A DNA stretch of 64,000 bases from Vitrella brassicaformis CCMP3155 (GCA_001179505.1 CDMY01000255.1:186001-250000); one strand, 5' to 3'; counted from the stretch's first letter, positions 1-64,000 are shown. The notes: generated by a model from the sequence alone, not told the origin. Made by a program: numbers and translations.

Positions 1-1029
1 GGAAGTGAAGGTCGAAGACCACGCACCTGTCAAATGACGACACTGACGCATCGGTGTACTGGCCACCCCATGAGATCCACCGGCGACTGAAGAACGAGAA
101 GCACAAGGCGCTCCTGTTCATTGGTGGGTCGTGTGGCTGTCTGCGCCGCCGGTGCAGGTTGCCGACAGGCAGGGGCGGATCGATCGTCAGGCGGAAGCCG
201 GGCTCGTCCTTGATGGCCCGCACCTCACCGTTGCCGTGGTGGAACAGCTGCAGGCAGCTGCCGTCACTGAAGTGGACGTGGCGGCCGACCATCTTGAGCT
301 GCGCCAACACACGGGGAGCCGACACATACGCCTACATACACGATCACACACAGAGAGAATGAGGCCCTCTCCCTCCCCTCCCCTCCCCGCCCCTCTGTTT
401 GCCGGCTCACCGTTTTGTTTGCGTGTGTGATGATGTCAGCACCACTGAGGGTCACAGGCAGCTGACAGTTGCCGCACTGCTCCGCCAGCTCAATCACCTC
501 ACCCATCTCGCCCCAGTCCCCCTCCTCCACTACACACACCGCCGCCAGCAGATCATGTGTGCCGAACTGTTCGTCGTCGAACCGCAGCAGCTGCACTTGC
601 TGCCCATTCACCACCCGCCGCAGCCCCGCCTGTGAGCCCAGCGAGTGGCTGAGCCGATCTCTCAGCTGGGCCGCTCCGAAGAGCTCTCTGAGCCACGTGC
701 AGGTGGCCCTCAGCCGCACGACGTCCTTGATGCTGAGGAGGTAGCGGCTCCTCCGGCCGACACACAGGTATGACACGGGGTGCTGCTGCTGCTCCTGGTG
801 CTGCATGGGATGGATGGGCCAAAATGGTCAGATGAGTGAGGCGCTCGACGACAGCCTGCACAGAGCGACAGAGCCGACAGAGGATTGTGTGCATCAAGCA
901 TGCTGCTCACAGATCTGTGTGCTGCTCACCTCGTTCGATGCTCAGATGGACAGATCAGAGGGGTGTCAATGAGCTACCAGCACCACCAGCACCACCACCA
1001 GCGGCAGCGGCAGATGAGGAGGCCGCCAT
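1..1029 (-). CDS. Lineage-expanded F-box-like family protein; 3' end runs off the window, 5' exons uncertain
   Basis: ORF 264-806 contains LLSIKDVVRLRATCTWLRELF (F-box-like) and EQCGNCQLPVTL. The downstream exon reads APRVLAQLKMVGRHV...LQLFHHGNGEVRAIKDEPGFRLTIDPPLP...HDPP, paralogous to the gene at 5900-7757. A candidate first exon MAASSSAAAAGGG starts at 1029. Confidence 0.6.
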
Positions 1030-1059
1030 CGCTCCTCAGCCACACTGCACCGATGGGCC

Positions 1060-1125
1060 GACAGACACACAGAGAGAGAGGCACACAGAGAGAGAGGCAC
1101 ACAGACAGACAGACAGACAGACAGA
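1060..1125. repeat. Compound (CA)/(GA)/(GACA)n microsatellite; similar tracts occur in most introns
   Basis: Directly visible: acagacacacagagagagag...acagacagacagacagacagacaga. Confidence 0.9.
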
Positions 1126-1468
1126 AAGGCCAACGCATTCATTGAGGTGAGTGGATGAGCGCATCACTCCTGCAGTGAGTCAGTGAGTGTTGGGCTTCCC
1201 TCACCACCGGTGTCTGTCAGCTCAACTGCCCGCCACCCCACCGCAGCAGTCGAGAGGGCGACCGACTCGAGTGACTCTTCTCGCCCCCTTGTCGGCCGAG
1301 TGCCTCACTCTCGCAGCGCACAGCTGTCCGACAAGGCGCACAAATGCCGCGCTTTGACCTCTCGTGGGGCTATAGGGTAACAAACCCTTTGACCCCTCGT
1401 CAAACCCTCCAGCTCTTTGGTTCGGTGGCAACCGCAGTGGCAGCTCTTTCTTTTGAACGCAGCCAGAA

Positions 1469-3309
1469 ATGGGCAATGTTCTTCGAAAGGGAGATTCGAG
1501 TGTTGTTGACGAGAAGAGGGGATCCGGCGACGCCAGCCCTGCAGCGGCCCCTCCGCCCGTCATTGGTATATCGGTCACGCCTGCGTCGCCAAAAAACCAA
1601 AACAACGCTGTCGACGCCCTGCCTGACAGGTGAGAATGGCAGGGAGGGAAAGGCAGTCGTGGTTTGGGCTCATATCTTTCTGTGGTGGTTGGCTGCTATG
1701 GTTGTCTGTCTTTCAGGTATTTCAAGCGCAACCGAAGGTAAGAAAGGACACAATGTAGTAGACCCCGGGATGGTGATTTCACTCTTGACTCTCCTGTCCC
1801 TCTCTGGTACGTGTGAGTGGCAGGGTGTCAGTCAGCGCCGAGAGCGTCAACCCCAACGATTATGTCAAGGTGGTCCATCAAAAGGCCGAGGACACCAAGG
1901 TGACCCAGCACACACAGACACACAAACCGAAACCGGCTGTCAGCCACGTGCCTGTGCCTCCCTTGTTGACTGGTGCAGGTGCGGCTGCGTTTGATACTCA
2001 AGGACTGCAACAAGGTCCTCTTCTCGGAGCTGTCGGACGACAAACTGGAAGAGGTGGGCTGCACACCGGACAGCACCACACCCATGCAGACAGATCAGCG
2101 ACAGTTGTGGATGCCCTTTCTGCCCTCACTCAGATAGTTGATGCGATGTTCCGTGTGGACGTCAAGGAAGGCGAGACCATCATCAAGCAGGGCGACGCTG
2201 GCGACAACTTCTATGTCATCGACGAGGGCGAATTCGACATATTCGTGGCCCGCGACAGCAGCCCGCCGGTCAAGGTGGGGACGGTCGGCCCGGGGCGGTC
2301 CTTTGGCGAGCTGGCACTCATGTACATGTGCCCCCGAGCTGCGACCGTCACGGTGAGCCCACTAGCTCCACGGATGGATGGCTGCAGACCTGTTGCATTG
2401 CATCGAAAGCTGCTTTCTGTGTGCCTTGCGTGTATGTGTGTGTGTGTGTGTGTGCAGGCAACGAAGGACTCAGTGTGTTGGGCGTTGAACCGCTATTCGT
2501 TTCAGCATTTGATGGTTGCGGGCGAGGCCAAACGCTTCAACGAGTACGAGGCCTTCCTCGAGAGCGTCGCAGTCTTCGGTGAGCGACACTCACGGCCTGC
2601 TCACCGAAGACTGCTCAAATGGTGTGGTGGTCTGTGTCAGCATCTCTGAACAAGTACGAGCGAATTCAGCTGTCGGACGCGCTGGTACCCAATGCTTATG
2701 AAGAAGGTGCGACGGACGGTCTGTTGACGTGCTTGCCACACCTTGCTGGTCGTCTACTCGCTCCCGTTGTGTGTGCAGGTGAGGAGATCATCACTCAGGG
2801 CGACGAAGACGGCCACGAGCTGTACATCATGGAAGAGGTCACACACAGACACACACACACACACACACAGGCGGATGGCTCTGTCCGGTTGCATCGGTGC
2901 CTGTCTGTCGTTGCCTTTGTGTGTTCAGGGCACGGCAGCGGCCTTCTTGTCGCGTGATGGGACTGAGGTGAAGGTCAAGGAGTACTCGAGGGGCGACTAC
3001 TTTGGCGAATTGGCTCTCATTGCTGACAAACCAAGAGCGGTAATCAGATGGGGCGGACGCTAATCGACCCTTTCGCTCCATGACCCCATTGTGTGCCGTC
3101 TTTCCAGGCGACGGTGCGCGCCACGTCCGACTGCTCGTGCCTGTCCATCAACCGCGAGGACTTTGTCAGGTCAGCACAACACAGCCATATTCACGCCAGT
3201 GTACTTCTTTGTGTGAGTGCGCTGCAGGTTGCTTGGCCCCATTCAGGACATCCTGCAGCGCAATGCCGACCTTTATGTCAAGTACGAGGACGCCATCAAG
3301 GTAACATGA
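1469..3309 (+). CDS. PKAR: cAMP-dependent protein kinase regulatory subunit (11 exons)
   Basis: Hand-spliced GT-AG exons 1469-1629, 1717-1737, 1824-1899, 1979-2053, 2134-2352, 2458-2578, 2641-2706, 2779-2837, 2929-3039, 3108-3169 and 3228-3309. They give an MGNV N-terminus, the RRVSVSAE inhibitor site, two cNMP-binding domains ([15 protein letters not shown] and [15 protein letters not shown]) and C-terminal [13 protein letters not shown]. Confidence 0.95.
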
Positions 3310-3885
3310 GCAGACACGGCTGCAGTGCCGAGAATATCCTCTCCTGCATGGCTCTATGTGTGACGTCAGGCTCAGAATCTGAAGGAGGCCAGCCAGCCAC
3401 TCGCCGCTGAGGATGAGGCAGACGACTCGCCTTGATCCATACGTAATGATATCGGGGTTGGTGGATGGGTTGACGGATGGGCGTATGTACTGGTCTTTCT
3501 CGCGTGCAGGTCAGGTCTGCTTCGTACTTAGTCTGAGTTCTGTCTGTCCGCCTGTCTGTCTGCCTGTGTGGGTGGTTGAATGCTTGTCGACTAGTCGCCT
3601 GCCTGTGCTGTGGTGTGCGTGTTGTGGACACTTGCTCACTGAACTGAAGGTGCACTGACTGACTCGTATTTCGTACACACAGGTTTGGACGCCAACTCGA
3701 GGCAGGTATGTAGGTATTTGACTGGTAGTGTCAGGTGCGTGTTCGTCCGACGCCTGAACTGGCAGGCAGACGAGGGGTGAACTTGTGCAACCCGGATGTG
3801 TGTATCCCTGCTGAGACACTGGGTGTGTTGCTGGAGTGTTGATGGATGGATGAATGGATGGATGGGCAACCTATGAGGACATAAA

Positions 3886-4006
3886 GCGTGTAATGAGCGA
3901 ATTGCTGGTCCAGTTGGTAACACGTCGTTGCACCGTCAAGCAGTGTCTCATGCGTGACGGTAACCCATACACGCATACACGTCTATCTCACTCGTCAGCA
4001 CTCGCT
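3886..4006 (+). repeat. Direct repeat copy 1 (about 120-140 bp); pairs with 5657-5794
   Basis: Shares gaattgctggt..cagtt, the block ccgtcaagcagtgtctcatgcgtgacggtaac and cacgtctatct...gcactcgct with copy 2. Confidence 0.85.
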
Positions 4007-4048
4007 TCAAAGGTGTTCCTGCACACCACACACACTCCCCCATCCAAT

Positions 4049-5541
4049 GCACCCGCACCCCACCCGTACGAGGAACTCCGCGCAGGTGCACAACACACGT
4101 TGGCGATGATTGATTGACTCACTCAGTGTGTTGCGTTGTGTTGTGTTGTGTGCAGAGAGTGAGTCCAAGCTGTTGGCCATCAATGACGCGTTGGACACAA
4201 TGAGGGCTGAGGGCGGCCAGTTGGACCAGCAGATTGAGCTGCTCAAGCAGCAGGGCCGCACACTCCCGGAAGAGCGAAAGGCCGGCGCAGAGATCTCCAG
4301 GTGCAGACAGACAGACAGACAGACAGAGATGGAAAGACAGACAGGCCACCTCTCAATGAGTTAGTCCTCGGTGTGGGTGTGTGTGTGTGTGTTTAGGCGG
4401 AATCTGCCGGTGTCGCCGCTCGACGTGCAGGCCACACAAGAGGAAAAGAAGGCACGACCCCCCCCCCCCCCNNNNNNNNNNNNNNNNNNNNNNNNNNNNN
4501 NNNNNNNNNNNNNNNNNNNNNNNNNNNNNNNNNNNNNNNNNNNNNNNNNNNNNNNNNNNNNNNNNNNNNNNNNNNNNNNNNNNNNNNNNNNNNNNNNNNN
4601 NNNNNNNNNNNNNNNNNNNNNNNNNNNNNNNNNNNNNNNNNNNNNNNNNNNNNNNNNNNNNNNNNNNNNNNNNNNNNNNNNNNNNNNNNNNNNNNNNNNN
4701 NNNNNNNNNNNNNNNNNNNNNNNNNNNNNNNNNNNNNNNNNNNNNNNNNNNNNNNNNNNNNNNNNNNNNNNGCCCCTACACACACACAGAGAGAACACAA
4801 GGTCACAGCATCCATCCATCCATTCATCGGCTCACCTGCCATCAGGCCGTGTCTCATCGTCTGCCGGCGTTGGTGATTGTCGAGCCGGAGCTGCCAGGCG
4901 AGATGGAGCAGCACGAGGCGGCCACCATGCGAGCTGCGGCTGGCGGCGAGCACTCCCCCGAGCAAGTCCTTCAAGACAGTAAGACAGAGACAGCAAGAGA
5001 GACAGCAACCAAGGGAGACAAACAGATGGATGTGTGTCTCTTCTCTAGTTCGTCTGTTGCAGCCCCACTCGTTGCCCTCGGCGTCCGAGTTGAGCGATCC
5101 CGACCTGCTGCGTGACGAGGTGCGTGTGGTGGAGGCCGAGCTTATCGTGGCCACCAAGAACCAAGACAGACTCCGCAACGCCAAACTCCAACTAGAGAAA
5201 GAAATCACCGCACTCGAGGTGCGCCCATCCATCCATCTATTCATCCACCTACTTGGCGTGTGTGTTGTGTGCGTGCAGCGTTCGGGTTGCAGTGGGTCAG
5301 CGTGTGTATCAAGCGGCACAGCCTCACAGCTGGCCGCCAAACGAGCCTCACTGGGCGAGATCAGTGCGGCCGAGCAGGACATGCAGCGACAGCTTGACGA
5401 AGTGAATGCAGTGAGCCATACCACACGCACGCCCACCCAATGTGTGTGGATGTGTGTGTGTCTGTGCGTGTGCAGCGGTCAATTGAGTTCAGTCGCAAGG
5501 CCGCCCAGGCCAAGAATAGACGACTTTTCCGACAAGCATAA
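4049..5541 (+). pseudogene. 5'-truncated duplicate of the secreted coiled-coil gene at 51353-53008 (lacks start codon and signal peptide)
   Basis: Exon-by-exon near identity with the inverted copy (HPYEELRA, ESESKL.AINDALD, LSDPDLLRDEVRVVEAEL, RSIEFSRKAAQAK.RRLF). Homology begins at about 4049, downstream of the signal peptide. The stop lies at the same codon (TAA 5539-5541). Confidence 0.7.
4472..4771. other. Assembly gap (300 N) at a poly-C tract inside an intron
   Basis: Run of N preceded by a long C homopolymer. Confidence 0.98.
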
Positions 5542-5656
5542 AGCAGTCGACCAACGAACGGCACACAGTGCAGGCAGTGCGTGTTGACGACTCGAGAGTG
5601 ATGAATGCGTGAAACGGATGACATGCACGTGAAATGGATGGAGGGATGGCCAACCA

Positions 5657-5794
5657 GCGTGCAATGAAATGTGAATTGCTGGTTCAGTTAGTAGCACGTC
5701 ATTGCGAAGGGTCGTTTGTCCCGTCAAGCAGTGTCTCATGCGTGACGGTAACTCATACATGCATCCACGTCTATCTTACTCCTAAGCACTCGCT
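5657..5794 (+). repeat. Direct repeat copy 2; pairs with 3886-4006
   Basis: Same blocks as copy 1, with a short extra segment (gaagggtcgtttgt) before ccgtcaagc. Confidence 0.85.
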
Positions 5795-5899
5795 GCACGG
5801 CCCAGCTAACGCTAGTCAGCCTGCAGAACACACCCTAACACCCACACAATCCGCAGACCAGGTACCGTCTGCATCATCTGTGTGGTTCCCACCCTGTAT

Positions 5900-7757
5900 C
5901 TAAGGCGCCTGGCCGTCGAGCACGATGGGTGCGATGGGCCCGAGCACGCGACGCGCCTTGGCGGCCGTCAGGGAAAACCGATGGGCGAAGGGGGCGTCAT
6001 GGGGGACACCTGCTGCCGGCAACTCGCTGGTACTGATGGTGACATGGACTGCACGCAGACAACAGCAGATCAGTACGACACGACAGCATGAGAATGTGCT
6101 GTTAATGTGTGTGCATACGTACCGCTCTGGTCGTCGTCTGGGTCTAATCCGAAGAAAATCCATGAGATGAATGGGTCGGCAGCCGTCGTCACGAAATGCG
6201 CCTGCCCACAGTGCTCACTGGCGGCCTCCCATGTCGTCACATTTGAGCATCCGTTGAGGGGCGTGTGTGGCGATCGGGTCATGATGCGGTCCAGGTGGCC
6301 GCCACGTGCACTCCTGACACACATCAATAGCGCACACATAGCGATTTGCCCTCTCATTGCGTGCCGTCCATCCGCTCACCGGACTACCACCACGTCTGGC
6401 GAGGTGGTGAAGCCGCGAACAGCAAACAGCCGGTGAGTCCGCACCAGCTCCTTCAGCAGGGAGCTCGCCAATGCGTAAACGGCCCCGTCATCATTGACGG
6501 TGCCAATCGTCCTCCAGCCCATACCATGCAGCCACGTAATGCAGTGGCGGACTGGCGGGTCGTGTGGCTTGGCGTGGTGGGTGAAGGGGTGCTGCAAGAA
6601 GGGATGGACGGGGCGGTTGGGGAGGGGGAGGGGCGGGTTGAGTGAGAGGGTGAAGTTGGGCTTGTTGCGGATGGCGCGGATCTCGTTGTTGTTGTGGCGG
6701 AACAGCTCGAGTGTGCCGCCTTGCTGGCCATTGGGGCGGCGGAAGGCCACACCGCGGCCGACGAGCATCCACTGCGCAAATACACGGGGCAGCGACAAGA
6801 AATCCTGCACCCAACAGTTTACATCCACTGGCAGCAGCTCGCCCATTGCCTCTTCTGTGTGTCGTGCTTACCGCCTTGGTGGCGTGTGTCTGCAGGTCTC
6901 CAGACCCACAGTGACCGGCAGCTGGCAATTGCCGCAGTGCTCCGACAGTCTCAGTGTGCCACCCACCTCCCGCCAGCCGCCCTCGCCCCCCTCCTCCACC
7001 ATCCACATGGCCTTCATCACATCGCCGCGGCTCAGCAAAGGGTCGAACTGCACCACACCGCTAACCCCCGCCTGCTCGATGGCCTTCAGCAGCCGACTGC
7101 GGCGGATGATCGGCCGAAGGGCATTCCTGATGGGTCGGGCTGTTGACCTGACGCGGGCGACGGCGGTGAGGTCAGACAGTTCCAGGACGACGCTCATGGG
7201 GTTGGCGGGGATGTCAGAGATGTGCAACCGTCGCGCCTGATGACACACCCAAGAGGTGCACACCACATCAGTGTGCGTCTTGTATTTGTGCCTGCCTGCG
7301 GTCACTCTCTCACCTGTGTGCGGCTATGTGTTGTCAGTGCGATGGTCGAGTTGATGGTCTCTGCCAACTCGGCCAGCAGGTCGGACACAGCAGCAAATTG
7401 ACGACTCACCTTGGCTACCATCTGACGAATGAATCAACACGACGAGAGCAACGCCAAGAAAGTAGACTTCACAGACACACAGAGGGCTTTGTGGTGTGTT
7501 TGGCAGCCTGCCGCACCAGTGGTGCCATCGAAGCAGCGGTGTCGGTGTCCATCTGCAGGAGTTGGTCGATGCAGCTGTTGACCTGCACACGCACACCACC
7601 ACACACACACACACACACAACAAGCAGCTGGTGAGCTTTGGATGCACTGCATGGAATGGGTGATTTGGTGTGTGTGATGGTGAGCTGATACCTGAGCCTG
7701 CTTCAGCCGATAGCCTTCTACCCGGGGCAGCAGCTGGCCCCGTATCACTGCGCTCAT
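5900..7757 (-). CDS. Lineage-expanded F-box-like family protein (paralogue of the gene at 1-1029)
   Basis: Exons give MSAVIRGQLLPRVEGYRLKQAQ (start tentative), LELSDLTAVARVRSTARPIRNAL, EHCGNCQLPVTV, SLPRVFAQWMLVGR...LELFRHNNNEIRAI...PPLP...HDPP, GGHLDRIMTRSPH and a last exon PFAHRFSLTAAKARRVLGPIAPIVLDGQAP*. Confidence 0.7.
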
Positions 7758-8274
7758 CTGCACCAAGCCGAATGACAAACCACACAGACAGCACAAATTG
7801 TTCACGCCGTGATACAGGTGCTTTGTTGGCCTGCAGGCTTCTGTTCTCTCACCTGGGCGGCAGTACTGGCAGCATCATGCGACCAAGTCGCGAAAGCTAT
7901 GGATCGGAGTGCTGATTTGTGGCTTCGACAGGCTCTGCACGCCTCTGTCGTCGCCGTGCTACGTTCTCTTCGCTCCTTTGGCTCTTCCCGATTGCGAGCT
8001 GACCGTGGAGTTGGCGGTTTCAGGCAGCATCCTAAGGCCTCCAGCTGCGGGTGATCCCCCTCCTCTTATGCGTCGGTGTCTGCTGCTTCCTTTGCCGACG
8101 GTGCTGATCCTGCTGCAGCTGACGCTTATTCCTTTGCCTGTTGATTCATTCCTCCTCGAGCATCCACCCACACGTCCACCCACATTCATCAAGCCGCTCA
8201 CTCACAGCCCTACTGCAACCTCCCTTCGTCAGCGGAAACCGCCGCAAGCACTCACGTCGTCGAGAGCCGTCGGC

Positions 8275-11200
8275 ATGGCTGCGGCAAGCGAAGCGCCAAG
8301 TGCGTCGTCAGCACCCGCAGACGCAGCGAGTGATGACTCGCCTCGTCTTGACATCAACGTGGTCATCTCGTGCATCGAATCCCACTGGAGCACTGCGCCC
8401 CAGACCGTCGCTCAGTCGCTGGCCGAGTGGCACACGGTGATGCGGCCCAAGAGGTCCTATGACAAGCAGAGGCGGCAGATAAAGGACCTGCTGGTGCGGC
8501 TGGTCACATCCCAGAGGGCCAGTGATGGGGCTGGGAGCCCTGAAGCTCTTGTGGTTTGCGTGCTGGAGCATCTGCAGAAGGCGCAGGGAGGGTTCAAGAG
8601 TGTCCAGGCACTACTGCTAGGTGCACTTGTCGACACAAGGTGAGAGAAGGGCAGGGCGACCGGGCAGCGCTCTCACCGATGAATGTGTTCATCTTCTTCT
8701 CAAACAGGTCCCACGGCGATGGCTCTGATGGAGCGCAGGCGAGGGGCGGCGGCGCATCCATTGACGGCCGGAAGGCGCTCTCTTTGTTGGAAACGGTGGA
8801 GGTGGATCTCCTGCCGCTGTTCGTCAAGGCCATGGAGCTGGACGCCCCTCCATGCAAGAGGTACGTCAGAAGTACAGTACTTGCTCGTCGTGCATGTTGA
8901 CAAGTGTGTGTGTGCGTGTGTATTCAGTTTGGTGCGAGACCATTTCAGTCGCGCCCTCAAGTCGCGAAAGCACAAGACCGTGTTTAGACTGCTCGTCGCA
9001 TTCCGCCCACTTGAGGTCAGCGAACAAAGGACAGATGGAATCTGTCACTCAGTCTATCCTTTTCTGTCGCCTCGTGGTCAGGCTGCCCCCGATGCCCCCG
9101 CCCCTTCCCCTCCCCCCTCTCAGCACCAGCGTTCCCCCTCCCCCGTCCTTCCCCACCCCGAGACCCTCCCTGAGCACGATCTGCGGGGCCTCATCGAGAG
9201 CCTTGATGCCCCGTCCGCCCGGCAGCTGTTCGAACACAACCCTCGGGCGCTGGCCAGGGCCTGGTCGACGCCCAAGCACTCCAAGCTTGCCGTCGGCTTG
9301 GTCAAACAGAACGGCTGGCCTATATCGGATTTCCCTGAGCTGAACATGGTGCTCTTCTCCAAGACGCTCCGATACGCCATCTTCTCCGAGGGCATGACGT
9401 CGGCCGAGATCCTGCGCTTTGTGGACGGGGATCCCCACGCCCTCATGGCCCTCTGCCAGGAGACTCTGCGCATCTGCCCGTACACCGCTGTCAAGTGCGC
9501 CGAGGCTCTCACACAGGTGGGCGGGGCACATGAAACGAAGACGGAGTGAATGCGCACACATGAGCATCTGTGTGTCTGCTTTTGTGGCTGTGCAGTATCA
9601 GGAGACCCACCCCCTGCCCCCCAGTCTGCGTCAAGACGTCAATCGCCTCATCTCGCAGCACAACGGCCGCCCCTTCGCCCCCAGGCTCAACACCCGCCCA
9701 CGCGACCACAGACGCCGATCGTCGGGCCCCGCAGAGGTGCTGGCTCTCGCTGACCTGGGCATAGCGATGCCTGGCGCAGCGGGGGCTGGTGGGGCGGGGG
9801 AGGTGGTGCTCGTAAACGACCCGATGCAGCTGACTGAGGTGCTGGAGAGGCTCAAGCAAGAGGTCAGTGGAGACAGGGGGAACAACAAGGCTGACGTCTT
9901 GAATTGCACCTTCCTTTTGAATTGTTTTAGCCTTTTGTGGGTGTGGATGGTGAGTGGCGGCCGGTTCTCTCAGCCTTCCAGCAGCAAAAGTGCGCCCTCC
10001 TGCAGATCGCTGCCGGCAGGATGGTGTATCTGGTTGACCTTCACGCCATGGGCGCCGCCGCAGACGAGCCCGTCAGTCAGTTCATGAGCGACCCGACACC
10101 CATCAAAATCGGATTCATGTGAGCTGACGGACGGCAAAATGCCTTTCACGCCCACGAGCACCACCGTGAGTGCGTGTGTGATGTGTGCAGGTTTCACCAG
10201 GAGGATGTGAAGGCGTTGAGGGCTCGGGGCGCCGCCTACAACAAGACCATCACATGCATGGACGTCGGCAACATCGCCAGGGCACTGCACTTCGTCAAAG
10301 ACCCACCCAAGCCACCCAAGGACGAGACAGATGAGAACGGCCAGCCCAAGGAGAAACCACAGTGGCCCCCAGCCGGTTGGCACCCACTCGGCGATGCGGC
10401 CCGCAGCCCCCCTCCATTCAGCTGCTCTCTCCCACCCCCACCACGCGGGAGCAGTCTGTCAAGTCTCTGTCACTTGCTACTTGGAAAACCACTTAGCAAG
10501 ACCTCACAGTTCTGCAATTGGGAGGTGAGGAACAGAGAGGGGGAGGGGAGGGGAGACGACGGAGAATTCATTACCATGTTCCTGTGCTTATTGTGCTTTT
10601 AGTATCGTCCCCTGGATGACGCCCAGGTGGCCTACGCAGCTCTGGACGCGGCCGCCATCCCCCGGCTGATCGAGAGGATGGCGGCCGACTTGCAGGTGTC
10701 CACCACGGAAATGCTTGCCATGGCACACACGAGACACCAAAAGAGACGAGACGATGACCGCGAGCCGGATGAAGATGATCGGCCGGGCCCGTCAAACAGA
10801 GGTAGAGGAGAGCAGCAGCCGCGGCCCGAGAAGAGGGCCAAGCGCCAGGAGGGCAAGAAGCAGGGAGGGGCTGGCGGGGCAGTGGATGGAGCCAAGGAGA
10901 GGTCCTCCAAGCAGCTGCCGTTTCGTGATATCAGTGCGTCAGACCTCAAGACCGCACAGCAGCAGTGGGCCAAGTACCGAACACTAAGTGAGCTCAGCAG
11001 GAAGGAGAACAGGAGATGAGTGTCTCTTCAATCGCCTCTCCTGAGTGTGTTGAATTGATAATGGCCAGATGGGATTGAGGAATGGCGGTTTGTGCTTCCT
11101 GTGCAGTGCCAGAAGCTGTGCCGGAAGCTGAGGGGCATGGGGGTCGATTCCTTGCTACGCACCGTAAGCAGCTCGACACACACAAACACGCGCGCGCGCG

Positions 11201-11797
11201 CGCGCACATCCGCAAGACGGGTCTCACCATTGTATGTGTGTGTGTGTGACGTCCAGGATTCGCATCGTGACGGTATGATGTCGGTCGCTCACAGTGATGA
11301 GAGGGTCATATTGACCAAGGAGAGTGGCAAGAACGGCCTGTACAAGAACATGCCCGTCTACTACCTGCAGAGCGACCTCATCGATGCACAGCTGCGCGAA
11401 GTGCTGCAGGTCAGTGGCAAGGCGGGGAGGCACATGTGGCGTATGGTGTTCATGCGCACCTGTGTGTGTGAGTGTGTGTGGGTTAGGTTTTCGGCATTGA
11501 GTTTGGCGACGATGACATCTGCTCGCGGTGTGCCCACTGCAATGCATGCGAATGGCAGGTGGGTCGGGGCGATCGAGAGAACACGGACAACACGCCGTCT
11601 CTCTGTCTGGTCGTTAGGAGGCGGCTCGCGAGGAGGTGCAGGACATGGTGTCCCCGGCTGCGTATGAGCAGAACGAGACCTTTTGGCGGTGTGGGGGGTG
11701 TCAGCGTCTGTATTGGGAGGGGCCGCTTTGGCACAAGGCCAGGGCCCACTTCCAGTCGTTCAGAGAGGAGCTCAAGAGCCCTGACACCGATGGATGA
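8275..11797 (+). CDS. EXD3: EXD3/Mut-7/Nibbler-like 3'-5' exonuclease (DEDDy) with a C-terminal Mut7-C domain and Zn ribbon
   Basis: After splicing: ExoI PFVGVDGEWRP...CALLQIA, ExoII IGFMFHQEDVKAL, ExoIII LLGKPLSKTSQFCNWEYRPLDDAQVAYAALDA. The Mut7-C domain reads KLCRKLRGMGVD, RVILTKE, QLREVLQVFGI, CSRCAHCN and FWRCGGCQRLYWEG. Stop TGA at 11795-11797. Confidence 0.85.
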
Positions 11798-12538
11798 GCT
11801 CGGGGATGGGCAGTTGTGAGTGTGGAATACTTTCGAGGCTGTCTTTGTGTATGCTTTTGCGTGTGGGTGGATGATGGCGTTTATCTGTCTGTCTGTGTAT
11901 GGGACATACCATGCGATGCATGCGCACCATTCATTCTGTGGACCATTTGTCTATCAGTCAACGTCACACATGTGGTCAGCTGATTGGATCTACCTACCGG
12001 TCTCTGCTGTGCCCCTCCGCTCAGGCAAGAGAGATACGATGGATGCATGTGGCCACTGTGTCTCTCACTGACCAATATAGAATGTAGGCAGCGATTGTAG
12101 GGACCCCTCCCCTTCTCTCTACTCCACGTCTGGCTGTCCCATCGCCCGCCTCGCCAGCCAGCCAGCCAGCCACATAGACAGACAGAAAATAGACGGACGT
12201 GCAGACGGACGATTGATAACATGACTGACGCGGACAGACGGGCATCCAATCCAGACAGACAGACAGACGTGACACCAGCACCACACTCATGACATGACAT
12301 ACACGAGCACGTCCATCCACGCACACGGCCGCTGCTCCCTCCGGACCTTTTTTGGCTTTTTTTGTTTCTTCTTTTGTTTTGCCTTTTCTGCTTTTTTTTT
12401 GTTTTGGCTTTTGTCCGCCTCGATGGCTGCTCTCTGGCTCTCCTCCTCCCTCCTCTTTGCCGGCCCTCTCTTGCCATCGCCCCACCGCGACAACAGTGCT
12501 GCTAACTTAGGCAGACACGCACATGTACTACGTCTCGG

Positions 12539-14880
12539 CTACGTCTCTTCCTCTTCTCCCCTCCCGCACTTCAGCAGCCCTTGCACAAACCCCGCCACTG
12601 CATCCACGGCGCCGCGCAATATCGCTCTCGAGGCCGTCGAAACGTCTTGAAAGGCCCCCCTGACCTCGTAGAGGCCCTCTCCCTCGTCGCTATCCTCCCA
12701 CCATTCCCAGTGCCCCGTCAGAGGCTTCTTGTGCCACCCCTCCTCGACCTTGCCGCCCGCCAGGTGGGGGACATAGACGACCTTGGCGTGGCCGAACTTG
12801 TAATCCAGCTGGTGGGCCGCCAGGTTGGGGCCGTACATCATCGGCACAGGAGGGAGTGTGGGCGGGGATGAGGGTGGTAGCTGGTACAGCTGCGTGTGCT
12901 GTGCGTGGTGCAGGGGATGGACCAGGTGGAATGTTGCCGTCCTCGCGGCTGCGGCCGGCGGGTATGGGATGTGTGGTAGTGTGGGCGGTGTCTCCTCTCT
13001 GGCGGCGGCGCGCGGGGCAGCGGATGCACCGCCTTCCGAGTCCTCACCTCTCACACACCCCCTCTGAAAGGCACACACCCACGCACACACACAAGAGTGA
13101 CCGAGATGCATTGCTCTAGTTGGTGCTCCCATCCGTGTTTGCCTACCGTCTGTCGTCCCTCTCTCCTCAGCAATGCCCATCTGCACGGGCACCTCGTCAA
13201 CAGCAGCAGGTGCGGAGGGGCCGACCACGCCCTCCCCCTCGCTAGGCACAGACACAGGGGGCACCACCACCGACTCGAGGAGCTCGAGCGCGGCGAACAG
13301 GCTGTCCTCGATCCACTCGAGCTTGGGCCGCTCGCCTTGCCGCTGCCGCTGCCCCTTCTCGGATATCTCGGCGAGGATGTCGACCCACCTCTTGGTCCAC
13401 TGCAGGCCCGGCTCGTCGAAGAGCTCCAGTAGGGGGCACATGGGCTGCCCGAGGTGCAGGGGATGTCATAAAGGAGCTCCGCGCCTCCCCCCACTGCATC
13501 GCCAGGAGCAGCTCCATCCTCTCCTCTTCGTCTTCTGGCCCCGCCATCTCCATGGCGGTGTCTCTGAGTGCGCTGCCTCTGATGGTGGCGAAGGTGATCA
13601 TCCCGAGGCCGTACGACACACTCGGCTCGCCGATCAGCACCTCCTCCTCCTTGCCCTCCCCCCGCAGCAGCCCATCCTCACGCATCTCGCCCCGCAGGCT
13701 GGCCCAGCCCTCCCTGATCTCGTCCTGGGTGGTGGTGGACGACGTCTCGTCTTGCTCCTCTTCGTCTGCCTCCTCCTCATCTCCGTCCTCCTCCCCTCCC
13801 CCCTCTCGTGACGCCTTCTCCGCCTCGGGTTGGTCGTCGCCGCCTCACTCTCCATCCGGCTCGGGGACATAGCCCAAGTCCAGCGACCAGTGTTCTGGTG
13901 ATGTGAACCAGATGGTCGCGGCCGGGTTGACCTCCTGGGCCTCCTGGTCCAGCGGCACACGGGCTGGTCTCTCACCCAGGAAGGCTGGCGTGTCTTCGGG
14001 CAGGGGGGAGCCCGGCGTGTCGGCGGCAATGGTGTTGGCCAGGTCAATCATGATGCCGCCGTTGACAGAGGGGAAGCGCTCGAGAACGCCGTCGGGGCAC
14101 ATCAGGGCCTGTCGTGGCAGCATCACGTTGTTGAGGAAGGCGTCCAGGCAGTAGATGCCGTGCTTGACGGCAGTGCGGTGGGCCTGCGTGGTGATGACGG
14201 GGGCCTTGGTCATGACCTTGAGGTCCGCCAACAGCCTCGCCAACGCCCGCCTGGGGTCGTCCTTCCGCGCCTCCTTGTACCTGGCCGCCACGATGCCCAG
14301 CCTGTACTGGTTCTCGACCAGCTCCCCGCTCTTCCAGCCGATAAGGCGGCTCAGCTCGACATAGTCGGCTGCACACATACACACACACGCACAGACGCAG
14401 AATATCCACAGGACATCAGCAGCAGGTCCCGCCCTGTTCGTGATCCCATTCCGTCCTTTCTGCCATCCATCCATCCATCCATCCATCCATCGTGTGTGCA
14501 GGTCACTCACCCAGGAGTGGTGGCATGGCTATGAAGAGGACCTTCTTGGGGTTGCCATCGGGGCCCGTGTACTGGGCAGGGCTCTGTGGGTCGGTGTCGG
14601 CGGCGATGAGCGTGAGGAAGGGTGACTGGCCCTTGAGCGTACGCATCCGGCTCGCCTCCACCTCAAAATCCCTTGCCGCCCTCTTGATGCGGTCGTCGGG
14701 CAGGCCCTCCAACGACATGATCTTGATGGCGGCGTCGTCGCTGCCGCCGTCGGGCCGTGGCACCCTCCCTCTCATGACCGTCACCCTGTCGCTGGTGCCC
14801 AAAATGGAGGCGGCTTCCTCCTCAAACTCGACAGTGCGGCCGTCGCTAAACAGCAGCCTTGAGCAGCACATGAGGCACAT
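12539..14880 (-). pseudogene. Divergent protein-kinase-like gene with an in-frame stop and frameshifts (probable pseudogene or assembly error)
   Basis: Kinase-like motifs appear in order: AAIKIM, FEVEASRM, HGIYCLDAFLNNVML, IMIDLA, FTSPEHW. There is a TGA at 13845-13847, and the frame changes near 13790-13806 and 13441-13495, while protein-like text continues in the new frames. Confidence 0.6.
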
Positions 14881-15550
14881 AGCTCCGATGGCGATGCCAA
14901 TATAAAGTGCACGGTGGTGCAGGGGAAGTCGACGTCTGCGACCGTCGCAAAGCGATGCGGCTCTCGTGGTGGCTGTTGGTTGGTCCTGGAATATCGGATA
15001 TTTGTTCTCTATTTTTTTTTGTCTCCTCGAGTCTCGTCCGTTTACATCATGAGGTGTTCTCTATTTCCGGCTACGAATGGATGGGGAGGTCATGGATGGG
15101 TCTCTACACGAACGGGGGTGCTTGGAAAGCTACAAATTTGACGTGACCACCTCACTGTACACACAACAGCATTCTCGCGAAACAACAGAGGATCTACCTG
15201 TGCAAGCCTCGCCTGAGCTGTAGACAGGACCTCACACGCACCCTCAAACGCACCCTCCAATGGATATGCACGGCACACATCTGTCTACACACAGAAGAGC
15301 TACGTGGGTCTCTCGTTTGATGACCTTCAGTAAGTCAGCAAGCAATATCTTTGCAAGCCTCGCATCAGTCAGTCAGCTGTACAGAGAGGCAGTGATATGT
15401 ATACCCACACATCACATGAACACCACCCACGGATATATACAGGCTAGACCACATTAAGCTATACACACACGCACAATGCAAGTCCCTGTACACACGTATG
15501 TATAGATAGCTACACAGCTGTACCCACACAATTTCTGACTCGACAGCTAG

Positions 15551-18500
15551 CTACGTCGGCGCCCCTCTGCCCAATGAGGTCCTTGCCTTCTGCAGCCACA
15601 GCCTCATCAGACGTCTGGACGGCGCTGACAAGGCAACATCCACACCCTCAAATGGCCGTGGAGTCTGCCACTCGTCCACATCCCCCACCTGCGCACATCA
15701 ACACACCCCGCAGCTAACCGATGTCCGTGCACACCGACCGACGGCTGCCCTTTTTCTCCCGCCCACCTGTGCCTCCTCCATGTGTTCGCTCGAAGCCGCT
15801 GCCTCCTCTGCTGGTTTGCCCTCGCCCTCCTCTGCTTCCGACGCCTCCTCCCCTCCGCCCCGCGCGGTTGTTCTGGCGGCCTGCAGCCACGCCCGCATGA
15901 TTGTCGCTGCGTGGGGGGGCACAGTGACGTCAGGGAAGGGGGCTGTGTCCTGGGCGGGCCGTGCCGAGGGCAGTGCGAGACGAATGGGCGTATACGGCTG
16001 ACCCACCCCTCTCTCGAGAGGGATGTTCTGATGGATGGAGAGAGAGAGAAAAGGAAGTGCTGATCTCCATGTTTATGTCTCGGCCTTGTGCGTGTGGCTG
16101 TCACCCTGTTGCGGGAGTGGTACGTCTGGTAGCATGTGGCGCAGAGCACGGCGGTGGGTGTGAAGGTCTTGTAGTAGTGCAGCCACAGTGTCTCGTTCCA
16201 CAGTGGCGAGAGGTCGCGGGTTTGCCTGAACTGCGATGCCATGGCCATGGCTGAGTAGATGGGGTAGGTGTCGATGGCTTGGGGGTTGCCGCATAGCTCA
16301 CACTGACGCTGATTCGCCAAAGCCAGCGCTGAGTTGGGCTTCACCACACGCAACTGCAAATGGCCAACCACACATATGAAGGCGTTCGTTCAATGGCCGG
16401 CAAGCTTGTGATGGTTTGGGATAGGGTGGTACCTGTCTTTGCAGGTGTAGCAGGAATTTGGCCCTCTGTCGCCACATGCGTGTGATGTCGGCGCACACCT
16501 GCGGGACGTGCATGACGCGACCCGTCTCCTTCCGACGACGCAGCAACTCAGCCATCTGCCACACCCACACAGGCAGCGGAGATGAGCGTTATTCGCTGCG
16601 GTTGGTGACGTGATGTTTTTGTGCCTGCATACCTGTTCATCTGGCGGCACATTGAAGCCGAACAAGGCCCCTTCGGCAGGAGCTGTCGTCACCGACCTGA
16701 AACACACACAGACACAGACAAGCTCAGCCCCTGCCTGCACTCATCGAGCCCATGGCTGCGTACTCGTCTTCTCTGGGCGATATGGCCAGTGAGGCCTGCG
16801 TGTCTCGTTGCTCCTCGGGCGACACAGCTCCCAAGGCCTGCAGCTGCCGAGGGTCGAGTGTGCCCATGAGGGTGGCCAGGGCCTTGAGCAGAGGAGTGCG
16901 ATAGCGCTCCATCGTCTGTCGGCTGCCCAGAACCACCTCACGGAAGTTCTGCTGGAGCCATATCGCACTGCACACAACACAAGGACAAGGAGCTAACAGC
17001 GTGCGAGCTTCTGAGGGCATCTCGTCCGTGCGTGCATGCTCCTTACTTTTCTTTGACGAATTCTTGTTTGTATCTGGCGAGTCCGTATGGGTCACGGGCC
17101 TCCTCAGGCTCCACCCAACCCTCCATGATGCCGCCACCTGACAGACACGCACACACGAAGGCACGGTGGACATGCTGTACGCTTCGTGTGTGCCGTCGTT
17201 TGAACCAACCAGGTGGCGCTCTGAGGATGGGTTTGGCCTTGATTTCCTTCCACTCCTCCAGCAGGCTCTTCTCCTCACCCTCCCGCACCCTCTTGGCCAC
17301 ATCCACCGAGGGCACTTTCCACACGCGCAGGTAGTTGGCCGTCCACACGGAACACGTCTTGATGAAGCCGCACACCAGCCACACGACAGGGAACACGACG
17401 GAGAATGCCGGGTCGTCAAACATGTTCCAGTTCTCCGAGAAGAGCACCTGCATCCCCAGCAGCCACGTGAAGGTGCCAGCGGCCAGCAGCGAGACCATAA
17501 AGTAGTACTGCTCGGAGAAGCACAGCAGGTCCAGCGACCGCACCGACGGCGGCACGCCCTCGTCCACCGACTTGCCCTCGCCCTTCCACCGGTCAGCACG
17601 CGTGTCGAATCGGAATTTGCAGTATCGGAGGTAGTCCATGATGCGCCACCTGTGGAACAGCTCCATGATGTTGAGGCAGAGAATGTCGAAGAGGATGTGA
17701 AAGAAGAAGATGATAACGAAGAAGGTCATGTAGTAGGGGGCAGTGGCGGGAGTGATGTCGAACTGCAGCAGGATGTCGGTCTCGTCGTAGAAGAACCAGC
17801 ACAGCCCCAGCACCACCGGGATCCACAACGCTGCCAGCAGATCAGTCGAGTAGCTCGCCATGCAACCTGAATGGAAGACGACGACAGACAGGATGCCCAT
17901 GATGACTGCATCGCCTGTCTTCTGGGTCACTTTACCGATCATGTCGCTTGGTATCGGGTCGCGGACCGGGCGGCTGCAGCCATGTATGCAGTCACAGACA
18001 CAGATGCGCTTGAGCTCACACACGCCCCCCCTGTTTGTTCCCTTACTTTCTGGCCTCTTGTTTGAACTTCTCGTCCAATGTGTCCAGGTCTTCATCCTCG
18101 TACTCAGATGCGCCCTCCTCCGGCACAAAACGCCTTCAGGTATACAGACAACAAATGACACCAGAATTGGGGATTACATTTGCGAGTGAGCAGCTGCCGT
18201 TGTCTGTCTGTTGCCTTACTGTCTCTCCCACGGTTTGGCCCCCCTGGCCAGCCACTGTAGCATTCGCCACGCCTTCCTGCCCCTGTGCTCGATGGTGTAC
18301 AGGATGTACTCCTGGCTGGGACTCACGTAAATGCGGTCAAACGTCTGATAGGAGGCGCGAGGAGGAACACACCTCCATCGTGACGTCGGTCGGTCCGTGG
18401 CTGAGGTGTGTCGAGTCGATCTACCTGTATGAGGAGTTGTATGAGGAAGCACATGAGGAAGGAGAAGAGGTCAGGGGCGGCCAGAATCGCTAGAGTGTTG

Positions 18501-21500
18501 GTCTGACACACACAGGAGAAAGCAGCACTCGAATGCATCGATCCGCCGGTCGGTGCGTTATCAAGCCCACCAGAATGGCGATAACATTAATTGGCACCAC
18601 GAGCAGCATCTCCTTCATGAACTGATGCACCACCAAACTCATCGCGACCTTCAGTAGATACAACCCGACCTGCTCACACACAAACACACACGCACACACA
18701 AGGCGATAAGGGCTGGCCACATCTGTCAGGGTGTGGATGACTCACTGACCAGCATGTAGAATATGTTGTCCCTGAAGATCTCCGAGGCGGCGAACTCGAG
18801 CACCGACAGCGCCACGAAACTGTGCAGGAGGAGGCAGAGCGCGAGAGCGCTCCTCTTCCATATGCGCATGGTGAAGACGGTCATGAGGTCGAGCTCGTCC
18901 GCCTCCTGCTTCATCAGCTTGGCCAGCCGGTGAGCGTCGCTCTCGAGTCGCTTCTCGAAGTCAGATATCGCCGGACGAATGAAGATGCGCATGCCCAGGA
19001 AGATCAGGTACACGCCCACCACCATCAGGCCCATGCCCAAGCGACCATACTGACGCACTGCAGACATACAACAACATCGACAGTGCAGTGCTACATACAC
19101 ATACAGTGCCCCGTGAACGCCCGTACTTCTGAAGTCTGTCCGTGTGAGTTCGGTCTCAGCGTTGTAGGAGCTGACAAATGAGTCGAAGAGCCCCAAAGGG
19201 CACTCCGGGGTGATCTCCTGCCGGCAGGCGCTGTACGTCTTGCAGTCGGCGTCCTCCTCCTTGCAGTTGAACCAGATGAAGAACGGCAGCGCAAGGCCAC
19301 CCACGGCCCCCGTGCAGAGGGCCACCACTATCAGCAACCCAACTGTGAAGGGCAGGAGGGCCAGGAGGCTGCCGCGGACGACGGGGGGCAGGTAGAACTG
19401 GGGATAGAACGACTTGTACAGCGCCGGCGGGTGCCTGCACACACACACACACACACAGATCCACCCCATGCACTCGTCCATCGTGTGCCTCCTGTTTGTG
19501 GTCGCATACTTGAGTTTGGTGAAGAGTCTGTGCATGATCCAGAGTACGAACAGCATGGCTACGCTGAAGAGGCCGACGAAGAAGAAGAGCGAGATGTAGT
19601 ACTGGAACTGGAAGGCAAAGCTGACGAGCACGTCCGTGTGGTCCATCGGGATCAGAGAGAACACCAACTCATACTCCACGGCAACCTGATCAGACCCAAG
19701 AAACCATCAGCATCACATACCATACCTACACGAACACTAACGGAATCCCACCTGTCCCCGTTGTTGGGCCTTGTCGAGGGTCTGCAGCTTCTGGTACTTC
19801 ACCTCCGCCCGTATGATCTCCTTGTTGCGGTCATTCTCCTGCCAGTAGTAGACGTCCAGCACCACACGGCCAGGCAGACTATCCTCCGATGCCGGCTCAA
19901 CAAGCTTCACCTGAACCCACCAGAACAGAAGGCGGCAATCCACTGCTGTTCTAGGCAGGTCTGTGCTCGGACTTACCGGCACCAGGGGCACTGTCCTGGT
20001 CTTTCCTGAGTCGAGGTCCTTCCTCTTCATGGGGTATCGTGTGATGTAGAAGAGCTCTGCCCCCTCGTTGACCTCAAACCAGCGCGGCAGCACCTGTTTG
20101 TCGTTGAAGACCTCGTCATACAGACATCGTAGCCGCACGTTGCGGCACTGGTCCGCCACTGCCGTGGACAGGTAGGCCAGTCGCTTGATGGGCTTTGTGG
20201 TGCCGAGAGGGACGAGCTGGCACTCTCGGCTCTGCTCAGCCAGCGCCCACAGGGGGATGGTGTGGCCGAAGCCCTCACAGTTGGAGAAGTACGGCAGGTA
20301 CGACAGCCAGATGGCGCTCGTGCCGTCCTGCCAGTAGTCGTCCTTGTTCTGGAACCTGTTGACGCCCAACTCACTCGCCTGCTGCTGATATATGTCGGCC
20401 TCGAAATCCCTGAAGGTAATGACAGCGAAGGAGAAGACCAGTGGATGGATGAGAATTGCTTCTTGTGCAGCTACGCTCGTCACCTTGGCATGAAGCTGAG
20501 GAAGGCCCGCGTGGCGACATACGGACTCGACGCACTCAGGTTCTTGACAGGGCTGTATCCACATAGACAGTCACACATCCACGTAAGCGATCATTGTCTC
20601 TCATGCGCCTACATGTTGTAGGGTACTTCCAGCTGCATGTCACGATTGACCTCCATGAGGAACATGTCGCTCGTACCCAGCCTCGCCCGGTCTGGTTGGG
20701 TGGTCTCGATGACGGCCGACTGCAGGAGGAGGAACTTGTCGGGCAGAAACAGCCCATTGAGGATGTCGATGTCGACTCGGTACTGCACGGTGCGGAGGAA
20801 GTGCAGGTGCAGCTCCAGAATGCCCTTGAGCGTGCCAGCGGGAGCCTCCGTGATGGACGGGGGAAGCTGCGGCAACAAAATACACACATGCCTCGGTCGA
20901 TGAATCACTGCATTCATCTCTCTGTATCCATCTGCCCACTGACCTCTATTCGTGTTGCTTCATTGGGCGTCTGGGTGAGCTCCAGCGTCCTGTTGACCGA
21001 GATACTGATGCGCCAGTCTGCACCGTACTCTATTGCGGGGCTCAGGTGACGCAGGTCGAATGTTATTAACGCAGACGAGCCGGCATGTCCCTGGTAGATC
21101 GTCACCTGCACACACACATGGCCTCACATTCTCCCACATAAGGTACGTATGTGTGTGGGTGGCTGGCTTGCCATTTCGTCCTGGTCGTCGCCCCACGTGA
21201 AGTTCATGATGCTCGGTGTGGAGAGGTTATGGTTAACGGGGTTGAGAGACTCAATGACCACCTCGCCCTCGTTGAGAAACTGGACGGTCGACCGCTTGCT
21301 GCACTGATCCAGACGGGTCGCACCAGATATCGCCGTTAAGGTACCCAACGGACACCTGCAAAACAACCATGCGCATCGAATACATCTGTGCGTGTGCGAT
21401 CGTAGGTGTGCGCTGGCCGACCGTGTCCACCCTGCGGTGCCCGCGGCCTCCCTCTCTCCGATGGTCCGTTTGAGTTCTTTGATGACCCACTCGGCCTTGG

Positions 21501-24500
21501 TCTGTCGCGTCACGCGCAGCAGCTTGGCCAGCGCTGACGTGTCGTCAAAGAGAAGCGTCAAGTCGCTCAGCGTCGAGTCATACGGGGTCGCCACGGGACA
21601 GTAGAAGCCAAACGGACATCGCTCTCGAGTCCTTATGGAAGAAACAATGGGAGCCAAGTGAAAGGGTGTGTAAACGACAGGGCAGCGACGACAGTGTCTA
21701 ACCTGAAGGATTCTGATGTCTTGTTCCGGCAGAAGAAGCCCTCTGGGCATAGGTTGCGGTACATGGCCTCCATGGTCGTCGACGGACCGCAGTAGAACCC
21801 AGACACACACTCCCTGTCCGTCTGAAAGATGGAAACCCAGGACGCATCACATACCCAGACAGGCATGACTGACACATTCGTAGCCCCCCTTTCTGATCTT
21901 GCGCCGTGTCCCTACCTGTGACTCCGGCGTGGTGGCTTCGCCGCAGACATATCCCTCGGGGCAGGCCTCCGAGAAGGTGAGATTCCCCGTCAGAGATGGG
22001 CACACTCTGCCAGAGGGGCACGGGTCACAGGCGGTGTCATCCACCGTCCCCCGCCATGGCGCCCAGCTCCCCTTCTCACACGCACGACATGACACGTCGG
22101 ACGTCCCGCCGCGGCGCCACTTGCCTACACATGAATCAGTCAAGCGTCGTGTGTATTGGGGTATCGATCCACCCACTGTCTGGCCTGCGTTGTCTTACCG
22201 GGTTCACAGATGTAAGGCGTGGTTGTTCCGAAGTCGGGACACGAGAAGCCAGGTGGGCAGTCGAGACACTCGAAACTGCCCTCACTGGGCGAGTACTCAC
22301 CCGGGAAGCATGTGGTGCCCCGTAGCCGACCCTCTTCGTCCACGATGGTCCCCGTGCCGGCCGGAATGGGCACTGCCGTCCCCGGCGGGCATATCGTGCC
22401 CACGGGACACAGGTCTGTGCCACCAGATGAGTTGGCGCGCGGCTGACAGAATGTGCCAGTCATGCATTGGTGAGGGGCCTTGAGGGACAGCGGGTCGGTG
22501 AAGTCGATGAACAGGGGCTCGTCTCCGTCTGTCGTGTTGAGCTGCAGACGGCGGACAGGAACGGAGGGAGCGAGGCCCTCGCGGTCGAAAGCAGAGAATG
22601 GCACTCGGTAGTAGTAGGGCATGCGGAGGCCTGAAGAAGCCATGCTTGTCAGAAACGACAGCCACCCGGTGTGCACTTGGGGGTCGAGGCTGCGGCTGCT
22701 GTCGAACGGATTCTCAAGACGCTGGAATATCGACGCGATCCGTGACGCAAGAGAAGATGAAGCGCCTTGATTGTCCGCTGGCTCGTCACGCTGGACAAGC
22801 CGCCTCCCTGCCACAGGGCTGGGGGCGAGAGCGAACCCCCAGAGACTGAAATCCGTCGCCACGACCCCTCCCACGCCACTGGTTGTAAGATTGACGTAGT
22901 TCTGCAACATCAACTCAGCATTGGGCACCAGGAAGATCGGCACAGGCTGCTTCGTGATCCCCTCCATGGGCAGCTCTCGCAGTCGCCTCGCCGCACCCCC
23001 ACCTGACCCCGTGGTCTCGTTGAAGGGTAGGTCGACCTCCCTCGTCGAGTAGAAGTAGAGGCACGTGCCAGCGTCGCAGTACATGGCCTCGCGACATGGC
23101 TGTGGGCGCGTCCAGAAGGTCAGCGAGTCGACGAGGTAGAGCAGGCGGGATCGCACCTCGGGTATGTGTACGTGGTAGTCGAGTCGCCATGACTCGTCAT
23201 CTGTGTTGATCATCTCGAGGCCGTCCATCCCAGGGGATTCCATGCGGGACAGCCGGTACGCGAGCCGCTGCAGGCTCAGGCCGTGAAGAGTAGTGTACGG
23301 ATCCTTCAGATACGTCCCCGCCTCCTCGTCTAGAAGGCGCTGAACCTTCGCCCTGTTCCAACAGCATGCTCCCGTGAAGAGGTCCTTCCACGACGTGCCC
23401 GCGGGCCTCGGAATCCGCCAAATGGCGCTCAGCCTGTCCACGAGATCGGTGCGGGAGAAGGGGACGTAGTACATGTCGATGGACGAGTCACAGACAGCAG
23501 CTATCACAATGGGATCGCCCAGCTCCAACTGATCGATGGATGCACATACAGAAAACACGTATGAGTGCAGAGGTGCTTAAACACCGGGCCGTCTTTCATC
23601 GCTTACGCGTGTGATGTTATCGACGGACAGCGGGATCGGAACACACAGCGATGGCTCGTGCTTGGATGCAGTGCCGACCCCGCACCTCAACCCAGAGGGA
23701 CATAGCTTGGATGGCGCCTTGGTGCCCCTCTCTTCACAGAGATAGCCACACGGACACGGTAGCGGCTTGAGCATCCTCTCATGCGGACAGATGCCACCCT
23801 CAAAGCACTCGGTGCAGTTCCACTGCCCGGACTTGGCGCTGAACGTCCCGGCAGGGCATGACCGAGGCTCCAGGTTACCGGGTGTGGGGCCGCACATGTA
23901 GCGACTGCTACATGGGATGCCGGGGTGTCGAGGGGTGGGGCAGTAGAAGCCCAACGGACAGCCGCCCACGCCCTGTGGCTTGAACGAACCCGCCGGGCAG
24001 AAGAAGCCCTGGAAGCACGGCTGAGGAGTTGAGTAGTTGCCCGGCCGCGACACCCCCGAGACGGCCCCAGGCCAGCAGTGCAGACCGGTGGGGCAGCGGA
24101 GCGGCCTGCGCCCGTCCTTGAAGCGTGTGACAACAGCGTCGGCCGTGGCGGTTCCCTCCAGGCAGTAGTTGCCTCCCGGGCAGGGCTTGTAGGGCACTGT
24201 CAGGCCCCACTCGTCACACACCCAGCCTGCCTCGCATGGGAACGGGTGGGCCATTCGTGTGTGAGGGCAGACGTGGCCGGGGGGGCATGGGCGACACTGC
24301 TGCTGCCCCTCCAGTGGCTGGTATGTGCCTGATGGGCATGGGATGGCGTCAGTGTTGCCTTGGCCCTCGCAGTGGTGGCCTGGTGGGCAGCGGGTGATGG
24401 GGCCGACACCCCTAGGGCAGTAGTGGCCGCCGGGACACGTGGCGAGGAGCTTGATATGCACGTAAGAGTCCGACCAGTCCACCCCGTTGAGCGTCACTCG

Positions 24501-27500
24501 GACCTGAACACACAAACAGGGCAGGGTATGGATAGTCGATACTCGCAGCTTGCCTCCTTTATCCACCCGTCGTACCTTAGCATCTCCCAGGCTGTTGGAT
24601 GCGGCTCCCAGCACTTTGGGCACCACACAGGCCACCTCCGTGGAGCTCATGTACACCAGCTTGGAAGACGATACCCACTCGAACGAACACGCCGCAGCCG
24701 TCGTGTTGATGAAGCCCGTCCCTCGGACAATCACCAGGCCCCCTCCCTTGTTGAGAGCCACCGGCGGCGTCACGTGGCTCAACAACACCTCCGGATGGAA
24801 GGTCACGAAGGTTAGCAGGCTGTCGAGGTGGAAGTCATCGGGATGCCACGCCGTCACACCCTCTGGCGAGTAGTTCTGGTCGTTGTTCGACACGAAGATG
24901 GGCACGCGAGTGACAGTCCGCGCGGCCACCGATGCTGAGCTCAGCCTGGGCGTGTAGGTGTGAATCTCTGTGTCGCTCGCCCATATGGCAGGCCGGTACA
25001 TGTCGGACGGTGCTGTGCTGCCTGGGGGCCAGAAGCGCACCTTCATGTAAGCCGAGTTGTGGAAGCCAGTGCCGGTGATCTTGAGCGTGGTGGTGCTGCC
25101 CATGGGCACCAGGTCGGGAGTGACGCTGGTGATCTCTGGGGGGTCGTAGTAGAGGAACTTCTGCGATGTGTCGACCTCGTCCTGCTGGTTGAGAGACACC
25201 TGCAGGGGTTGCTCGCCGGGAGACGACTGCGGGGGCGACACACAGCGGAGGCTGCGACCGTCTTGCCGTATAGCTGTGACCCGTTTGCCACCAAAGACGC
25301 ATTGTAAGAGCTCCTCTGCTGCTGCAGGGAAGTAGTCCTTGCCCAGCACGATCTTGGCCGGGACCGATACGACCACCTCAATGCCGCCCGATGTTGGGCC
25401 GAGGTATGGGTCGATCTGCAGCGCCACGCCTGCCGTGACGAAGTCATACTCCACAGTGGTGGCGACGAAGTTCTGTCCGTTGTTGGCGACAGAGACGGTC
25501 ACGGTGCCTGGGAAGTGCTTGGGTGTCTTGCATAGGATGAGGTTGGAAGATATGAAGCGGTGGATGGGCACGGTGGTCACGTTGAAGCGGCACATGAATT
25601 TGGGGTCGTCGATGAAGTGCGCGCCCTCCACCTGCACAACCGTGCCGCCCTCCATCGTGCCGAACGGGGGTGTCACTCGCGCGATGGACGGAGTGAGATA
25701 GTAATGGTACTGCAGGTGGGTGCCTCCGGGGCCGATGGGGAGCACGTTCTGCCCGTCGCTCGACAGCGCAAACTGCACGTACTGCGGAAGGTTGACGGAT
25801 GGGGCCGTGCATGTGATGAGGGTGTCGTTGATCCATGCCATGACGGCATACGTCGTCGCGAAGACGCATTGAGTGAGGCGGCTGTTGCGGAACACCGCCC
25901 CGGTGGTTGAGTCGGCGTACAACGATACAAGAGTGCCGCCGGTGAGGGGACCAGAGAGTGGCTCAGCCAACTCGACATCGAAGTCCTGAAACGAGCACAT
26001 AGCATAGAGGCGTGAACTTACTTGGCTGTCGCTTTTGTCGGTTTCGTATCGTTTCCCCTCACCGGTTGTCTGTAGTAGAAGATGTGTGTGAGCAGGCCTC
26101 GATCGAGATTCTGAATCGTCCCGCCGGAGATCAGACGCAAGTAAAACACCACGTAGGTCTCCGCGGCAGGCACATTCGCCGGCACCACACACGTCAGCTC
26201 CGTCTCCGAGATGACTGTGGTGGGCACCTCATTGGGCCCAAACACACAGGCGATGGTCCACGGAGGGATCGACACAGGCAGCCCATAGGTCTGGCCGTAC
26301 ACCGTGACCACTGTGCCCCCATCGGCGGGGCCCTCGCGCGGCTCGATGGCTGTCACCTCGGGAGCCGCCACGAAACTGATGAGAGGCCCTGACACGAAGT
26401 CTCTCGTGTTGAGCGACAGCTGGATGGTGGTCGTGGCACCGAATCGCGCGATGTCCCATGCAGGCGTCGGGCAGTTCACAGTCGTCGAGTTGTCCACCGT
26501 TGCGGGGGTCAGGTACGCCGCCCCGTCACGGAACTTGCATTGAGTGATGAATGAGCCGAAGTTGGATCCGCGCACTGCCACATTGGCCCCTCCAAAGTCG
26601 AAGACGACACTCGGCTCGACCGTCTCGACAACCACTGCTCGATGGAAGGTGTACTCGACTGCCGGCCCAGCCCCGCTGGCGAGGTAGTCAGCGCCGTTGA
26701 CCGTGACGTACATTGTGCGTGGGGTAGCACTCCATGGCAGTGGGGGTGTGGTGCACAGCAGCAGGTTGGGCTGGATGAGCGCGGCCGCATCGGAATACAC
26801 GCCACGACCGATGCCGTCGGGGTCCGGCCCGAACCGACATCTGAGTGAGGGGGTCTGTCGGAAGTTGTGGCCGCTGACGAGCACGAGAGTGCCTCCTGTC
26901 TCAGGACCCTCGATGGGGTCAACAGATGTTACGTTCCAGGGCTCCACGTACCTAAAGGAAATGGGCGCAACGACCAGTGGACAGCATGCAATGTGGGTGG
27001 GTGTTTTTGTGTTGCTCTTACGTGAAGTATTTGCCCGAGTTGAAGAAGCACCGCTCGTCCCCCTGCGTGAGGGCCACTTGCACGCGAACCTCAGCTGACG
27101 TGGGCGAAGGGGGACTGGCGCATTCATACCGCGATAAGCCATCGGCCGATGGAGGAAGCAGCGTGGCGGCTGTCGTCTCTGTGTCAAAGCAGCAATCGAC
27201 CGCGGCCAATGAATCCACATACGCTACGCTCGACACGGTCATGACGATGGTGGTGTTGCCGGCGATTGGGCCGAAGTCAGGTACGACTGATTCCACGAGC
27301 ATCGGTGACCCAAAGAGCACTTTAGCGGGAGTGTGCACCCAGTCGTGGCCGTCGTTGAAGGAGAGTGTCAGGTCAGCCTCATACGACATGCTGCTCCCTG
27401 CATAGACGTGCCGCGGAGTCACACACTCCACGATAGACGTGTTGACATGGCGTCCCTCCGACACGTACTCCGCGTCAAACCGACAAAGCGGTGGGGGCAA

Positions 27501-30500
27501 AACCGCCGAAAGGTCCGGGTACTTGCCGATGACGCTCAGAAGCGATCCACCAGTCATCGGGACGCTTGCTGGTGTGACCGAGTCGATGAAGGGGTTGCTG
27601 TAGAAGGTGAAGTCGGCACCATCACACGGACCGATCGGTGCTGCTTCTCCTCGCACCACTGCCCGCAGACACGCTGGCGTGAGCGATGGGTCCCCTCCCG
27701 GCGACGTGCAGAGCAGCTCGTTGAATGTCGTCACCAAGGCCGGCACCCGAAGGGCACCGAAGACGCAGTCGAATGCACCTCCCCATGGCAGAATGGACAG
27801 CAACACGCGCACCTTTGTCCCTCCGCCTGCCGGTCCATGTGTGGGGATCGTCTGGACGACCTCGAATGAGGGCATGTAGCGGAAGGGCAATGGAGCCGTC
27901 TCGATTGTTGACCGCCCGCTGCGGAACAGCAGCCGAAGGGGTACGTCCTGAGCGGTGGCAGCTGCTGGCGATGGGCAGGTCACGGTTGTGCCTGTTGCCC
28001 CGGTGGCCGACACGAGGGCAGTGCCGAAGAGGCACCACACAGCCTGGTTGCCGCGGAAGTCGGTGATAGATGAGGGCAGGTCAGTGCCGGCAACAACCAC
28101 GGATGTGCCTCCGCTGAGCCATCCCGACAAAGGCGATATGGCGGTCACGGTGAGTCGCGTCTTGAGGGGGTCGGCGACCAGAGGGGCCGACATGTCGTGG
28201 ATGAGGTTGAGGGGCGTCTGCCACGGATGGACAAGAGATACCGACATGCGCTCAGTTGCCACGTCAGACGTATCCACAAGGCTCGAAGGGACGGCACAGG
28301 CGACGCGTGTGTCGGAGAGGATGGACGCCGTGACGATGGACGCCCCGCACGCAGCGTCCATGCAGACAAGGGCGCACATGAGTCCGCCTCCCTCGAACCG
28401 GCTGAATCCCGCACCGCCCACGACGATGGCAGTGGAGTAGGGGGCGCCCAGCCACACACTCGACGATGGGACCGTGAGCGCATCCGTAGCTACAACGGTG
28501 CTCTCCAGGCTTGACATAGAGTAGCTCGTCACAACGGTGAAGCTAAGCTTATTGGACGCCGTCGCTCCCCCGTTGATGCTGACCGACACCTGCGCGCTGC
28601 CTGGCGGGAGACTGTCGGGTGTGGGACACGTGACGACAAAGGCGGTCTGGTACTCGGCTGTTGTGGAGACCACAGCGGGCATGAGAGGGTTGCTGGACTC
28701 GAACAGACACACTAGCTGGGCTGAGGGGAAGAAGCGGCCTCCCCTCACCTCCATGGCCACCCCTCCGATGTCGGTGACTTGTGTGGGGGTGATGGTGGCG
28801 ATCGTGGGCTCAATGAAGACGCGAACGGGTTTGGCCTCGAGGTCCAGCCACACGGGGTGGGGGACGGCCGCCGTCATGTACAGGAAATCAATACCCTCAT
28901 GAGGCAATAGCGGACTCGTACACGTAAGGGTGTTCGAATCCACGAAGAGCGCGGCCGCACTCAAACTGACAGAAAGGGGACAGCCAAAAACAGGAGTATC
29001 ACGGACAGGAAGTGTAGACTTGGTTGTGTGTGTGGCCTACCTTGCAGAGTAGAAGTGGCATGTGATGGTGGATGCCTGGTTGAGGTCAACGAAGCTCCCT
29101 GTGATTGTAATGGGCACAGCCTGCCCCACGGGGATCTGATCCGGCGTCACCTCCGCCACCGACCACCCCTGACGACTCGTCCGCACGGCGCCCGCCCAGC
29201 CCGGCTGAGACAAGGCACTTCCGCCTTCCTTGACGCCCACGTACACATCCACGTTTCGGTCGGTGCCGTCTGGGACCAGCACACACTCAATTGTCGTGTT
29301 GCTGGTCTGCACAGCCGGCAAGACCTCGAGGGCGCTGTAAGGTCCGCCCACCTTGGTCAGCAATCCCGTGCGGTCGACCATGCAGACGGGGGCCACGTCG
29401 ATGTGGATGGTGGAGTTGCCGCCCTCCAGAGTGACGAGACTTGGGGTGCTGATGGACACCTTCGCTGACGTGGGCTGCACTCCGACAACCGGGGCACTGA
29501 TGGCTGTGACGACGCTCCTCGCATGAGTGGGTGAGAGAGCAGTATCCGACAGCCCTATTTGGACAAAGCCCCGTTCAGCCACGAGCGTCGCCGTTGCTGT
29601 GTGGTCGAGCATTGCGAGAGGGCAGAAGACCTCGTTGCTGCTCACATACGTGGCGGGCACACTCCCAAGCAGCAACGACGATGCGTATGATCGCACGTAG
29701 CAGCGCAGAGGGTGTGTGCCATGGAAGTGGGTGCCCCTCACGCTCAGCGGCATGAGGCTCCGCTCCACAACCACAGGCGGATGCGCCACCTCGACCGCTG
29801 GGGTCGTGACGAACTTGAAATGTGCGGTAGCGAGCACATGGAGCCACCCGTCGATGATCAGATACAAAGGCACCTCGCCCACCGTCACGGGATAGCTGGG
29901 AGCGATGCACTCAAACTCCTCGGCAGCGTCAGGGCCCTCAAGGCCGATCCCTGCTTGCAGCACTCGCGTCGCAACCACGTCAGCCGCATCAGCAAAGCGG
30001 CAGTGGACAGTGAGGCCAGCGTCCACCACGGGTGAGAATCGGAAGCCCATAACCGTGACAGTCTGCCCGGTGGTGTCGGCCGCTGCCACCAGGGGCGAGA
30101 CGGCCTTGACGAAAGGCATGTCGAGGAAGGTGAAGGGAAGCGACGCCACATGGAGATCGCCAGCCGGGCCCTCGGGGATGATGGACAGGGTCGTCACACC
30201 TGGGGCGTATCGCGGCGTCAGGCACTGCAGCTGGGTCGCACTTAGCCGCTCTGCGGGATGGAGTAGTGCCGACCCGAAGTGACACGACAGAAGGCGGTCG
30301 TCGGGCAGATAGATGGCCTTCACCAGAACGACAGTGGGGCTCGCCACGGGGGCCCATGCCGGCGAGACCGATGCAAGGGAGAGGGCAGGGACCACGGTGA
30401 TGGTCATTGCCGCCGCGTCTCGCTGAAGGGTGTAGGTCTCATCTTGCATGTGATGCTCCAGGCTGACGTCATAGGTTCCCGGCGCAAGGTTGGCTGGCGA

Positions 30501-33500
30501 GCTGCACGTGACTGATGTCCGGCTCACTGCCGTTGCATACGTCGTTTGCTGGGACGCGTCGATGATGTGGGTGAATCGACAGGCGATGCTGAAGAGGTCA
30601 GCGAAGTCGCCCCCAGTAATCGTGTGCAGCGTGGGGATGCCCTCGTAAGCCTCTCGTGGGCGGATCGTCGCCGCCATGGCGGCCGTGCCGCCCTCGCCGT
30701 ACACACGCACTGTCAGCATGGTTTCCCGGTAGGCCCGGCCGCCGTCGAAAGACACCAAGAGAGCCAGGACCCGCCCGGCATAGCTAGTAGATGACGGCGC
30801 GGGGCAGACCACCGAGGTCACTGTGTAGGTCGTTGCAGCTGTCGTCTCAGTGTGGCTGTTGGGGAGCCGGCCGTCTGTGCTCGTCAGGGCGTCCAGCCTG
30901 CCTTCCATCGCCACCCACCCGCACACGACGTCGGCCGCATCGAAGGAGGGCATGCTGCTGTACTTGCCGTGGATCGTCACGGGCTCACTTAGCGCTACCA
31001 CACGCGGCAGTGCGTCTTGGAAGAAAGGTGGGGGCTGCAGGGTGAAGGTGCCGGCAGATGTTGCGAAAGCCGCCCAATCGTCGAAGTCCGTTGGCGTGTC
31101 CGGAATGATCGCAGCTGTGACATCAGCCGATGAGGCAGAGAGGGATGTGGGTATGGAAGGGCACAGGAGACGACCACTTGCCAGCAGCAAGGCTGGAACG
31201 AACGCGTCGAGACCTGCAGAATGAGATAATCCAGAATGAGCCTCGTCTTTGCCCCTCTGTCTTGCTTGTTTACCGAGTCCGAATGCACATTTGAGGTTGG
31301 GCGCGACGGGCAAGTTGGGCGACACACCCAGCGACACCACCGCCTGCGCACCTCTTGGCACCGAGGGAGGGTTCACATCTCCCACCTGGAAGGGCGGCAC
31401 GATCGTCACCGTCAATGACTCTGCCGCATGCCGATCTCCGCCGTCCATCGACACCGTCAGGGCGTACTGCACAGACGACGCCGACCCGAAGACCAAGCGG
31501 TCAATGGGGAGGCGACACGCCACCTGGTCCGAGTCGAGTAGGTAGGCGTTTGGCGGCCCCTCGTCAATGCTGGTGCCCCATCGGCATCGCACGTGGAAGG
31601 TCGACACGAAATGGCGCCCCTTGACGACCACAATCGGCACCCGGTGGTCCTGGGTCGGCCACGCAACGATAGGCGGCAACAAAGCCCATGCTTGCGGCAG
31701 GTGGGCTGCTGCACGGACGTGTGTGGCGACGAAGCCGCCATCCTGCTGCTCGTTGAAGGTGCCGGACTGCCTCAGCCGCACACTCAAGCGCACCATCGGC
31801 ACAGATGGGTCCAAGGCAGTCGACTCCTTCAACGCGAGGAGGGCTGCGGCTGACGCTGTCACCGTGTCTGCCGGCGTCCATGTGGGCGTCAGCTCGACTG
31901 TGACGTGTCCGAATGCGGCGGTGTCTTCAAATCCCACGATAAGGGAGAGAGGCAGGGTGGCCATGTCTCCAGACTGGGGCGATGCAAAGGTGATGACGAT
32001 GTCTGGGATGCTGGCCGGGCTGTCCGAAACTGAGGGAAGAGTCAGCACGGCGGGCGTTGTGCTTTGGATGACAGCGGGCGCTAGAATGCTGACGAGAGGC
32101 AGCTCGGTGTCCGCAATGGCCCCGTCGATGCGCAGAGTCACGTTGGCCGACCAGCCTGTCGTCATATCGCCAGTCCAGCACTGCAGCGTCTCAGTATCCA
32201 TCACGAGCACCCCCATGCTGCCGTTAGTCGACATTCCAGGCGGGCTCCCAGTCGGGGGCATCAGCAGACACGTCGTGTCGGCACTGCCCTGGATCGCCAC
32301 ATCCACGCCAGTGCTCTTCAGCGTCAAGGGGAAGCCACGGGTGACGGGGAAGCTCATCGGAATCGCAGAAGTGACCGCCACGGTCCTGAGCATTTCGATG
32401 TCGTACAAGTAGGTGGGCACCTGCAGGCTGTTGGGCGCCAGGCCGAGGAGCCACGTGCCAGGCGGGACGCCGGAGGGCATCATGCAGGCGACGAGACCCG
32501 TACACGCGTCCGCCTCCACAGCTCTGATCCAGTATTCTGTCCCGCCGATAGAATGCCGCAGGTAGCACAACACAGTTGACGAATGGAATCCCGCGCCATC
32601 AAATTGCAGCCGCTGTCCTGGCAGGACGTGGTCAAATAGGGGATGGCCCGCCGATGCAGCCCCGGCCAAGATGACGGCCTCCGGCTGCAGACGAAGCTGA
32701 AAGTGCGTCGGGCTGGCTGCGTCGGTGGCCATCGAGAGCGACAGAGTGGCCCAAAATGACGAGCCTCGGGGGACCGTGGGCAGGGGTGATGGACACGTCA
32801 TCGCGTTGGGTGAGGAGACTGATGCAGGCGTCTGCATCTCAATCAGCGGGATGTCGAGAGGGTCCTCTGTCGGGTCTTGAGCGATCGTCCAGTGGCACTC
32901 GGGCGACGCCGCTGCCGTGTCAAAGAAGTGCCCCGACAGCTGCAGCGTCACGACCTGCTCCAAGCTTGCTACGATGGGCTCCACCGCTGTGAGGATGGGC
33001 GAGCGCACTGTCTCAAGCCGTCCCGGACTCTTGACCACAAGATTGGACTCAGACCGAAGCTCCACGTTGAAGATGTGCGCCTCGGTGACGGCGGCCGGAA
33101 ACACGCACGCCACCCGGTCTTGACTGAGGCGGAGGCCGGTCGACCGCACCACTTGTGCCGACGATGAGGTGGCTGGTGAGGGCAGGAAGAGACACCTGAC
33201 ATCTCTGTCGCGAGGAAACGCCGCCGTCTGTATTTGAAGGGTCTGTTGCATCAGTGGCGAAGTCTTATCCGACAGCAAGGCCACCAGGCTAGGCCTCACA
33301 TTCACCTCCAGGCGGACATCGCTGTCAGCCCCCACCCACCCCTCCAGCACGTTCGACACCTCGACGACGTGGCTGCCGGGGGCCGTCAGTCCGTCCGGCT
33401 CACAGAGCATAGCCGTGCCTGTGATGTGGACCACAGTGCCTTCCATACCCCCGATGCGGCAGCGCACCATGTGTGAGGGTCGGAAGAGCCCCTCGACGCT

Positions 33501-36500
33501 GATGGGTGGCGATGCGGCGGACGTCGAGCCAGACGCGTACGTGTGGAGAGGGAAGCCGACTGCCATGACAGTTGCCGGGGCGACGAAAGTGAATGGGATA
33601 GATGTGAGGGAACCATGGAATTGGTCGAGCAGAACCTGTAGCTGACAGGTCACATGCCTTCCCTCGCCCATGGCTGAGGTGGGAAGAGGCGGTGAGGTGC
33701 AGGACACGCTGCTCGGAGCACCAACACTCAGGGTTGCCGATGTGTCCGCCAGCGTGTAGGGGAAGCTCCTCTTGAACCCCTGGAGGGCGTCAGTGACACT
33801 TCCGACAACGCACTCAGTGAAGCGGCACACAGGCTGCAGCGCCGCCACGATGGCCGCAGAGACGCCGGCAAGACCCTCCACGGAAATGGTCAAGAGCGTG
33901 GGACTGTCCATCGGCACAGGCGAGGGCTCGATTGTCACGAGAGCGAACCTCGGCAGCACCACCAGCTGCACACCTCCACTTGCATCTGTCAGAGCGCTCG
34001 CCCAGCTGTTTGCAGGTCTCCCATTGATGGCCCACCTTGCTGTCGCCAATGCCCCTCGCCGCACCTCGATCGGCTGTGACGGACTGCAGAAGAGCTGCAA
34101 TGTGCGACTTCCAGCCGAGCTCAGGTCGATACTCATGACGGCGGGGAAGCGCTGCAGCATGTCCGCGACATCACACCAGGTGGGGTGGCTGCCGGTGGCG
34201 AGGGCTTCACTCGCAGCATCCAGGCGAGACGTGGTTGTCGTGAGAGCCAGAGAGGTCGGCAAGAACGGGTTGGTCGCCGACGGGCTGCCGTCAGCCGAGA
34301 CCAACGAGACTCGAGAGGGGAAGAAGAGAGGTATGTCCCCAGTCGTCGACAAGCCGGCGAAAGTGACCGACAGGAAGGCGATGGAGTGCTCTACGGGCAG
34401 GTGTGAAGGGAAACGGCACAGCAGCTCCGTGTCGGAAATGACAAAGCTCTCCAGCTCAAGTAACCCTGTGGCCTCATCCATCCACCTCAGTCGGCACACG
34501 AGGGCGGCGCGGCCCGCCAATGCTGTGAGACGGGTTTGTGGCGAGAAGGTCACCGTGATGATCGCTGGCTGATCGATCGGTGACGGGACGATCACAGGCT
34601 CCACTGAGAGGGGCGTGGGTAGATCCGCCGCAAGCAGGAAATATGGTGCCGTGAGGATGCTCCTGGTGTGGCCGAGGGCCTCCTCATATCCAGCTGGGCT
34701 TTTCGCCTGCAGCACCAAGGCCACCTCCGCAACGCTGAAGAACTCATCAACTTGAGCCAGCAGAGCAGTCTCTTGCGCCAGAGTGCATTCAACGCGTTGC
34801 GATGACTGAAGGCGTGTCTCGAGGACCAGCTGGTCGCCGGCAGGAAGCAACACGGGGTCGTTGATTACCGCAGATGTGTCGCTGTCGGCCGACGACACCA
34901 TCCTCACCAGAGCACACTCGACAGGCAGCTGTGCGTCTGTTGCGAAGTCCCTCCCTTTCACCACGGCATCTAAGCCTGACCCACGGATCCACACATCCGG
35001 CGTGACCGTCTCCAGTGTGGGCGAAGGCAGCACGTCGATCGCTGTGACATCCACGAGAGGGTTGTCGTCCACTCTGAGGAACAGCTTGACTGTCTGGCCT
35101 GCCGTCGCGTAGCCGGGACACAGGCAGCTCACGACGGTCGGGCTCTGGTGCACGGCGGGCACTGTGTGGGCATCGAGAGGGTCGGGGGACTCCGTGACGA
35201 ACAGACACGAGAGGTGGTGGCGATGCAACGTGACGCTGTTTCCATCTGCCGATACGATCTGGATCAGCTGGAAGGGGCCTCCGAGAGTGAAGCACACCGG
35301 CGAAGAGAGCAGGGTGGCCGTTAGTTGAGGTGCCACTGCATACGCCAGAGCATTGGCTGACAGCTGCCCTGCTGCATTCTGCACATGGACGGACACGGCG
35401 GAGAAGAGGTGGCCGATGGCTGGGATGGTGGGAGCATAGCACGCCACACTCGATCCAGACACCGACAAAGGCGCCACCACCTGCACGCCGTCAAAGACGC
35501 ACGCCAGGTCTGCCGAGGACCGGAAGCCCGTCCCGCTGACACGAATAAGAGGCCCTCCTGTCTCTCTGCCTCCCGCCGGCAACACAGACGCCAAGACGGG
35601 CGGCGAATGGACGGTCAATTGGTAGTGTTGAGAGACGGCGGGGCTTTCAGTGTCGACCAGCTGCACGAGACAGGCCGATCCGTCCAGCTGCGGCTGTGAG
35701 ATAGACGGGGCGTCGCACCGCAAGTGCTCCGAGTCGACGTAGGTGATGTCACTCGTCACGTGTCTGTAGTCGTCGAGATTGCCGTCAGGTCCCGGGACAG
35801 AGAATCGGCACTTGAGCGTGTCGGTGAAATAGTGACCCCACACATCCAGCTGCTGTACGCGTGTCGCTGCGGCACCCTGCTGAAGCGGCAGCTCAGGGGG
35901 GCTCACCACCAATATGACGGGCGACTCGACAAACGTGAGGCTCAAGCCCGTCGTGTGGAAGGCAGCTCCCAGCCCGAACGCCACGCTGATGGCGAGGACG
36001 CCAGGTCCGGACACCTCAGGCGAGAAGAACCGCACGGCAGTTGAGTTGACGCACAGGGCAGAGGCGGACACGGTGGTGAGGTCGACGTGTATGTCGCTCG
36101 AGCAGGGAATGTTGACCCCGTGGAGTGTGACGAGACTTGCCGAGGCAACCGGCACCGTCATGGGGGCGAGTCGGGTGAAGCGGACAGCCTCGTAGCGGTA
36201 GAGCGCCACCATTCGTTGGGATGCATCCGTCACCCACTGATCTCCATTTGGCGACACGTCGACTGCACATTCGGGCTCCAGCTGCTGATCCAGCAGATTA
36301 TTCGCCGCCAGCGGTGTGTCCTGCTCCCACCAGCACATGGCCACCTGCACGCCAGCGGCGTCACTCGCTGCCGTCCCCCGCCATATGCCTTGAAGAACCA
36401 GGTCATCGGCCAGGCTCCCACTCCTGTCACATCTCAACCGACACAGCGGAGCCGCAGCGGTCCATGAGCCCGCTCCTGCCAGCGTCATGAGGACGCCGAT

Positions 36501-39500
36501 GCCCTCTCTTGGCACCACAGATGTCCACCCCGTAGCCAGATCAGCAGGCACGACGGGCAAGAACTTCGGCGACACGCTGAGGACCTCAATCTGAGACGGC
36601 ACGAACGTCAAACGGTGGTCTGCGCCGAAGGCCAGCCACTGCTCGGTCACCCCAGCGCGCAGCTGCACCGTCAGCTCGTCGCCAGCAACCACCTGGTCGG
36701 CGGTGTCTCCCGGGGTGTTTGGGGCGCGGGCATGCACTTCCAGCGATGCAGGAAGGGGACACGCCAACTCGCTGCCGTTGGCATGGAGGTGCTGGCAGGG
36801 CATGTCCCTCGTGAAGCCCTCAAGAAAGCCCTTGTCAATGACCTCAACGCTCCGAGACAACCGGACAGCGTAGCTGGTGGATGGGTCGAAGCCGCCAATG
36901 AGACGGATGGACGCGGACTGTCCTGCGACGACGAGGGACGGCCTGATGGCATGGACAGACGGCGGGCGATGATACTCAAGGAACACCGACGGTGTGTTCG
37001 GCAGCCATGATGCCCCGCCGTCCGGTGAGAGTGTTATCGGGACCTGGAAGGACCAGATGGCGGGTGGGCGGGGAGGGGGCAGGGGGGCCGTGGCCGACAT
37101 GGTAGTGCTGTTCAGCACTACTGTGTTCTGCAGCAGCTCGGTACCAGCCTAGAGCACACACCACACACCACACCCACATGCACATGTCATAAATTAAGAG
37201 TGAGCTCTGGTTGCTTATGGCATACCCGGATGCGCAGGTCGTGTATTCGAGAGAAGTCGACACCTTTGATGATCAGTCTCGTCGCTTGCCCCGGCAGCAC
37301 AGCTGCAGGCTCAACCGAAGTGATGACGGGCACCACTACAAGTGGCAGGGTAGCGGAAGGACGTGCAGGGGACTGCAAACAGTTGGTCGACACCCGGACG
37401 TCGACTGCGGCTGAGGCGTCCTCAATGGGGGGCACCACGCATGAGGCCATGAACGGGGAAACCCACCGAAGGCGGGATGTCGAGAGATTCACCGGCCCCG
37501 CTGTCCGGTGCTGCTGGATCTGGCAGCACGCCTCCTCGTGGTTGACAAATCGTGTTCCAGTCAGCGTTAGCGTCACGCTCATGCTCTGAGGGATCGCTCT
37601 TGGCTCCACTCCAGTGACGACAGGGACGGTCGTGAGAGCAAACACACTCGAAGGAGAGCTGAGGGTGAGGACAGTGTCGCCTCTCGTCACGACGAGGTCC
37701 ACAGTCAGCTGCACAGCCGGATAGCTATCAGATGTGATGCTGGCCTCCAGTTGGGATCGCAGCGACCATAGTTTTGTCACCGCATCGGCACACTCAAATG
37801 CATCACCGTCCGCATCCAGCGAGACATCGGTGAAGGCGACGTCGGCGACCGGCCCGTCATGCACCCCATCCGCCACGCCTGTTCGAGATCGGCACCGCAC
37901 CTCTCTCAGCCCGCCATTTGCCGCGGCGAACCGCCACGCCTCAGCCAGCTTGCCATCACCGACCTCTCCCGGGACCACCACCGGATCATTCTGGACGCAT
38001 AGACGAATGTCGGTCGACGGACAGCTGTCGGGGCAGTACTCGTCATCCAACACAACCAATCGGGGCGACACCGCAGTCAGCATCACAAACGGCAAAGTGA
38101 GCAGGTCCATCGACACGAGAGCGGGCCCTCGGGAGAGGTAAGGGCTGTAAACACGGAGCTGCGGCAGTCCCTTCGACGGGAATGAGGGCGGCATCGGGGG
38201 GCTCACGCACAGCAGAGACGACGTGTTGACGACCAGGCCCTCCACTGCCCTCTCCACATACTCGCAGGTCCCCGATGGGCTGTCGAGCGACGGAAACAGG
38301 GCCGTCCAACTGGGCGGGAAGCAGCCAAGACTGGGCAACGTGTACACACACCCATAGCTGGCTCCAGGGTTCAGACCCGACGCGCCAATGAAGACGGGAC
38401 ATGGGAAGTTCTCGGCGCACAGAGGCCGTGGGGCTGAGGCAGCTGGGATGATGGCTGGTGGTTCGAGCACTTGGACATCATGATATGTGTCGATCCATTG
38501 TCCGCTGAGTTGAAGGTAGAGGGATGAAGGGCCGACCGGCAGTGCTGCCGCACTTGACCACAGGCATCCTATCGCCGAAGAGCCAGGCGCGACGGAGTTT
38601 GAGTGCACCACAGCGGGCATGGCGGTGGCGGGGAGGGGGATGACCTCTCCGACAGGACCACTCGTTCCCACCCTGCACCCGCCCAGGTTGCTGCCGAGCT
38701 CCATGGCACCGATCGTCTGCCAGTTCTGCAGGTACACCACCACTCGCACCGACCCAGTCGTCCGGTGCACGACCGAAGGCACCACGCTCTCGATCAGAGG
38801 CACCTCATAGACTCGCACAGTTGCACCAGCGGGCAGTGGGCTGTGGACGAAGGCTGCCGTTACCTCCTCTGCGGGCGTGCTGGGGTCATACTCGTCACCA
38901 CAGGTGAGGAAGAGCTCCATCGGGCCTGACACAAGGCCGCTGGTGACTGGGCAAGACACCACATCAGTCCCTGACGTCAGTGCTGATGCCGTTGACAGGG
39001 ATGCAGTGTCATCTGGCATGGGTGACGCAGCCGTCGTGCCGAGGCCCCCGAAGTGACATCGGCAGGTCAGTCGGTGGACGGGGAAGAGGCCGTCCTTCAC
39101 CGCCAGCTGCATGTCCGGTCCCGGTGCCGACAGGCCGGCGAAGAGCACATAGGGGGACACAGACGCCAGCCGTCCAGGTCGGTAGAGATCCACGGACCCC
39201 ACCACATCTGCGTCGCTGTGCACGGTCCGGCCTCTGTTGGTGCTGCATGGCGTGCTTCCAGAGCAGAGCACAAAGGTGAGTCTGGCCCCGTCGAGTAGCC
39301 TCTCCGCATCAATTTGCTGGATCTGTGGAGGGATGGCAGTGCACCGAACGGCAGTCTCATTGACCCACATCGCCCGAGTGGGCAGGGATGGCGGGAGCGA
39401 GTCGGCGATCACCTCGGCGGTCTTGGAGAGGGACGTGCTGTCGAGCAGCCACCAGCATTGGTGCTGGAATCGAGGGGAGAAGCGACCGCCGCGCACCCAC

Positions 39501-42500
39501 ACGTGCGATGACGAGTACATCGGGATCACTGCGGGCTTGATCGAGAAGGGCCCGGTGGACGCTTCTTCGACGTTGAATGTGAAGGTCCCGAGTGCGATGC
39601 CGAATCGCCTGACCCATTCGTCACAGCTGTCGCCCCCTGCCTCTGTCGGTGGACACGCAAGCGGCATCACCATCAAGCTGACGTCCAAGTCGCCTTCATC
39701 AGGCGGCACCGTGCCGCCAGGCCACACGCATCCCAGCACCGTCTCAAAGTCAGCCACACAAGGCAGCCACTCGGGCGCGGAGGCGCCTGACGGAGCGTAC
39801 GTCGGCCGCTGCACTGCTCCGGTCGTCGTGTGCTGGAATCGACTCCACACAGTCACATTGCTCGTGAAACAACACCCGCGGAAATGAAAGTCCAATCGTT
39901 TGGCCGCCCCATTAGTTGTCTGCAGCTGCACCAGCGACTGAAGGGGGGCGTCAATGAAGATCGGATCAATCGCCTGGAGTATGGCTCGTGTGGGGATCCA
40001 TGGGACAAGCGCCGCTGCGTCAGGCTGGACCGACAGCGCCAGCTGGAAGGTCCCCCGCCGTGCTGCAGAGATGTCGCACCGGCCGTGGGTCGAGTTGAGT
40101 CGATTAGCGAGGGTGATTGAGCCAGGCACCGGGGGCTCGCCTCCATTGGGATCGACAGTGTCGCTGAGTATCCACCCGCAGTGCAGGGGATCTCCCCTCA
40201 GCCAGGGAGTCGACTGTGCGAAGGTGTCGGCAAGATGGAAGACGACCTCAGCGCTGCTGCCGTCGGCGAGGATGACCGGCGGCAGCCACTCCTCCACCTG
40301 CGGGTCGTCGTACAGCCACAGGCTGAGTCCCGTGCTGATGGTCTCGTAGCCGTCTTCGTGGAAGGTGAGCGAGAGAGGGATGGCCTGGAGTAAAAGACAG
40401 ACACATCGTCCAATCAACTTCCACTCTTCTCTCTCTCTTTCTATTTTACCTACCTGGTTGGTGGGCATCGGCCCCGCCGCAGTCGTGTAAATGACGTCGG
40501 ACTCTTTCAGGTTGCACACCACCTCCTCAGCCGATATCATTGTGGCGCCCACCTTCACCGTCATGCCACCCGCATCCAGCAGACACGCCGCGTACACCAC
40601 ACCCACAGGCATGCCTTCACCTGCCACAATGGCTGAATAGCCACCACGCCGTGAGCCGCTGGCAGGGCTGATGGACGTGACGGAGGGCTGCTGGCGCACC
40701 CAAAGCGGCAGCAGACCAGACGACGAGAGGTTCGGGAGCGGCCCATGGATGAGCTCGATCGGTGCCGTCGGCTGTGAGGTGGAGGGGAGAGCGAGGTCCG
40801 TCGCAAAGTCGCCTGCAGCAGCAGGTGAGGCCAGGCCGAGGTAGAGACGTGCCGGCGTGCCGCTCTCGATGCTGCCCAGAGGAAGGACCGACCGCGGTGG
40901 AAAGGGGCAGAGGACCGCCACTTGGCTTAACACCAACGATCTCGCACGGTAGGCCACACCAGATGCCACCGATGGGGTGTCGAACCACACGCACACGGGG
41001 TCTGACTCAGCCCCGATGGGGAGATTGGCGGCATCGACAAACACCGGTGCAACGCTGCCGTCATCCTCTTGTGCGGAAGTGGGTAGGAAGCGCCATGAAG
41101 GCAGCAGCCTCAGTAGAAGAGTCCCGTCTGCTTTCTCGCGGTAGGCGACCTCAACACCATCAGACGTCAGCCGTCGCCGCACCGGACGAGGGGACTCGGT
41201 GACGAGGTCTTCCACAAACAGCACGTCCCCCCACAAGCCCCGAGAGATGCGCTTCTTGGACAGCGGCGGCAGCGCACAGGTGAAGTTCAGCAGGTGTGAA
41301 GGCCCCACAGGCGACACCTGAGCCGGATACACGTCAATCTTGGCGCCAATAAGGCGGCAGATGGGCGACAATGGCTGCTCGCGAATGTTTGCAACGGACA
41401 CCTCGACTGTGAACCCGCTGTGGCTCCCTGCTGCTGGCATGAGAGACGTCACTTGCGGGGCATCGCCGTATATGAACGCCGTTGCTTCCACGGACTCAAT
41501 GAGGTTCGCGAACACCCTCAGGGGGGTCGAGAAGGGCGTGGCTGTCGCTGTATCAAGAGCAGGGCAGGTGCAGTGGATCTCTGAAGTCGCCACGTACTCC
41601 CCAGCCACAAAATGCGTCCCAAACTGGCAGCCGAGGTGGGGCGCGTAGGTGAATCCGCTTCCCGTGATGCGCACCTCCCAACCACCAGCAGAGCTGCACC
41701 AGTTGGGCTCCACTGCCTGGACGACGGGGCGGCTGACGAGCGTCATGGATGCCTTATTCGATGACAGCCACTGCCGTCCATTGTGAGACACCTGGGGCTG
41801 AAAGGAGTCGCCAACTGCTCCGAGAGTCGTTCCCGACGCCGGGTAGCAAAGAACTGCCGTCCACGAGACCCACAGCGCCACACCCGGCACATCGGCACCA
41901 AAGCGGCATTGGAGTGTCGTCAGGTTGAGGAAGGGGCCGCCGTGGATGGTGACGGGTAGGTTGGTGTCGTAGATAAGATGAGAAGGCGACACACCTGTTA
42001 CACGCGCGTTGAGAGGCGGCAATGTGACCATAAGCGGGGGGTTTGTGAAGACCTCTCCTCTGCCGTCCAGGCTCATATCGACCGTGACAGTGGCCGCCAC
42101 CCCCTCGAACACGCGCCATCCGTTGTCGCTGAGAAGGGGCAACGCCAACAGAGAGCTGTCCGCCGCCACCACAAACGAACACAGGACCTCACCCTGGGAG
42201 ACGACGGTGATGTTGCTGCTAGTCAGCCTCGGCAAGGCATCGGCAAGATAGCCGTCAGGGAGTGACGACAAGAAAACGTCTCCTGGGCGCCAGCTGTCGC
42301 TCATTGGACTCAGGCGACACGTGAACCCCTGGCTGCCGCTCACGGGGGTCGATGCATTGCCGGGCTCCACAGCCACAAGCACGGCCAGAAGGAGAGTGTC
42401 GTCGGGCAGGATCTCGTACTGATGGACACTCAGACCGGTCGCTCGCGGAACATCGACAATGGTGACATCGAATGGGGTGGGGTGAGACTGCTGGCCGTCG

Positions 42501-45500
42501 ATGGACAGGCTTAGAGGAAGAGCCGTGGCAGCGGTGGCGGTGGGCGGGGTGCTGCACATGAGGGTGGTCGTGTTGACGAACAGGGCGGGAAGCCGCCACT
42601 TGCCATCGAACGCGCAAGCCGTGTACGGGGAGGGTGCGAATGACAGACCCGTGAGCATGACGGTCGTCTCAGATGCCGCCTGCACGAGCAACAAGCAAGC
42701 AAAGAAGCAAACAATTTGCAATGAATCGACGACGCCATTCTTTCGTTTGTTCACCGCAATGTTGCGAGGGCGAACTTCAGTCACAACCGGGACGTCGACA
42801 TAGTGGAACCTCAGTCTCACATCCTCGCGCCATGTCCACCCTCCGTCTTCAGACAGCCACACGAAAGCCTCTGTAACGTCGCTGCCCAGCGCAGCCGCAG
42901 CAGGTGCGTCGCATCGCCACATTGTGTCATTCAGACGAACGATCGCCGTCACGTACACATCTGCCTCGGGACCCTCTCTCTCTGCAAGAGGCGGCACGGT
43001 GCGGTCGGTTGCAGTGAAAGCACATCGGAGAGCATCCCCAAGCGAAGCGAGGCCTCTCCCCTCCCACATCAGAATTCGTGTGCCGCCTGTCTTCGGTCCA
43101 TAATGTGGCGAATAGGCCACTTCACCGGTCGGCCGTGAGATCCCGAGGGCACCGGCGTGGTAGCCAGCTGAGGGCCACACAACGGGAACGGCCCTCCACA
43201 CATCAGTCGTCATAAAGGTGGCATTGCTGACGGTCTCGTCGAATGCGTGGGTGGGATCGTCGCAGGTGACTCCAGCATGGAATCGGTGCCCTCCCTCCCC
43301 GCCACTGGCGATGGGCACTCCAGTGGTCATGTCGCCGAATGAGCATGTGATGGACGTCAGCCCGCCTGCCGGTGTCCTCTCTTCCGACGAAGTGCCCATT
43401 GTCACAATTCCACCCACATTCGTGACGTCTCCACGCTGCATCAGCGACTGCGCATTCGGGACGTCGGCACTGACCAGCACGCACAGAGGAGACACACAGG
43501 TCAGTTCATCGCTCGCTGGTGGGTCCAGGACGAAGGTGGTGCTGTATGACGACCGGTAAGACGCCGCACTGGGCCCATCAGCCCTCATAAGACGCCCCCC
43601 TGCCGGCAGAGCTGGAACAACCGTCGCTGGCTCAAGTAGTACATCGAGCTTCAGTGCATTGCTGGCGGGATGGGGCGGGTCGTCGGAATAGACTTCCACA
43701 TCCCACTGGGACGGCCGGGTGGTCGACAGCACGACGGACGGCAGCTCACACACGAGAGTGTGGTAGTGCACCGACAGGGCTAGAACAGAGGCGCTGGTGG
43801 CCGCCGTAGTGGTGAGAGTGAACTTGCAGCGCCATGGTACCGACAGAGGAAACGCCGCACCAGAGACCTCTATGCGCGCCGGGACCGAAGTTGCGGCAGC
43901 TGCACGGATGGTTCGGGGCTTCAAGGCCACGATGTAAGCCGCCATCCCCCCTCCCGTCCCCCCAAGTCCGCCCAGCCACCGCACCGAATGTTCAAACGTG
44001 TCAGAAACGACAGTTGTCGTCGCAGTTTGAGGCCCCACTCCTCTGAGCACCGTCCCTGGCTGGCCGGCCGACCATGCGAGCAGGACTGGCAGACGCGCGG
44101 AAGATTTGAGAGCGGCCGACGCTTGGCCCGTCCGCCATGCGATGGGGATGGGGCAGCGGACGGTCGTGTCGCTCTCGACGGTTGCGTGCTGCCACTCCGG
44201 TGCTGGGTCGGTCCACGCGAAGCCGATGATGCACCACGCGGCTGCCCCAATGGTGGTGGGGAAGTTCTGGCCGGTGATGGCGATGTGACTCGTTCCTTCA
44301 CCGATAGCAGGAGGCGACACACCGTCAGCGAGAGGCCGCGGCAGCACCGTCTGCTGGGGACCCACAGGCGCCGTCACGTCAGTAGTGGCCACGTGGGTCG
44401 CGATGACGAGTGACGCAGGCGAGAGGACCACCCGCAGATCACCGGTGTGTGTCCATGCGGGCGGCAGCCGCTGCAGGCACCGATAAGTGCCATCGCCCTG
44501 CAGCCATGCCAGCGATGGGGCCGGCTGGGATGATGGGATGGCCGTCGGATCATCGTGTGCGGGCGATGACTGATTGTTTGCGAGCAGCCAGCAGATGGAG
44601 GGGTTGGTGAGGCCCGTCGCCGTGACCGGGATGGGGATGTTGGTGGCCTCCAGCAGCGGTATGGCCAGGGGGGCTGACGTCACTTGCCGCGTGGCAGAGG
44701 CCACAGACACATCCAGAGAACTGTCGGGGTGGGTCAGACCGCCATCGAAGGACACCGTCACCTCCCAATAAGATGAATCTGAATCGTATAATTAATGCAC
44801 ACACATAAGCACATTCACATGCTCTACACGAGGACCCCTATGAGACGTGTGCCCACCTGTGAGCGTGTCGGTCCATGTTGGCACTGTGCACGCGATCCTT
44901 GTCGCACCCTGCCTCCGGGCTACCACGTTGTGTGTCGATGCCGCGCCAGGCATCGACCGAAACCGACACATGACCGTCGTGTACGAGTCGTCATGGGCGT
45001 CTCCCCCCTTGCCCATCGACGGCAGAGAAGTCACCATCACATCTGGCGAAACGAAGAACGACAAAGACCAGAATCGTACCCACGTGGATCACTGTGCATG
45101 CCGTCTGTATACACCTTACCGATTGTGTCTCCGCCGGCTGCAGCCACGGTCAGAGGCGTCACAGCGATGTTGCGGGCTGAGGGAAGCCCTTGACGGTGAG
45201 GCGAAGACAATGACGCCACAGAGGGGACCCTAAACAGGACACCGCACACACACGGATGCATGCGTGTGACAATCTACACGTGGTGTCACGTCGTACCAGA
45301 CGTCGGGTTTGAGCATTGCGACCAGTACACACACGGGGGAGCGAGGCGGACACTGACCCCCGGCGACCAAAACCTGACACAAACACACAGTCGACGCAGC
45401 GAATCCATGTACTCCCGGTGCCGTGCTCTATCTATGTCGACACCTCTGCATCTCCCGTGCGCGGGTCGACAATGGCCATGGCGGGCGATTCCACATACAT

Positions 45501-47563
45501 CTGCGATGCGGTCCCTGTCAGGGGCTCAAAACATGACGAAGCCGGCGGGGGGCACGACAGCCTCGTGGCGTTGACCACACTGCCCACGGTCCAGCACTCC
45601 TCTCGATGGCTCCACCGGCACTGGAGTGTAGCGGCACGTGGCGGAGTATCGGCTGCAGAAACCAGACCACGAATCTGCATTTGATGCCCTTTTGCCTGGT
45701 GGTTGTCTCGTCAGCTACCCACCTTGGTATATGGCCATGATGTCGCCGATCTTGTCGAATCCCTCCCCCACCAGTGCGATGGGATAGCTATGTACAGGCA
45801 CCCACCCACCCCCACTGCCGCCCTCCTCCATTATCAACACCGAGGGCCGCAGCTCCGACACTGTCAGGTCGCCTCCCAATATCAACACACGCGACCTCTC
45901 CGGGCTGCCCCAGGCACTGCTCCAGTGCTGCCCGCCGTCCAGAGACACCGATACCTCATGCAGACCGCCGTACGAAGAGCTCGATAGCGTGACACTCGTG
46001 TCGCCTTCAACTTCGCACAGGACCTCCACAGTTGCAGCTGTCAGACCCTGTGAGCGATCAAGTGTCGACAGGCCGCCGGCAACAACTAGTTCTGTCCCCA
46101 CCCGACACTTGACATTCCTTGCTGCCCGAGCCAGTGACATGGCCGGCCCCTCAGCGCCGACCCAAGGGAATAGCTCGCCCACTGTCTCCTTCACCTTCAC
46201 TCGCAGAACGGCCGCCCCGCCCCTCTGTGTCCGCCGAGCCAGATGCGCAAAGGAGGGCGGCATAATGAGCCACCGTGGGTCAACGTGAGTCGTCCTGGGC
46301 GGAGAGTCGACCACCGGCAGCTTCCTTGGCGCCATGACAAAGGGCCCTGCCTCAGCGAGAGCCACACCCACATCATGCTGCCCAACCGGGAGAGTGGTGG
46401 GTGTGCGGCATAGCACTGCAGAGTCGTTGGCGTAGGTGGGCGTGACGGCGCCATGGCCCTCGAACCAGCAAAAGGATGAAGCAGGGATGGGAAACGCGCC
46501 CGTGACGGTCAGCAGTGAGGATGTGGACACGTAGAGGAGCGATGGGCGGAAGGAGTGGACCACCACGGGTGTGTGAGCTAGCAGCGGAAGGAAGGATGTG
46601 CGATGGGTGGCGATGAGGTTGCTGGCGGGACCCGTCGAGAAGGCCGCCAGGGACACGTACACCGTGCAGAAGGATGGATGGGAACCAGACAAACAACGGG
46701 GCAGCTGAACAGATACACACGGACGGAGGGATGAGGCTGCTAAACGGATGTTTCCTCCCCCCTCATATCCCGCGTACCGGCGGCACGAGGCACCGAAAGA
46801 CGACACTCGTCACTGCGGTTGCGGTCGCGCTGCGATAGCTGCCCACACGATTTCCCTCGAACTCGCAGCTGACATCCAGACCAAGCAGCGGGAGGCCATT
46901 ATCCACCTTCATATGCACCGTAGCTCCGCCCACCCACGGCACCACCCTCGGCGACACTGCCACCAGGCGAGGCAGAGAGGCCAGTCCAGCCGTCCCCTGG
47001 TCGGTCTGCGCCACATCCACAGTGACAGACTGACCCACCGCGGCCAACAGACGATCAGCATCGACACCGCTGTCATCAGTCGCCGCGTACTCGATGAGGA
47101 TGACATCATAGCCCTCATATGTGTGGCATCTCGTGTAAGTGAGTGTGGCGAGGGCGGCCGACGCACTCGTGAATGGGCCGAAGACCGTCGTCGTGCCGTT
47201 GAGTGCCGTGTCGATAGAGAGGCCAGCCACTGGAGTGACAGTCACATCGCCGTGGAAGGCCCGAACACGGGCGGCCAGATGAGTGGTCCCGCTGCCCTCT
47301 ATGCCCACATTCGTCACCTCTGTGACGCGACAAGAGGACGAAAGCGCCCCGGGGATGCTCAGACACGTCCAGAGAGTGGCACATGCAACCACCAGGATGA
47401 AAGATACATGGCGCCTGCTGCTTGTCGTACATGATGAATCGGATCCACCAGCTACTTCATCAGTGCACACTCCTCTCGTGGTTGCCTCACACGGACATAG
47501 TCTCGCAGAAGCAGGGCAGGCGGGATCAGTTGCATCATCTGCTTCATCTGCTTCGTGCTTCAT
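15551..47563 (-). CDS. Giant multi-pass membrane protein (est. 9,000-9,700 aa): signal segment, about 60 IPT/TIG-like domains, GCC2/GCC3-type Cys repeats, about 10-12 TM helices, cytoplasmic tail
   Basis: Consecutive minus-strand ORFs (266, 363, 2524, 2693, 648, 400, 871, 472 aa and smaller) are joined by canonical GT-AG introns. I checked 44779-44840, 37149-37225, 28966-29040 and 25986-26062. No intervening promoter, terminator or second signal peptide is seen. The last exon reads LMRLWLQKARTSLGRGAPT*, stop at 15551-15553. Confidence 0.8.
21300..24450 (-). other. Cysteine-rich CPxG(Y/F/H)xC repeats (GCC2/GCC3, ephrin-receptor-like) of the giant protein, interrupted by a Cys-poor linker
   Basis: CPGGHYCP, CPPGHHCE, CPSGTYQP, CPPGHVCP, CPGGNYCL, CFQGFFCP, CPLGFYCP, CPAGTFS, CPPGFSCP, CPEGYVCG, CPEGFFCR and CPFGFYCP. 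Confidence 0.85.
24450..47300 (-). other. Tandem IPT/TIG-like Ig-fold array of the giant protein
   Basis: A recurrent unit of about 90-130 aa: (T/S)-S-V-x-P-x-x-G-x-x-x-G-G-T-x-V-x-V-x-G...C-x-F...C-x-(T/S)-P...V-S-x-(N/D)-G, for example TAIEPREGPADGGTVVTVYG, ARVTPPFGTMEGGTVVQVEG and TSISPASGSRRGGYSAIVAG. I counted about 60 units by eye. Confidence 0.8.
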
Positions 47564-47698
47564 CTATCCATCGTGATGCTGGGATGGTTGTTGCACGTCA
47601 GAGATCTGCACCTCCCTCCTGCGCGCCATCTTGCGAGCTTTTTCATCCTCCAAGCTTCCATTCATCACTTTGGCGTAAGGAGAGAAGAAGGTGACGAG
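47564..47698. promoter_or_regulatory. Putative bidirectional promoter (135 bp between the start codons of the giant gene and BBS4)
   Basis: Divergent ATGs at 47563 (-) and 47699 (+). No specific motif identified. Confidence 0.55.
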
Positions 47699-49553
47699 AT
47701 GACCGAGGAGGGCCGTTCGCCACCAGTAGCTGCCATCGCAAGGCGCGATTCCAGGACTTCCAGACCATCCCTTCTCCGCGAGCGGCTCAACTGGCTCATC
47801 TACGCCCTGTATGTGCGTCATGACTTCGCTGACAGCCTCCGGGTGATAGAGGAGGTGCTCAAGGAGAGCCGGGGCCTTTGTGAGTACGCCATCTTCGTCA
47901 AGGGGCTCAACAAGCGGCTGGAGGGAAGGGTGCACGAGAGCCTGTCGCTGTTCCAGGCGGCAGCGTGCCTCAATCCGCAGGCCCTCAACAACCTCAAGCA
48001 GGTGGCCAAGTCGCTGTATCTGCTGGGCCGCCACCGAGCCGCACTCGACGTGTATGAGGAGGCGCAGAGGATAGAGCCGGAGGACTGGGCCACCTGGCAC
48101 CACAAAGGCCTCTGCCACGTCCACCTCAGGCAGTACAATGAGGCTGTCGTCTGCTTCGAAAAGTAAGCCGAAACAGACCAGAGGCAGGAAAGGGATCGGA
48201 TCTGTGCGGTCATTCATTGCTTCCATTCCATCTGTTCGGTGGTGGTGCTGCCATTCATTCAGTGCGAACTCCATCCATCGGCACGACGCGACGTTCCACC
48301 AGCTGGGTCGTGTGCACGCCCTGCGCGATGACTTTCGGTCGGCCATAGACGTCTACAGCGAGGCGTTGGAGTTCAACCCCGACTCTGCTGATCTGCTGGC
48401 CGTCCTGGGCATCTACTACCTGCGGCTGGGCGACACCGCCAAGGCATTCGAGCACCTCGGCAACGCACTCACCATCGACCCACGCAAGGAGAAAGCCATT
48501 CTAGCCGCAGGATCCATCATACAGGACCACGGAGGTGCGTGGGGAGGGGCGGCAGGCAGAGAGAGGCACTGGTTGCTCAATGGTGTCCTGCGTGTATGTG
48601 TGGTGTGAGTCAGATACCGACGTAGCGTTGCGTAAGTATCGCGTTGCGGCTCAGCAGACGCCCCATTCGGCGCAGCTGTGGAGCAACGTGGGGATGTGTT
48701 TCTTTCACAAGGAGAAGTTCGTGGCGGCAGCGGCGTGCCTCAAGAGGGCCCTCTACCTCGACCCGTTCGAGTGGATCATAGCCCACAACCTGGGGCTAGT
48801 GCACCTCAGGACAGGTGGGCCACGCTCACAGACAGAATGGACACACGCCTGCAGGGAGTTCCGAATCGTTCTCTCACTCTCGCCTCTGTGCGTGAATGCA
48901 GGTCAGTATGCGTCGGCGTTCCACTACCTGTCTGCCTCCATCAACATCAAGGTGTGATGCGGAAAGTGCAGCTGCGTCAGTGGGGCAATGAATGCGTGCC
49001 TGTTGTGCGTGCCATCAGCCGGACTTCCCTCCCTCGTACCACTACCTGGCCATCGCCCTCTCGAAGCTAGACGACTTTGCCAACGCATGCCATGCATTCG
49101 ATAAGGTCAGTGGGTGCCTCAACACTACACACGCACATTCACAGGTGTGGTGGATGGTATGCTTTTCCAGGCCCTGGAGCATGGCCCCGATCTTGCGACA
49201 CTGCTCAACTACGCCATCACCCTGCACCGACATGGCGCGACCGTCGAGGCCAAACAGAAGGTCAGCCCACACACACACACACACACACACACAACCAAGC
49301 GGCTGACACGACACTATCCACGATCTTGCCTGTCCCTTCTTGCGGTTCTATGTGTCAGTTGTCTGCATTCGATGCGGCGTGGGGCGCCCTCGACAGCGGT
49401 ATACGGGCGTCTGAGACGGGCCTGGAGGAGCAGCGCAGCGCCCTGCATGGCAGCTTGTATGGTGTGGAGCCGCCGTCTGTGCCCCATGCCGCGCCCTCGG
49501 CTGCTGTGCCGCCCTCTGCGGGGGACGCTGACCCACCCTCACCAGGGCTCTAG
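47699..49553 (+). CDS. BBS4: Bardet-Biedl syndrome 4 protein (TPR-repeat BBSome subunit)
   Basis: [141 protein letters not shown]. These match remembered BBS4 consensus blocks. Confidence 0.93.
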
Positions 49554-50311
49554 AGGAAGACAGAGGGAGGGAGGCGATAGTGCATTCTGTGTGTATGTCT
49601 GTGACGTGTGTGTACATAGCGTGTGTGTTGACGTATGCGTGGGCGACGGAGGACTGACGGCAGTGCTGGGGCTCATACGACGGACATGTGCCTTTCGCTT
49701 CAACTGTACCTTCGCTCTCCATGCAAGACAGCACCCACACAACCACCCCAACACCTAGTACGTATGCGTCTTTTGCGCCCTTGTTTTTCGAGAGAGGCGT
49801 GCTCTGGAATCGCGCACCTGTGTGCCTGTGGGCGAACCTCAATGTCTATCTGGCGATCCTTCCTATTTCTTTTTCCACATGGCGAGAGTAAGCCTCCGCC
49901 AATGTGAAAAGGCGGCCGGTAGTATGGGTCATGAAGTATACCTCAAGTCCTCTGACTTCTGCCCACAGTCTTCCTTTGGGATTAGCTAGGGCCTGCCGAT
50001 GGCTGCCAAATCCACTGAGATAGAAAGAGACAGACAGACAGAGAAACAGGCAGACAGACAGAGAAACAGGCAGACAGACAGACAGGCAGGCAGACAGGCA
50101 GATTCTGATAGGCAAGTTATGGCTAGTCGCACGGATCTGCTCGTCGCCGTGGACGCTGCCATCAATTGGCTGCCATTTCGATACAGGCAGGTCTGCCAAT
50201 GTGTAAATACATGCAATGTGGGGGCGCCCCCCCCCGTCTCAGCCCGTGCTCCTCAATTCCCGTCGTTGTGCACAGCGACAAGATTCCGGCAGCAGCCTGC
50301 GAGTCAGCACA

Positions 50312-51246
50312 ATGCACTCGTCATTCTTCGTCGTGGTTCTTCTCGCCCTCGTGAGCCAAGACTCTCAAGCTGTGAAGATCACACACGGTGTCGGGGCTGA
50401 CACAGGTGCGAGGACATGCACACGTGCAGGGGCACATGGATGGGCTTTGCAGGCGCTCGAGGCATCATCGATTTGATCCAAAACCCAGACTACCGTCGCT
50501 TCGCGGCACAAAACGTCTCCGATTTCTTCTCGGAGAAGGCAGAGGCAATCTCCGATTTCGTCGGAACCAAGCTTAAGCTGTCGGCCTGCACTGTGATTTT
50601 CGAGCCGGAGGACGTCACTGGAATGCTTCCCGAAGGCGCCACAGAGAAGCATCTCTTTCGGATGGAAGGCAAGCGCTACAGCCACTTGCCGTTCAAGAGC
50701 TGCCCTGCCCCTCACATCTGCGTGGTGACCCACGTCCGTCTGAATTTCCAAGGGAGCTTCCCCACACAGACGGACGGTGACGTACGTTACGCACGTCCTC
50801 ACGCACATACAAACACATCGCCCTTTAATTTGGCCACTTTTAGGGCACCTGCGTCACCTACAAGAAGGGAGAGACGCTCAAGAACTGTCATAGCTTCGGA
50901 AAGCAGTCGGTTGGTGAGCCTGGAGAGCGCTCGTTCATGTCCTACTGCACCCAGAAAGACATGGTGAGCACATCGAGAAACGTGGCTCCATTCATACGTA
51001 CCTGAAGCTGCCTGTTCCGTCGGGTTGTTATTGAAGGATGTCGTGGCGACTTGGGATGGTGGCGATAGCATTTCCAAGGCCGTCTTCTGTGGATACGACG
51101 TTGGTCCGAAAGATTACCAGAGCAAGCAACACAGCCAGCTTGCTGACGCCTGTGCGCACCCTTGTCCCGTGCGTCTGTGCCCCAGAATACCGCTGCTTCT
51201 AATCTTCGCAGTTGAGACATGCAACAGATGCGTTGAGAGACATTAA
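50312..51246 (+). CDS. Small secreted Cys-containing protein of unknown function (3' end uncertain)
   Basis: Signal peptide MHSSFFVVVLLALVSQDSQA. Spliceable exons GARGIIDLIQNPDYRRF..., GTCVTYKKGETLKNCHSFGKQSV and ACSVGLLLKDVVATWDGGDSISKAVFCGY. Confidence 0.55.
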
Positions 51247-51352
51247 TCAACCGACACCAATGTGCATGTCGTCCGTCTCACGAGTCGTCATACACGCACT
51301 GAGACCCTCACGACTGCTGTCTCTGCTCAGTGCGGTTCGTTGGCCGACTGGT

Positions 51353-53008
51353 TCATGTGTGTCGGAAAAGTCGTCTCTTCTTGGCCTGGGCGGCCTTGCG
51401 ACTGAACTCAATTGACCGCTGCACACGCACAGACACACACACATATCCACACAGATTGGGTGGGCGTGCGTGTGGTATGGCTCACTGCATTCAGTTCGTC
51501 AAGCTGTCGCTGCATGTCCTGCTCGGCCGCACTCATCTCGGCCAGTGAGGCTCGTTTGGCGGACAGCTGTGTGGCCGTGCCGCTCGACACACACGCCGAA
51601 GCGCTGCGACTCGAACGCTGCACACACACAACACACACACACACACACACACAAGTGGATGGATGGATGGATGGGAGTACCTCGAGTGCGGTGATTTCTT
51701 TCTCTAGTTGGAGTTTGGCGTTGCGGAGTCTGTCTTGGTTCTTGGTCTGCACGATAAGCTCGGCCTCCACCACACGCACCTCGTCACGCAGCAGGTCGGG
51801 ATCGCTCAACTCGGACGCCGACGGCAACGAACGCGGCTGCAGCAGACGAACAGGAGAAGAGACACACATCCATCTGTTTGTCTCCTTCCGTTGCTTTCTC
51901 TGTCGCTGTCTTCTTACTGTCTTGAAGGACTTGTTCGGGGGAGTGCTCGCCGCCAGCCGCAGCTCGCATGGTGGCCGCCTCGTGCTGCTCCATCTCGCCT
52001 GGCAGCTCCGGCTCGACAATCACCAACGCCGGCAGACGATGAGACACGGCCTGATGGCAGGTAAGCCGATGAATGGATGGATGGATGCTGTGACCTTGCG
52101 TGTCCTCTGTCTGTGGGGGGGGNNNNNNNNNNNNNNNNNNNNNNNNNNNNNNNNNNNNNNNNNNNNNNNNNNNNNNNNNNNNNNNNNNNNNNNNNNNNNN
52201 NNNNNNNNNNNNNNNNNNNNNNNNNNNNNNNNNNNNNNNNNNNNNNNNNNNNNNNNNNNNNNNNNNNNNNNNNNNNNNNNNNNNNNNNNNNNNNNNNNNN
52301 NNNNNNNNNNNNNNNNNNNNNNNNNNNNNNNNNNNNNNNNNNNNNNNNNNNNNNNNNNNNNNNNNNNNNNNNNNNNNNNNNNNNNNNNNNNNNNNNNNNN
52401 NNNNNNNNNNNNNNNNNNNNNNCTGTGGGGGGGGGGGAGGGGTGTGTGCCTTCTTTTCCTCTTGTATGGCCTGCACGTCGAGCGGCGACACCGGCAGATT
52501 CCGCCTAAACACACACACACACACACACACCGAGGACTAACTCATTGAGAGGTGGCCTGTCTGTCTTTCCATCTCTGTCTGTCTGTCTGTCTGCACCTGG
52601 AGATCTCTGCGCCGGCCTTTCGCTCTTCCGGGAGTGTGCGGCCCTGCTGCCTGAGCAGCTCAATCTGTTGGTCCAACTGGCCGCCCTCAGCCCTCAACGT
52701 GTCCAACGCGTCATTGATGGCTGTCAACTTGGACTCCCTCTCTGCACCAAACACAACACAACACAACACAACACACAAGCAGGCAGGCAGGCAGGCAGGC
52801 AAAGTGAGTCAATCGTCGTCGGCAGTGTGCTTTGCCACTGCCCACCTGCACGGAGTTCCTCGTACGGGTGTGGTGTGGGTGCTTCTAGCTCTGCGGCAGG
52901 GGCAGGTGCAGCCAGACCTGTGAGCAGCTGGGGCAACAGCTCGTCGGCACATGAGGAGTGAAGCAGAACGAAGGCAATCAGCACGATGAGGCAACGAGCA
53001 GCCGACAT
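51353..53008 (-). CDS. Secreted coiled-coil protein of unknown function (complete copy)
   Basis: Signal peptide MSAARCLIVLIAFVLLHSSCA. Heptad-rich exons (SKLTAINDALDTLRAEGGQLDQQIELLRQQ; LRNAKLQLEKEITALE; EQDMQRQLDELNA). Last exon RSIEFSRKAAQAKKRRLFRHT*. Confidence 0.7.
52123..52422. other. Assembly gap (300 N) at a poly-G tract; both flanks carry the same sequence
   Basis: The left flank ends ctgtgggggggg and the right flank begins ctgtggggggggggg. Confidence 0.98.
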
Positions 53009-53156
53009 GACGCTTGCTTGATTGTTTGCTTCTCCCTCTGATTCGGTTCTTTGTCGGATCGCTGCCTTTTTACGTATGTTTTGTGTACACATACACAGAC
53101 AGACGGGCGTTGTTGATCGATCGATCGAGCTGGAGACATGGAGTGACTGAGAGGGC

Positions 53157-54211
53157 ATGATGGATAGAGGATTGCAGAGCCCGCTGCGGCCGCAGGATGT
53201 GTTCACCGGCGACCTGTCCATCGCACAGCTCATCGACATGCACTCTAACACGGCACAGAAGTTCGAAAAGAAGCGTCTGTCGATCTTCAAGGAAGAGAAT
53301 CGGCTTCCCCTGGGCACGTAATACCAACGGACAATGCGCGTGTGTCTCCCCGGCTATCTTTCATTTCATGCTGTGTGCTCAGGACATCCTTTCTGTTTGA
53401 GACGTGTTGGGCGCTGGGTGTGAGTGACGCCGTGCGGTACTCAGCCTATCTCGTGCTGAAGCAGGGCGTGGCCGCCCGCCAAGAGATGCCGCGCACAAGT
53501 GGGGCCCTCGAAATCCACTGCCTGGCCGCCATCTCACTCGCCTACAAGTGGCACACGCGCGAAGCCATAGTCAACAACATCAGCAAACACACAAAGGTAG
53601 CTATAACCAACACACACACACAGACGTCACATGTCTCCCTCCCGTCGTGTGTGTGTCTCAGGTTGGCGTGAGTGATGTGTTGTGTGCGGAGAGGGAGATC
53701 ATGAGCACGACAGGAGTCGATCTTCTGCACGACAACGTCATCCTCTCCACCTACCTCGACCTCATGAGCACCGCTCTTTTCGCCAGCATCAAAGAAGACA
53801 CCAATGACGAACTCAAGGTGCTAGACATGCTCGTCATCCATACATGTCTTCCTCCTTGTTAATTTGCGTGGCAGCTCATTCGGGCGACGGCCATGTCCCT
53901 CTCAGACTTGGTAAAACGTGCAACATCTGTTCTCTTACGTTCACCTCATTCGTTGTGTCCATGTATTTTATCTTACACAACAGATGCACGAGAGTGAGGA
54001 GCTGTTTGAGCGCCACCCCTTCCCCCTGCTGGCGGCCGGCTGTCTGCACGGTTCCATGAGCATGGCGTGCCACTCACTCCATGAGCCCGTCGAGGACCTG
54101 TGTCGCATGATGGGTCTTGACAAGCAGCAGCTCGAGGTGATTACAGAGGACGTGCTGAGTACCACACTGCACACACACGGCATCAAACTCATGAGCAGGT
54201 TCCAGTCGTGA
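53157..54211 (+). CDS. Divergent cyclin-fold protein
   Basis: Spliced text FLFETCWALGVSDAVRYSAYLVL...HCLAAISLAYKW...DVLCAEREIM resembles cyclin-box helices 1-5 (LAxK and ExxI). A second box follows (PFPLLAAGCL). Stop at 54209-54211. Confidence 0.55.
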
Positions 54212-54425
54212 CGTCAACCGTGCGTGAGCTTGCTGGACTGACTGATGCATGCATGAATGGGAAGGACTGGATGCATCCACACATGGTCTGCGCGTGCTCC
54301 GCGAGCACACAAACAGAGTATCACCGATTCCACGAGCACCACTCTTGTATGATACACTCATTCAAACACACACACGAGACACACAGTCCATGCAGCCATG
54401 AGCCAGCCCCTTCTCTCGTTCGTCT

Positions 54426-56611
54426 CTAGGGTTGTGCGACCGGCGTCTTGCCCTTGCCCAGCGCTTTGCGCGCCTCGTCTATCCCACGCTCCCAGTTGAC
54501 CTGATCGACACAGCGACACGATACGTCCATGGTTCAGGGTCTGTGTGCGCTGCACACATAAATACCTTGATGTATTCTTCTTCTGTGATGGTCTCCTGCC
54601 CCGCGTAGTAGCGCTCACGCCACTCGCGGGCCAAAATCTCACGACACTTGTCCTCCTCCTACAACACAACACAACACAACACAACACAACGGCACACGAG
54701 CTGGATAACACACACGTGCTGATGTCTTTGTAGGCACCTTCTTCTTTGCGAGCTCCTCCTTCTGCTTGGCGGCCTTCTCAAACAGCTCCCTGAGGACACC
54801 ACACACGCATACGTGTGATTGAGTGGAGTGCGACGACGGGGCGCGTATGGGAGCGTTGTGGCTTCTTTACTGACTTGATTTCCTTTTCCCTTTGTTCCTT
54901 TGAAGCGGTTTGCTCTTCCTCCTGCTCCAGCCTCTTCTGCCGCTCGGCCTCCTTCTCCTTCTGAGCCAAGTAATCCTTTTCGTAGACCTCAAACCCTACA
55001 CATGGACACACACAGACGGATGGACCGACGCCCCTGTGTGGGTGCGTGTGCTGCATGTACCTACCTCCCGCGAACAGTTCTCCCAGTTCGTCTCTTCGAG
55101 ACAGGCCCTTCTGACGCAGTGACCTCAGGTAACTGTCCGCGATCTCGTTGCCAACAGACAGACTAGAGGAACCACAGACAGCCACCAGCCAAGGTGACAA
55201 AAGTCTCCCATGGAGCCATTTGTCTATGTGCTCACCATGTGGCAGTCCCGTGGGCCGCGGGGATGAGCAGGGCCTCGGCGGCCACGCGAATAAACTCACC
55301 CATACCGACCTACAACAGAAACAGCCGGCGAAATGCACTCATGGATGCCGCCTTTTCATCAGTCTCCTCTTTGTCTGCGTACCCCTAGCGCAGCGGTGGT
55401 TCTGAGTGTGTCCTCATCGGTGCATTTGGTCAGCCGTATCGGAGCACCGAGGCCCTCATCCTCACCGTCACTCTGACCGCACACACATCATCCACACATG
55501 GACATCTCCTCTTACCAACGCGTCTCGTTGGCTCACCAGTTTGCCGGCGACGAGAATAGACGCCTTAAACTCGGTCGAGTTGGCCTCCTTGAGGGCGCTC
55601 GCCATGGCTGATTCGATGGACCGCCAGTCGGATGCACCGCCCTCGATGTTCTGGACCACAATCGAAAATAGACAGCCATGTAAAGCATTGCACAAAACCC
55701 GGCGTGTGTTGCGATCTCACCCCAAGTGCAAGCACGACCCTCTGCACCCCAGCTCCCTTTGCAGCCTGACACACAGGCGGGGCTGTAGGTTCATCACGTG
55801 AATTCGCTCATGTGCGTACATCTGTACTCATACCAGGAGGTAGTCATTGAGCTGGCTGATGGGCGGATTGAGAGCAAGCCACACTGTCACATCTGAACGA
55901 CATGAACGAGCCAGATCGACCGATTACGCCCCGTTTGTGAGGTCAGCAAGTCACTCACCCTGCAGGTTTTGTTTAATCTGTGCCAAGTTGGTGGGGTCAC
56001 CCTCCTCATAAGTCAACACACTCAGCAACCCGCTGTACCGAGCTACCCTGGACACACAGAACAGACAGCTCGTGTCCATTCCGTTTTGTGCCACTGTGGT
56101 GTGTTCTGACCTTGATGTGAGGTATTTCCTGGCAGCGGTTTTGATCTCAGGCGGCAGCAGCATGGCGATGGGCTGCCACATGCGCTGCTCGTGCAAGGCA
56201 TCCAGCGGCCGCTGATCAGTCCTCTCCATCGTCGCATCCAAACCTACACAATCGCACAGTCAGAGCGCCATGAGTGCCCTGCATCCATGGCGCAAGTGAG
56301 CCATCTCATCTCTGCTTCTCACCTGTAACGAGTGCCTTGCCGCCCTCAAGCTTTGCTGGCGCAAGATACCGACGCGTCAGCTGCCCCCTTCCGCCCACAT
56401 CTGGTCTGAGAAATGATGGCCTCAGCTGAGCCGACTCAGACGAAAGCGGTGAGGGATCTCGTGCATGGTGCCTCCGCAGTGGCGACTGAAAGGGAGGTGA
56501 GGGGACGAGAAAGGCTGCGGTGGCCGACAGCATGAGAGATAGGGGCAGCAGATGCATGGCCGAGCTCATCTCTATCATTGCCATGCTGGCGCCAACTGAT
56601 GAGTGAAGCAC
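54426..56611 (-). CDS. Putative plastid-targeted protein of unknown function (start 56611, or 56557)
   Basis: Bipartite leader MHLLPLSLMLSATA-AF-LVPSPP followed by an S/R/P-rich transit-like segment. About 10 spliceable exons, a charged coiled coil (QKEKEAERQKRLEQEEE) and a C-terminus REWRERYYAGQETITEEEYIKVNWERGIDEARKALG...QP*. Confidence 0.65.
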
Positions 56612-56827
56612 GTGATCTGCCTATGTCAAGCAGCGACGAAGCACCATCATCAGCAAATAGACAGATCCCTCTGCGCAGATCTTGGAAAGCGCGCACTGAC
56701 TCGCCGCTTAGCTCGCGTTGCTTTCGGCAAAGACAAGGGAAAAAAGGCGGCGGCTGTCCTTCCCCAGCATCGCAAAAACAAAGATCACTGCGTTCCTTCG
56801 CTCATCTATCGATTCAACTGAGTCTTG
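56612..56827. promoter_or_regulatory. Putative bidirectional promoter between two plastid-targeted genes
   Basis: Divergent starts at 56611/56557 (-) and 56828 (+). Confidence 0.45.
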
Positions 56828-58586
56828 ATGCAGCTGCCGGCTCTCCTTGGAGGTGAGGAGGGGCGCTCACTGCACGCAGATGCGGGAGCGGAATGCACGC
56901 GAGAGATCCGCTCACCGCTGCATCTGGTTGGCATGTGTGTCGTTGCAGGCGTGATGTCCCTGGTGGTCAGCACTGTCGCTTTCGTCCCCCAGCCAACCTT
57001 TGTGCTGCAGACGGCACAACCAATAAGGTGCGTATGCACCTTTCCAAACACCAGCAATGTGCAGAGCCTTCATCTCCGTGTGTATTTCACGCGTCATGCT
57101 CAGGCCGAGGTTGCGGTCTACTCAAGTCACCATGATGGCTGACAACCTTGTGGACAGGTAGCGGCAAACTGCACAATCAAGGCGGCTCTGACGTCCTGGC
57201 CTCACTTGCATTGCCTGTGCGGTGCGGTGCGTGTGTTCAGGTTCTTTCGTGTGGTCAAGTCGAATGTCGGTGCGGTCATCTCCAAATTCGAGGACCCTGA
57301 GAAAGTCCTCGAACAAGCCGTCATTGGTGAGCCAGTCAGCTTCCACAACACCAAGCAGATAGAAGAACACAGAGCATCAGCCGACCGTTGGCGTGTCTGA
57401 CCTCATGCAGACATGAACGAGGATTTGCGTAAGGTGCGACAGTCGTACGCCGAGATCACTGCAACACAGAAGCGAGTCGAGCGACAGAGAAACGTAGGAG
57501 CCAAAGACAGACACGTGGAATCTCAGCCATTGATGAGCTGCGTGTGTGGCTTTGCAAATGCAGGCTGCGGCGGACCAGGCAGCCGAGTGGATGCGACGAG
57601 CACAGCTGGCTGTCGAGAAGGTGAGGGAACCACCACACCGACCAGGTGACCGCACGTAGTGCATTCCCGCATTTGTGTGCGGTAGGGTGAGGAGGATCTC
57701 GCTCGCGAGGCGTTGCAGCGGAAGGTGACTCTGTCTGACCAAGTCAAGACACTCGAGGAGCAAATGAGGGTAGGCAAACCGAGATCGAATGGGGGGCATG
57801 GACGCAGGTCATGATGTGTGTGCCTTTGTTTGTATGTGTGTATCAGCTGCAAGGCGAAGCTTTGGAGCAGCTGCAGGCCTCCATGAGGACTCTGGAAATG
57901 AAGATCAATGAAGCACGGGTACACACATGCCATTCGCAGAAAGAGACGGTCTCGCCGCGTGTATTCGATGGTTCCTTGTCTTGTGTTCGCGCCCATCCAC
58001 CATCAGTCGAAGAAGGATCAGTTGATAGCCCGCGCCCGCACGGCCAAGACGGCCCAGCAAGTCACTGACATGCTCTCGGGCATGGGACTCGGCAAAACAA
58101 GGTAGGTACGACACGCGGGGATGGATTGAGCAAATAGCCACCATATTCTCGTCTTGACGTGTTGCTTGCTGCTCGTGTATGTGTGCAGCATGGATGCGTT
58201 TGAGCGGATGCAGGAGAAGGTCGAGACCCTCGAGTCGAAAGCAGAGGTGTCACGACAAATGTCACTCTCATCCGGAACGTACGGACGCGCGCACCCATAG
58301 CCATGACGTGCTGCACCATCACATCGCCCATGGCTGTCCTGTGTGTGTGGTCAGTGTTGAGGACAAGTTCAAGTCTCTGGAGGAGGGCTCGGGTGTGGAC
58401 GCTGAGCTGCAGAAACTCAAGGCATCCATGGGCAAAACATCAAAGGAACCCGCACAGGTTCCCAGCAATCACCACACTGACACACAGGCGGGCCCATGTT
58501 GTGTGTATGTTATGTATGTGCAGCTCAAGTTCGCCAGCCCCGAGGTGGAGGCCGAGCTGGCGCAGATCAAGAACAAGATGCAGTGA
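56828..58586 (+). CDS. VIPP1: VIPP1/IM30 (PspA family), plastid-targeted
   Basis: Leader MQLPALLGGVMSLVVSTVA-F plus a transit peptide, then NLVDRFFRVVKSN, EDPEKVLEQAVIDMNEDL, EWMRRAQLAVEKGEEDLAREAL, KKDQLIARARTAK, AFERMQEKVETLE, VEDKFKSLE, VDAELQKLK, and the VIPP1-type extra C-terminal helix EVEAELAQIKNKMQ*. Confidence 0.93.
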
Positions 58587-58942
58587 ACCACACCACACAC
58601 ATTTTTGACCTGTCCATGGACACCGTGTGTGCGCACGAGAGAGAGCGAGAGCGAGGGGAGGGGCGGCCAATCGCTGACTCACCCACCACTGATAGCATCT
58701 TCTCTTCTCCCTTCGAGCGGAGTTTTTGTCGATCCTGATGTGTTGGGTGGTGTGTGGTGGGGTGTGTGTCTGTCTTGTGTACAAAGGAAGCACGAGTTTC
58801 ATTCCTGGCTGCACCACCGCGGCCTTCATCGAGGACCGCCCCCCCTGCCGACTTTTCTGTATCATTGCCAAATGAAGAGACAGCCGTAGCTAGAGACAGA
58901 CACATGCATGCTTGTGAGTGAGAGATGGGATGGTTTTTCGGT

Positions 58943-58975
58943 GCATGGCATGGCATGGCATGGCATGGCATGGCA
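58943..58975. repeat. (GCATG)6 pentanucleotide microsatellite
   Basis: Directly visible. Confidence 0.9.
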
Positions 58976-59236
58976 GACGACACAAATGTGATGCGTGACT
59001 GCCTGTCTAGATGAAGGCCTTATGCTTACCGTGCTCCTTCTCAGCCGATCGGTAACACATCATTCCAGAATGTACAAAGGAGTCGTTTGTGTCGTCTTTC
59101 TCTTCATGAGCACCATCTAGCCACACTAAAACAGAGGAAAAGCGACAAACAGCCACCACTCATCCATACCGCGGAAACACACCATCCATCCATCCGTCCA
59201 TCCATACATCCATCCATCCGTCTCTCATTCATCCAC

Positions 59237-62200
59237 TCATCCCCGCCTGTCTTTGTTGCGCTTCGCTTCCCGTCTGAGGTCATCCGTGTAGCTGACACAC
59301 TTCCGTGTCAACTTGTCCCGCATCTCTGGCTCGAGGCACCGGGCCGCGAATGGATGCACTCGCAAGCCCGCATGGGACAGCAGGGCCTCGTTCAGAGACA
59401 CACTGTCGTCCACAGCAGTGCGAGGCATCCTCACGGCACACACAGACACCTCCGACCTTCGATGCAAGACACAGTCACGCACGTGGCACAGCTTCCAGGC
59501 AAAGCACGTCCTCACTGCCACGAAGCCGCGTGACTGCAGCTCCTCCCCGTCTGCCTCAGTGACGAGTGAAATGGGGCGGCGGCGAATGAGAAAGATACCA
59601 ACCCCATCATCCCTCTTGACAACACGTCCGTGCTCGATCACAATGCACTTGAGGAATGGGCACTTGTCGATGGCCCGCAGACAGGCCGGCAAGATGCCCG
59701 ACAAAACTGTGCTGCTCTCTGGCTGCCCTTCCTCATGTACCCATGACCCCTCTGGCTGGCGCTCGACGTTGAGAGTGATCTTGCGTATGCGCTTCTCTAC
59801 TCGCTGATGCCCGTCCCCACTGCCCTCACCTCCGCCCTCCCACAGCGACCATGCACCAGCACCACCCGCACGGTAGATGCCCTCTACATGGACAAGCGGG
59901 AGCCCCTTCTGGCAGTTTCTCAGGCACAGCGGGAAAAAGAACCGCCCGGGCGGCGATCCCTCCCTCCCAAAACGCACCTCTCTGAGCGACGGCAGGTCTA
60001 CGGCCTTGCTGACTGGCTCCTCTCTCACCCTCTCTGTCCAGCCCAGGAGGAGTGTGGTGATGCGAGGGAAGTGGCGATGGGATATGTGTTCTAGAAAAAC
60101 GTCGGGCAGCGGCTCAGAGGCGTCCCCGCAGCCCGTCAGCTCTAGAGTGGTGGCATGTGGAAACGACAGTCGACGCAGACACGACAGCCTGGCAGATGAG
60201 ACGGTCTGGCCTTGAGTCAGCCCCGAAGGAAGGGCGACAATCTTGACGTCACGGGCGATCTCGATGACGGCGTCAGCCCAGGAGGGGTGGCTCTCCATGC
60301 GGCTCAAGTTGTCCATGGTGTGGAAGACGACGCTCGGCGTGACGTCGAAGGTAACCTTCCCATTGGGGGCCATGGACTTGTCGCGAAATAGGTCCACGCT
60401 CTGACACACAACAGCAGCGGACACAGACGTGACACTAAGTATTCCATTCCACATGTACATGTGCTCGCTCATCAGGTCCCTCACCTCAAACAGGTCATCA
60501 CTGATCAGCTGCTCAGTCAATGTCACGCCGAGCTCCTCCACCTGCGCACCCTCCAGCGGCGAAAATCTCTCAACTCCCCCGCGAAACCTGACTCCGGTGA
60601 TTCGCCTGAACACACAGAGCCCGGGTTTGGTGATGTCATGCGAGCCACCCAGCCAGCCAGTCTTGCTGCTCACTTGAGTGTTGGCTGTAAGAGGTCTGAC
60701 CAAAAGGTCGGACGAGTGGCCGCAGAGATCGTTCCCGATGAGCTCGGCGCTGTGTCGTGGACGTGGAGCTCAACCAGAGACCTGAGAAGCAGCGGCAGGA
60801 CACAAAACAGACAGAGAATGCATAGGGCCCCTCTGTCGCCAAATCGCTCATGCTTACGTCATCTTCCACCGTCGCAGCTTTCGCCATGGTCCGCGGGTAA
60901 CGTCCTGCTTGGTCGTGTTGACCGTTCTCCAGTGTCGGTCCACCTCAGCCCGCTTGAGCTTCGGAAAGACGACCGCTTCCGACTCTTCTGGCGTCGGGAA
61001 GATCCGCTCGCCGAAGAAGAGGAGCCGCTCGTCGAGTGGTCCGATGTGGTCCCTGCCGAAATCCCATCCCTCGCAGTCGTCCTCGATGTGCACACTGCGA
61101 TGGGACTGATGCGCGTGGAGCTCCTGCAGTGTGTTGCTTGCGTGCTCCAGCAGCTGGAACACCCTCGTGCTGGGGTTGCAGTCCAGGCGGGCCCGAGTGG
61201 TCCTGCTGAATGCCGGGCCCCACGCAGCCACCTGCTGCCCGGTCAGCTTGGTCTGGTCGCTGCGGCCCCTCTGCAGGTCCATGTTGGTGTGCATGGCGGG
61301 GCTGTGGGAGAGGGCGTGGAGAGATGTGTGGGTGCGGGAGAGGCTGCCGACGATGGCCTGTGTGCCGAGGTGGGGGGCGATGTGGCTGGTGACGGACAGC
61401 TCGGCCAGACGGATGAGGAGAGGGCAAACGTACGACGACTGCACAGACAAACACACACACACAAGAGATGTGTCTGCATGAAGCGGGCGCATGTAGTGAG
61501 TGTCTGCTCCGCGAGTCGGTGTACCGGTTGCCGTATGGTAGCAGCTATCATGTCGCATTTGGCGTGTGCGAGGTCGGCGAGGGAGCTAGTGTTCCGCTGG
61601 TGCCGGACGTCGTCAGCGATCTTGGTGACTATGTTGCTAAGTGCCGCAAACTGACCGCAGACATGCTGACAGCACAGCCAACACCAGATGTGTGGACGTG
61701 TGCTCCGTAGCGTAATGGGTGGCCTCCTCACCTGTTTGAGGCCGTCGTTGTCTGTCTGTGGCGAATTCGCTAACTCACTCTTGAGCTCAGACACACTCTC
61801 AACCTGACACAGCCCAACAGACGAGCAGCACATGTCAAGCAGTCTGTGACACACTGAACTAGTGCTTTACCTTGCGATGGAGGTCCTGCATGTGTTGCTT
61901 CAAAACCGCTACGACAGCAGCCGGCACAGGCGAGTCCTGAGGAGAGGAACGAAAACGAGGGAGAGCAGCAAATGAGTCGTCTGTCCACACCACTCACTGT
62001 CGGCAGGACTCACCTCCCTCGTCACGCTCTCGATGCACGGCCCCTGTCGCAGGGGGATTTCGGGTTCCTGGCAGAGGGAAAACGGCGAGTACAGCGGGGC
62101 GAAGTCGTCCAGCATCTGTGGGGGCACATGCTGGAACAGGTCGACGACCAGCTGGACCGCCTCATGCTGCACACGCTGAGGAAACCATTCCCACAGTAGG

Positions 62201-62618
62201 GTATCCTGCAGCACCACAGCAGACAGGGGAAAGGTAGATACGACACACCACACACATGACAGACGGCTGGCTGGGTGGGTGCTGTGCAGTGGTGTGATGT
62301 GTACCAGGAAGGTCGGATCTTGGCGTTTGATGACAGCCTCGGTGTCACGCATCTCCTGGGTGCCCCGAAGCGCCACGAGCCACTCACGCAGCAACTGCAC
62401 CGAACAAACGGATGGACACACACCATGCATCTCGCTGCCCGGCCACATGCAGTCTGTGTGTATCCCTGCCTGCCCCTCACCTCGGGCTCCTGGTGCATCA
62501 GCGCCTTCAGCTTCCAACACACCAAATCCGGCGTGTCGCCGTACACGTCCGGCATCTCTAACCCACGCGCCGCGATGCGCTGAGCCAGATGGGCCCGCGG
62601 ATCCGTCCGAGAGGCCAT
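59237..62618 (-). CDS. Multi-exon protein with a coiled coil, an F-box-like segment and a degenerate LRR-like C-terminal region (start tentative)
   Basis: Exons MASRTDPRAHLAQRI..., VESVSELKSELANS..., LIRLAELSVTSHIAPHLGTQAIVGSLSRTHTSLHAL, and the 488-aa terminal ORF with LRRLSFPHATTLEL, FPRITTLLL and LPSLREVRF. Confidence 0.5.
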
Positions 62619-62945
62619 GTCGACTCGTGAATGTCACCACGCCAACCACAGAGGCGCCTGTAGAAGTCGATGAATGAATCGTCAATTTTGAGCATTGGCC
62701 TTCCTCCCTCGTCCAGCCGTACCTGTCCGATGCCGTCAATAGCCCTCGGCAGGGGCTGGCGGCACCAGCCGAGGCGAAAGGCACCAAGAGAAAACTGACC
62801 GCTACAACTGAATTTGATGGCTGGTTTCGCTGCATCAAGGTGCCTCACAGCACAGCGCGTTCTCCCATGCCTCTCTTTCCGCCCGAAACGAAAGCTCGCA
62901 GATCGGCTGCGAGCTAAGCGAAACCAGCGATTGCAAGAAAGCATT

Positions 62946-64000
62946 ATGGGTGTATCATCGCTCAGCGACGAGAGCAGACAAAGGACGGCTGTCTTGCTGC
63001 TCATCGCCTGCATCCCCGTGGCCTGCAACGCGAAAGATCAGCCGGCTGTGCGGCGCAATGATCTGCGTGCACCAAGCCCGGGGACGACAGGAGCAGCGAT
63101 GGCATCGGCTCCTTGGTCAGCAAAATGCATGAGCAAACACACATAGCAAGTCATCGGCTGTTGTCTTGTGATTTGATTCATGTGTGCAGGTGGGCCACTG
63201 TCATCTCCAACGTGACGCGCAAGACCCAGGCGCTTCTTTCCAATGAGCTCGTTCAGACCAGCACCGCTCAGGAGCCTTTGGCGGATCTCTTCAACGCGCT
63301 CGCAACCCTGCTGACATCGACAGAGTTCGCAGTCGTCAGTCCGCATCCCCGCGGCCCTCACCCTCTTCGCACGTCCATCCAGCGGGCCAAGCGGGCCCTC
63401 ACAGTGCTGTCTGAAGTCGCGCTATTCGCTCTCCGTGCTCGCGCCGTCGAGCGATTCACCGACGCCAAGACTGCCTCCAAGGTCCGCGCTGCATTGTTGG
63501 CAGATCTGTTCACCCGTCTGGGCGGCCTGTGGCCGAAGGTGGCTCAGGGTCTGAGTCAGCGTCCTGACGTCATTGAGTCGCCAGACTTATTGGCGGAGCT
63601 GTCACGTGCGCAGGAGAGGTGCAGGGCCAGGGATGTGCGGCAGGTGCGGAGGATCGTCAGCAGGGAGGCCCCGCTCCTCGACGCACACTACGACATCGAG
63701 GCGCCCGAACTCGCAGCCGGTCAGGAGGGCAGAAAGAATGGGAGAAGGCGAGTCTGCAAACGGACAAAGACTGTATTTATCTTCCTCAGGGTCCATCGCC
63801 CAGGTCCACCGAGCCACCAGGCGGCCGGATGCTCCTTCCTCCCTCCCTCCCACCCTTGCTGTCAAGATCAGCTTCCCCCACACACGGGCTCAGATGCACT
63901 CGGACTTCGACCTGCTGGCCCACCTGGCCGACAAGGGCGTTCTCCCAGAGCTTAAGGACGCATGGCCGTGTGTCAAGGAGCTCAAGCGGTCCCTTTTGGC
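62946..64000 (+). CDS. ABC1/UbiB (ABC1K/ADCK) atypical kinase with a signal-peptide-like leader; runs off the window
   Basis: LGGLWPKVAQGLSQRPD (KxGQ region). After the intron at about 63720-63790 the frame reads AAGSIAQVHRA...LAVKISFP...SDFDLL. Leader MGVSSLSDESRQRTAVLLLIACIPVACNA. Confidence 0.85.

What the first reader, a model, noticed from the sequence alone, without database searches (positions are those of the whole stretch)
15551..47563. A roughly 9,500-aa receptor-like giant: about 60 Ig-like IPT domains, Cys-repeat stalk and multi-pass membrane module in one ORF
Seen: a 32-kb gene with one N-terminal hydrophobic segment (HVSFILVVACATLWTCLSIPGALSS, residues about 52-75), a very long IPT array, Cys repeats, many TM helices and a tail. 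Established: long tandem-Ig ectodomains on multi-pass proteins (polycystin-1), IPT arrays (fibrocystin, plexins) and Cys-repeat multi-pass proteins (apicomplexan CRMPs) act as surface sensors or adhesins. I do not recognise this combination at this scale. Inference: a tether on the order of 200 nm if extended, coupled to a membrane signalling or channel unit. It is a candidate mechanosensor, flagellar hair or adhesion system.
Basis: partly seen in the sequence, partly recalled or inferred. Interest (0 to 1): 0.9.

Follow-up and report, generated by a model that had tools for sequence, protein, structure and literature searches.

The report
Giant IPT-array multi-pass surface protein
A real, expressed 40-exon gene of a marine alveolate alga encodes a 9,696-residue membrane protein (about 60 Ig-like domains, a cysteine-rich stalk, an 11-helix membrane module unlike any solved structure, and a zinc-finger-like tail), and it is the largest seen member of a widespread protist family that nobody has characterised.

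Summary
The gene runs on the minus strand exactly from 47563 (ATG) to 15551 (stop), but it is not one ORF. My model has 40 exons and 39 short GT-AG introns (60-103 nt). Of these, 17 are confirmed by a spliced transcript contig, one more by RNA contigs of public runs.

The model protein is 9,696 aa:
- one N-terminal hydrophobic segment;
- 53 significant plus 8 marginal IPT/TIG domains;
- two Ephrin-receptor-like Cys blocks;
- a conserved pre-membrane domain;
- 11 predicted TM helices (N-terminus out, C-terminus in);
- a 423-aa tail with a conserved 4-Cys domain.

Orthologues with the same collinear C-terminal ~2,300 aa exist in oomycetes (up to 7,926 aa), dinoflagellates, Syndiniales, Perkinsus, a jakobid and green algae. 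All are annotated as hypothetical.

The gene lies head-to-head with BBS4, 135 nt between start codons. The same scan noted a paralogue elsewhere in this genome.

Most likely it is a giant adhesion or contact-sensing receptor. Its function is untested.

The parts
15551..47563 (-). Whole coding span of the gene. The model has 40 exons, 39 GT-AG introns and a 29,088-nt CDS plus stop, giving 9,696 aa.
   Evidence: Exon-chain model. The last 863 aa are identical to the transcript-derived protein P0001.
15040..15550 (-). 3' UTR of about 511 nt.
   Evidence: Transcript contig L002 aligns down to 15040. RNA contigs run about 475 nt beyond 15500.
47339..47413 (-). N-terminal hydrophobic segment (aa 51-75), a signal peptide or signal anchor.
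   Evidence: Translation and hydropathy. A weak candidate intron (47492-47415) would bring it closer to the N-terminus; this is unresolved.
24483..46972 (-). IPT/TIG array, aa 198-7370. It holds 53 significant plus 8 marginal Ig-like repeats, each with a conserved Cys pair.
   Evidence: Pfam PF01833 and TIG_plexin. Self-HMM. Divergence of the repeats.
23643..24440 (-). Cys-rich block 1 (aa 7385-7650), made of CPxGxxC / Ephrin_rec_like (GCC2_GCC3) repeats.
   Evidence: Pfam PF07699. Cys density. It lies in the same exons (13-14) as TIG repeats, so the array and the stalk are one reading frame.
22545..23615 (-). Cys-poor insert domain (aa 7660-7990). It is present in the alveolate relatives and absent from the oomycete ones.
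   Evidence: (collinearity). No Pfam or Atlas match.
21331..22517 (-). Cys-rich block 2 (aa 8000-8290), Ephrin_rec_like repeats.
   Evidence: Pfam PF07699. Conserved in all long homologues.
19590..21330 (-). Pre-membrane extracellular domain (aa 8291-8727). It is conserved across the family from about aa 8520.
   Evidence: No Pfam hit. Transcript support from 20327 downward.
17352..19589 (-). Module of 11 TM helices (aa 8728-9273), N-terminus outside and C-terminus inside.
   Evidence: Hydropathy. AlphaFold2 models with pLDDT 85.9 and 85.8. 554 representative relatives. No Pfam hit and no clear PDB match.
17496..17672 (-). Most conserved stretch of the family: the basic loop between TM9 and TM10 (aa 9167-9225). 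Family consensus: ELFHGWKxYDYLxYxRYRF..RWKG..LDQMCFSSQxYF.
   Evidence: Alignments A1 and A2. Predicted cytosolic by the positive-inside rule (inference).
15554..17351 (-). Cytosolic tail (aa 9274-9696, 423 aa).
   Evidence: All its introns are confirmed by RNA.
16004..16501 (-). Conserved 4-Cys (CxxC...CxxC, invariant Trp) tail domain, aa 9459-9572. Probably zinc-binding.
   Evidence: four invariant Cys and one invariant Trp in 23 sequences. No Pfam or PDB relative.
47564..47698 (.). 135-nt divergent intergenic region shared with BBS4, whose ATG is at 47699 on the + strand.
   Evidence: sequence. BBS4, E=1e-46 to PDB 6xt9_D. TPR repeats in the next exon. That it works as a shared promoter is inference.

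Best explanation
One expressed gene encodes a 9,696-aa integral membrane glycoprotein of the cell surface.

Shown:
- It is a single minus-strand gene of 40 exons.
- The domain order is: N-terminal signal/anchor; about 60 divergent IPT/TIG Ig-like domains; two Ephrin-receptor-like Cys-knot blocks; a conserved juxtamembrane domain; an 11-helix membrane module; and a tail with a conserved 4-Cys domain.
- It belongs to an ancient, widespread and uncharacterised protist family. In that family the C-terminal ~2,300 aa is conserved, and the N-terminal IPT array varies from a few hundred residues to over 7,000.

Inferred:
- The IPT array projects as a filament of roughly 200-250 nm from the plasma membrane, possibly the flagellar or periciliary membrane, on a rigid disulphide-rich stalk.
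- Binding of, or pulling by, an external partner (substrate, another cell, matrix) is passed through the juxtamembrane domain to the 11-TM module.
- The module's strongly conserved basic cytosolic loop and zinc-finger-like tail then engage cytosolic partners, or the module itself conducts ions or lipids.
- In short, it is a giant adhesion or contact-sensing receptor. It is analogous in design to polycystin-1, ADGRV1 and CRMPs, but built on a different membrane module.
For: Gene structure:
- Canonical introns.
- 17 introns are reproduced exactly by JGI transcript contig L002. One more (20943-20867) is supported by spliced RNA contigs of public runs X9 and X20, and the same runs show most of the 17.
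- The last 863 aa are identical to P0001.
- TIG and Cys repeats share exons 13-14.

One gene rather than several:
- A single homologous protein (P0155) aligns collinearly with aa 6025-9657 at 38% identity.
- All long homologues carry TIG array, Cys blocks, pre-TM domain, TM module and tail in the same order.

Domains.

Ectodomain character: 45 N-glycosylation sequons and a conserved Cys pair in each IPT repeat.

Topology:
- 11 helices, from hydropathy and two confident AlphaFold2 models.
- The conserved Arg/Lys-rich loop and a 4-Cys domain lie on the C-terminal side.

Family breadth: 554 representatives at E<=1e-3, from alveolates, stramenopiles, a jakobid and green algae.
Against: - There is no localisation, ligand or phenotype for any member. 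The function is inferred from architecture alone.
- The 5' 26 kb of the model rests on reading frame, splice signals and homology, not on RNA. Exons 3-5 and the junctions 22198/22125 and 21127/21041 have weak splice scores.
- The N-terminal hydrophobic segment sits 50 aa from the start, so its cleavage as a signal peptide is uncertain.
- The membrane module gave no significant match to any receptor, channel or transporter of known function. How, or whether, it signals is therefore unknown.
- RNA depth falls about four-fold upstream of 20300. This could be 3' bias or a shorter internal transcript.
Confidence: 0.5

Rival explanations
1. Tether-gated channel or scramblase. On this reading the 11-TM module is a very distant member of the TMEM16/OSCA(TMEM63)/TMC superfamily. 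Force on the IPT filament would open it. That would make a one-polypeptide analogue of the tip link plus TMC, possibly in the ciliary membrane.
For: - In an exhaustive VIA-align pass over 48,161 PDB representatives, five subfamilies of this one superfamily recur for both models. They give the longest alignments of any membrane protein.
- The module has the same helix count and N-out/C-in topology as OSCA/TMEM63 (my own knowledge of OSCA topology).
- BBS4 lies next door.
Against: - The scores did not rise when the complete module was used.
- Foldseek TM-scores to TMC2 are only 0.18.
- There is no sequence or profile signal to the Anoctamin, RSN1_7TM or TMC families. Pfam gave nothing shared on 69 modules. 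PDB profile searches gave nothing.
Confidence: 0.12
2. CRMP-like trigger of regulated exocytosis. The protein would sense contact and license discharge of extrusomes or rhoptry-like organelles, as Toxoplasma CRMPa/b do for rhoptries.
For: - The design principle is the same: Ephrin-receptor-like/EGF-like Cys repeats, a multi-pass module and a long cytosolic tail. CRMP tails are 478-565 aa (PMC9815656); the tail here is 423 aa.
- The host is an alveolate, and the nearest relatives are dinoflagellates, Syndiniales and Perkinsus.
- CRMPs are reported as conserved in alveolates and have Dictyostelium look-alikes.
Against: - The CRMP core has an EGF-like domain directly before TM1 and 9 TM helices. 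Here a 440-aa Cys-poor domain precedes 11 helices.
- The family's invariant loop words (FHGW, HGWK, RWKG, QMCF, MCFS) are absent from all CRMP sequences in that paper's supplements. These include four Chromera CRMPs.
- The TgCRMP TM cores show other motifs.
- Chromerids therefore carry bona fide CRMPs separately.
- The family also occurs in oomycetes and green algae, which lack rhoptry-type organelles.
Confidence: 0.13
3. Passive structural element. The protein would be an anchored surface fibre (cell coat, flagellar hair, scale or cyst-wall tether), with the membrane module serving only as an anchor.
For: - The IPT array is extremely long and its length varies between species from about 200 to over 7,000 aa before the Cys stalk.
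- It carries many glycosylation sequons.
- Giant anchored fibres with a channel-like C-terminal anchor are known on algal flagella (my own knowledge of Chlamydomonas mastigonemes; not tested here).
Against: - A plain anchor needs one helix. Here the most conserved parts of the whole protein are the 11-TM module, its cytosolic loop and the 4-Cys tail domain, with near-invariant residues across supergroups.
- This pattern points to a conserved activity on the cytosolic side.
Confidence: 0.15
4. Gene-model artefact. The span would hold two or more genes, or a decaying pseudogene, rather than one 9,696-aa product.
For: - RNA could be laid only on 15500-21499.
- Depth drops upstream of 20300.
- Some 5' splice sites score weakly.
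- No public full-length protein for this locus turned up in the representative search.
Against: - There is no in-frame stop in 29 kb of spliced CDS.
- Two exons of 4.3 and 5.9 kb are intact.
- TIG and Cys repeats sit in one exon.
- Homologues from transcriptomes and genomes carry the same full architecture in one protein.
- The only 'split' seen, P0001 starting mid-exon, is caused by Ns in the transcript contig.
Confidence: 0.05

Closest known systems
Unnamed protist family of 'IPT/TIG domain-containing / hypothetical' proteins. Examples: Albugo laibachii F0WN37 (7,926 aa), Aphanomyces invadans XP_008870714 (7,478 aa), a Gymnodinium smaydae transcript (6,256 aa), Perkinsus chesapeaki FOL47_003034 (5,112 aa), Amoebophrya CAD7942610 (3,700 aa), Andalucia godoyi ANDGO_00679 (3,140 aa).
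   Same: - The core is collinear: Cys block 1, Cys block 2, pre-TM domain, 11-TM module and, in many, the 4-Cys tail domain.
- A TIG array lies in front.
- The conserved loop motifs are shared.
   Different: - Identity in the core is only 27-35%.
- This copy has the longest ectodomain seen: 7,360 aa before the stalk, against 5,792 aa at most elsewhere.
- It has an insert domain (aa 7660-7990) shared only with the alveolate relatives.
- No member has a known function.
Apicomplexan/ciliate CRMPs (cysteine repeat modular proteins; TgCRMPa/b, PfCRMP1-4)
   Same: - Ephrin-receptor-like/EGF-like Cys repeats.
- A multi-pass C-terminal module.
- A long cytosolic tail.
- An alveolate host.
- A presumed contact-sensing role.
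   Different: - 9 TM helices against 11.
- In CRMPs an EGF-like domain abuts TM1.
- The TM motifs differ, and the family's signature words are absent from CRMP sequences.
- CRMPs have no IPT array.
Polycystin-1 (PKD1) and adhesion GPCR ADGRV1
   Same: - A giant ectodomain of repeated beta-sandwich domains on a multi-pass membrane unit.
- PKD1 also has 11 TM helices, N-out and C-in (my own knowledge).
- Both have ciliary or periciliary roles.
   Different: - No PKD, REJ, GAIN/GPS, PLAT, Calx-beta or 7TM_2 signal.
- No fold match to either membrane domain beyond a 95-residue fragment.
Fibrocystin (PKHD1) and plexins
   Same: Arrays of IPT/TIG domains (PF01833; TIG_plexin hits). Fibrocystin is ciliary.
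   Different: Both are single-pass. No G8/PbH1, Sema or PSI domains were found here.
TMEM16 / OSCA-TMEM63 / TMC superfamily
   Same: - 10-11 TM helices.
- OSCA-like N-out/C-in topology.
- Recurrent weak structural matches.
   Different: - No sequence or profile similarity.
- No cytosolic RRM-like domain in the loop that would correspond to the OSCA cytosolic domain.

Membership tests
Uncharacterised protist family: IPT array, Cys stalk, 11-TM module | Homologous 11-TM module with the conserved TM9-TM10 loop (ELFHGWK...RWKG...CFSSQ) | tested here: met
   - phmmer of exon 33 found 554 representatives, 354 of them at E<=1e-10.
- The window's own loop reads ELFHRWR...RWKG...CFSEQ.
- Alignments A1 and A2.
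Uncharacterised protist family: IPT array, Cys stalk, 11-TM module | Collinear Cys block 1, Cys block 2, pre-TM domain and TM module, preceded by a TIG array | tested here: met
   (about 40 long homologues). (Pfam on the Aphanomyces, Gymnodinium and Andalucia proteins).
Uncharacterised protist family: IPT array, Cys stalk, 11-TM module | 4-Cys tail domain | tested here: met
   C42, C45, C95, C98 and W81 are invariant in 23 sequences, including the window's.
CRMP (cysteine repeat modular proteins) | Ephrin-receptor-like/EGF-like Cys repeats in the ectodomain | tested here: met
   PF07699 hits. CRMP domain list in PMC9815656.
CRMP (cysteine repeat modular proteins) | Conserved core: EGF-like domains directly followed by a 9-TM module | tested here: not met
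   A 440-aa Cys-poor domain precedes TM1, and 11 helices are predicted. The CRMP core is described and its sequences are.
CRMP (cysteine repeat modular proteins) | Sequence homology of the membrane module | tested here: inconclusive
   The signature words of this family are absent from all CRMP sequences in the paper's supplements. The AFDB cluster search returned no CRMP. I could not run a direct alignment or profile comparison.
TMEM16 / OSCA / TMC superfamily | Shared 10-TM core fold | tested here: inconclusive
TMEM16 / OSCA / TMC superfamily | Sequence or profile match to Anoctamin, RSN1_7TM or TMC | tested here: not met
   Pfam on 69 modules at E<=10 listed none of these among the 25 of 53 families shown. 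Profiles A1 and A2 against PDB sequences gave nothing.
Polycystin-1 family | PKD repeats, REJ, GAIN/GPS, PLAT and a TRP-like channel domain | tested here: not met
   No such Pfam hits. No fold match.
Fibrocystin / PKHD1 | IPT array with G8 and PbH1 domains on a single TM helix | tested here: not met
   The IPT array is present. No G8 or PbH1 was found, and there are 11 TM helices.
Meckelin / TMEM67 | Match to Pfam PF09773 | tested here: not met
   Only 1 of 69 family modules matched, at E=5e-4, and I did not identify which member. It was not the first member of the alignment, the homologue P0004. The window's C-terminal 863 aa (P0001) gave no Pfam hit when scanned alone. Meckelin did not appear in the PDB profile searches or among the listed fold matches.

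The most novel reading that the evidence does not exclude
The 11-TM module is a previously unrecognised, deeply divergent branch of the TMEM16/OSCA/TMC superfamily. The protein would then be a self-contained, tether-gated mechanosensory channel (or scramblase) of the flagellar or periciliary membrane, co-regulated with the BBSome. That would make it a single-chain protist counterpart of the tip link plus TMC apparatus, conserved across eukaryotic supergroups.
Probability: 0.1. Interest if true: 0.9.

Novelty: new variant of a known kind. Interest (0 to 1): 0.6.

Why it matters
- Giant-ectodomain multi-pass receptors (polycystin-1, ADGRV1, CRMPs) are central to ciliary sensing, hearing and parasite invasion. 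Each is built on a different membrane module.
- This is a further module with confident predicted models but no clear fold match in the PDB, no Pfam entry and no published member that I could find. Yet it is conserved from jakobids to green algae, oomycetes and alveolates, including crop and fish pathogens and coral symbionts.
- The conserved cytosolic loop and 4-Cys tail domain give precise targets for mutagenesis.
- The natural variation of the IPT array, from about 2 to about 60 domains, is a ready-made test of whether tether length matters.
- If the weak TMEM16/OSCA/TMC resemblance is real, it would bear on how mechanosensitive channels became coupled to extracellular tethers.

Tried and rejected
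- Single-ORF reading: rejected.
- First exon-chain model: it over-called in-frame introns inside the long exons, giving 64 exons. A stricter run missed in-frame introns that RNA proves. The final model forces the RNA-proven introns.
- Pfam on all C-terminal exons, on P0001 and on five homologues' modules: nothing beyond Ephrin_rec_like.
- Protein Atlas by features:
  - TM1-4 piece: nothing.
  - P0001: only family clusters, plus a 0.87 lead to an oomycete cluster partly labelled PF28488 SPCC553_12c, which the local Pfam copy could not test.
  - Insert domain: nothing.
- Atlas shape search: meaningless hits.
- Word-based homologue searches with alignment A1 and with P0001 region 270-470: only self and one fragment.
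- Foldseek against PDB and AFDB Swiss-Prot: nothing. The best were TAPT1 at TM 0.30 and TMC2 at 0.18.
- Synteny with BBS4 at the Amoebophrya orthologue: not conserved.
- Literature searches for the family (TIG with zoospore, Phytophthora, dinoflagellate or Vitrella; SPCC553.12c): nothing relevant.
- Tail 4-Cys domain against PDB and Pfam: only scattered weak zinc-finger hits.
- I did not align the CRMP sequences read from the paper. That would have meant pasting long sequences into a tool.

Full report
OBSERVATION

The window has no 32-kb ORF. On the minus strand, the span 47563-15551 is a chain of open stretches. The largest are 2,534 and 2,703 codons. Reading the breaks shows canonical short introns: 37225-37149 (GTATGC...CTCTAG, 77 nt) and 29040-28966 (GTAGGC...GTCAG, 75 nt).

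I built an exon-chain model from codon log-odds, splice-site weight matrices and an intron-length prior. The final model has 40 exons, 39 GT-AG introns (60-103 nt, median 75) and one stop, at 15551-15553. The product is 9,696 aa.

RNA EVIDENCE

- Public runs hold this DNA; marine sediment metagenomes are among the holders.
- Laying RNA-type contigs on 15500-21499 gave minus-strand spliced joints (CT..AC on the + strand) for 16 introns. RNA contigs of run X9 (one of 4,015 nt) cover the whole stretch, and that contig runs about 475 nt past 15500.
- A JGI transcript contig (L002, 4,041 nt) aligns from 20327 to 15040 with 17 introns, exactly as modelled.
- The protein called on that contig (P0001, 863 aa) is identical to the last 863 aa of my model. 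P0001 starts mid-exon because of a run of N in the contig, not because of a transcript start.
- In its favour: TIG and Ephrin-receptor-like repeats share exons 13-14, and one homologous protein (P0155) aligns collinearly with aa 6025-9657.
- Weak points are exons 3-5 and two junctions with poor acceptor scores.

ANATOMY

- aa 51-75: the single N-terminal hydrophobic segment.
- aa 198-7370: the IPT/TIG array.
  - Pfam PF01833 and TIG_plexin hit every large exon.
  - An HMM iterated on the protein itself finds 53 repeats at conditional E<0.01 and 8 marginal ones.
  - The repeats are old: mean pairwise identity is 21%, the maximum 39%, and neighbours are no closer than the rest. Tandem Repeats Finder finds nothing at DNA level.
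  - Each repeat keeps a Cys pair.
- aa 7385-7650 and 8000-8290: CPxGxxC repeats that hit Ephrin_rec_like PF07699, with 8-11 Cys per 100 aa.
- aa 7660-7990: a Cys-poor insert between the two blocks. It is shared only with the alveolate relatives.
- aa 8291-8727: the juxtamembrane domain, conserved in the whole family from about aa 8520.
- aa 8728-9273: the membrane module.
  - Hydropathy and two AlphaFold2 models agree on 11 TM helices. The models are the window's own TM3-TM11 (pLDDT 85.9, pTM 0.83) and the complete module of homologue P0004 (pLDDT 85.8, pTM 0.84).
  - With the ectodomain outside, this puts the C-terminus inside.
  - The most conserved stretch of the family, the Arg/Lys-rich TM9-TM10 loop, then lies on the cytosolic side. 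This last step is inference from the positive-inside rule.
- aa 9274-9696: the tail. It holds a roughly 110-aa domain with four invariant Cys (CxxC...CxxC) and an invariant Trp. The domain has no Pfam or PDB relative. It is probably a zinc-binding module, which fits a cytosolic location.

RELATIVES

- A full HMMER pass with exon 33 over 1.84 billion representatives gave 554 proteins at E<=1e-3. Lengths range up to 7,926 aa.
- Named members:
  - Albugo laibachii F0WN37
  - Aphanomyces invadans XP_008870714
  - Thraustotheca clavata
  - Cantina marsupialis
  - Gymnodinium smaydae
  - Symbiodiniaceae
  - Amoebophrya
  - Perkinsus chesapeaki
  - Andalucia godoyi
  - Mesostigma viride
  - by fold search, Micromonas
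- All are 'hypothetical' or 'IPT/TIG domain-containing'.
- The C-terminal ~2,300 aa is collinear in every long member. The part in front of the stalk ranges from about 200 to 5,800 aa. The window's 7,360 aa is the longest seen.
- Identity to the nearest relatives is only about 35%. Those relatives are myzozoan alveolates. This agrees with earlier notes of this scan that name the genome Vitrella brassicaformis. I did not verify that name independently.
- The scan also noted a paralogue elsewhere in this genome (s1-239600). It has not been followed up.

WHAT THE MEMBRANE MODULE IS NOT, AND MIGHT BE

- Pfam gives nothing on the window's module or on 69 family modules.
- Family profiles find nothing among PDB sequences.
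- Foldseek finds nothing in the PDB or AFDB Swiss-Prot. In the AFDB clusters it finds only uncharacterised family members.
- CRMPs are the obvious comparison. They are described as EGF-like domains directly followed by 9 TM helices, with tails of 478-565 aa (PMC9815656; PMC9670195).
  - Here a 440-aa Cys-poor domain precedes 11 helices.
  - The family's signature words are absent from every CRMP sequence in that paper's supplements, including four Chromera CRMPs.
  - The TgCRMP cores show other motifs.
  - I therefore do not file this protein as a CRMP. It shares the design, not the module.
- One of the 69 modules hit Pfam Meckelin at E=5e-4. I could not identify the member, and nothing else supports the link.

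CONTEXT

- The start codon lies 135 nt from the start codon of a divergent gene on the + strand. That gene is BBS4: E=1e-46 to PDB 6xt9_D, with TPR repeats in the next exon.
- The organism is therefore ciliated, and a shared promoter is possible.
- The arrangement is not conserved at the Amoebophrya orthologue.

MECHANISM

- Shown: one gene, one architecture, an ancient family, and strongest conservation in the membrane module, its cytosolic loop and the tail domain.
- Inferred: about 60 Ig-like domains of roughly 4 nm each give a filament of some 200-250 nm on a disulphide-rich stalk. Engagement or tension is relayed to the 11-TM module, which either signals through its cytosolic loop and zinc-finger-like tail or conducts ions or lipids.
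- My confidence splits in two. That this is a single-gene member of the family: about 0.85. That it is a surface adhesion or contact-sensing receptor: about 0.45-0.5.
- Rivals are a tether-gated TMEM16/OSCA/TMC-like channel (0.12), a CRMP-like exocytosis trigger (0.13), a passive anchored fibre (0.15) and a gene-model artefact (0.05).

NOVELTY

The combination is not unique to this genome, and its members sit in public databases. No member is characterised. The membrane module and the tail domain have no curated family in the library used and no clear match among solved structures. This copy is the largest seen. I rate it a new variant of a known kind (giant-ectodomain multi-pass receptors), with interest 0.6.

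Noticed in passing
window 47699-48605 (+): BBS4 (BBSome subunit) is encoded divergently, with its ATG 135 nt from the giant gene's ATG. The first exon matches PDB BBS4 at E=1e-46, and the next ORF is all TPR repeats.
   Followed up: yes
window 19435-19467, 18670-18700, 16697-16712 and other intron 3' ends: Many introns end in TG/GT-rich tracts (for example GTGTGTGTGTGTGCAG) rather than a polypyrimidine tract. These tracts were masked as repeats when reads were laid.
   Followed up: no
window 19976-19911, 19509-19435, 19126-19058, 17935-17867, 17209-17138, 40453-40385, 31273-31214: Introns whose length is a multiple of three and that have no in-frame stop. The first five are proven spliced by RNA; the last two are model-only. 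ORF-based reading runs straight through them and adds about 20-25 false residues each.
   Followed up: partly
window 4472-4771 and 52123-52422: Two runs of exactly 300 N (assembly gaps), both outside the gene.
   Followed up: no
family member P0013, aa 1910-2364: A metagenomic family member carries three tandem copies of the 4-Cys tail domain.
   Followed up: no
alignment A2 (69 family TM modules): One member hits Pfam Meckelin (TMEM67, a ciliary transition-zone protein) at E=5e-4. The member was not identified, and profile and fold searches do not reproduce the hit.
   Followed up: partly
AFDB cluster hit A0A7S3NIH4, aa 482-921: A transcriptome fragment named 'Ion transport domain-containing protein' contains this TM module. 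It is unknown whether an Ion_trans domain is truly fused to it.
   Followed up: no
window 15500-21499, RNA depth: Depth of RNA contigs in run X9 is about four times higher downstream of 20300 than upstream. The cause could be 3' bias or a shorter internal transcript.
   Followed up: no
L002 about 870-940 (transcript contig): The public transcript contig has a run of N inside exon 26. This split the gene call into two proteins (326 aa and 863 aa).
   Followed up: yes
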